Part shown: positions 1-64,000 of the stretch, in pieces
Layout: every line of letters starts with the position of its first letter
Position numbering within the stretch: the stretch's first letter is position 1
Assembly (NCBI GenBank): GCA_964016885.1
Contig: OZ024748.1
Coordinates: 26,288,001-26,352,000 of the forward strand
Direction of reading: 5' to 3'
Source: Eledone cirrhosa
Taxonomy: Eukaryota
DNA: 64,000 nucleotides
Notes under the pieces: generated by a model
Databases searched by the model: none
Seen by the model: the letters and a program-made list of their open reading frames with translations, nothing else
What the model was told of the DNA's origin: nothing
Translations under genes and position numbers: made by a program

Positions 1-3000
1 GAAGAAACAACTCTGTCTACTCAGGTAGAGGACATCGAAAAGGTGACACCAACACAAGTTGCTAGCACAATGCATACATCACCTGAAACAACAGTTGTTT
101 CATCTCCTGAACACACCTCTATAACAATTACAGATGAACTTACTAGTATTGAATATACAACTGAGACATCAACTGAAAAACCACTACCTATCAAGACACC
201 TACAAGCACAGCAGAAAAGATCACTGAAACTAGAACAGACACAACAGCAACAACATCACAGCTTCCTTCAACAAGTGAAATCCATATAGAAACTCCTAAA
301 TCTACTTCTGAACTGCCTCATATAACTGACATTGAAACAAGTACAGTGGAAAGAACAACACAAATTACAGATATTGAAACTGAACGCACAACTCAGACAG
401 AAATTACACCACAACAAACAACATCTCCTGAAGAAACAACTCTGTCTACTCAGGTAGAGGACATCGAAAAGGTGACACCAACACAAGTTGCTAGCACAAT
501 GCATACATCACCTGAAACAACAGTTGTTTCATCTCCTGAACACACCTCTATAACAATTACAGATGAACTTACTAGTATTGAATATACAACTGAGACATCC
601 ACTGAAAAACCACTACCTATAAAGACACCTACAAGCACAGCTGAAAAGATCACTGAAACTATAACAGACACAACAGCAACAACATCACAGCTTCCTTCAA
701 CAAGTGAAATCCATATAGAAACTCCTAAATCTACTTCTGAACTGCCTCATATAACTGACATTGAAACAAGTACAGTGGAAAGAACAACACAAGTTACAGA
801 TATTGAAACTGAACGCACAACTCAGACAGAAATTACACCACAACTAACAACATCTCCTGAAGAAACAACTCTGTCTACTCAGGTAGAGGACATCGAAAAG
901 GTGACACCAACAACAGTTGTTTCATCTCCTGAACACACCTCTATAACACCTACAGATGAACTTACTAGTATTGAATATACAACTGAGACATCAACTGAAA
1001 AACCACTACCTATCAAGACACATACAAGCACAGCAGAAAAGATCACTGAAACTAGAACAGACACAACAGCAACAACATCACAGGTTCCTTCAACAAGTGA
1101 AATCCATATAGAAACTCATAAATCTACTTCTGAACTGCCTCATATAACTGACATTGAAACAAGTACAGTGGAAAGAACAACACAAGTTACAGATATTGAA
1201 ACTGAGCACACAACTCAGACAGAAATTACACCACAACAAACAACATCTCCTGAAGAAACAACACTGTCTACTCAGGTAGAGGACATCGTAAAGGTGACAC
1301 CAACACAAGTTGCTAGCACAATGCATACATCACCTGAAACAACAGTTTTTTCATCTCCAGAACACACCTCTATAACACCTACAGATGAACTTATTAGTAT
1401 TGAATATACAACTGAGACATCAACTGAAAAACCACTACCTATCAAGACACCTACAAGCACAGCAGAAAAGATCACTGAAACTAGAACAGACACAACAGCA
1501 ACAACATCACAGCTTCCTTCAACAAGTGAAATCCATATAGAAACTCCTAAATCTACTTCTGAACTGCCTCATATAACTGACGTTGAAACGAGTACAGTGG
1601 AAAGAACAACACAAGTTACAGATATTGAAACTGAACGCACAACTCAGACAGAAATTACACCACAACTAACAACATCACCTGAAGAAACAACTCTGTCTAC
1701 TCAGGTAGAGGACATCGAAAAGGTGACACCAACAACAGTTGTTTTATCTCCTGAACACACCTCTATAACACCTACAGATGAACTTACTAGTATGGAATAT
1801 ACAACTGAGACATCAACTGAAAAACCACTACCTATAAAGACACCTACAAGCACAGCTGAAAAGATCACTGAAACTATAACAGACACAACAGCAACAACAT
1901 CACAGCTTCCTTCAACAACTGAAATCCATATAGAAACTCCTAAATCTACTTCTGAACTGCCTCATATAACTGACATTGAAACAAGTACAGTGGAAAGAAC
2001 AACACACGTTACAGATATTGAAACTGAACGCACAACTCAGACAGAAATTACACCACAACTAACAACATCTCCTGAAGAAACAACTCTGTCTACTCAGGTA
2101 GAGGACATCGAAAAGGTGACACCAACAACAGTTGTTTCATCTCCTGAACACACCTCTATAACACCTACAGATGAACTTACTAGTATTGAATATACAACTG
2201 AGACATCAACTGAAAAACCACTACCTATCAAGACACCTACAAGCACAGCTGAAAAGATCACTGAAACTATAACAGACACAACAGCAACAACATCACAGCT
2301 TCCTTCAACAAGTGAAATCCATATAGAAACTCATAAATCTACTTCTGAACTGCCTCATATAACAGACATTGAAACAAGTACAATGGAAAGAACAACACAA
2401 ATTACAGATATTGAAACTGAACGCACAACTCAGACAGAAATTACACCACAACTAACAACATCTCCTGAAGAAACAACTCTGTCTACTCAGGTAGAGGACA
2501 TCGAAAAGGTGCCACCAACACAAGTTGCTAGTACAATGCATACATCACCTGAAAGGACAGTTGTTTCATCTCCAGAACACACCTCTATAACACCTACAGA
2601 TGAACTTACTAGTATTGAATATAGAACTGAGACATCAACTGAAAAATCACTACCTACGATAACACCTAGAAGCACAGCAGAAAAGACCACTGAAACTATA
2701 ACAGACACAACAGCAACAACATCACAGCTTCCTTCAACAAGTGAAATCCATATAGAAACTCCTAAATCTACTTCTGAACTGCCTCATATAACTGACATTG
2801 AAACAAGTACAGCGGAAAGGACAACACAAATTACAGATATTGAAACTGAACGCACAACTCAGACAGAAATTAGACCACAACTAACAACATCTCCTGAAGA
2901 AACAACTCTGTCTACTCAGGTAGAGGACATCGTAAAGGTGACACCAACACAAATTGCTAGCACAATGCATACATCACCTGAAACAACAGTTGTTTCATCT

Positions 3001-6000
3001 CCAGAACACACCTCTATAACACCTACAGATGAACTTAGTAGTATTGAATATACAACTGTGACATCAACTGAAACACCACTACCTATAAAGACACCTACAA
3101 GCACAGCTGAAAAGATCACTGAAACTATAACAGACACAACAGCAACAACATCACAGCTTCCTTCAACAAGTGAAATCCATATAGAAACTCCTAAATCTAG
3201 TTCTGAACTGCCTCATATAACTGACATTGAAACAAGTACAGTGGAAAGAAAAACACAAGTTACAGATATTGAAACTGAGCGCACAACTCGGACAGAAATT
3301 ACATCACAACAAACAACATCTCCTGAAGAAACAACACTGTCTACTCAGGTAGAGGACATCGTAAAGGTGACACCAACACAAGTTGCTAGCACAATGCATA
3401 CATCACCTGAAACAACAGTTGTTTCATCTCCAGAACACACCTCTATAACACCTACAGATGAAATTACTAGTATTGAATATAGAACTGAGACATCAACTGA
3501 AAAATCACTACCTACGATAACACCTACAAACACAGCAGAAAAGATCACTGAAACTATAATAGACACAACAGCAACAACATCACAGCTTCCTTCAACAAGT
3601 GAAATCCATATAGAAACTCCTAAATCTACTTCTGAACTGCCTCATATAACTGACATTGAAACAAGTACAGTGGAAAGAACAACACAAGTTACAGATATTG
3701 AAACTGAGCGCACAACTCAGACAGAAATTACACCACAACAAACAACATCTCCTGAAGAAACATCACTGTCTACTCAGGTAGAGGACATCGTAAAGGTGAC
3801 ACCAACACAAGTTGCTAGCACAATGCATACATCACCTGAAACGACAGTTGTTTCATCTCCAGAACACACCTCTATAACACCTACAGATGAACTTACTAGT
3901 ATTGAATATACAACTGAGACATCAACTGAAAAACCACTACCTATAAAGACACCTACAAGCACAGCAGAAAAGATCACTGAAACTAGAACAGACACAACAG
4001 CAACAACATCACAGCTTCCTTCAACAAGTGAAATCCATATAGAAACTCCTAAATCTACTTCTGAACTGCCTCATATAACAGACATTGAAACAAGTACAGT
4101 GGAAAGAACAACACAAGTTACAGATATTGAAACTGAGCGCACAACTCAGACAGAAATTACACCACAACAAACAACATCTCCTGAAGAAACAACTCTGTCT
4201 ACTCAGGTAGAGGAAATCGAAAAGGTGACACCAACACAAGTTGCTAGCACAATGCATACATCACCTGAAACAACAGTTGTTTCATCTCCTGAACACACCT
4301 CTATAACACCATCTACACACAAACTTACTAGTATTGAATATACAACTGAGATAACAACTGAAAAATCACTACCTATGACAACACCAACAAGCACAGCAGA
4401 AAAGATCACTGAAATTAGAACAGACACAACAGCAACGACATCACAGCTTCCTTCAACAAGTGAAATCCATATAGAAACTCCTAAATCTACTTCTGAACTG
4501 CCTCATATAACAGACATTGAAACAAGTACAGTGGAAAGAACAACACAAGTTACAGATATTGAAACTGAGCGCACAACTCAGACAGAAATTACACCACAAC
4601 AAACAACATCTCCTGAAGAAACAACTCTGTCTACTCAGGTAGAGGAAATCGAAAAGGTGACACCAACACAAGTTGCTAGCACAATGCATACATCACCTGA
4701 AACAACAGTTGTTTCATCTCCTGAACACACCTCTATAACACCATCTACACACAAACTTACTAGTATTGAATATACAACTGAGATAACAACTGAAAAATCA
4801 CTACCTATGACAACACCAACAAGCACAGCAGAAAAGATCACTGAAATTAGAACAGACACAACAGCAACGACATCACAGCTTCCTTCAACAAGTGAAATCC
4901 ATATAGAAACTCCTAAATCTACTTCTGAACTGCCTCATATAACAGACATTGAAACAAGTACAGTGGAAAGAACAACACAATTTACAGATATTGAAACTGA
5001 ACGCACAACTCAGACAGAAATTACACCACAACTAACAACATCTCCTGAAGAAACAACACTGTCTACTCAGGTAGAGGACATCGTAAAGGTGACACCAACA
5101 CAAGTTGCTAGCACAATGCATACAACAACTGAAACAACAGTTGTTTCATCTATTGAACAAACCTCTGTAGCACCATCTTCAGAGGAACTCACTAGTATAA
5201 AATATACAACTGAGACATCAACTGAAAAATCACTACCTACAATAACACCGACAAGCACAGCAGAAAAGATCACTGAAACTATAACAGACACAACAACAAC
5301 AACATCACAGCTTCCTTCAACAAGTGAAATCCATATAGAAACTCCTAAATCTACTTCTGAACAGCCTCATATAAGTGAGATTGAAACAAGTACAGTGGAA
5401 AGAACAACACAATTTACAGATATTGAAACTGAACGCACAACTCAGACAGAACTTACACCACAACAAACAAGATCTCCTGAAGAAACAACTCTGTCTACTC
5501 AGGTAGAGGACATCGAAAAGGTGAAACCAACACAAGTTGCTAGCACAATGCATACATCACCTGAAACAACAGTTGTTTCATCTCCAAAACACACCTCTAT
5601 AACACCTACAGATGAACTTATTAGTATTGAATATACAACTGAGACATCAACTGAAAAACCACTACCTATCAAGACACCTACAAGCACAGCAGAAAAGATC
5701 ACTGAAACTAGAACAGACACAACAGCAACAACATCACAGGTTCCTTCAACAAGTGAAATCCATATAGAAACTCCTAAATCTACTTCTGAACTGCCTCATA
5801 TAACTGACATTGAAACAAGTACAGTGGAAAGAACAACACAACTTACAGATATTGAAACTGAGCGCACAACTCAGACAGAACTTACACCACAACAAACAAG
5901 ATCTCCTGAAGAAACAACTCTGTCTACTCAGGTAGAGGACATCAAAAGAGTGACAGCAACACAAGTTGCTAGCACAATGCATACATCACCTGAAACAACA

Positions 6001-9000
6001 GTTGTTTCATCTCCTGAACACACTTCTATAACACCTACAGATGAACTCACTATTAAAGAATACACAACTGAAACATCAACTGAAAAATCACTACCTATGA
6101 CAACACCTACAAGCACAGCAGAAAAGATCACTGAAACTAGAACAGACACAACAGCAACAACATCACAGCTTCCTTCAACAAGTGAAATCCATATAGAAAC
6201 TCCTAAATCTACTTCTGAACTGCCTCATATAACTGACATTGAAACAAGTACAGAGGAAAGAACAACACAAGTTACAGATATTGAAACTGAGCACACAACT
6301 CAGACAGAAATTACACCACAACAAACAACATCTCCTGAAGAAACAACTCTGTCTACTCAGGTAGAGGAAATCGAAAAGGTGACACCAACACAAGTTGCTA
6401 GCACAATGCATACATCACCTGAAACAACAGTTGTTTCATCTCCTGAACACACTTCTATAACACCTACAGATGAACTCACTATTAAAGAATACACAACTGA
6501 GACATCAACTGAAAAATCACTACCTATGACAACACCTACAAGCACAGCAGAAAAGATCACTGAAACTATAACAGACACAACAGCAACAACATCACAGCTT
6601 CCTTCAACAAGTGAAATCCATATAGAAACTCCTAAATCTACTTCTGAACTGCCTCATATAACAGACATTGAAACAAGTACAGTGGAAAGAACAACACAAG
6701 TTACAGATATTGAAACTGAGCGCACAACTCAGACAGAAATTACACCACAACAAACAACATCTCCTGAAGAAACAACTCTGTCTACTCAGGTAGAGGAAAT
6801 CGAAAAGGTGACACCAACACAAGTTGCTAGCACAATGCATACATCACCTGAAACAACAGTTGTTTCATCTCCTGAACAAACCTCTATAACACCTACAGAT
6901 GAACTTACTAGTGTTGAATATACAACTGAGACATCAACTGAAAAACCACTACCTATCAAGACACCTACAAGCACAGCAGAAAAGATCACTGAAACTATAA
7001 CAGACACAACAGCAACAACATCACAGCTTCCTTCAACAAGTGAAATCCATATAGAAACTCCTAAATCTACTTCTGAACTGCCTCATATAACAGACATTGA
7101 AACAAGTACAGTGGAAAGAACAACACAAGTTACAGATATTGAAACTGAGCGCACAACTCAGACAGAAATTACACCACAACAAACAACATCTCCTGAAGAA
7201 ACAACACTGTCTACTCAGGTAGAGGACATCGTAAAGGTGACACCAACACAAGTTGCTAGCACAATGCATACATCACCTGAAACAACAGTTGTTTCATCTC
7301 CTGAACACACTTCTATAACACCTACAGATGAACTCACTATTAAAGAATACACAACTGAGACATCAACTGAAAAATCACTACCTATGACAACACCTACAAG
7401 CACAGCAGAAAAGATCACTGAAACTATAACAGACACAACAGCAACAACATCACAGCTTCCTTCAACAAGTGAAATCCATATAGAAACTCCTAAATCTACT
7501 TCTGAACTGCCTCATATAACAGACATTGAAACAAGTACAGTGGAAAGAACAACACAAGTTACAGATATTGAAACTGAGCGCACAACTCAGACAGAAATTA
7601 CACCACAACAAACAACATCTCCTGAAGAAACAACTCTGTCTACTCAGGTAGAGGAAATCGAAAAGGTGACACCAACACAAGTTGCTAGCACAATGCATAC
7701 ATCACCTGAAACAACAGTTGTTTCATCTCCTGAACACACCTCTATAACACCATCTACACACAAACTTACTAGTATTGAATATACAACTGAGATAACAACT
7801 GAAAAATCACTACCTATGACAACACCAACAAGCACAGCAGAAAAGATCACTGAAATTAGAACAGACACAACAGCAACGACATCACAGCTTCCTTCAACAA
7901 GTGAAATCCATATAGAAACTCCTAAATCTACTTCTGAACTGCCTCATATAACAGACATTGAAACAAGTACAGTGGAAAGAACAACACAAGTTACAGATAT
8001 TGAAACTGAGCGCACAACTCAGACAGAAATTACACCACAACAAACAACATCTCCTGAAGAAACAACTCTGTCTACTCAGGTAGAGGAAATCGAAAAGGTG
8101 ACACCAACACAAGTTGCTAGCACAATGCATACATCACCTGAAACAACAGTTGTTTCATCTCCTGAACACACCTCTATAACACCATCTACACACAAACTTA
8201 CTAGTATTGAATATACAACTGAGATAACAACTGAAAAATCACTACCTATGACAACACCAACAAGCACAGCAGAAAAGATCACTGAAATTAGAACAGACAC
8301 AACAGCAACGACATCACAGCTTCCTTCAACAAGTGAAATCCATATAGAAACTCCTAAATCTACTTCTGAACTGCCTCATATAACAGACATTGAAACAAGT
8401 ACAGTGGAAAGAACAACACAATTTACAGATATTGAAACTGAACGCACAACTCAGACAGAAATTACACCACAACTAACAACATCTCCTGAAGAAACAACAC
8501 TGTCTACTCAGGTAGAGGACATCGTAAAGGTGACACCAACACAAGTTGCTAGCACAATGCATACAACAACTGAAACAACAGTTGTTTCATCTATTGAACA
8601 AACCTCTGTAGCACCATCTTCAGAGGAACTCACTAGTATAAAATATACAACTGAGACATCAACTGAAAAATCACTACCTACAATAACACCGACAAGCACA
8701 GCAGAAAAGATCACTGAAACTATAACAGACACAACAACAACAACATCACAGCTTCCTTCAACAAGTGAAATCCATATAGAAACTCCTAAATCTACTTCTG
8801 AACAGCCTCATATAAGTGAGATTGAAACAAGTACAGTGGAAAGAACAACACAATTTACAGATATTGAAACTGAACGCACAACTCAGACAGAACTTACACC
8901 ACAACAAACAAGATCTCCTGAAGAAACAACTCTGTCTACTCAGGTAGAGGACATCGAAAAGGTGAAACCAACACAAGTTGCTAGCACAATGCATACATCA

Positions 9001-12000
9001 CCTGAAACAACAGTTGTTTCATCTCCAAAACACACCTCTATAACACCTACAGATGAACTTATTAGTATTGAATATACAACTGAGACATCAACTGAAAAAC
9101 CACTACCTATCAAGACACCTACAAGCACAGCAGAAAAGATCACTGAAACTAGAACAGACACAACAGCAACAACATCACAGGTTCCTTCAACAAGTGAAAT
9201 CCATATAGAAACTCCTAAATCTACTTCTGAACTGCCTCATATAACTGACATTGAAACAAGTACAGTGGAAAGAACAACACAACTTACAGATATTGAAACT
9301 GAGCGCACAACTCAGACAGAACTTACACCACAACAAACAAGATCTCCTGAAGAAACAACTCTGTCTACTCAGGTAGAGGACATCAAAAGAGTGACAGCAA
9401 CACAAGTTGCTAGCACAATGCATACATCACCTGAAACAACAGTTGTTTCATCTCCTGAACACACTTCTATAACACCTACAGATGAACTCACTATTAAAGA
9501 ATACACAACTGAAACATCAACTGAAAAATCACTACCTATGACAACACCTACAAGCACAGCAGAAAAGATCACTGAAACTAGAACAGACACAACAGCAACA
9601 ACATCACAGCTTCCTTCAACAAGTGAAATCCATATAGAAACTCCTAAATCTACTTCTGAACTGCCTCATATAACTGACATTGAAACAAGTACAGAGGAAA
9701 GAACAACACAAGTTACAGATATTGAAACTGAGCACACAACTCAGACAGAAATTACACCACAACAAACAACATCTCCTGAAGAAACAACAGTGTCTACTCA
9801 GGTAGAGGACATCGTAAAGGTGACACCAACACAAGTTGCTAGCACAATGCATACAACAACTGAAACAACAGTTGTTTCATCTATTGAACAAACCTCTGTA
9901 GCACCATCTTCAGAGGAACTCACTAGTATAAAATATACAACTGAGACATCAACTGAAAAATCACTACCTACAATAACACCAACAAGCACAGCAGAAAAGA
10001 TCACTGAAACTATAACAGACACAACAACAACAACATCACAGCTTCCTTCAACAAGTGAAATCCATATAGAAACTCCTAAATCTACTTCTGAACTGCCTCA
10101 TATAAGTGAGATTGAAACAAGTACAGTGGAAAGAACAACACAATTTACAGATATTGAAACTGAACGCACAACTCAGACAGAAATTACACCACAACTAACA
10201 ACATCTCCTGAAGAAACCACTCTGTCTACTCAGGTAGAGGACATCAAAAGAGTGACAGCAACACAAGTTGCTAGCACGATGCATACATCACCTGAAACAA
10301 CAGTTGTTTCATCTCCTGAACACACCTCTATAACACCTACAGATGAACTCACTAGTATTGAATATACAACTGAGACATCAACTGAAAAATCACTACCTAT
10401 GACAACACCTACAAGCACAGTAGAAAAAATCACTGAAACTAGAACAGACACAACAGCAACAACATCACAGCTTCCTTCAACAAGTGAAATCCATATAGAA
10501 ACTCCTAAATCTACTTCTGAACTGCCTCATATAAGTGACATTGAAACAAGTACAGTGGAAAGAACAACACAAATTACAGATATTGAAACTGAGCGCACAA
10601 CTCAGATAGAAATTACACCACAGCAAACAACATCTCCTGAAGAAACAACACTGTCTACTCAGGTAGAGGACATCGTAAAGGTGACACCAACACAAGTTGC
10701 TAGCACAATGCATACATCACCTGAAACAACAGTTGTTTCATCTCCTGAACACACCTCTATAACACCTACAGATGAACTTACTAGTATTGAATATACAACT
10801 GAGACATCAACTGAAAAACCACTACCTATCAAGACACCTACAAGCACAGCAGAACTGATCACTGAAACTAGAACAGACACAACAGCAACAACATCACAGC
10901 TTCCTTCAACAAGTGATATCCATATAGAAACTCCTAAATCTACTTCTGAACTGCCTCATATAACTGACGTTGAAACAAGTACAGTGGAAAGAACAACACA
11001 AGTTACAGATATTGAAACTGAACGCACAACTCAGACAGAACTTACACCACAACAAACAAGATCTCCTGAAGAAACCACTCTGCCTACTCAGGTAGAGGAC
11101 ATCGAAAGAGTGACAGCAACACAAGTTGCTAGCACAAGGCATACATCACCTGAAACAACAGTTGTTTCATCTCCTGAACACACTTCTATGACACCTACAC
11201 ATGAACTCACTATTAAAGAATACAAAACCGAGACATCAACTGAAAAATCACTACCTATGACAACACCTACAAGCACATCAGAAAAGATCACTGAAACTAG
11301 AACAGACACAACAGCAACAACATCACAGCTTCCTTCAACAAGTGAAATTCATATTGAAACTCCTAAATCTACTTCTGAACTGCCTCATATAACTGACATT
11401 GAAACAAGTACAGTGGAAAGAACAACACAAGTTACAGATATTGAAACTGAGCGCACAACTCAGACAGAACTTACACCACAACAAACAAGATCTCCTGAAG
11501 AAACCACTCTGTCTACTCAGGTAGAGGACATCGTAAAGGTGACACCAACACAAGTTGCTAGCACAATGCATACATCACCTGAAACAACAGTTGTTTCATC
11601 TCCTGAACACACCTCTATAACACCTACAGATGAACTTACTAGTATTGAATATACAACTGAGAGATCAACTGAAAAATCACTACCTATGACAACACCTACA
11701 AGCACAGCAGAAAAGATCACTGAAACTAGAACAGACACAACAGCAACAACATCACAGCTTCCTTCAACAAGTGAAATCCATATAGAGACTCATAAATCTA
11801 CTTCTGAACTGCCTCATATAAGTGACATTGAAACAAGTACAGTGGAAAGAACAACACATATTACAGATATTGAAACTGAGCGCACAACTCAGACAGAACT
11901 TACACCACAACAAACAACACCTCCTGAAGAAACCACTCTGTCTACTCAGGTAGAGGACATCGAAAGGGTGACAGCAACACAAGTTGCTAGCACAATGCAT

Positions 12001-15000
12001 ACATCACCTGAAACAACAGTTGTTTCATCTCCTGAACACACTTCTATGACACCTACACATGAACTCACTATTAAAGAATACAAAACTGAGACATCAACTG
12101 AAAAATCACTACCTATGACGACACCTACAAGCACATCAGAAAAGATCAATGAAACTAGAACAGACACAACAGCAACAACATCACAGCTTCCTTCAACAAG
12201 TGAAATCCATATAGAAACTCCTAAATCTACTTCTGAAATGCCTCATATAACTGACATTGAAACAAGTACAGTGGAAAGAACAACACAAGTTACAGATATT
12301 GAAACTGAGCGCAAAACTCAGATAGAAATTACACCACAGCAAACAACATCTGCTGAAGAAAAAACACTGTATACTCAGGTAGAGGACTTCGTAAAGGTGA
12401 CACCAACACAAGTTGCTAGCACAATGCATACATCACCTGAAACAACAGTTGTTTCATCTCCAGAACACACCTCTATAACACCTACAGATGAACTTACTAG
12501 TATTGAATATACAACTGAGAGATCAACTGAAAAATCACTACCTATGACAACACCTACAAGCACAGCAGAAAAGATCACTGAAACTAGAACAGACACAGCA
12601 GCAACAACATCACAGCTTCCTTCAACAAGTGAAATCCATATAGAAACTCATAAATCTACTTCTGAACTGCCTCATATAATTGACATTGAAACAAGTACAG
12701 TGGAAAGAACAAGACAAATTACAGATATTGAAACTGAACGCACAACTCAGACAGAAATTACACCACAACAAACAACATCTCCTGAAGAAACAACTCTGTC
12801 TACTCAGGTAGAGGACATCGAAAAGGTGACACCAACACAAGTTGCTAGCACAATGCATACATCACCTGAAACAACAGTTGTTTCATCTCCTGAACACACC
12901 TCTATAACAATTACAGATGAACTTACTAGTATTGAATATACAACTGAGACATCAACTGAAAAACCACTACCTATCAAGACACCTACAAGCACAGCAGAAA
13001 AGATCACTGAAACTAGAACAGACACAACAGCAACAACATCACAGCTTCCTTCAACAAGTGAAATCCATATAGAAACTCCTAAATCTACTTCTGAACTGCC
13101 TCATATAACTGACATTGAAACAAGTACAGTGGAAAGAACAACACAAATTACAGATATTGAAACTGAACGCACAACTCAGACAGAAATTACACCACAACAA
13201 ACAACATCTCCTGAAGAAACAACTCTGTCTACTCAGGTAGAGGACATCGAAAAGGTGACACCAACACAAGTTGCTAGCACAATGCATACATCACCTGAAA
13301 CAACAGTTGTTTCATCTCCTGAACACACCTCTATAACAATTACAGATGAACTTACTAGTATTGAATATACAACTGAGACATCCACTGAAAAACCACTACC
13401 TATAAAGACACCTACAAGCACAGCTGAAAAGATCACTGAAACTATAACAGACACAACAGCAACAACATCACAGCTTCCTTCAACAAGTGAAATCCATATA
13501 GAAACTCCTAAATCTACTTCTGAACTGCCTCATATAACTGACATTGAAACAAGTACAGTGGAAAGAACAACACAAGTTACAGATATTGAAACTGAACGCA
13601 CAACTCAGACAGAAATTACACCACAACTAACAACATCTCCTGAAGAAACAACTCTGTCTACTCAGGTAGAGGACATCGAAAAGGTGACACCAACAACAGT
13701 TGTTTCATCTCCTGAACACACCTCTATAACACCTACAGATGAACTTACTAGTATTGAATATACAACTGAGACATCAACTGAAAAACCACTACCTATCAAG
13801 ACACATACAAGCACAGCAGAAAAGATCACTGAAACTAGAACAGACACAACAGCAACAACATCACAGGTTCCTTCAACAAGTGAAATCCATATAGAAACTC
13901 ATAAATCTACTTCTGAACTGCCTCATATAACTGACATTGAAACAAGTACAGTGGAAAGAACAACACAAGTTACAGATATTGAAACTGAGCACACAACTCA
14001 GACAGAAATTACACCACAACAAACAACATCTCCTGAAGAAACAACACTGTCTACTCAGGTAGAGGACATCGTAAAGGTGACACCAACACAAGTTGCTAGC
14101 ACAATGCATACATCACCTGAAACAACAGTTTTTTCATCTCCAGAACACACCTCTATAACACCTACAGATGAACTTATTAGTATTGAATATACAACTGAGA
14201 CATCAACTGAAAAACCACTACCTATCAAGACACCTACAAGCACAGCAGAAAAGATCACTGAAACTAGAACAGACACAACAGCAACAACATCACAGCTTCC
14301 TTCAACAAGTGAAATCCATATAGAAACTCCTAAATCTACTTCTGAACTGCCTCATATAACTGACGTTGAAACGAGTACAGTGGAAAGAACAACACAAGTT
14401 ACAGATATTGAAACTGAACGCACAACTCAGACAGAAATTACACCACAACTAACAACATCACCTGAAGAAACAACTCTGTCTACTCAGGTAGAGGACATCG
14501 AAAAGGTGACACCAACAACAGTTGTTTTATCTCCTGAACACACCTCTATAACACCTACAGATGAACTTACTAGTATGGAATATACAACTGAGACATCAAC
14601 TGAAAAACCACTACCTATAAAGACACCTACAAGCACAGCTGAAAAGATCACTGAAACTATAACAGACACAACAGCAACAACATCACAGCTTCCTTCAACA
14701 ACTGAAATCCATATAGAAACTCCTAAATCTACTTCTGAACTGCCTCATATAACTGACATTGAAACAAGTACAGTGGAAAGAACAACACACGTTACAGATA
14801 TTGAAACTGAACGCACAACTCAGACAGAAATTACACCACAACTAACAACATCTCCTGAAGAAACAACTCTGTCTACTCAGGTAGAGGACATCGAAAAGGT
14901 GACACCAACAACAGTTGTTTCATCTCCTGAACACACCTCTATAACACCTACAGCTGAACTTACTAGTATTGAATATACAACTGAGACATCAACTGAAAAA

Positions 15001-18000
15001 CCACTACCTATCAAGACACCTACAAGCACAGCTGAAAAGATCACTGAAACTATAACAGACACAACAGCAACAACATCACAGCTTCCTTCAACAAGTGAAA
15101 TCCATATAGAAACTCATAAATCTACTTCTGAACTGCCTCATATAACAGACATTGAAACAAGTACAATGGAAAGAACAACACAAATTACAGATATTGAAAC
15201 TGAACGCACAACTCAGACAGAAATTACACCACAACTAACAACATCTCCTGAAGAAACAACTCTGTCTACTCAGGTAGAGGACATCGAAAAGGTGCCACCA
15301 ACACAAGTTGCTAGTACAATGCATACATCACCTGAAAGGACAGTTGTTTCATCTCCAGAACACACCTCTATAACACCTACAGATGAACTTACTAGTATTG
15401 AATATAGAACTGAGACATCAACTGAAAAATCACTACCTACGATAACACCTAGAAGCACAGCAGAAAAGACCACTGAAACTATAACAGACACAACAGCAAC
15501 AACATCACAGCTTCCTTCAACAAGTGAAATCCATATAGAAACTCCTAAATCTACTTCTGAACTGCCTCATATAACTGACATTGAAACAAGTACAGCGGAA
15601 AGGACAACACAAATTACAGATATTGAAACTGAACGCACAACTCAGACAGAAATTAGACCACAACTAACAACATCTCCTGAAGAAACAACTCTGTCTACTC
15701 AGGTAGAGGACATCGTAAAGGTGACACCAACACAAATTGCTAGCACAATGCATACATCACCTGAAACAACAGTTGTTTCATCTCCAGAACACACCTCTAT
15801 AACACCTACAGATGAACTTAGTAGTATTGAATATACAACTGTGACATCAACTGAAACACCACTACCTATAAAGACACCTACAAGCACAGCTGAAAAGATC
15901 ACTGAAACTATAACAGACACAACAGCAACAACATCACAGCTTCCTTCAACAAGTGAAATCCATATAGAAACTCCTAAATCTAGTTCTGAACTGCCTCATA
16001 TAACTGACATTGAAACAAGTACAGTGGAAAGAAAAACACAAGTTACAGATATTGAAACTGAGCGCACAACTCGGACAGAAATTACATCACAACAAACAAC
16101 ATCTCCTGAAGAAACAACACTGTCTACTCAGGTAGAGGACATCGTAAAGGTGACACCAACACAAGTTGCTAGCACAATGCATACATCACCTGAAACAACA
16201 GTTGTTTCATCTCCAGAACACACCTCTATAACACCTACAGATGAACTTACTAGTATTGAATATAGAACTGAGACATCAACTGAAAAATCACTACCTACGA
16301 TAACACCTACAAACACAGCAGAAAAGATCACTGAAACTATAATAGACACAACAGCAACAACATCACAGCTTCCTTCAACAAGTGAAATCCATATAGAAAC
16401 TCCTAAATCTACTTCTGAACTGCCTCATATAACTGACATTGAAACAAGTACAGTGGAAAGAACAACACAAGTTACAGATATTGAAACTGAGCGCACAACT
16501 CAGACAGAAATTACACCACAACAAACAACATCTCCTGAAGAAACATCACTGTCTACTCAGGTAGAGGACATCGTAAAGGTGACACCAACACAAGTTGCTA
16601 GCACAATGCATACATCACCTGAAACGACAGTTGTTTCATCTCCAGAACACACCTCTATAACACCTACAGATGAACTTACTAGTATTGAATATACAACTGA
16701 GACATCAACTGAAAAACCACTACCTATAAAGACACCTACAAGCACAGCAGAAAAGATCACTGAAACTAGAACAGACACAACAGCAACAACATCACAGCTT
16801 CCTTTAACAAGTGAAATCCATATAGAAACTCCTAAATCTACTTCTGAACTGCCTCATATAACAGACATTGAAACAAGTACAATGGAAAGAACAACACAAA
16901 TTACAGATATTGAAACTGAACGCACAACTCAGACAGAAATTACACCACAACTAACAACATCTCCTGAAGAAACAACTCTGTCTACTCAGGTAGAGGACAT
17001 CGTAAAGGTGACACCAACACAAGTTGCTAGCACAATGCATACATCACCTGAAACAACAGTTGTTTCATCTCCAGAACACACCTCTATAACACCTACAGAT
17101 GAACTTACTAGTATTGAATATACAACTGAGACATCAACTGAAAAACCACTACCTATAAAGACACCTACAAGCACAGCTGAAAGGATCACTGAAACTAGAA
17201 CAGACACAACAGCAACAACATCACAGCTTCCTTCAACAAGTGAAATCCATATAGAAACTCCTAAATCTACTTCTGAACTGCCACATATAACAGACATTGA
17301 AACAAGTACAATGGAAAGAACAACACAAATTACAGATATTGAAACTGAACGCACAACTCAGACAGAAATTACACCACAACTAACAACATCTCCTGAAGAA
17401 ACAACTCTGTCTACTCAGGTAGAGGACATTGAAAAGGTGACACCAACACAAGTTGCTAGCACAATGCATACATCACCTGAAACAACAGTTGTTTCGTCCC
17501 CAGAACACGCCTCTTTAACACCTACACATGAACTTACTAGTATTGAATATACAACTGAGACATCAACTGAAAAACCACTACCTATAAAGACACCTACAAG
17601 CACAGCTGAAAATATCACTGAAACTATAACAGACACAACAGCAACAACATCACAGCTTCCTTCAACAAGTGAAATCCATATAGAAACTCCTAAATCTACT
17701 TCTGAACTGCCTCATATAACTGACATTGAAACAAGTACAGTGGAAAGAACAACACAAATTACAGATATTGAAACTGAACGCACAACTCAGACAGAAATTA
17801 GACCACAACTAACAACATCTCCTGAAGAAACAACTCTGTCTACTCAGGTAGAGGACATCGAAAGGTTGACACCAACACAAGTTGCTAGCACAATGCATAC
17901 ATCACCTGAAACAACAGTTGTTTCATCTCCAGAACACACCTCTATAACACCTACAGATGAACTTACTAGTATTGAATATACAACTGAGACATCAACTGAA

Positions 18001-21000
18001 AAACCACTACCTATAAAGACACCTACAAGCACAGCAGAAAAGATCACTGAAACTAGAACAGACACAACAGCAACAACATCACAGCTTCCTTCAACAAGTG
18101 AAATCCATATAGAAACTCCTAAATCTACATCTGAACTGCCTCATATAACTGACATTGAAACAAGTACAGTGGAAAGAACAACACAAGTTACAGATATTGA
18201 AACTGAGCGCACAACTCAGACAGAAATTACACCACAACAAACAACATCTCCTGAAGAAACAACACTGTCTACTCAGGTAGAGGACATCGTAAAGGTGACA
18301 GCAACACAAGTTGGTAGCACAATGCATACATCACCTGAAACGACAGTTGTTTCATCTCCTGAACACACCTCTATAACACCTACAGATGAACATACTAGTA
18401 TTGAATATACAACTGAGACATCAACTGAAAAACCACTACCTATAAAGACACCTACAAGCACAGCTGAAAAGATCACTGAAACTATAACAGACACAACAGC
18501 AACAACATCACAGCTTCCTTCAACAACTGAAATCCATATAGAAACTCCTAAATCTACTTCTGAACTGCCTCATATAACTGACATTGAAACAAGTACAGTG
18601 GAAAGAACAACACACGTTACAGATATTGAAACTGAACGCACAACTCAGACAGAAATTACACCACAACTAACAACATCTCCTGAAGAAACAACTCTGTCTA
18701 CTCAGGTAGAGGACATCGAAAAGGTGACACCAACAACAGTTGTTTCATCTCCTGAACACACCTCTATAACACCTACAGATGAACTTACTAGTATTGAATA
18801 TACAACTGAGACATCAACTGAAAAACCACTACCTATCAAGACACCTACAAGCACAGCTGAAAAGATCACTGAAACTATAACAGACACAACAGCAACAACA
18901 TCACAGCTTCCTTCAACAAGTGAAATCCATATAGAAACTCATAAATCTACTTCTGAACTGCCTCATATAACAGACATTGAAACAAGTACAATGGAAAGAA
19001 CAACACAAATTACAGATATTGAAACTGAACGCACAACTCAGACAGAAATTACACCACAACTAACAACATCTCCTGAAGAAACAACTCTGTCTACTCAGGT
19101 AGAGGACATCGAAAAGGTGCCACCAACACAAGTTGCTAGTACAATGCATACATCACCTGAAAGGACAGTTGTTTCATCTCCAGAACACACCTCTATAACA
19201 CCTACAGATGAACTTACTAGTATTGAATATAGAACTGAGACATCAACTGAAAAATCACTACCTACGATAACACCTAGAAGCACAGCAGAAAAGACCACTG
19301 AAACTATAACAGACACAACAGCAACAACATCACAGCTACCTTCAACAAGTGAAATCCATATAGAAACTCCTAAATCTACTTCTGAACTGCCTCATATAAC
19401 TGACATTGAAACAAGTACAGCGGAAAGGACAACACAAATTACAGATATTGAAACTGAACGCACAACTCAGACAGAAATTACACCACAACTAACAACATCT
19501 CCTGAAGAAACAACTCTGTCTACTCAGGTAGAGGACATCGTAAAGGTGACACCAACACAAATTGCTAGCACAATGCATACATCACCTGAAACAACAGTTG
19601 TTTCATCTCCAGAACACACCTCTATACCACCTACAGATGAAATTACTAGTATTGAATATACAACTGAGACATCAACTGAAAAACCACTACCTATAAAGAC
19701 ACCTACAAGCACAGCAGAAAAAATCACTGAAACTAGAACAGACACAACAGCAACAACATCACAGCTTCCTTTAACAAGTGAAATCCATATAGAAACTCCT
19801 AAATCTACTTCTGAACTGCCTCATATAACTGACATTGAAACAAGTACAGTGGAAAGAACACAAATTACAGATATTGAAACTGAACGCACAACTCAGACAG
19901 AAATTACACCACAACTAACAACATCTCCTGAAGAAACAACTCTGTCTACTCAGGTAGAGGACATCGAAAGGGTGACACCAACACAAGTTGCTAGCACAAT
20001 GCATACATCACCTGAAACAACAGTTGTTTCATCTCCAGAACACACCTCTATAACACCTACAGATGAACTTAGTAGTATTGAATATACAACTGTGACATCA
20101 ACTGAAACACCACTACCTATAAAGACACCTACAAGCACAGCTGAAAAGATCACTGAAACTATAACAGACACAACAGCAACAACATCACAGCTTCCTTCAA
20201 CAAGTGAAATCCATATAGAAACTCCTAAATCTAGTTCTGAACTGCCTCATATAACTGACATTGAAACAAGTACAGTGGAAAGAACAACACAAGTTACAGA
20301 TATTGAAACTGAGCGCACAACTCGGACAGAAATTACATCACAACAAACAACATCTCCTGAAGAAACAACACTGTCTACTCAGGTAGAGGACATCGTAAAG
20401 GTGACACCAACACAAGTTGCTAGCACAATGCATACATCACCTGAAACAAAAGTTGTTTCATCTGAACACACCTCTATAACACCTACAGATGAACTTACTA
20501 GTATTGAATATAGAACTGAGACATCAACTGAAAAATCACTACCTACAATAACACCTACAACCACAGCAGAAAAGATCACTGAAACTAGAACAAACACAAC
20601 ACCAACAACATCACAGCTTCCTTCAACAAGTGAAATCCATATAGAAACTCCTAAATCTACTTCTGGACTGCCTCATATAACTGTCATTGAAACAAGTACA
20701 GTGGAAAGAACAACACAAGTTACAGATATTGAAACTGAGCGCACAACTCAGACAGAAATTACACCACAACAAACAACATCTCCTGAAGAAACAACACTGT
20801 CTACTCAAGTAGAGGACATCGTAAAGGTGACACCAACACAAGTTGCTAGCACAATGCATACATCACCTGAAACAACAGTTGTTTCATCTCCAGAACACAC
20901 CTCTATAACACCTACAGATGAACTTACTAGTATTGAATATACAACTGAGACATCAACTGAAAAACCACTACCTATAAAGACACCTACAAGCACAGCTGAA

Positions 21001-24000
21001 AGGATCACTGAAACTAGAACAGACACAACAGCAACAACATCACAGCTTCCTTCAACAAGTGAAATCCATATAGAAACTCCTAAATCTACTTCTGAACTGC
21101 CTCATATAACTGACATTGAAACAAGTACAGCGGAAAGGACAACACAAATTACAGATATTGAAACTGAACGCACAACTCAGACAGAAATTACACCACAACT
21201 AACAACATCTCCTGAAGAAACAACTCTGTCTACTCAGGTAGAGGACATCGTAAAGGTGACACCAACACAAATTGCTAGCACAATGCATACATCACCTGAA
21301 ACAACAGTCGTTTCATCTCCAGAACACACCTCTATACCACCTACAGATGAAATTACTAGTATTGAATATACAACTGAGACATCAACTGAAAAACCACTAC
21401 CTATAAAGACACCTACAAGCACAGCAGAAAAGATCACTGAAACTAGAACAGACACAACAGCAACAACATCACAGCTTCCTTTAACAAGTGAAATCCATAT
21501 AGAAACTCCTAAATCTACTTCTGAACTGCCTCATATAACTGACATTGAAACAAGTACAGTGGAAAGAACAACACAAATTACAGATATTGAAACTGAACGC
21601 ACAACTCAGACAGAAATTACACCACAACTAACAACATCTCCTGAAGAAACAACTCTGTCTACTCAGGTAGAGGACATCGAAAGGGTGACACCAACACAAG
21701 TTGCTAGCACAATGCATACATCACCTGAAACAACAGTTGTTTCATCTCCAGAACACACCTCTATAACACCTACAGATGAACTTAGTAGTATTGAATATAC
21801 AACTGTGACATCAACTGAAACACCACTACCTATAAAGACACCTACAAGCACAGCTGAAAAGATCATTGAAACTATAACAGACACAACAGCAACAACATCA
21901 CAGCTTCCTTCAACAAGTGAAATCCATATAGAAATTCCTAAATCTAGTTCTGAACTGCCTCATATAACTGACATTGAAACAAGTACAGTGGAAAGAACAA
22001 CACAAGTTACAGATATTGAAACTGAGCGCACAACTCGGACAGAAATTACATCACAACAAACAACATCTCCTGAAGAAACAACACTGTCTACTCAGGTAGA
22101 GGACATCGTAAAGGTGACACCAACACAAGTTGCTAGCACAATGCATACATCACCAGAAACAAAAGTTGTTTCATCTGAACACACCTCTATAACACCTACA
22201 GATGAACTTACTAGTATTGAATATAGAACTGAGACATCAACTGAAAAATCACTACCTACAATAACACCTACAACCACAGCAGAAAAGATCACTGAAACTA
22301 GAACAAACACAACACCAACAACATCACAGCTTCCTTCAACAAGTGAAATCCATATAGAAACTCCTAAATCTACTTCTGAACTGCCTCATATAACTGACAT
22401 TGAAACAAGTACAGTGGAAAGAACAACACAAGTTACAGATATTGAAACTGAGCGCACAACTCAGACAGAAATTACACCACAACAAACAACATCTCCTGAA
22501 GAAACAACACTGTCTACTCAGGTAGAGGACATCGTAAAGGTGACACCAACACAAGTTGCTAGCACAATGCATACATCACCTGAAACAACAGTTGTTTCAT
22601 CTCCAGAACACACCTCTATAACACCTACAGATGAACTTACTAGTATTGAATATACAACTGAGACATCAACTGAAAAACCACTACCTATAAAGACACCTAC
22701 AAGCACAGCTGAAAGGATCACTGAAACTAGAACAGACACAACAGCAACAACATCACAGCTTCCTTCAACAAGTGAAATCCATATAGAAACTCCTAAATCT
22801 ACTTCTGAACTGCCTCATATAACTGACATTGAAACAAGTACAATGGAAAGAACAACACAAATTACAGATATTGAAACTGAACGCACAACTCAGACAGAAA
22901 TTAGACCACAACTAACAACATCTCCTGAAGAAACAACTCTGTCTACTCAGGTAGAGGACATCGAAAGGGTGACACCAACACAAGTTGCTAGCACAATGCA
23001 TACATCACCTGAAACAACAGTTGTTTCATCTCCAGAACACACCTCTATAACACCTACAGATGAACTTACTAGTATTGAATATACAACTGAGACATCAACT
23101 GAAAAACCACTACCTATAAAGACACCTACAAGCACAGCAGAAAAGATCACTGAAACTAGAACAGACACAACAGCAACAACATCACAGCTTCCTTCAACAA
23201 GTGAAATCCATATAGAAACTCCTAAATCTACATCTGAAATGCCTCATATAACTGACATTGAAACAAGTACAGTGGAAAGAACAACACAAGTTACAGATAT
23301 TGAAACTGAGCGCACAACTCAGACAGAAATTACACCACAACAAACAACATCTCCTGAAGAAACAACACTGTCTACTCAGGTAGAGGACATCGTAAAGGTG
23401 ACAGCAACACAAGTTGCTAGCACAATGCATACATCACCTGAAACGACAGTTGTTTCATCTCCTGAACACACCTCTATAACACCTACAGATGAACTTACTA
23501 GTATTGAATATACAACTGAGACATCAACTGAAAAACCACTACCTATAAAGACACCTACAAGCACAGCTGAAAAGATCACTGAAACTATAACAGACACAAC
23601 AGCAACAACATCACAGCTTCCTTCAACAAGTGAAATCCATATAGAAACTCCTAAATCTACTTCTGACCTGCCTCATATAACTGACATTGAAACAAGTACA
23701 GTGGAAAGAACAACACACGTTACAGATATTGAAACTGAACGCACAACTCAGACAGAAATTACACCACAACTAACAACATCTCCTGAAGAAACAACTCTGT
23801 CTACTCAGGTAGAGGACATCGAAAAGGTGACACCAACAACAGTTGTTTCATCTCCTGAACACACCTCTATAACACCTACAGATGAACTTACTAGTATTGA
23901 ATATACAACTGAGACATCAACTGAAAAACCACTACCTATCAAGACACCTACAAGCACAGCTGAAAAGATCACTGAAACTATAACAGACACAACAGCAACA

Positions 24001-27000
24001 ACATCACAGCTTCCTTCAACAAGTGAAATCCATATAGAAACACATAAATCTACTTCTGAACTGCCTCATATAACAGACATTGAAACAAGTACAATGGAAA
24101 GAACAACACAAATTACAGATATTGAAACTGAACGCACAACTCAGACAGAAATTACACCACAACTAACAACATCTCCTGAAGAAACAACTTTGTCTACTCA
24201 GGTAGAGGACATCGAAAAGGTGCCACCAACACAAGTTGCTAGTACAATGCATACATCACCTGAAACGACAGTTGTTTCATCTCCAGAACACACCTCTATA
24301 ACACCTACAGATGAACTTAGTAGTATTGAATATACAACTGTGACATCAACTGAAACACCACTACCTATAAAGACACCTACAAGCACAGCTGAAAAGATCA
24401 CTGAAACTATAACAGACACAACAGCAACAACATCACAGCTTCCTTCAACAAGTGAAATCCATATAGAAACTCCTAAATCTACTTCTGAACTGCCTCATAT
24501 AACTGACATTGAAACAAGTACAGTGGAAAGAACAACACAAGTTACAGATATTGAAACTGAGCGCACAACTCGGACAGAAATTACATCACAACAAACAACA
24601 TCTCCTGAAGAAACAACACTGTCTACTCAGGTAGAGGACATCGTAAAGGTGACACCAACACAAGTTGCTAGCACAATGCATACATCACCTGAAACAACAG
24701 TTGTTTCATCTCCAGAACACACCTCTATAACACCTACACATGAACTTACTAGTATTGAATATAGAACTGAGACATCAACTGAAAAATCACTACCTACGAT
24801 AACACCTACAAGCACAGCTGAAAAGATCACTGAAACTAGAACATACACAACACCAACAACATCACAGCTTCCTTCAACAAGTGAAATCCATATAGAAACT
24901 CCTAAATCTACTTCTGAACTGCCTCATATAACAGACATTGAAACAAGTACAATGGAAAGAACAACACAAATTACAGATCTTGAAACTGAACGCACAACTC
25001 AGACAGAAATTACACCACAACTAACAACATCTCCTGAAGAAACAACTCTGTCTACTCAGGTAGAGGACATCGAAAAGGTGACACCAACACAAGTTGCTAG
25101 CACAATGCATACATCACCTGAAACAAAAGTTGTTTCATCTGAACACACCTCTATAACACCTACAGATGAACTTACTAGTATTGAATATAGAACTGAGACA
25201 TCAACTGAAAAATCACTACCTACGATAACACCTACAAGCACAGCAGAAAAGATCACTGAAACTAGAACAGACACAACACCAACAACATCACAGCTTCCTT
25301 CAACAAGTGAAATCCATATAGAAACTCCTAAATCTACTTCTGAACTGCCTCATATAACTGACATTGAAACAAGTACAGCGGAAAGGACAACACAAATTAC
25401 AGATATTGAAACTGAACGCACAACTCAGACAGAAATTACACCACAACTAACAACATCTCCTGAAGAAACAACTCTGTCTACTCAGGTAGAGGACATCGTA
25501 AAGGTGACACCAACACAAATTGCTAGCACAATGGATACATCACCTGAAACAACAGTTGTTTCATCTCCAGAACACACCTCTATACCACCTACAGATGAAA
25601 TTACTAGTATTGAATATACAACTGAGACATCAACTGAAAAACCACTACCTATAAAGACACCTACAAGCACAGCAGAAAAAATCACTGAAACTAGAACAGA
25701 CACAACAGCAACAACATCACAGCTTCCTTTAACAAGTGAAATCCATATAGAAACTCCTAAATCTACTTCTGAACTGCCTCATATAACTGACATTGAAACA
25801 AGTACAGTGGAAAGAACACAAATTACAGATATTGAAACTGAACGCACAACTCAGACAGAAATTACACCACAACTAACAACATCTCCTGAAGAAACAACTC
25901 TGTCTACTCAGGTAGAGGACATCGAAAGGGTGACACCAACACAAGTTGCTAGCACAATGCATACATCACCTGAAACAACAGTTGTTTCATCTCCAGAACA
26001 CACCTCTATAACACCTACAGATGAACTTAGTAGTATTGAATATACAACTGTGACATCAACTGAAACACCACTACCTATAAAGACACCTACAAGCACAGCT
26101 GAAAAGATCACTGAAACTATAACAGACACAACAGCAACAACATCACAGCTTCCTTCAACAAGTGAAATCCATATAGAAACTCCTAAATCTAGTTCTGAAC
26201 TGCCTCATATAACTGACATTGAAACAAGTACAGTGGAAAGAACAACACAAGTTACAGATATTGAAACTGAGCGCACAACTCGGACAGAAATTACATCACA
26301 ACAAACAACATCTCCTGAAGAAACAACACTGTCTACTCAGGTAGAGGACATCGTAAAGGTGACACCAACACAAGTTGCTAGCACAATGCATACATCACCT
26401 GAAACAAAAGTTGTTTCATCTGAACACACCTCTATAACACCTACAGATGAACTTACTAGTATTGAATATAGAACTGAGACATCAACTGAAAAATCACTAC
26501 CTACAATAACACCTACAACCACAGCAGAAAAGATCACTGAAACTAGAACAAACACAACACCAACAACATCACAGCTTCCTTCAACAAGTGAAATCCATAT
26601 AGAAACTCCTAAATCTACTTCTGGACTGCCTCATATAACTGTCATTGAAACAAGTACAGTGGAAAGAACAACACAAGTTACAGATATTGAAACTGAGCGC
26701 ACAACTCAGACAGAAATTACACCACAACAAACAACATCTCCTGAAGAAACAACACTGTCTACTCAAGTAGAGGACATCGTAAAGGTGACACCAACACAAG
26801 TTGCTAGCACAATGCATACATCACCTGAAACAACAGTTGTTTCATCTCCAGAACACACCTCTATAACACCTACAGATGAACTTACTAGTATTGAATATAC
26901 AACTGAGACATCAACTGAAAAACCACTACCTATAAAGACACCTACAAGCACAGCTGAAAGGATCACTGAAACTAGAACAGACACAACAGCAACAACATCA

Positions 27001-30000
27001 CAGCTTCCTTCAACAAGTGAAATCCATATAGAAACTCCTAAATCTACTTCTGAACTGCCTCATATAACTGACATTGAAACAAGTACAGCGGAAAGGACAA
27101 CACAAATTACAGATATTGAAACTGAACGCACAACTCAGACAGAAATTACACCACAACTAACAACATCTCCTGAAGAAACAACTCTGTCTACTCAGGTAGA
27201 GGACATCGTAAAGGTGACACCAACACAAATTGCTAGCACAATGCATACATCACCTGAAACAACAGTTGTTTCATCTCCAGAACACACCTCTATACCACCT
27301 ACAGATGAAATTACTAGTATTGAATATACAACTGAGACATCAACTGAAAAACCACTACCTATAAAGACACCTACAAGCACAGCAGAAAAGATCACTGAAA
27401 CTAGAACAGACACAACAGCAACAACATCACAGCTTCCTTTAACAAGTGAAATCCATATAGAAACTCCTAAATCTACTTCTGAACTGCCTCATATAACTGA
27501 CATTGAAACAAGTACAGTGGAAAGAACAACACAAATTACAGATATTGAAACTGAACGCACAACTCAGACAGAAATTACACCACAACTAACAACATCTCCT
27601 GAAGAAACAACTCTGTCTACTCAGGTAGAGGACATCGAAAGGGTGACACCAACACAAGTTGCTAGCACAATGCATACATCACCTGAAACAACAGTTGTTT
27701 CATCTCCAGAACACACCTCTATAACACCTACAGATGAACTTAGTAGTATTGAATATACAACTGTGACATCAACTGAAACACCACTACCTATAAAGACACC
27801 TACAAGCACAGCTGAAAAGATCATTGAAACTATAACAGACACAACAGCAACAACATCACAGCTTCCTTCAACAAGTGAAATCCATATAGAAATTCCTAAA
27901 TCTAGTTCTGAACTGCCTCATATAACTGACATTGAAACAAGTACAGTGGAAAGAACAACACAAGTTACAGATATTGAAACTGAGCGCACAACTCGGACAG
28001 AAATTACATCACAACAAACAACATCTCCTGAAGAAACAACACTGTCTACTCAGGTAGAGGACATCGTAAAGGTGACACCAACACAAGTTGCTAGCACAAT
28101 GCATACATCACCAGAAACAAAAGTTGTTTCATCTGAACACACCTCTATAACACCTACAGATGAACTTACTAGTATTGAATATAGAACTGAGACATCAACT
28201 GAAAAATCACTACCTACAATAACACCTACAACCACAGCAGAAAAGATCACTGAAACTAGAACAAACACAACACCAACAACATCACAGCTTCCTTCAACAA
28301 GTGAAATCCATATAGAAACTCCTAAATCTACTTCTGAACTGCCTCATATAACTGACATTGAAACAAGTACAGTGGAAAGAACAACACAAGTTACAGATAT
28401 TGAAACTGAGCGCACAACTCAGACAGAAATTACACCACAACAAACAACATCTCCTGAAGAAACAACACTGTCTACTCAGGTAGAGGACATCGTAAAGGTG
28501 ACACCAACACAAGTTGCTAGCACAATGCATACATCACCTGAAACAACAGTTGTTTCATCTCCAGAACACACCTCTATAACACCTACAGATGAACTTACTA
28601 GTATTGAATATACAACTGAGACATCAACTGAAAAACCACTACCTATAAAGACACCTACAAGCACAGCTGAAAGGATCACTGAAACTAGAACAGACACAAC
28701 AGCAACAACATCACAGCTTCCTTCAACAAGTGAAATCCATATAGAAACTCCTAAATCTACTTCTGAACTGCCTCATATAACTGACATTGAAACAAGTACA
28801 ATGGAAAGAACAACACAAATTACAGATATTGAAACTGAACGCACAACTCAGACAGAAATTAGACCACAACTAACAACATCTCCTGAAGAAACAACTCTGT
28901 CTACTCAGGTAGAGGACATCGAAAGGGTGACACCAACACAAGTTGCTAGCACAATGCATACATCACCTGAAACAACAGTTGTTTCATCTCCAGAACACAC
29001 CTCTATAACACCTACAGATGAACTTACTAGTATTGAATATACAACTGAGACATCAACTGAAAAACCACTACCTATAAAGACACCTACAAGCACAGCAGAA
29101 AAGATCACTGAAACTAGAACAGACACAACAGCAACAACATCACAGCTTCCTTCAACAAGTGAAATCCATATAGAAACTCCTAAATCTACATCTGAAATGC
29201 CTCATATAACTGACATTGAAACAAGTACAGTGGAAAGAACAACACAAGTTACAGATATTGAAACTGAGCGCACAACTCAGACAGAAATTACACCACAACA
29301 AACAACATCTCCTGAAGAAACAACACTGTCTACTCAGGTAGAGGACATCGTAAAGGTGACAGCAACACAAGTTGCTAGCACAATGCATACATCACCTGAA
29401 ACGACAGTTGTTTCATCTCCTGAACACACCTCTATAACACCTACAGATGAACTTACTAGTATTGAATATACAACTGAGACATCAACTGAAAAACCACTAC
29501 CTATAAAGACACCTACAAGCACAGCTGAAAAGATCACTGAAACTATAACAGACACAACAGCAACAACATCACAGCTTCCTTCAACAAGTGAAATCCATAT
29601 AGAAACTCCTAAATCTACTTCTGACCTGCCTCATATAACTGACATTGAAACAAGTACAGTGGAAAGAACAACACACGTTACAGATATTGAAACTGAACGC
29701 ACAACTCAGACAGAAATTACACCACAACTAACAACATCTCCTGAAGAAACAACTCTGTCTACTCAGGTAGAGGACATCGAAAAGGTGACACCAACAACAG
29801 TTGTTTCATCTCCTGAACACACCTCTATAACACCTACAGATGAACTTACTAGTATTGAATATACAACTGAGACATCAACTGAAAAACCACTACCTATCAA
29901 GACACCTACAAGCACAGCTGAAAAGATCACTGAAACTATAACAGACACAACAGCAACAACATCACAGCTTCCTTCAACAAGTGAAATCCATATAGAAACA

Positions 30001-33000
30001 CATAAATCTACTTCTGAACTGCCTCATATAACAGACATTGAAACAAGTACAATGGAAAGAACAACACAAATTACAGATATTGAAACTGAACGCACAACTC
30101 AGACAGAAATTACACCACAACTAACAACATCTCCTGAAGAAACAACTTTGTCTACTCAGGTAGAGGACATCGAAAAGGTGCCACCAACACAAGTTGCTAG
30201 TACAATGCATACATCACCTGAAACGACAGTTGTTTCATCTCCAGAACACACCTCTATAACACCTACAGATGAACTTAGTAGTATTGAATATACAACTGTG
30301 ACATCAACTGAAACACCACTACCTATAAAGACACCTACAAGCACAGCTGAAAAGATCACTGAAACTATAACAGACACAACAGCAACAACATCACAGCTTC
30401 CTTCAACAAGTGAAATCCATATAGAAACTCCTAAATCTACTTCTGAACTGCCTCATATAACTGACATTGAAACAAGTACAGTGGAAAGAACAACACAAGT
30501 TACAGATATTGAAACTGAGCGCACAACTCGGACAGAAATTACATCACAACAAACAACATCTCCTGAAGAAACAACACTGTCTACTCAGGTAGAGGACATC
30601 GTAAAGGTGACACCAACACAAGTTGCTAGCACAATGCATACATCACCTGAAACAACAGTTGTTTCATCTCCAGAACACACCTCTATAACACCTACACATG
30701 AACTTACTAGTATTGAATATAGAACTGAGACATCAACTGAAAAATCACTACCTACGATAACACCTACAAGCACAGCTGAAAAGATCACTGAAACTAGAAC
30801 ATACACAACACCAACAACATCACAGCTTCCTTCAACAAGTGAAATCCATATAGAAACTCCTAAATCTACTTCTGAACTGCCTCATATAACAGACATTGAA
30901 ACAAGTACAATGGAAAGAACAATACAAATTACAGATCTTGAAACTGAACGCACAACTCAGACAGAAATTACACCACAACTAACAACATCTCCTGAAGAAA
31001 CAACTCTGTCTACTCAGGTAGAGGACATCGAAAAGGTGACACCAACACAAGTTGCTAGCACAATGCATACATCACCTGAAACAAAAGTTGTTTCATCTGA
31101 ACACACCTCTATAACACCTACAGATGAACTTACTAGTATTGAATATAGAACTGAGACATCAACTGAAAAATCACTACCTACGATAACACCTACAAGCACA
31201 GCAGAAAAGATCACTGAAACTAGAACAGACACAACACCAACAACATCACAGCTTCCTTCAACAAGTGAAATCCATATAGAAACTCCTAAATCTACTTCTG
31301 AACTGCCTCATATAACTGACATTGAAACAAGTACAGTGGAAAGAACAACACAAGTTACAGATATTGAAACTGAGCGCACAACTCAGACAGAAATTACACC
31401 ACAACAAACAACATCTCCTGAAGAAACAACACTGTCTACTCAGGTAGAGGACATCGTAAAGGTGACACCAACACAAGTTGCTAGCACAATGCATACATCA
31501 CCTGAAACAACAGTTGTTTCATCTCCAGAACACACCTCTATAACACCTACAGATGAACTTACTAGTATTGAATATACAACTGAGACATCAACTGAAAAAC
31601 CACTACCTATAAATACACCTACGAGCACAGCTGAAAAGATCACTGAAACTAGAACAGACACAACAGCAACAACATCACAGCTTCGTTCAACAAGTGAAAT
31701 CCATATAGAAACTCCTAAATCTACTTCTGAACTGCCTCATATAACTGACATTGAAACAAGTACAGTGGAAAGAACAACACAAATTACAGATATTGAAATT
31801 GAACGCACAACTCAGACAGAAATTACACCACAACTAACAACATCTCCTGAAGAAACAACTCTGTCTACTCAGGTAGAGGACATCGAAAATGTGACACCAA
31901 CACAAGTTGCTAGCACAATGCATATATCACCTGAAACGACAGTTGTTTCATCTCCAGAACTCACCTCCATAACACCTACAGATGAACTTACTAGTATTGA
32001 ATATACAACTGCGACATCAACTGAAAAACCACTACCTATAAAGACACCTACAAGCACAGCTGAAAAGATCACTGAAACTATAACAGACACAACAGCAACA
32101 ACATCACAGCTTCCTTCAACAAGTGAAATCCATATAGAAACTCCTAAATCTACTTCTGAACTGCCTCATATAACTGACATTGAAACAAGTACAATGGAAA
32201 GAACAACACAAATTACAGATATTGAAACTGAACGCACAACTCAGACAGAAATTACACCACAACTAACAACATCTCCTGAAGAAACAACTCTGTCTACTCA
32301 GGTAGAGGACATCGAAAAGGTGACACCAACACAAGTTGCTAGCACAATGCATACATCACCTGAAACAAAAGTTGTTTCATCTCCTGAACACACCTCTATA
32401 ACACTTACAGATGAACTTACTAGTATTGAATATAGAACTGAGACATCAACTGAAAAATCACTACCTACGATAACACCTACAAGCACAGCAGAAAAGATCA
32501 CTGAAACTAGAACAGACACAACACCAACAACATCATCGCTTCCTTCAACAAGTGAAATCCATATAGAAACTCCTAAATCTACTTCTGAACTGCCTCATAT
32601 AACTGACATTGAAACAAGTACAGTGGAAAGAACAACACAAATTACAGATATTGAAACTGAACGCACAACTCAGACAGAAATTACACCACAACTAACAACA
32701 TCTCCTGAAGAAACAACTCTGTCTACTCAGGTAGAGGACATCGAAAGGGTGACACCAACACAAGTTGCTAGCACAATGCATACATCACCTGAAACAACAG
32801 TTGTTTCATCTCCAGAATACACCTCTATAACACCTACAGATGAACTTACTAGTATTGAATATACAACTGAGACATCAACTGAAAAACCACTACCTATAAA
32901 GACACCTACAAGCACAGCTGAAAAGATCACTGAAACTATAACAGACACAACAGCAACAACAACACAGCTTCCTTCAACAAGTGAAATCCATATAGAAACT

Positions 33001-36000
33001 CCTAAATCTACTTCTGAACTGCCTCATATAACTGACATTGAAACAAGTACAGTGGAAAGAACAACACAAGTTACAGATATTGAAACTGAGCGCACAACTC
33101 AGACAGAAATTACACCACAACAAACAACATCTCCTGAAGAAACAACACTGTCTACTCAGGTAGAGGACATCGTAAAGGTGACACCAACACAAGTTGCTAG
33201 CACAATGCATACATCACCTGAAACAACAGTTGTTTCATCTGAACACACCTCTATAACACCTACAGATGAACTTACTAGTATTGAATATAGAACTGAGACA
33301 TCAACTGAAAAATCACTACCTACGATAACACCTACAAGCACAGCAGAAAAGATCACTGAAACTAGAACAGACACAACACCAACAACATCACAGCTTCCTT
33401 CAACAAGTGAAATCCATATAGAAACTCCTAAATCTACTTCTGAACTGCCTCATATAACTGACATTGAAACAAGTACAGTGGAAAGAACAACACAAGTTAC
33501 AGATATTGAAACTGAGCGCACAACTCAGACAGAAATTACACCACAACAAACAACATCTCCTGAAGAAACAACACTGTCTACTCAGGTAGAGGACATCGTA
33601 AAGGTGACACCAACACAAGTTGCTAGCACAATGCATACATCACCTGAAACAACAGTTGTTTCATCTCCAGAACACACCTCTATAACACCTACAGATGAAC
33701 TTACTAGTATTGAATATACAACTGAGACATCAACTGAAAAACCACTACCTATAAAGACACCTACAAGCACAGCTGAAAAGATCACTGAAACTAGAACAGA
33801 CACAACAGCAACAACATCACAGCTTCCTTCAACAAGTGAAATCCATATAGAAACTCCTAAATCTACTTCTGAACTGCCTCATATAACTGACATTGAAACA
33901 AGTACAATGGAAAGAACAACACAAATTACAGATATTGAAACTGAACGAACAACTCAGACAGAAATTACACCACAACTAACAACATCTCCTGAAGAAACAA
34001 CTCTGTCTACTCGGGTAGAGGACATTGAAAAGGTGACACCAACACAAGTTGCTAGCACAATGCATACATCACCTGAAACAACAGTTGTTTCGTCTCGAGA
34101 ACACACCTCTATAACACCTACACATGAACTTACTAGTATTGAATATACAACTGAGACATCAACTGAAAAACCACTACCTATAAAGACACCTACAAGCACA
34201 GCTGAAAAGATCACTGAAACTAGAACAGACACAACAGCAACAACATCACAGCTTCCTTCAACAAGTGAAATCCATATAGAAACTCCTAAATCTACTTCTG
34301 AACTGCCTCATATAACTGACATTGAAACAAGTATAGTGGAAAGAACAACACAAATTACAGATATTGAAACTGAACGCACAACTCAGACAGAACTTACACC
34401 ACAACTAACAACATCTCCTGAAGAAACAACTCTGTCTACTCAGGTAGAGGACATTGAAAAGGTGACACCAACACAAGTTGCTAGCACAATGCATATATCA
34501 CCTGAAACAACAGTTGTTTCATCTCCAGAACACACCTCTATAACACCTACAGATGAACTTACTAGTATTGAATATACAACTGAGACATCAACTGAAAAAT
34601 CACTACCTACGATAACACCTACAAGCACAGCTGAAAATATCACTGAAACTATAACAGACACAACAGCAACAACATCACAGCTTCCTTCAACAAGTGAAAT
34701 CCATATAGAAACTCCTAAATCTACTTCTGAACTGCCTCATATAACTGACATTGAAACAAGTACAGTGGAAAGAACAACACAAGTTACAGATATTGAAACT
34801 GAACGCACAACTCAGACAGAAATTACACCACAACTAACAACATCTCCTGAAGAAACAACTCTGTCTACTCAGGTAGAGGACATCGAAAAGGTGACACCAA
34901 CACAAGTTGCTAGCACAATGCATACATCACCTGAAACAAAAGTTGTTTCATCTGAACACACCTCTATAACACCTACAGATGAACTTACTAGTATTGAATA
35001 TAGAACTGAGACATCAACTGAAAAATCACTACCTACGATAACACCTACAAGCACAGCAGAAAAGATCACTGAAACTAGAACAGACACAACACCAACAACA
35101 TCACAGCTTCCTTCAACAAGTGAAATCCATATAGAAACTCCTAAATCTACTTCTGAACTGCCTCATATAACTGACATTGAAACAAGTACAGTGGAAAGAA
35201 CAAGACAAGTTACAGATATTGAAACTGAGCGCACAACTCAGACAGAAATTACACCACAACAAACAACATCTCCTGAAGAAACAACACTGTCTACTCAGGT
35301 AGAGGACATCGTAAAGGTGACACCAACACAAGTTGCTAGCACAATGCATACATCACCTGAAACAACAGTTGTTTCATCTCCAGAACACACCTCTATAACA
35401 CCTACAGATGAACTAACCAGTATTGAATATACAACTGAGACATCAACTGAAAAACCACTACCTATAAAGACACCTACAAGCACAGCTGAAAAGATCACTG
35501 AAACTAGAACAGACACAACAGCAACAACTTCACAGCTTCCTTCAACAAGTGAAATCCATATAGAAACTCCTAAATCTACTTCTGAACTGCCTCATATAAC
35601 TGACATTGAAACAAGTACAGTGGAAAGAACAACACAAATTACAGATATTGAAATTGAACGCACAACTCAGACGGAAATTACACCACAACTAACAACATCT
35701 CCTGAAGAAACAACTCTGTCTACTCAGGTAGAGGACATCGAAAAGGTGACACCAACACAAGTTGCTAGCACAATGCATATATCACCTGAAACGACAGTTG
35801 TTTCATCTCCAGAACTCACCTCCATAACACCTACAGATGAACTTACTAGTATTGAATATACAACTGCGACATCAACTGAAAAACCACTACCTATAAAGAC
35901 ACCTACAAGCACAGCTGAAAAGATCACTGAAACTATAACAGACACAACAGCAACAACATCACAGCTTCCTTCAACAAGTGAAATCCATATAGAAACTCAT

Positions 36001-39000
36001 AAATCTACTTCTGAACTGCCTCATATAACAGACATTGAAACAAGTACAATGGAAAGAACAACACAAATTACAGATATTGAAACTGAACGCACAACTCAGA
36101 CAGAAATTACACCACAACTAACAACATCTCCTGAAGAAACAACTCTGTCTACTCAGGTAGAGGACATCGAAAAGGTGACACCAACACAAGTTGCTAGCAC
36201 AATGCATACATCACCTGAAACAAAAGTTGTTTCATCTGAACACACCTCTATAACACCTACAGATGAACTTACTAGTATTGAATATAGAACTGAGACATCA
36301 ACTGAAAAATCACTACCTACGATAACACCTACAAGCACAGCAGAAAAGATCACTGAAACTAGAACAGACACAACACCAACAACATCACAGCTTCCTTCAA
36401 CAAGTGAAATCCATATAGAAACTCCTAAATCTACTTCTGAACTGCCTCATATAACTGACATTGAAACAAGTACAGTGGAAAGAACAACACAAGTTACAGA
36501 TATTGAAACTGAGCGCACAACTCAGACAGAAATTACACCACAACAAACAACATCTCCTGAAGAAACAACACTGTCTACTCAGGTAGAGGACATCGTAAAG
36601 GTGACACCAACACAAGTTGCTAGCACAATGCATACATCACCTGAAACAAAAGTTGTTTCATCTCGAGAACACACCTCTATAACACCTACAGATGAACTTA
36701 CTAGTATTGAATATACAACTGAGACATCAACTGAAAAACCACTACCTATAAAGACACCTACAAGCACAGCAGAAAAGATCACTGAAACTAGAACAGACAC
36801 AACAGCAACAACATCACAGCTTCCTTCAACAAGTGAAATCCATATAGAAATTCCTAAATCTACTTCTGAACTGCCTCATATAACTGACATTGAAACTAGT
36901 ACAGTGGAAAGAACAACACAAATTACAGATATTGAAACTGAACGCACAACTCAGACAGAAATTACACCACAACTAACAACATCTCCTGAAGAAACAACTC
37001 TGTCTACTCAGGTAGAGGACATCGAAAAGGTGACACCAACACAAGTTGCTAGCACAATGCATATATCACCTGAAACGACAGTTGTTTCATCTCCAGAACT
37101 CACCTCCATAACACCTACAGATGAACTTACTAGTATTGAATATACAACTGCGACATCAACTGAAAAACCACTACCTAGAAAGACACCTACAAGCACAGCT
37201 GAAAAGATCACTGAAACTATAACAGACACAACAGCAACAACATCGCAGCTTCCTTCAACAAGTGAAATCCATATAGAAACTCATAAATCTACTTCTGAAC
37301 TGCCTCATATAACAGACATTGAAACAAGTACAATGGAAAGAACAACACAAATTACAGATATTGAAACTGAACGCACAACTCAGACAGAAATTACACCACA
37401 ACTAACAACATCTCCTGAAGAAACAACTCTGTCTACTCAGGTAGAGGACATCGAAAAGGTGACACCAACACAAGTTGCTAGCACAATGCATACATCACCT
37501 GAAACAACAGTTGTTTCATCTCCAGAACACACCTCTATAACACCTACAGATGAACTTACTAGTATTGTATATACAACTGAGACATCAACTGAAAAACCAC
37601 TACCTATAAAGACACCTACAAGCACAGCAGAAAAGATCACTGAAACTAGAACAGACACAACAGCAACAACATCACAGCTTCCTTCAACAAGTGAAATCCA
37701 TATAGAAACTCCTAAATCTACTTCTGAACTGCCTCATATAACTGACATTGAATCAAGTACAGTGGAAAGAACAACACAAATTACAGATATTGAAACTGAA
37801 CGCACAACTCAGACAGAAATTACACCACAACTAACAACATCTCCTGAAGAAACAACTCTGTCTACTCAGGTAGAGGACATTGAAAAGGTGACACCAACAC
37901 AAGTTGCTAGCACAATGCATACATCACCTGAAACGACAGATGTTTCATCTCCAGAACACACCTCTATAACACCTACAGATGAACTTACTAGTATTGAATA
38001 TACAACTGAGACATCAACTGAAAAACCACTACCTATCAAGACACCTACAAGCACAGCAGAAAAGATCACTGAAACTATAACAGACACAGCAGCAACAACA
38101 TCACAGCTTCCTTCAACAAGTGAAATCCATATAGAAACTCCTAAATCTACTTCTGAACTGCCTCATATAACAGACATTGAAACAAGTACAATGGAAAGAA
38201 CAACACAAATTACAGATATTGAAACTGAACGCACAACTCAGACAGAAATTACACCACAACTAACAACATCTCCTGAAGAAACAACTCTGTCTACTCAGAT
38301 AGAGGACATCAAAAAGGTGACACCAACACAAGTTGCTAGCACAATGCATACATCACCTGAAACAACAGTTGTTTCATCTCCAGAACACACCTCTATAACA
38401 CCTACAGATGAACTTACTAGTATTGTATATACAACTGAGACATCAACTGAAAAACCACTACCTATAAAGACACCTACAAGCACAGCAGAAAAGATCACTG
38501 AAACTAGAACAGACACAACAGCAACAACATCACAGCTTCCTTCAACAAGTGAAATCCATATAGAAACTCCTAAATCTACTTCTGAACTGCCTCATATAAC
38601 TGACATTGAAACAAGTACAGTGGAAAGAACAACACAAATTACAGATATTGAAACTGAACGCACAACTCAGACAGAAATTACAACACAACTAACAACATCT
38701 CCTGAAGAAACAACTCTGTCTACTCAGGTAGAGGACATTGAAAAGGTGACACCAACACAAGTTGCTAGCACAATGCATACATCACCTGAAACGACAGATG
38801 TTTCATCTCCAGAACACACCTCTATAACACCTACAGATGAACTTACTAGTATTGAATATACAACTGAGACATCAACTGAAAAACCACTACCTATCAAGAC
38901 ACCTACAAGCACAGCAGAAAAGATCACTGAAACTATAACAGACACAGCAGCAACAACATCACAGCTTCCTTCAACAAGTGAAATCCATATAGAAACTCCT

Positions 39001-42000
39001 AAATCTACTTCTGAACTGCCTCATATAACAGACATTGAAACAAGTACAATGGAAAGAACAACACAAATTACAGATCTTGAAACTGAACGCACAACTCAGA
39101 CAGAAATTACACCACAACTTACAACATCTCCTGAAGAAACAACTCTGTCTACTCGGGTAGAGGACATCGAAAAGGTGACACCAACACAAGTTGCTAGCAC
39201 AATGCATACATCACCTGAAACGACAGTTGTTTCATCTCCAGAACACACCTCTATAACACCTACAGATGAACCTACTAGTATTGAATATACAACTGAGACA
39301 TCAACTGAAAAACCACTACCTATCAAGACACCTACAAGCACAGCAGAAAAGATCACTGAAACTATAACAGACACAGCAGCAACAACATCACAGCTTGCTT
39401 CAACAAGTGAAATCCATATAGAAACTCCTAAATCTACTTCTGAACTGCCTCATATAACAGACATTGAAACAAGTACAATGGAAAGAACAACACAAATTAC
39501 AGATATTGAAACTGAACGCACAACTCAGACAGAAATTACACCACAACTAACAACATCTCCTGAAGAAACAACTCTGTCTACTCAGGTAGAGGACATCGAA
39601 AAGGTGACACCAACACAAGTTGCTAGCACAATGCATACATCACCTGAAACAACAGTTGTTTCATCTCCAGAACACACCTCTATAACACCTACAGATGAAC
39701 TTACTAGTATTGAATATACAACTGAGACATCAACTGAAAAACCACTACCTATAAAGACACCTACAAGCACAGCTGAAAAGATCACTGAAACAAAAACAGA
39801 CACAACAGCAACAACATCACAGCTTCCTTCAACAAGTGAAATCCATATAGAAACTCATAAATCTACTTCTGAACTGCCTCATATAACTGACATTGAAACA
39901 AGTACAGTGGAAAGAACAACACAAATTACAGATATTGAAACTGAACGCACAACTCAGACAGAAATTACACCACAACTAACAACATCTCCTGAAGAAACAA
40001 CTCTGTCTACTCAGGTAGAGGACATCGAAAAGGTGACACCAACACAAGTTGCTAGCACAATGCATACATCACCTGAAACAACAGTTGTTTCATCTCCAGA
40101 ACACACCTCTATAACACCTACAGATGAACTTACTAGTATTGAATATACAACTGAGACATCAACTGAAAAACTACTACCTAGAAAGACACCTACAAGCACA
40201 GCTGAAAAGATCACTGAAACTATAACAGACACAACAGCAACAACATCGCAGCTTCCTTCAACAAGTGAAATCCATATAGAAACTCATAAATCTACTTCTG
40301 AACTGCCTCATATAACAGACATTGAAACAAGTACAATGGAAAGAACAACACAAATTACAGATATTGAAACTGAACGCACAACTCAGACAGAAATTACACC
40401 ACAACTAACAACATCTCCTGAAGAAACAACTCTGTCTACTCAGGTAGAGGACATCGAAAAGGTGACACCAACACAAGTTGCTAGCACAATGCATATATCA
40501 CCTGAAACGACAGTTGTTTCATCTCCAGAACTCACCTCCATAACACCTACAGATGAACTTACTAGTATTGAATATACAACTGCGACATCAACTGAAAAAC
40601 CACTACCTAGAAAGACACCTACAAGCACAGCTGAAAAGATCACTGAAACTATAACAGACACAACAGCAACAACATCGCAGCTTCCTTCAACAAGTGAAAT
40701 CCATATAGAAACTCATAAATCTACTTCTGAACTGCCTCATATAACAGACATTGAAACAAGTACAATGGAAAGAACAACACAAATTACAGATATTGAAACT
40801 GAACGCACAACTCAGACAGAAATTACACCACAACTAACAACATCTCCTGAAGAAACAACTCTGTCTACTCAGGTAGAGGACATCGAAAAGGTGACACCAA
40901 CACAAGTTGCTAGCACAATGCATACATCACCTGAAACAACAGTTGTTTCATCTCCAGAACACACCTCTATAACACCTACAGATGAACTTACTAGTATTGT
41001 ATATACAACTGAGACATCAACTGAAAAACCACTACCTATAAAGACACCTACAAGCACAGCAGAAAAGATCACTGAAACTAGAACAGACACAACAGCAACA
41101 ACATCACAGCTTCCTTCAACAAGTGAAATCCATATAGAAACTCCTAAATCTACTTCTGAACTGCCTCATATAACTGACATTGAATCAAGTACAGTGGAAA
41201 GAACAACACAAATTACAGATATTGAAACTGAACGCACAACTCAGACAGAAATTACACCACAACTAACAACATCTCCTGAAGAAACAACTCTGTCTACTCA
41301 GGTAGAGGACATTGAAAAGGTGACACCAACACAAGTTGCTAGCACAATGCATACATCACCTGAAACGACAGATGTTTCATCTCCAGAACACACCTCTATA
41401 ACACCTACAGATGAACTTACTAGTATTGAATATACAACTGAGACATCAACTGAAAAACCACTACCTATCAAGACACCTACAAGCACAGCAGAAAAGATCA
41501 CTGAAACTATAACAGACACAGCAGCAACAACATCACAGCTTCCTTCAACAAGTGAAATCCATATAGAAACTCCTAAATCTACTTCTGAACTGCCTCATAT
41601 AACAGACATTGAAACAAGTACAATGGAAAGAATAACACAAATTACAGATCTTGAAACTGAACGCACAATTCAGACAGAAATTACACCACAACTAACAACA
41701 TCTCCTGAAGAAACAACTCTGTCTACTCAGGTAGAGGACATCGAAATGGTGACACCAACACAAGTTGCTAGCACAATGCATACATCACCTGAAACAACAG
41801 TTGTTTCATCTCCCGAAAACACCTCTATAACACCTACACATGAACTTACTAGTATTGAATATACAACTGAGACATCAACTGAAAAACCACTACCTATAAA
41901 GACACCTACAAGCACAGCTGAAAAGATCACTGAAACTAGAACAGACACAACAGCAACAACATCACAGCTTCCTTCAACAAGTGAAATCCATATAGAAACT

Positions 42001-45000
42001 CCTAAATCTACTTCTGAACTGCCTCATATAACTGACATTGAAACAAGTATAGTGGAAAGAACAACACAAATTACAGATATTGAAACTGAACGCACAACTC
42101 AGACAGAACTTACACCACAACTAACAACATCTCCTGAAGAAACAACTCTGTCTACTCAGGTAGAGGACATTGAAAAGGTGACACCAACACAAGTTGCTAG
42201 CACAATGCATATATCACCTGAAACAACAGTTGTTTCATCTCCAGAACACACCTCTATAACACCTACAGATGAACTTACTAGTATTGAATATACAACTGAG
42301 ACATCAACTGAAAAATCACTACCTACGATAACACCTACAAGCACAGCTGAAAAGATCACTGAAACTATAACAGACACAACAGCAACAACATCACAGCTTC
42401 CTTCAACAAGTGAAATCCATATAGAAACTCCTAAATCTACTTCTGAACTGCCTCATATAACTGACATTGAAACAAGTACAGTGGAAAGAACAACACAAGT
42501 TACAGATATTGAAACTGAACGCACAACTCAGACAGAAATTACACCACAACTAACAACATCTCCTGAAGAAACAACTCTGTCTACTCAGGTAGAGGACATC
42601 GAAAAGGTGACACCAACACAAGTTGCTAGCACAATGCATACATCACCTGAAACAAAAGTTGTTTCATCTGAACACACCTCTATAACACCTACAGATGAAC
42701 TTACTAGTATTGAATATAGAACTGAGACATCAACTGAAAAATCACTACCTACGATAACACCTACAAGCACAGCAGAAAAGATCACTGAAACTAGAACAGA
42801 CACAACACCAACAACATCACAGCTTCCTTCAACAAGTGAAATCCATATAGAAACTCCTAAATCTACTTCTGAACTGCCTCATATAACTGACATTGAAACA
42901 AGTACAGTGGAAAGAACAACACAAGTTACAGATATTGAAACTGAGCGCACAACTCAGAGAGAAATTACACCACAACAAACAACATCTCCTGAAGAAACAA
43001 CACTGTCTACTCAGGTAGAGGACATCGTAAAGGTGACACCAACACAAGTTGCTAGCACAATGCATACATCACCTGAAACAACAGTTGTTTCATCTCCAGA
43101 ACACACCTCTATAACACCTACAGATGAACTAACCAGTATTGAATATACAACTGAGACATCAACTGAAAAACCACTACCTATAAAGACACCTACAAGCACA
43201 GCTGAAAAGATCACTGAAACTAGAACAGACACAACAGCAACAACTTCACAGCTTCCTTCAACAAGTGAAATCCATATAGAAACTCCTAAATCTACTTCTG
43301 AACTGCCTCATATAACTGACATTGAAACAAGTACAGTGGAAAGAACAACACAAATTACAGATATTGAAATTGAACGCACAACTCAGACGGAAATTACACC
43401 ACAACTAACAACATCTCCTGAAGAAACAACTCTGTCTACTCAGGTAGAGGACATCGAAAAGGTGACACCAACACAAGTTGCTAGCACAATGCATATATCA
43501 CCTGAAACGACAGTTGTTTCATCTCCAGAACTCACCTCCATAACACCTACAGATGAACTTACTAGTATTGAATATACAACTGCGACATCAACTGAAAAAC
43601 CACTACCTATAAAGACACCTACAAGCACAGCTGAAAAGATCACTGAAACTATAACAGACACAACAGCAACAACATCACAGCTTCCTTCAACAAGTGAAAT
43701 CCATATAGAAACTCATAAATCTACTTCTGAACTGCCTCATATAACAGACATTGAAACAAGTACAATGGAAAGAACAACACAAATTACAGATATTGAAACT
43801 GAACGCACAACTCAGACAGAAATTACACCACAACTAACAACATCTCCTGAAGAAACAACTCTGTCTACTCAGGTAGAGGACATCGAAAAGGTGACACCAA
43901 CACAAGTTGCTAGCACAATGCATACATCACCTGAAACAAAAGTTGTTTCATCTGAACACACCTCTATAACACCTACAGATGAACTTACTAGTATTGAATA
44001 TAGAACTGAGACATCAACTGAAAAATCACTACCTACGATAACACCTACAAGCACAGCAGAAAAGATCACTGAAACTAGAACAGACACAACACCAACAACA
44101 TCACAGCTTCCTTCAACAAGTGAAATCCATATAGAAACTCCTAAATCTACTTCTGAACTGCCTCATATAACTGACATTGAAACAAGTACAGTGGAAAGAA
44201 CAACACAAGTTACAGATATTGAAACTGAGCGCACAACTCAGACAGAAATTACACCACAACAAACAACATCTCCTGAAGAAACAACACTGTCTACTCAGGT
44301 AGAGGACATCGTAAAGGTGACACCAACACAAGTTGCTAGCACAATGCATACATCACCTGAAACAAAAGTTGTTTCATCTCGAGAACACACCTCTATAACA
44401 CCTACAGATGAACTTACTAGTATTGAATATACAACTGAGACATCAACTGAAAAACCACTACCTATAAAGACACCTACAAGCACAGCAGAAAAGATCACTG
44501 AAACTAGAACAGACACAACAGCAACAACATCACAGCTTCCTTCAACAAGTGAAATCCATATAGAAACTCCTAAATCTACTTCTGAACTGCCTCATATAAC
44601 TGACATTGAAACTAGTACAGTGGAAAGAACAACACAAATTACAGATATTGAAACTGAACGCACAACTCAGACAGAAATTACACCACAACTAACAACATCT
44701 CCTGAAGAAACAACTCTGTCTACTCAGGTAGAGGACATCGAAAAGGTGACACCAACACAAGTTGCTAGCACAATGCATATATCACCTGAAACGACAGTTG
44801 TTTCATCTCCAGAACTCACCTCCATAACACCTACAGATGAACTTACTAGTATTGAATATACAACTGCGACATCAACTGAAAAACCACTACCTAGAAAGAC
44901 ACCTACAAGCACAGCTGAAAAGATCACTGAAACTATAACAGACACAACAGCAACAACATCGCAGCTTCCTTCAACAAGTGAAATCCATATAGAAACTCAT

Positions 45001-48000
45001 AAATCTACTTCTGAACTGCCTCATATAACAGACATTGAAACAAGTACAATGGAAAGAACAACACAAATTACAGATATTGAAACTGAACGCACAACTCAGA
45101 CAGAAATTACACCACAACTAACAACATCTCCTGAAGAAACAACTCTGTCTACTCAGGTAGAGGACATCGAAAAGGTGACACCAACACAAGTTGCTAGCAC
45201 AATGCATACATCACCTGAAACAACAGTTGTTTCATCTCCAGAACACACCTCTATAACACCTATAGATGAACTTACTAGTATTGTATATACAACTGAGACA
45301 TCAACTGAAAAACCACTACCTATAAAGACACCTACAAGCACAGCAGAAAAGATCACTGAAACTAGAACAGACACAACAGCAACAACATCACAGCTTCCTT
45401 CAACAAGTGAAATCCATATAGAAACTCCTAAATCTACTTCTGAACTGCCTCATATAACTGACATTGAATCAAGTACAGTGGAAAGAACAACACAAATTAC
45501 AGATATTGAAACTGAACGCACAACTCAGACAGAAATTACACCACAACTAACAACATCTCCTGAAGAAACAACTCTGTCTACTCAGATAGAGGACATTGAA
45601 AAGGTGACACCAACACAAGTTGCTAGCACAATGCATACATCACCTGAAACGACAGATGTTTCATCTCCAGAACACACCTCTATAACACCTACAGATGAAC
45701 TTACTAGTATTGAATATACAACTGAGACATCAACTGAAAAATCACTACCTACGATAACACCTACAAGCACAGCAGAAAAGATCACTGAAACTAGAACAGA
45801 CACAACACCAACAACATCACAGCTTCCTTCAACAAGTGAAATCCATATAGAAACTCCTAAATCTACTTCTGAACTGCCTCATATAACTGACATTGAAACA
45901 AGTACAGTGGAAAGAACAACACAAGTTACAGATATTGAAACTGAGCGCACAACTCAGACAGAAATTACACCACAACAAACAACATCTCCTGAAGAAACAA
46001 CACTGTCTACTCAGGTAGAGGACATCGTAAAGGTGACACCAACACAAGTTGCTAGCACAATGCATACATCACCTGAAACAAAAGTTGTTTCATCTCGAGA
46101 ACACACCTCTATAACACCTACAGATGAACTTACTAGTATTGAATATACAACTGAGACATCAACTGAAAAACCACTACCTATAAAGACACCTACAAGCACA
46201 GCAGAAAAGATCACTGAAACTAGAACAGACACAACAGCAACAACATCACAGCTTCCTTCAACAAGTGAAATCCATATAGAAACTCCTAAATCTACTTCTG
46301 AACTGCCTCATATAACTGACATTGAAACTAGTACAGTGGAAAGAACAACACAAATTACAGATATTGAAACTGAACGCACAACTCAGACAGAAATTACACC
46401 ACAACTAACAACATCTCCTGAAGAAACAACTCTGTCTACTCAGGCAGAGGACATCGAAAAGGTGACACCAACACAAGTTGCTAGCACAATGCATACATCA
46501 CCTGAAACGACAGATGTTTCATCTCCAGAACACACCTCTATAACACCTACAGATGAACTTACTAGTATTGAATATACAACTGAGACATCAACTGAAAAAC
46601 CACTACCTATCAAGACACCTACAAGCACAGCAGAAAAGATCACTGAAACTATAACAGACACAGCAGCAACAACATCACAGCTTCCTTCAACAAGTGAAAT
46701 CCATATAGAAACTCCTAAATCTACTTCTGAACTGCCTCATATAACAGACATTGAAACAAGTACAATGGAAAGAACAACACAAATTACAGATCTTGAAACT
46801 GAACGCACAACTCAGACAGAAATTACACCACAACTTACAACATCTCCTGAAGAAACAACTCTGTCTACTCAGGTAGAGGACATCGAAAAGGTGACACCAA
46901 CACAAGTTGCTAGCACAATGCATACATCACCTGAAACGACAGTTGTTTCATCTCCAGAACACACCTCTATAACACCTACAGATGAACTTACTAGTATTGA
47001 ATATACAACTGAGACATCAACTGAAAAACCACTACCTATCAAGACACCTACAAGCACAGCAGAAAAGATCACTGAAACTATAACAGACACAGCAGCAACA
47101 ACATCACAGCTTCCTTCAACAAGTGAAATCCATATAGAAACTCCTAAATCTACTTCTGAACTGCCTCATATAACAGACATTGAAACAAGTACAATGGAAA
47201 GAATAACACAAATTACAGATCTTGAAACTGAATGCACAACTCAGACAGAAATTACACCACAACTAACAGCATCTCCTGAAGAAACAACTCTGTCTACTCA
47301 GGTAGAGGACATCGAAATGGTGACACCAACACAAGTTGCTAGCACAATGCATACATCACCTGAAACAACAGTTGTTTCATCTCCCGAAAACACCTCTATA
47401 ACGGCTACAGATGAACTTACTAGTATTGAATATACAACTGAGACATCAACTGAAAAACCACTACCTATAAAGACACCTACAAGCACAGCAGAAAAGATCA
47501 CTGAAACTAGAACAGACACAACAGCAACAACATCACAGCTTCCTTCAACAAGTGAAATCCATATAGAAACTCCTAAATCTACTTCTGAACTGCCTCATAT
47601 AACTGACATTGAAACAAGTACAGTGGAAAGAACAACACAAATTACAGATATTGAAACTGAACGCACAACTCAGACAGAAATTACACCACAACTAACAACA
47701 TCTCCTGAAGAAACAACTCTGTCTACTCAGGTAGAGGACATCGAAAAGGTGACACCAACACAAGTTGCTAGCACAATGCATACATCATCTGAAACGACAG
47801 TTGTTTCATCTCCAGAACACACCTCTATAACACCTACAGATGAACTTACTAGCATTGAATATACAACTGTGACATCAACTGAAAAACCACTACCTATAAA
47901 GACACCTACAAGCACAGCTGAAAAGATCACTGAAACTATAACAGACACAACAGCAACAACATCACAGCTTCCTTCAACAAGTGAAATCCATATAGAAACT

Positions 48001-51000
48001 CCTAAATCTACTTCTGAACTGCCTCATATAACAGACATTGAAACAAGTACAATGGAAAGAACAACACAAATTACAGATATTGAAACTGAACGCACAACTC
48101 AGACAGAAATTACACCACAACTAACAACATCTCCTGAAGAAACAACTCTGTCTACTCAGATAGAGGACATCAAAAAGGTGACACCAACACAAGTTGCTAG
48201 CACAATGCATACATCACCTGAAACGACAGATGTTTCATCTCCAGAACACACCTCTATAACACCTACAGATGAACTTACTAGTATTGAATATACAACTGAG
48301 ACATCAACTGAAAAACCACTACCTATCAAGACACCTACAAGCACAGCAGAAAAGATCACTGAAACTATAACAGACACAGCAGCAACAACATCACAGCTTC
48401 CTTCAACAAGTGAAATCCATATAGAAACTCCTAAATCTACTTCTGAACTGCCTCATATAACAGACATTGAAACAAGTACAATGGAAAGAACAACACAAAT
48501 TACAGATCTTGAAACTGAACGCACAACTCAGACAGAAATTACACCACAACTTACAACATCTCCTGAAGAAACAACTCTGTCTACTCGGGTAGAGGACATC
48601 GAAAAGGTGACACCAACACAAGTTGCTAGCACAATGCATACATCACCTGAAACAACAGTTGTTTCATCTCCAGAACACACCTCTATAACACCTACAGATG
48701 AACCTACTAGTATTGAATATACAACTGAGACATCAACTGAAAAACCACTACCTATCAAGACACCTACAAGCACAGCAGAAAAGATCACTGAAACTATAAC
48801 AGACACAGCAGCAACAACATCACAGCTTGCTTCAACAAGTGAAATCCATATAGAAACTCCTAAATCTACTTCTGAACTGCCTCATATAACAGACATTGAA
48901 ACAAGTACAATGGAAAGGACAACACAAATTACAGATATTGAAACTGAACGCACAACTCAGACAGAAATTACACCACAACTAACAACATCTCCTGAAGAAA
49001 CAACTCTGTCTACTCAGGTAGAGGACATCGAAAAGGTGACACCAACACAAGTTGCTAGCACAATGCATACATCACCTGAAACAACAGTTGTTTCATCTCC
49101 AGAACACACCTCTATAACACCTACAGATGAACTTACTAGTATTGAATATACAACTGAGACATCAACTGAAAAACCACTACCTATAAAGACACCTACAAGC
49201 ACAGCTGAAAAGATCACTGAAACAAAAACAGACACAACAGCAACAACATCACAGCTTCCTTCAACAAGTGAAATCCATATAGAAACTCATAAATCTACTT
49301 CTGAACTGCCTCATATAACTGACATTGAAACAAGTACAGTGGAAAGAACAACACAAATTACAGATATTGAAACTGAACGCACAACTCAGACAGAAATTAC
49401 ACCACAACTAACAACATCTCCTGAAGAAACAACTCTGTCTACTCAGGTAGAGGACATCGAAAAGGTGACACCAACACAAGTTGCTAGCACAATGCATATA
49501 TCACCTGAAACGACAGTTGTTTCATCTCCAGAACTCACCTCCATAACACCTACAGATGAACTTACTAGTATTGAATATACAACTGCGACATCAACTGAAA
49601 AACCACTACCTAGAAAGACACCTACAAGCACAGCTGAAAAGATCACTGAAACTATAACAGACACAACAGCAACAACATCGCAGCTTCCTTCAACAAGTGA
49701 AATCCATATAGAAACTCATAAATCTACTTCTGAACTGCCTCATATAACAGACATTGAAACAAGTACAATGGAAAGAACAACACAAATTACAGATATTGAA
49801 ACTGAACGCACAACTCAGACAGAAATTACACCACAACTAACAACATCTCCTGAAGAAACAACTCTGTCTACTCAGGTAGAGGACATCGAAAAGGTGACAC
49901 CAACACAAGTTGCTAGCACAATGCATACATCACCTGAAACAACAGTTGTTTCATCTCCAGAACACACCTCTATAACACCTACAGATGAACTTACTAGTAT
50001 TGTATATACAACTGAGACATCAACTGAAAAACCACTACCTATAAAGACACCTACAAGCACAGCAGAAAAGATCACTGAAACTAGAACAGACACAACAGCA
50101 ACAACATCACAGCTTCCTTCAACAAGTGAAATCCATATAGAAACTCCTAAATCTACTTCTGAACTGCCTCATATAACTGACATTGAATCAAGTACAGTGG
50201 AAAGAACAACACAAATTACAGATATTGAAACTGAACGCACAACTCAGACAGAAATTACACCACAACTAACAACATCTCCTGAAGAAACAACTCTGTCTAC
50301 TCAGGTAGAGGACATTGAAAAGGTGACACCAACACAAGTTGCTAGCACAATGCATACATCACCTGAAACGACAGATGTTTCATCTCCAGAACACACCTCT
50401 ATAACACCTACAGATGAACTTACTAGTATTGAATATACAACTGAGACATCAACTGAAAAACCACTACCTATCAAGACACCTACAAGCACAGCAGAAAAGA
50501 TCACTGAAACTATAACAGACACAGCAGCAACAACATCACTGCTTCCTTCAACAAGTGAAATCCATATAGAAACTCCTAAATCTACTTCTGAACTGCCTCA
50601 TATAACAGACATTGAAACAAGTACAATGGAAAGCATAACACAAATTACAGATCTTGAAACTGAACGCACAACTCAGACAGAAATTACACCACAACTAACA
50701 ACATCTCCTGAAGAAACAACTCTGTCTACTCAGGTAGAGGACATCGAAATGGTGACACCAACACAAGTTGCTAGCACAATGCATACATCACCTGAAACAA
50801 CAGTTGTTTCATCTCCCGAAAACACCTCTATAACGGCTACAGATGAACTTACTAGTATTGAATATACAACTGAGACATCAACTGAAAAACCACTACCTAT
50901 AAAGACACCTACAAGCACAGCAGAAAAGATCACTGAAACTAGAACAGACACAACAGCAACAACATCACAGCTTCCTTCAACAAGTGAAATCCATATAGAA

Positions 51001-54000
51001 ACTCCTAAATCTACTTCTGAACTGCCTCATATAACTGACATTGAAACAAGTACAGTGGAAAGAACAACACAAATTACAGATATTGAAACTGAACGCACAA
51101 CTCAGACAGAAATTACACCACAACTAACAACATCTCCTGAAGAAACAACTCTGTCTACTCAGGTAGAGGACATCGAAAAGGCGACACCAACACAAGTTGC
51201 TAGCACAATGCATACATCATCTGAAACGACAGTTGTTTCATCTCCAGAACACACCTCTATAACACCTACAGATGAACTTACTAGCATTGAATATACAACT
51301 GTGACATCAACTGAAAAACCACTACCTATAAAGACACCTACAAGCACAGCTGAAAAGATCACTGAAACTATAACAGACACAACAGCAACAACATCACAGC
51401 TTCCTTCAACAAGTGAAATCCATATAGAAACTCCTAAATCTACTTCTGAACTGCCTCATATAACAGACATTGAAACAAGTACAATGGAAAGAACAACACA
51501 AATTACAGATATTGAAACTGAACGCACAACTCAGACAGAAATTACACCACAACTAACAACATCTCCTGAAGAAACAACTCTGTCTACTCAGATAGAGGAC
51601 ATCAAAAAGGTGACACCAACACAAGTTGCTAGCACAATGCATACATCACCTGAAACAACAGTTGTTTCATCTCCAGAACACACCTCTATAACACCTACAG
51701 ATGAACTTACTAGTATTGTATATACAACTGAGACATCAACTGAAAAACCACTACCTATAAAGACACCTACAAGCACAGCAGAAAAGATCACTGAAACTAG
51801 AACAGACACAACAGCAACAACATCACAGCTTCCTTCAACAAGTGAAATCCATATAGAAACTCCTAAATCTACTTCTGAACTGCCTCATATAACTGACATT
51901 GAAACAAGTACAGTGGAAAGAACAACACAAATTACAGATATTGAAACTGAACGCACAACTCAGACAGAAATTACAACACAACTAACAACATCTCCTGAAG
52001 AAACAACTCTGTCTACTCAGGTAGAGGACATCGAAAAGGTGACACCAACACAAGTTGCTAGCACAATGCATACATCACCTGAAACGATAGATGTTTCATC
52101 TCCAGAACACACCTCTATAACACCTACAGATGAACTTACTAGTATTGAATATACAACTGAGACATCAACTGAAAAACCACTACCTATCAAGACACCTACA
52201 AGCACAGCAGAAAAGATCACTGAAACTATAACAGACACAGCAGCAACAACATCACAGCTTCCTTCAACAAGTGAAATCCATATAGAAACTCCTAAATCTA
52301 CTTCTGAACTGCCTCATATAACAGACATTGAAACAAGTACAATGGAAAGAACAACACAAATTACAGATCTTGAAACTGAACGCACAACTCAGACAGAAAT
52401 TACACCACAACTTACAACATCTCCTGAAGAAACAACTCTGTCTACTCGGGTAGAGGACATCGAAAAGGTGACACCAACACAAGTTGCTAGCACAATGCAT
52501 ACATCACCTGAAACGACAGTTGTTTCATCTCCAGAACACACCTCTATAACACCTACAGATGAACCTACTAGTATTGAATATACAACTGAGACATCAACTG
52601 AAAAACCACTACCTATCAAGACACCTACAAGCACAGCAGAAAAGATCAGTGAAACTATAACAGACACAGCAGCAACAACATCACAGCTTGCTTCAACAAG
52701 TGAAATCCATATAGAAACTCCTAAATCTACTTCTGAACTGCCTCATATAACAGACATTGAAACAAGTACAATGGAAAGAACAACACAAATTACAGATATT
52801 GAAACTGAACGCACAACTCAGACAGAAATTACACCACAACTAACAACATCTCCTGAAGAAACAACTCTGTCTACTCAGGTAGAGGACATCGAAAAGGTGA
52901 CACCAACACAAGTTGCTAGCACAATGCATACATCACCTGAAACAACAGTTGTTTCATCTCCAGAACACACCTCTATAACACCTACAGATGAACTTACTAG
53001 TATTGAATATACAACTGAGACATCAACTGAAAAACCACTACCTATAAAGACACCTACAAGCACAGCTGAAAAGATCACTGAAACAAAAACAGACACAACA
53101 GCAACAACATCACAGCTTCCTTCAACAAGTGAAATCCATATAGAAACTCATAAATCTACTTCTGAACTGCCTCATATAACTGACATTGAAACAAGTACAG
53201 TGGAAAGAACAACACAAATTACAGATATTGAAACTGAACGCACAACTCAGACAGAAATTACACCACAACTAACAACATCTCCTGAAGAAACAACTCTGTC
53301 TACTCAGGTAGAGGACATCGAAAAGGTGACACCAACACAAGTTGCTAGCAGAATGCATACATCACCTGAAACAACAGTTGTTTCATCTCCAGAACACACC
53401 TCTATAACACCTACAGATGAACTTACTAGTATTGAATATACAACTGAGACATCAACTGAAAAACCACTACCTATAAAGACACCTACAAGCACAGCTGAAA
53501 AGATCACTGAAACTATAACAGACACAACAGCAACAACATCGCAGCTTCCTTCAACAAGTGAAATCCATATAGAAACTCATAAATCTACTTCTGAACTGCC
53601 TCATATAACAGACATTGAAACAAGTACAATGGAAAGAACAACACAAATTACAGATATTGAAACTGAACGCACAACTCAGACAGAAATTACACCACAACTA
53701 ACAACATCTCCTGAAGAAACAACTCTGTCTACTCAGGTAGAGGACATCGAAAAGGTGACACCAACACAAGTTGCTAGCACAATGCATACATCACCTGAAA
53801 CAACAGTTGTTTCATCTCCAGAACACACCTCTATAACACCTACAGATGAACTTACTAGTATTGTATATACAACTGAGACATCAACTGAAAAACCACTACC
53901 TATAAAGACACCTACAAGCACAGCAGAAAAGATCACTGAAACTAGAACAGACACAACAGCAACAACATCACAGCTTCCTTCAACAAGTGAAATCCATATA

Positions 54001-57000
54001 GAAACTCCTAAATCTACTTCTGAACTGCCTCATATAACTGACATTGAATCAAGTACAGTGGAAAGAACAACACAAATTACAGATATTGAAACTGAACGCA
54101 CAACTCAGACAGAAATTACACCACAACTAACAACATCTCCTGAAGAAACAACTCTGTCTACTCAGGTAGAGGACATTGAAAAGGTGACACCAACACAAGT
54201 TGCTAGCACAATGCATACATCACCTGAAACGACAGATGTTTCATCTCCAGAACACACCTCTATAACACCTACAGATGAACTTACTAGCATTGAATATACA
54301 ACTGTGACATCAACTGAAAAACCACTACCTATAAAGACACCTACAAGCACAGCTGAAAAGATCACTGAAACTATAACAGACACAACAGCAACAACATCAC
54401 AGCTTCCTTCAACAAGTGAAATCCATATAGAAACTCCTAAATCTACTTCTGAACTGCCTCATATAACAGACATTGAAACAAGTACAATGGAAAGAACAAC
54501 ACAAATTACAGATATTGAAACTGAACGCACAACTCAGACAGAAATTACACCACAACTAACAACATCTCCTGAAGAAACAACTCTGTCTACTCAGATAGAG
54601 GACATCGAAAAGGTGACACCAACACAAGTTGCTAGCACAATGCATACATCACCTGAAACAACAGTTGTTTCATCTCCAGAACACACCTCTATAACACCTA
54701 CAGATGAACTTACTAGTATTGAATATACAACTGAGACATCAACTGAAAAACCACTACCTAGAAAGACACCTACAAGCACAGCTGAAAAGATCACTGAAAC
54801 TATAACAGACACAACAGCAACAACATCGCAGCTTCCTTCAACAAGTGAAATCCATATAGGAACTCATAAATCTACTTCTGAACTGCCTCATATAACAGAC
54901 ATTGAAACAAGTACAATGGAAAGAACAACACAAATTACAGATATTGAAACTGAACGCACAACTCAGACAGAAATTACACCACAACTAACAACATCTCCTG
55001 AAGAAACAACTCTGTCTACTCAGGTAGAGGACATCGAAAAGGTGACACCAACACAAGTTGCTAGCACAATGCATACATCACCTGAAACAACAGTTGTTTC
55101 ATCTCCAGAACACACCTCTATAACACCTACAGATGAACTTACTAGTATTGTATATACAACTGAGACATCAACTGAAAAACCACTACCTATAAAGACACCT
55201 ACAAGCACAGCAGAAAAGATCACTGAAACTAGAACAGACACAACAGCAACAACATCACAGCTTCCTTCAACAAGTGAAATCCATATAGAAACTCCTAAAT
55301 CTACTTCTGAACTGCCTCATATAACTGACATTGAAACAAGTACAGTGGAAAGAACAACACAAATTACAGATATTGAAACTGAACGCACAACTCAGACAGA
55401 AATTACAACACAACTAACAACATCTCCTGAAGAAACAACTCTGTCTACTCAGGTAGAGGACATTGAAAAGGTGACACCAACACAAGTTGCTAGCACAATG
55501 CATACATCACCTGAAACGACAGATGTTTCATCTCCAGAACACACCTCTATAACACCTACAGATGAACTTACTAGTATTGAATATACAACTGAGACATCAA
55601 CTGAAAAACCACTACCTATCAAGACACCTACAAGCACAGCAGAAAAGATCACTGAAACTATAACAGACACAGCAGCAACAACATCACAGCTTCCTTCAAC
55701 AAGTGAAATCCATATAGAAACTCCTAAATCTACTTCTGAACTGCCTCATATAACAGACATTGAAACAAGTACAATGGAAAGAACAACACAAATTACAGAT
55801 CTTGAAACTGAACGCACAACTCAGACAGAAATTACACCACAACTTACAACATCTCCTGAAGAAACAACTCTGTCTACTCAGGTAGAGGACATCGAAAAGG
55901 TGACACCAACACAAGTTGCTAGCACAATGCATACATCACCTGAAACGACAGTTGTTTCATCTCCAGAACACACCTCTATAACACCTACAGATGAACCTAC
56001 TAGTATTGAATATACAACTGAGACATCAACTGAAAAACCACTACCTATCAAGACACCTACAAGCACAGCAGAAAAGATCACTGAAACTATAACAGACACA
56101 GCAGCAACAACATCACAGCTTGCTTCAACAAGTGAAATCCATATAGAAACTCCTAAATCTACTTCTGAACTGCCTCATATAACAGACATTGAAACAAGTA
56201 CAATGGAAAGAACAACACAAATTACAGATATTGAAACTGAACGCACAACTCAGACAGAAATTACACCACAACGAACAACATCTCCTGAAGAAACAACTCT
56301 GTCTACTCAGGTAGAGGACATCGAAAAGGTGACACCAACACAAGTTGCTAGCACAATGCATACATCACCTGAAACAACAGTTGTTTCATCTCCAGAACAC
56401 ACCTCTATAACACCTACAGATGAACTTACTAGTATTGAATATACAACTGAGACATCAACTGAAAAACCACTACCTATAAAGACACCTACAAGCACAGCTG
56501 AAAAGATCACTGAAACAAAAACAGACACAACAGCAACAACATCACAGCTTCCTTCAACAAGTGAAATCCATATAGAAACTCATAAATCTACTTCTGAACT
56601 GCCTCATATAACTGACATTGAAACAAGTACAGTGGAAAGAACAACACAAATTACAGATATTGAAACTGAACGCACAACTCAGACAGAAATTACACCACAA
56701 CTAACAACATCTCCTGAAGAAACAACTCTGTCTACTCAGGTAGAGGACATCGAAAAGGTGACACCAACACAAGTTGCTAGCACAATGCATACATCATCTG
56801 AAACGACAGTTGTTTCATCTCCAGAACACACCTCTATAACACCTACAGATGAACTTACTAGTATTGAATATACAACTGTGACATCAACTGAAAAACCACT
56901 ACCTATAAAGACACCTACAAGCACAGCTGAAAAGATCACTGAAACTATAACAGACACAACAGCAACAACATCACAGCTTCCTTCAACAAGTGAAATCCAT

Positions 57001-60000
57001 ATAGAAACTCCTAAATCTACTTCTGAACTGCCGCATATAACAGACATTGAAACAAGTACAATGGAAAGAACAACACAAATTACAGATATTGAAACTGAAC
57101 GCACAACTCAGACAGAAATTACACCACAACTAACAACATCTCCTGAAGAAACAACTCTGTCTACTCAGATAGAGGACATCGAAAAGGTGACACCAACACA
57201 AGTTGCTAGCACAATGCATACATCACCTGAAACAACAGTTGTTTCATCTCCAGAACACACCTCTATAACACCTACAGATGAACTTACTAGTATTGAATAT
57301 ACAACTGAGACATCAACTGAAAAACCACTACCTAGAAAGACACCTACAAGCACAGCTGAAAAGATCACTGAAACTATAACAGACACAACAGCAACAACAT
57401 CGCAGCTTCCTTCAACAAGTGAAATCCATATAGAAACTCATAAATCTACTTCTGAACTGCCTCATATAACAGACATTGAAACAAGTACAATGGAAAGAAC
57501 AACACAAATTACAGATATTGAAACTGAACGCACAACTCAGACAGAAATTACACCACAACTAACAACATCTCCTGAAGAAACAACTCTGTCTACTCAGGTA
57601 GAGGACATTGAAAAGGTGACACCAACACAAGTTGCTAGCACAATGCATACATCACCTGAAACGACAGATGTTTCATCTCCAGAACACACCTCTATAACAC
57701 CTACAGATGAACTTACTAGTATTGAATATACAACTGAGACATCAACTGAAAAACCACTACCTATCAAGACACCTACAAGCACAGCAGAAAAGATCACTGA
57801 AACTATAACAGACACAGCAGCAACAACATCACAGCTTCCTTCAACAAGTGAAATCCATATAGAAACTCCTAAATCTACTTCTGAACTGCCTCATATAACA
57901 GACATTGAAACAAGTACAATGGAAAGAACAACAGAAATTACAGATATTGAAACTGAACGCACAACTCAGACAGAAATTACACCACAACTAACAACATCTC
58001 CTGAAGAAACAACTCTGTCTACTCAGGTAGAGGACATCGAAAAGGTGACACCAACACAAGTTGCTAGCACAATGCATACATCACCTGAAACAACAGTTGT
58101 TTCATCTCCAGAACACACCTCTATAACACCTACAGATGAACTTACTAGTATTGAATATACAACTGAGACATCAACTGAAAAACCACTACCTAGAAAGACA
58201 CCTACAAGCACAGCTGAAAAGATCACTGAAACAAAAACAGACACAACAGCAACAACATCACAGCTTCCTTCAACAAGTGAAATCCATATAGAAACTCATA
58301 AATCTACTTCTGAACTGCCTCATATAACAGACATTGAAACAAGTACAATGGAAAGAACAACACAAATTACAGATATTGAAACTGAACGCACAACTCAGAC
58401 AGAAATTACACCACAACTAACAACATCTCCTGAAGAAACAACTCTGTCTACTCAGGTAGAGGACATCGTAAAGGTGACAGCAACACAAGTTGCTAGCACA
58501 ATGCATACATCACCTGAAACAAAAGTTGTTTCATCTCCTGAACACACCTCTATAACACCTACAGATGAACTTACTAGTATTGAATATAAAACTGAGACAT
58601 CAACTGAAAAACCACTACCTATCAAGACACATACAAGCACAGCAGAAAAGATCACTGAAACTAGGACAGACACAACAGCAACAACATCACAGGTTCCTTC
58701 AATAAGTGAAATCCATATAGAAACTCCTAAATCTACTTCTGAACTGCCTCATATAACTGACATTGAAACAAGTACAGTGGAAAGAACAACACAAGTTACA
58801 GATGTTGAAACTGAGCGCACAACTCAGACAGAAATTACACCACAACAAACAACATCTCCTGAAGAAACAACACTGTCTACTCAGGTAGAGGACATCGTAA
58901 AGGTGACACCAACACAAGTTGCTAGCACAATGCATACATCACCTGAAACAACAGTTGTTTCATCTCCTGAACACACTTCTATGACACCTACACATGAACT
59001 CACTATTAAAGAATACAAAACTGAGACATCAACTGAAAAATCACTACCTATGACAACACCTACAAGCACATCAGAAAAGATCACTGAAACCATAACAGAC
59101 ACAACAGCAACAACATCACAGCTTCCTTCAACAAGTGAAATCCATATAGAAACTCATAAATCTACTTCTGAACTGCCTCATATAACAGACATTGAAACAA
59201 GTACGATGGAAAGAACAACACAAATTACAGATCTTGAAACTGAACGCACAACTCAGACAGAAATTACACCAGAACTAACAACATCTCCTGAAGAAACAAC
59301 TCTGTCTACTCAGGTAGAGGACATCGAAAAGGTGACACCAACACAAGTTGCTAGCACAATGCATACATCACCTGAAACAAAAGTTGTTTCATCTGAACAC
59401 ACCTCTATAACACCTACAGATGAACTTACTAGTATTGAATATAGAACTGAGACATCAACTGAAAAATCACTACCTACGATAACACCTACAAGCACAGCAG
59501 AAAAGATCACTGAAACTAGAACAGACACAACACCATCAACATCACAGCTTCCTTCAACAAGTGAAATCCATATAGAAACTCCTAAATCTACTTCTGAACT
59601 GCCTCATATAACTGACATTGAAACAAGTACAGTGGAAAGAACAACACAAATTACAGATATTGAAATTGAACGCACAACTCAGACAGAAATTACACCACAA
59701 CTAACAACATCTCCTGAAGAAACAACACTGTCTACTCAGGTAGAGGACATCGAAAAGGTGACACCAACACAAGTTGCTAGCACAATGCATATATCACCTG
59801 AAACGACAGTTGTTTCATCTCCAGAACTCACCTCTATAACACCTACAGATGAACTTACTAGTATTGAATATACAACTGAGACATCAACTGAAAAACCACT
59901 ACCTATAAAGACACCTACAAGCACAGCTGAAAAGATCACTGAAACTAGAACAGACACAACAGCAACAACATCACAGCTTCCTTCAACAAGTGAAATCCAT

Positions 60001-63000
60001 ATAGAAACTCCTAAATCTACTTCTGAACTGCCTCATATAACAGACATTGAAACAATTACAATGGAAAGAACAACACAAGTTACAGATATTGAAACTGTGC
60101 GCACAACTCAGACAGAAATTACACCACAACAAACAACATCTCCTGAAGAAACAACACTGTCTACTCAGGTAGAGGACATCGTAAAGGTGACACCAACACA
60201 AGTTGCTAGCACAATGCATACATCACCTGAAACAACAGTTGTTTCATCTCCCGAACACACCTCTATAACACCTACAGATGAACTTACTAGTATTGAATAT
60301 ACAACTGAGACATCAACAGAAAAACCACTACCTATCAAGACACCTACAAGCACAGCTGAAAAGATCACTGAAACTATAACAGACACAACAGCAACAACAT
60401 CACAGCTTCCTTCAACAAGTGAAATCCATATAGAAACTCCTAAATCTACTTCTGAACTGCCTCATATAACAGACATTGAAACAAGTACAATGGAAAGAAC
60501 AACACAAATTACAGATATTGAAACTGAACGCACAACTCAGACAGAAATTACACCACAACTAACAACATCTCCTGAAGAAACAACTCTGTCTACTCAGGTA
60601 GAGGACATCGAAAAGGTGACACCAACACAAGTTGCTAGCACAATGCATACATCACCTGAAACAACAGTTGTTTCATCTCCAGAACACACCTCTATAACAC
60701 CTACAGATGAACTTACTAGTATTGAATATACAACTGAGACATCAACTGAAAAACCACTACCTATAAAGACACCTACAAGCACAGCTGAAAAGATCACTGA
60801 AACCATAACAGACACAACAGCAACAACATCACAGCTTCCTTCAACAAGTGAAATCCATATAGAAACTCCTAAATCTACTTCTGAACTGCCTCATATAACT
60901 GACATTGAAACAAGTACAGTGGAAAGAACAACACAAGTTACAGATATTGAAACTGAGCGCACAACTCAGACAGAAATTACACCACAACAAACAACATCTC
61001 CTGAAGAAACAACACTGTCTACTCAGGTAGAGGACATCGTAAAGGTGACACCAACACAAGTTGCTAGCACAATGCATACATCACCTGAAACAACAGTTGT
61101 TTCATCTCCTGAACACACCTCTATAACACCTACACATGAACTTACTAGTATTGAATATAGAACTGAGACATCAACTGAAAAATCACTACCTACGATAACA
61201 CCTACAAGCACAGCAGAAAAGATCACTGAAACCATAACAGACACAACAGCAACAACATCACAGCTTCCTTCAACAAGTGAAATCCATATAGAAACTCCTA
61301 AATCTACTTCTGAACTGCCTCATATAACTGACATTGAAACAAGTACAGTGGAAAGAACAACACAAGTTACAGATATTGAAACTGAGCGCACAACTCAGAC
61401 AGAAATTACACCACAACAAACAACATCTCCTGAAGAAACAACACTGTCTACTCAGGTAGAGGACATCGTAAAGGTGACACCAACACAAGTTGCTAGCACA
61501 ATGCATACATCACCTGAAACAACAGTTGTTTCATCTCCTGAACACACCTCTATAATACCTACACATGAACTTACTAGTATTGAATATAGAACTGAGACAT
61601 CAACTGAAAAATCACTACCTACGAAAACACCTGCAAGGACAGCAGAAAAGATCACTGAAACCATAACAGACACAACAGCAACAACATCACAGCTTCCTTC
61701 AACAAGTGAAATCCATATAGAAACTCCTAAATCTACTTCTGAACTGCCTCATATAACTGACATTGAAACAAGTACAGTGGAAAGAACAACACAAGTTACA
61801 GATATTGAAACTGTGCGCACAACTCAGACAGAAATTACACCACAACAAACAACATCTCCTGAAGAAACAACACTGTCTACTCAGGTAGAGGACATCGTAA
61901 AGGTGACACCAACACAAGTTGCTAGCACAATGCATACATCACCTGAAACAACAGTTGTTTCATCTCCCGAACACACCTCTATAACACCTACAGATGAACT
62001 TACTAGTATTGAATATACAACTGAGACATCAACAGAAAAACCACTACCTATCAAGACACCTACAAGCACAGCTGAAAAGATCACTGAAACTATAACAGAC
62101 ACAACAGCAACAACATCACAGCTTCCTTCAACAAGTGAAATCCATATAGAAACTCCTAAATCTACTTCTGAACTGCCTCATATAACAGACATTGAAACAA
62201 GTACAATGGAAAGAACAACACAAATTACAGATATTGAAACTGAACGCACAACTCAGACAGAAATTACACCACAACTAACAACATCTCCTGAAGAAACAAC
62301 TCTGTCTACTCAGGTAGAGGACATCGAAAAGGTGACACCAACACAAGTTGCTAGCACAATGCATACATCACCTGAAACAACAGTTGTTTCATCTCCAGAA
62401 CACACCTCTATAACACCTACAGATGAACTTACTAGTATTGAATATACAACTGAGACATCAACTGAAAAACCACTACCTATAAAGACACCTACAAGCACAG
62501 CTGAAAAGATCACTGAAACTAGAACAGACACAACAGCAACAACATCACAGCTTCCTTCAACAAGTGAAATCCATATAGAAAATCCTAAATCTACTTCTGA
62601 ACTGCCTCATATAACAGACATTGAAATAAGTACAATGGAAAGAACAACACAAATTACAGATATTGAAACTGAACGCACAACTCAGATAGAAATTACACCA
62701 CAACAAACAACATCTCCTGAAGAAACAACACTGTCTACTCAGGTAGAGGACATCGTAAAGGTGACACCAACACAAGTTGCTAGCACAATGCATACATCAC
62801 CTGAAACAACAGTTGTTTCATCTCCAGAACACACCTCTATAACACCTACAGATGAACTTATTAGTATTGAATATACAACTGAGACATCAACTGAAAAACC
62901 ACTACCTATCAAGACACCTACAAGCACAGCAGAAAAGATCACTGAAACTAGAACAGACACAACAGCAACAACATCACAGCTTCCTTCAACAAGTGAAATC

Positions 63001-63999
63001 CATATAGAAACTCCTAAATCTACTTCTGAACTGCCTCATATAACTGACATTGAAACAAGTACAGTGGAAAGAACAACACAAATTACAGATATTGAAACTG
63101 AACGCACAACTCAGACAGAAATTACACCACAACTAACAACATCTCCTGAAGAAACAACTCTGTCTACTCAGGTAGAGGACATCGAAAAGGTGACACCAAC
63201 ACAAGTTGCTAGCACAATGCATACATCACCTGAAACAACAGTTGTTTCATCTCCTGAACACACCTCTATAACAATTACAGATGAACTTACTAGTATTGAA
63301 TATACAACTGAGACATCAACTGAAAAACCATTACCTATCAAGACACCTACAAGCACAGCTGAAAAGATCACTGAAACTAGAACAGACACAACAGCAACAA
63401 CATCACAGCGTCCTTCAACAAGTGAAATCCATATAGAAACTCCTAAATCTACTTCTGAACTGCCTCATATAACTGACATTGAAACAAGTACAGTGGAAAG
63501 AACAACACAAATTACAGATATTGAAACTGAACGCACAACTCAGACAGAAATTACACCACAACTAACAACATCTCCTGAAGAATCAACTCTGTCTACTCAG
63601 GTAGAGGACATCGAAAAGGTGACACCAACAACAGTTGTTTCATCTCCTGAACACACCTCTATAACACCTACAGATGAACTTACTAGTATTGAATATACAA
63701 CTGAGACATCAACTGAAAAACCACTACCTATCAAGACACATACAAGCACAGCAGAAAAGATCACTGAAACTAGAACAGACACAATAGCAACAACATCACA
63801 GCTTCCTTCAACAAGTGAAATCCATATAGAAACTCCTAAATCTACTTCTGAACTGCCTCATATAACTGACATTGAAACAAGTACAGTGGAAAGAACAACA
63901 CAAGTTACAGATATTGAAACTGAGCGCACAACTCAGACAGAAATTACACCACAACAAACAACATCTCCTGAAGAAACAACACTGTCTACTCAGGTAGAG
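1..63999 (+). CDS. Internal fragment (open at both ends) of a giant mucin-like PTS/acidic tandem-repeat protein, about 21,333 codons in frame +1
   Basis: Manual translation of frame +1 gives a 143-aa unit. Unit 1 has 43 T, 16 S, 11 P, 20 E, 5 D, 5 K, 3 R and 4 H, and no C/G/W/F/N; P+T+S is about 49%. Unit anchors (the antisense stop positions 21, 450, 879, 1272 ... 63597) are all multiples of 3, so the frame never shifts. I saw no in-frame stop while reading. The ORF track has no + strand ORF even though most units contain an in-frame ATG, which is what a caller requiring a terminal stop would give if none exists in the window. Confidence 0.88.
7441..9786 (+). repeat. Higher-order duplication of ~4000-6345 (about 5.5 units; offset 3,441 bp = 8 units)
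   Basis: Units at 4203/4635/5067/5499/5928 match 7644/8076/8508/8940/9369, including three consecutive 432-bp units and the VKPT, SPKH, DIKRVTA and STEER variants. Confidence 0.92.
12784..16803 (+). repeat. Higher-order duplication of positions ~1-4020 (about 9.5 units; offset 12,783 bp = 30 units)
   Basis: The order of unit lengths (429,429,393,429,393,393,429...) and of private variants (ITIT, KTH, VFSS, SMEY, VPPT/ERT, YTTV/ETPL) is the same in both copies. Few differences were seen, e.g. GAT vs GCT near 14953 and ATT vs CTT near 16246. Confidence 0.93.
19339..31336 (+). repeat. Direct tandem duplication of a 14-unit block (period 5,958 bp)
   Basis: Anchors 19524..25056 map one-to-one onto 25482..31014 at +5958. 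The indel pattern and private variants are shared (IPPT, SGLP/ITVI, RTNT, IIET, RTYT). I noticed only about three differences (near 25534, 27267 and 30923). Confidence 0.95.
41826..45736 (+). repeat. Higher-order duplication of ~34110-38020 (about 9 units; offset 7,716 bp = 18 units)
   Basis: Shared private markers at +7716: agt ata gtg (~34330/~42046), gaactaaccagt (~35410/~43126), acaacttca, cagacggaa, tctcgagaa, gaaactagtaca and gaatcaagt. The two 426-bp units also fall in the same positions. Confidence 0.9.
61800..62560 (+). repeat. Local duplication of ~60085-60845 (offset 1,716 bp = 4 units)
   Basis: The private variants actgtgcgc, tctcccgaacac and tcaacagaaaaa recur at +1716. End points are approximate. 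Confidence 0.7.
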
Positions 64000-64000
64000 G

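Follow-up and report, generated by a model that had tools for sequence, protein, structure and literature searches.

The 64,000-nucleotide stretch of Eledone cirrhosa DNA analysed here (the window) raises the question of whether a tandem repeat that lacks stop codons in one frame is satellite DNA, open by accident, or part of a very large coding exon and, if it is coding, what kind of protein it could specify. Translation of frame +1 (positions 1-63999) gives 21,333 codons and 0 stops, as an earlier note had claimed; the remaining five frames contain 461–2,529 stops each, and their longest open runs are 23–123 aa. The window is a continuous tandem array of a 429-bp (143-aa) unit, with 149 whole units and, again as claimed, no non-repeat interruption; it contains no N and no Rfam match. 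Both ends of the frame had been placed outside the window. They were found by extension into the flanks: in two independent determinations the stop-free frame spans G000:C8:26254023-26553722, with 99,900 codons and 0 in-frame stops. Its mass (10.85 MDa per 99,900 aa) agrees with the figure of about 2.3 MDa put forward for the window.

The earlier note had kept both a eukaryotic and a prokaryotic origin in play. The genome is that of an animal (3.0 Gb), the nearest proteins are from octopods and the gene is split by introns, which excludes a prokaryotic surface-protein gene. The single coding exon of at least 64 kb that was envisaged for a eukaryote measures 299,571 bp, and its 5′ splice junction is present in sequencing run X4. 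We put the probability at about two in three that the window lies inside this stop-free stretch, whose 5′ end is spliced to a von Willebrand factor A (VWA) exon and which likely forms one coding exon of an octopod gene for a predicted secreted, mucin-like glycoprotein with VWA-fold ends. This reading draws on the open frame, on splice signals that are in phase at either end, on the 5′ junction, on the lack of stops and frameshifts in the array and on membership of an octopod protein family.

Structure of the gene

The giant exon begins 33.9 kb upstream of the window and ends 201.7 kb downstream of it. A short unique start is followed by about 6,700 aa of short Thr/Pro/Gly repeats, about 350 aa of unique sequence, the main 143-aa array (codons about 7,219–93,322), a Thr/Pro-rich spacer of about 400 aa, a second, more diverged array (to about codon 99,434) and a unique Ser/Thr-rich tail of about 400 aa. 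Ser and Thr make up 42.5% of the exon, Pro 8% and Gly 0.6% (0.02% in the window); the net charge is about −10,250, and five scattered Cys occur in 99,856 residues, with none in the last coding exon. Thr/Ser-rich tandem repeats within a coding exon, one criterion in a functional definition of mucins (PMC9417175), are thus present, with 637 repeat anchors in the exon. That definition further includes heavy O-glycosylation, a secreted or surface location and retention of Thr and Ser by selection. Repeat comparisons used 628 units derived from these anchors, leaving out 8 inter-anchor intervals of 290–549 aa. A Pfam match of the repeat to DUF7109 (E = 1e-6) was taken as compositional.

Table 1 Features of the gene and their coordinates
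Feature	Position	Strand	Description
Giant-exon portion in window	1..63999	+	Codons 11,289-32,621; 149 whole 143-aa units (429 bp), Thr/Glu/Ser-rich
Predicted micro-exon	C8:26239073-26239103	+	31 nt, phase 0 to 1; likely end of signal peptide
VWA exon	C8:26251515-26252066	+	552 bp, phase 1-1, with an intact MIDAS; PF00092, E 4e-33; upstream of window
VWA-to-giant-exon intron	C8:26252067-26254134	+	2,068 bp, GT..AG; skipped in X4 contig
Giant exon	G000:C8:26254135-26553705	+	299,571 bp = 99,857 codons, phase 1-1; AG acceptor, GTAAG donor
Predicted 3′ intron	C8:26553706-26555817	+	2,112 bp, GT..AG; downstream of window
Last coding exon	C8:26555818-26556398	+	581 bp; VWA fold, degenerate and lacking MIDAS; terminates at the stop codon

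The flanks have the gene structure that a coding reading calls for: the VWA exon upstream, the giant exon and the terminal VWA-fold exon downstream splice in frame into 100,233 aa plus a stop, giving a predicted product of about 100,250 aa and 10.9 MDa. In a contig of run X4 (record 9), L007:4066 is joined to 6135 over 324 + 321 nt with 0 mismatches, which links the end of the VWA exon exactly to the first base of the giant exon. This support consists of one contig, at depth 4.9, from one run of unrecorded type. Within the intron, 5 of 16 wholly internal bins are at X4 depth 0 and the others hold dispersed repeats; X1 covers all of them. The 5′-most 228 nt of the VWA exon are without X4 cover, and run X8 has only short repeat-like pieces. 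Among the joints displayed in this comparison, none skips the giant exon. For the 3′ region, the fraction of words found in X4 is 0.53, and the fraction possible for a spliced transcript is 0.47–0.53. The 3′ junction, with the last base of the giant exon as donor, is seen in two Octopus annotations.

Secretion is predicted: family members have signal-like N termini, and the locus holds a candidate micro-exon. In the octopod family the signal peptide is taken to be divided between a first exon and such a micro-exon. The 31-nt candidate was picked by eye and was not returned by a scan; 6 of 10 paralogues have micro-exon candidates of 22–28 nt, with the same phases, ahead of their VWA exon. For the first (signal peptide) exon, three scans produced only unconvincing candidates, the 79 kb covered, including a 200-N gap, did not yield it, and a search with eight family signal peptides gave no match.

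An octopod family with VWA domains at both ends

The gene belongs to an octopod family in which a Pro/Thr/Ser (PTS) linker exon between phase-1 introns separates two VWA domains, an arrangement also present here. All 10 other matches to the second domain (VWA2) in the genome have a VWA1 partner 3–16 kb upstream, and 8 of these 10 pairs enclose a Pro/Thr/Ser frame. The VWA1 exon, with an intact MIDAS, is 36–45% identical to nine paralogue exons and 86% identical to protein P0013; it lacks the closing Cys that occurs in paralogues. The degenerate VWA2 of the last exon is 29–39% identical to 10 paralogue exons and 79% and 76% identical to Octopus proteins. A hydrophobic signal-like N-terminal peptide occurs in 8 of 10 family proteins examined, the remaining two models being incomplete. 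Uncharacterised octopod proteins with the order signal peptide–VWA–PTS–VWA (XP_029634555.2, XP_014768754.1, XP_014771412.1, CAI9721419.1 and GAB1599319.1) share both end domains, exon order and phases with this gene. They differ in scale: family linkers are about 70–310 aa (in the 9 of 10 proteins that have one) compared with 99,857 codons here, at least 300 times the linker of any full-length member seen.

Two Octopus proteins, XP_014785251.1 and CAI9735081.1 (P0001 and P0002), are orthologue fragments. They share the 3′ junction, are 50–51% identical in the tail and 43–47% in the repeat unit, and group with this gene in the tree (support 100/100). Their models, of 862 and 885 aa, begin inside the repeat, so the true exon in Octopus may exceed them. 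This fits the earlier expectation that annotation would miss such a region, and suggests that annotation truncates genes of this kind.

Selection on the frame and alternative readings

From end to end the array is free of stops and frameshifts, to a degree far beyond chance. In a repeat-aware test on the 149 units of the window, with the expectation taken from the rate at which other changes occur, 0 distinct stop variants were found against 11.0 expected (P0 = 3e-6). Of the 44 one-base stop changes open to the 628 units, 26.3 would be expected and none occurs (P0 about 7e-19, taking distinct variants as independent); in the other five frames, used as controls, 153 of 316 stop-type changes occur. 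These variant counts leave out 10 multi-step codon variants. Two single-unit changes that appeared to be of stop type at the base level proved to be multi-base changes giving Ser and Leu. Of the indel classes listed, 11 of 11 are multiples of three, a few of them being one event aligned two ways. Each sixth of the array is stop-depleted on its own (P0 = 1e-5, 3e-4, 4e-4, 1e-3, 2e-3 and 4e-8), so every part of it is likely to be translated at least sometimes. Missense changes are as frequent as silent ones (439/919 versus 148/324, P = 0.56), and losses of Thr (125 versus 131.3 expected) and Ser (42 versus 50.5) are barely and not significantly below expectation; constraint on composition is therefore not demonstrated. 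Selection would seem to preserve the frame and not the sequence.

That the array is non-coding satellite DNA, with a unit that happens to be stop-free in one frame, could be argued from flanking satellites, which have stop-free runs of 700–2,270 codons in several frames at once, and from the parity of silent and missense changes. The stop-change counts in the array and the control frames establish coding DNA instead, and the exclusively in-frame indels and the spliced X4 contig likewise refute the satellite reading; with in-phase splice sites and orthologous coding repeats in two Octopus species, its chances are close to nil. It is also improbable that the exon is giant and the assembly overstates its length, having looped through copies or concatenated two haplotypes at joins that would keep the frame. 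The similarity of the units (95.7% alike, with an identical twin for 264 of 628) and one 30-unit block (12.8 kb) repeated with 5 differences would favour such an error; however, 470 of the 628 units (201 kb) are distinct, 91% of 2-kb words are unique and the longest exact repeat, 5,333 bp, is shorter than the usual long reads. Unit similarity falls with distance, a pattern that natural arrays show; at separations of at least 60 units the longest colinear runs do not exceed 5 units, the array holds no N, and scored repeat copies all lie at one locus (40 of 630 candidates, and 150 of 1,819 in a second search). A duplication of one half against the other, as from two haplotypes, left no sign in the unit-similarity and colinearity comparisons.

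Two further alternatives accept a coding gene. In one, which we judge unlikely, mature mRNAs retain only parts of the exon through internal splicing or early polyadenylation, yielding a ladder of shorter mucins. A length of 300 kb far exceeds the range over which exon definition is known to work, which counts for this view. Shorter in-frame isoforms are possible because weak sites recur in the units: there are 1,101 phase-0 donor-like sites (weak CAG|GTAG occurs 573 times in phase 0), acceptor-like sites by a pyrimidine rule (39 in phase 1 and 26 in phase 0), and a weaker phase-1 acceptor-like site, in the phase of the VWA donor, that is present 378 times; ATTAAA occurs 36 times in the array. 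The array, however, has just 2 strong donors and no AATAAA, although one-step routes within the unit to a polyadenylation signal and a strong splice donor number only 1 and 2, and we do not ascribe the absence of AATAAA to selection. The boundaries in use are the exon's own: in X4 its first base serves as acceptor, and in two Octopus annotations the corresponding last base serves as donor. The stop depletion of every sixth speaks against partial-exon mRNAs, and early termination would abolish selection on the units downstream. The other alternative, that the giant chain is made but serves as a component of a structural matrix or cement (dermis, cartilage or egg attachment) and not as a gel-former of surface mucus, is rather doubtful. 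By fold, the C-terminal domain resembles collagen VI, integrin I domains and the mussel byssus protein PTMP1, and family members are named collagen-like in databases; yet the Thr/Ser/Pro-rich exon, without collagen or a folded repeat, accounts for 99.6% of the chain, and snail and octopus mucus are reported to contain VWA proteins (PMC10475054, PMC11431876). Neither of these two observations settles the tissue. A matrix or cement role differs in function only, and its gene structure overlaps that of the mucin-like reading.

Comparison with known mucins and giant proteins

Gel-forming mucins (MUC2/5AC/5B/6/19) are built from VWD–C8–TIL assemblies with CysD inserts and a C-terminal cystine knot, and in tethered mucins (MUC1/4/12/16) the repeats are followed by a SEA or EGF domain, a membrane helix and a tail. 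The parts of this gene downstream of the micro-exon have none of the gel-forming features, with a VWA domain and the few scattered Cys instead, and the last exon is a VWA fold that ends in a stop. None of the end domains guessed in the earlier note (VWD/C8/TIL, CysD, SEA, EGF, chitin-binding, transmembrane or LPXTG) was found; one end has a VWA domain and the other a degenerate VWA fold. Collagen VI, collagen XXVIII and matrilin have a Gly-X-Y triple helix, or EGF domains plus a coiled coil; the low Gly content argues against this class, and the parts scanned have no such Pfam match. The byssus protein PTMP1 has two VWA domains. It and the VWA proteins of gastropod mucus (PMC10475054) resemble this predicted product as secreted mollusc proteins with VWA-fold domains but lack a giant linker, and a fold likeness at 18–19% identity is not orthology.

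The vertebrate VNTR mucins MUC12, MUC4, MUC2 and MUC5AC/B, which differ in their end domains as described above, likewise keep one large Thr/Ser/Pro repeat exon in frame (PMC13345508). In that source, the longest MUC12 allele encodes 23,080 aa and is called the largest human exon; this is about the size of the window and dates the human exons that had served as the benchmark, and the exon described here is more than four times as long. In Pajic et al. 2022 (PMC9417175), lineage-specific mucins arise by gain of exonic repeats, and residues other than Thr and Ser change at about the neutral rate. The gain of Thr/Ser-rich exonic repeats in one lineage is as here; by comparison with those mucins, this gene has about 640 units of 143 aa, folded VWA caps and Thr/Ser retention that is not significant.

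Titin, PKZILLA-1 (45,212 aa, 17 exons, with proteomic support) and the Omnitrophota giants (predicted at up to 147,155 aa; bacterial, unspliced and multi-domain) are alike in size class only. The product described here is an animal one, likely secreted, a disordered repeat chain in one exon, and predicted. At over twice PKZILLA-1 it would be among the largest known proteins, as judged from sequence, although not the longest predicted overall, the Omnitrophota proteins being larger. A literature search that covered mainly journals open without subscription turned up neither this gene nor any eukaryotic exon of greater length, so the claim to a record is provisional.

A putative product and its implications

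The ancestor was probably a small secreted VWA–linker–VWA protein, whose Pro/Thr/Ser linker exon may have expanded by unequal crossing-over of the 429-bp unit. Each unit gained stays in frame because the exon is symmetric and the unit is a multiple of three. The present product would be a strongly acidic, O-glycosylated chain of bottle-brush form, with a length of some 25–38 micrometres. Its metal-binding N-terminal VWA domain and degenerate C-terminal one could tie the chain to partners or to other copies, and in this way one chain alone could reach gel-forming size, whereas gel-forming mucins rely on polymerisation through disulfides. In the examined part of one octopus skin-mucus table (PMC10138644), neither four peptide motifs nor the identifiers of the orthologues had a match.

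We lean, with some reserve, towards the 299.6-kb exon being spliced whole into an mRNA of more than 300 kb, from which a single secreted chain of about 100,250 residues is made that forms a gel by its length and by links through its VWA ends; these would be the largest exon and the largest eukaryotic protein. If made whole, they are likely the largest exon and the largest animal protein yet described. The ceiling for exons would then rise over fourfold (the MUC12 allele amounts to at most about 69 kb by arithmetic) and that for eukaryotic polypeptides over twofold, relative to PKZILLA-1. The gene is a natural test case for how splice sites separated by a 300-kb exon are paired by the spliceosome, for how such an mRNA escapes early cleavage and is exported, and for the fraction of ribosomes that complete 100,000 codons. 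By arithmetic, translation at 5 residues per second takes about 5.5 h, and a drop-off of 1e-5 per codon lets 37% of ribosomes finish, whereas at 1e-4 almost none do. The small paralogues, with the same ends and linkers hundreds of times shorter, provide built-in controls.

A guarded reading frame across the array

The window, located in a 3.0-Gb genome, is a tandem array with a unit of 429 bp, and translation bears out the claim of the earlier note that its frame +1 is open throughout, with 0 stops in 21,333 codons (461 to 2,529 in each of the remaining five frames). The translation is dominated by Thr (30%), Glu (14%) and Ser (11%) and is also rich in Ile and Pro. Followed into the flanks, as that note had proposed, the frame stays open for 99,900 codons and contains no N; a genome-wide search gives the identical length.

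A stop-free frame alone is no proof of coding, because a perfectly repeated stop-free unit stays open. We analysed variants in 628 units of 637 anchors, counting each possible one-base change once. The units are 95.7% alike pairwise and 470 are distinct. Non-stop changes are seen in 587 of 1,243 possible cases and stop changes in 0 of 44, compared with 26.3 expected at matched mutation types (P ~ 7 × 10−19; 10−12 unweighted); the other five frames show 153 of their 316 stop-creating changes. The deficit is present in every sixth of the array and also among single-unit variants (7.6 expected). Two of the latter look like stops at base level; both alter more than one base, and they encode Ser and Leu. 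Each of the 11 indel classes listed has a length divisible by three. Missense changes occur as often as silent ones (P = 0.56) and Thr/Ser residues are lost at close to the expected rate, both of which speak against strong protein-level constraint; by simple count, gains of Cys (2 versus 6.6 expected) and Gly (13 versus 20.6) seem low. Because stops and frameshifts are absent and missense changes are as common as silent ones, the frame is guarded over the whole length of the array while its residues drift. We put the probability that this is a real coding exon at about 95%.

Gene anatomy

The single coding exon of at least 64 kb that the note had envisaged is, as now predicted, bounded by in-frame splice signals almost 300 kb apart. 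Joined in frame with the exons on either side, it yields 100,233 amino acids.

Features of the locus and related loci in the Eledone cirrhosa assembly (contig C8 unless another is given)
Feature	Position	Size	Remarks
Window	26288001-26352000	64,000 nt	
Open frame	26254023-26553722	99,900 codons	
AT-rich microsatellite (L003-L005)	26210000-26232400	~20 kb	upstream of micro-exon
Assembly gap	26223315-26223514	200 N	within microsatellite
Candidate micro-exon	12.4 kb further upstream than VWA1	31 nt	would give end of signal peptide
VWA1 exon	2,068 bp upstream of giant exon	552 bp	phase 1; PF00092, E = 4e-33
Giant exon	AG acceptor at 26254135; GTAAG donor after 26553705	299,571 bp	multiple of three; phase 1 at both ends
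Thr/Pro-rich spacer (L029)	26534100-26535400		single break in array
Last exon (VWA2)	2,112 bp downstream of giant exon	581 bp	ends in stop
Flanking satellites (also L040, L071)	26653380-26660630; 26647762-26649974		700-2,272 codons without a stop, in several frames; useful as a negative control when long frames are judged in this genome
Ten small paralogues (L041-L060)	C1:280.42-280.75 Mb; C15:8.09-8.12 Mb; C37:53.7-63.1 kb		seven in one cluster
Tandem VWA exons	C107:10289-152060		~65, near-identical; spacing 1.6-3.3 kb; small contig
Similar VWA exons	C4:319.99-320.89 Mb	0.9 Mb	ten, both strands

A search of the ends found a VWA domain upstream, with intact metal-binding residues; the VWD/C8/TIL-type architecture guessed at earlier did not hold, and the gene belongs to neither the gel-forming nor the tethered mucin families. 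Pfam gave no clear match to the last exon, and its predicted model (pLDDT 80.8) resembles the VWA folds of collagen VI, integrin I domains and mussel PTMP1. Scans of the DNA upstream of the micro-exon found no first exon, which may lie in or beyond the gap and microsatellite.

The giant exon runs from ~6,700 amino acids of Thr/Pro/Gly repeats through a short unique stretch to ~86,000 amino acids of the 143-residue unit, after which come a Thr/Pro spacer, a further array that is diverged, and a tail of unique sequence. The whole open frame amounts to 10.85 MDa, with 42.5% Ser + Thr, a net charge of about −10,250 and 5 Cys. Distinct variants number 318 in the last sixth of the array and 162-186 in each other sixth, which suggests greater age towards the 3′ edge.

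Array length and splicing

Could the array be an assembly product, or be removed piecemeal from the transcript? No exact repeat in it exceeds 5,333 bp, 91% of 2-kb words occur once, divergence between units rises with distance, no colinear run at 60 or more units apart exceeds 5 units, and the distinct units alone total 201 kb. Higher-order periods occur at 7-8, 14, 25 and 30 units. One 30-unit block (12,783 bp; giant exon nucleotides ~24,000-40,000, overlapping the window start) is repeated with 5 differences and could be a recent duplication or a ~13-kb assembly slip. An exon of ~300 kb as assembled is highly probable.

What chiefly competes with an intact exon is splicing inside the array, which may well use weak in-frame sites of the unit. 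None of the 11 sequencing runs listed is on record as RNA; four of them were aligned to L007:3200-6900, the stretch with the VWA1 exon and giant-exon start. In X4, whose contigs total 88 Mb and come from a different sample of the same organism, a 645-nt contig at depth 4.9 joins the last 324 nt of the VWA1 exon to the first 321 nt of the giant exon with 0 differences, exactly at the predicted splice sites; X1 reads on through this intron. From this one contig in one run, we infer that X4 is cDNA. For the 3′ region, the fraction of words present in X4 is 0.53; a spliced transcript could hold 0.47-0.53. X5, from another organism, contains a VWA1 relative (47 differences in 791 nt). Annotated XP_014785251.1 (O. 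bimaculoides) and CAI9735081.1 (O. vulgaris) share the repeat unit and have the junction between tail and last exon at the identical position; both models begin inside repeats. The VWA1 orthologue P0013 (86% match) ends two residues past the VWA1 exon end, which would fit a donor in the corresponding position that has been read through. On balance we lean towards retention of the entire giant exon in some mRNA and protein at least.

Proposed function and published giants

The symmetric linker exon would have grown by unequal crossing-over, in frame every time. The protein is predicted to enter the secretory path, with many of its 42,432 Ser/Thr O-glycosylated. An extended chain spans 0.25-0.38 nm per residue, and the product would be an extended, acidic brush with a length of 25-38 micrometres. 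With next to no Cys, it would lack the means by which gel-forming mucins polymerise; chain length plus VWA ends might serve instead. It likely works as a mucin. The VWA1 exon (end at L007:4060-4070) and P0013 stop before the closing Cys of most paralogues and carry a second Cys elsewhere; an unpaired Cys could link chains. VWA proteins are reported from snail and octopus mucus (PMC10475054, PMC11431876), and a route to lineage-specific mucins has been described (PMC9417175).

Among published giants, the longest MUC12 allele has 23,080 amino acids and is called the largest human exon (PMC13345508); PKZILLA-1, bigger than titin, has 45,212 in 17 exons (bioRxiv 10.1101/2024.01.29.577497); and predicted Omnitrophota proteins reach 147,155, earlier 85,804 (bioRxiv 10.64898/2026.06.07.730766). 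Neither this gene nor any larger eukaryotic exon came up in a literature search of partial coverage.

An octopod VWA-PTS-VWA family

The last exon has 10 further matches in the assembly, and each of them is preceded at 3-16 kb by a VWA1-like exon in the same orientation; in 8 cases a Pro/Thr/Ser (PTS) frame of ~60-240 amino acids lies between the two. A profile search with a limit of E = 0.001 returned 227 proteins, 20 of them at 1e-30; 8 of the 10 looked up among the best 13 are from Octopus or Argonauta. Full-length members (468-707 amino acids) consist of signal peptide, VWA, linker and VWA; their database names are absent or collagen-like. In a tree of 23 C-terminal domains, this gene groups with the two annotated Octopus fragments at 100/100, and 6 of 10 paralogues have a protein from Octopus or Argonauta as their partner. 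This is apparently a secreted octopod family without prior description, of which the present gene is an extreme member. The tandem VWA exons on C107 may belong to a single giant multi-VWA gene, or may be an array that is collapsed or expanded.
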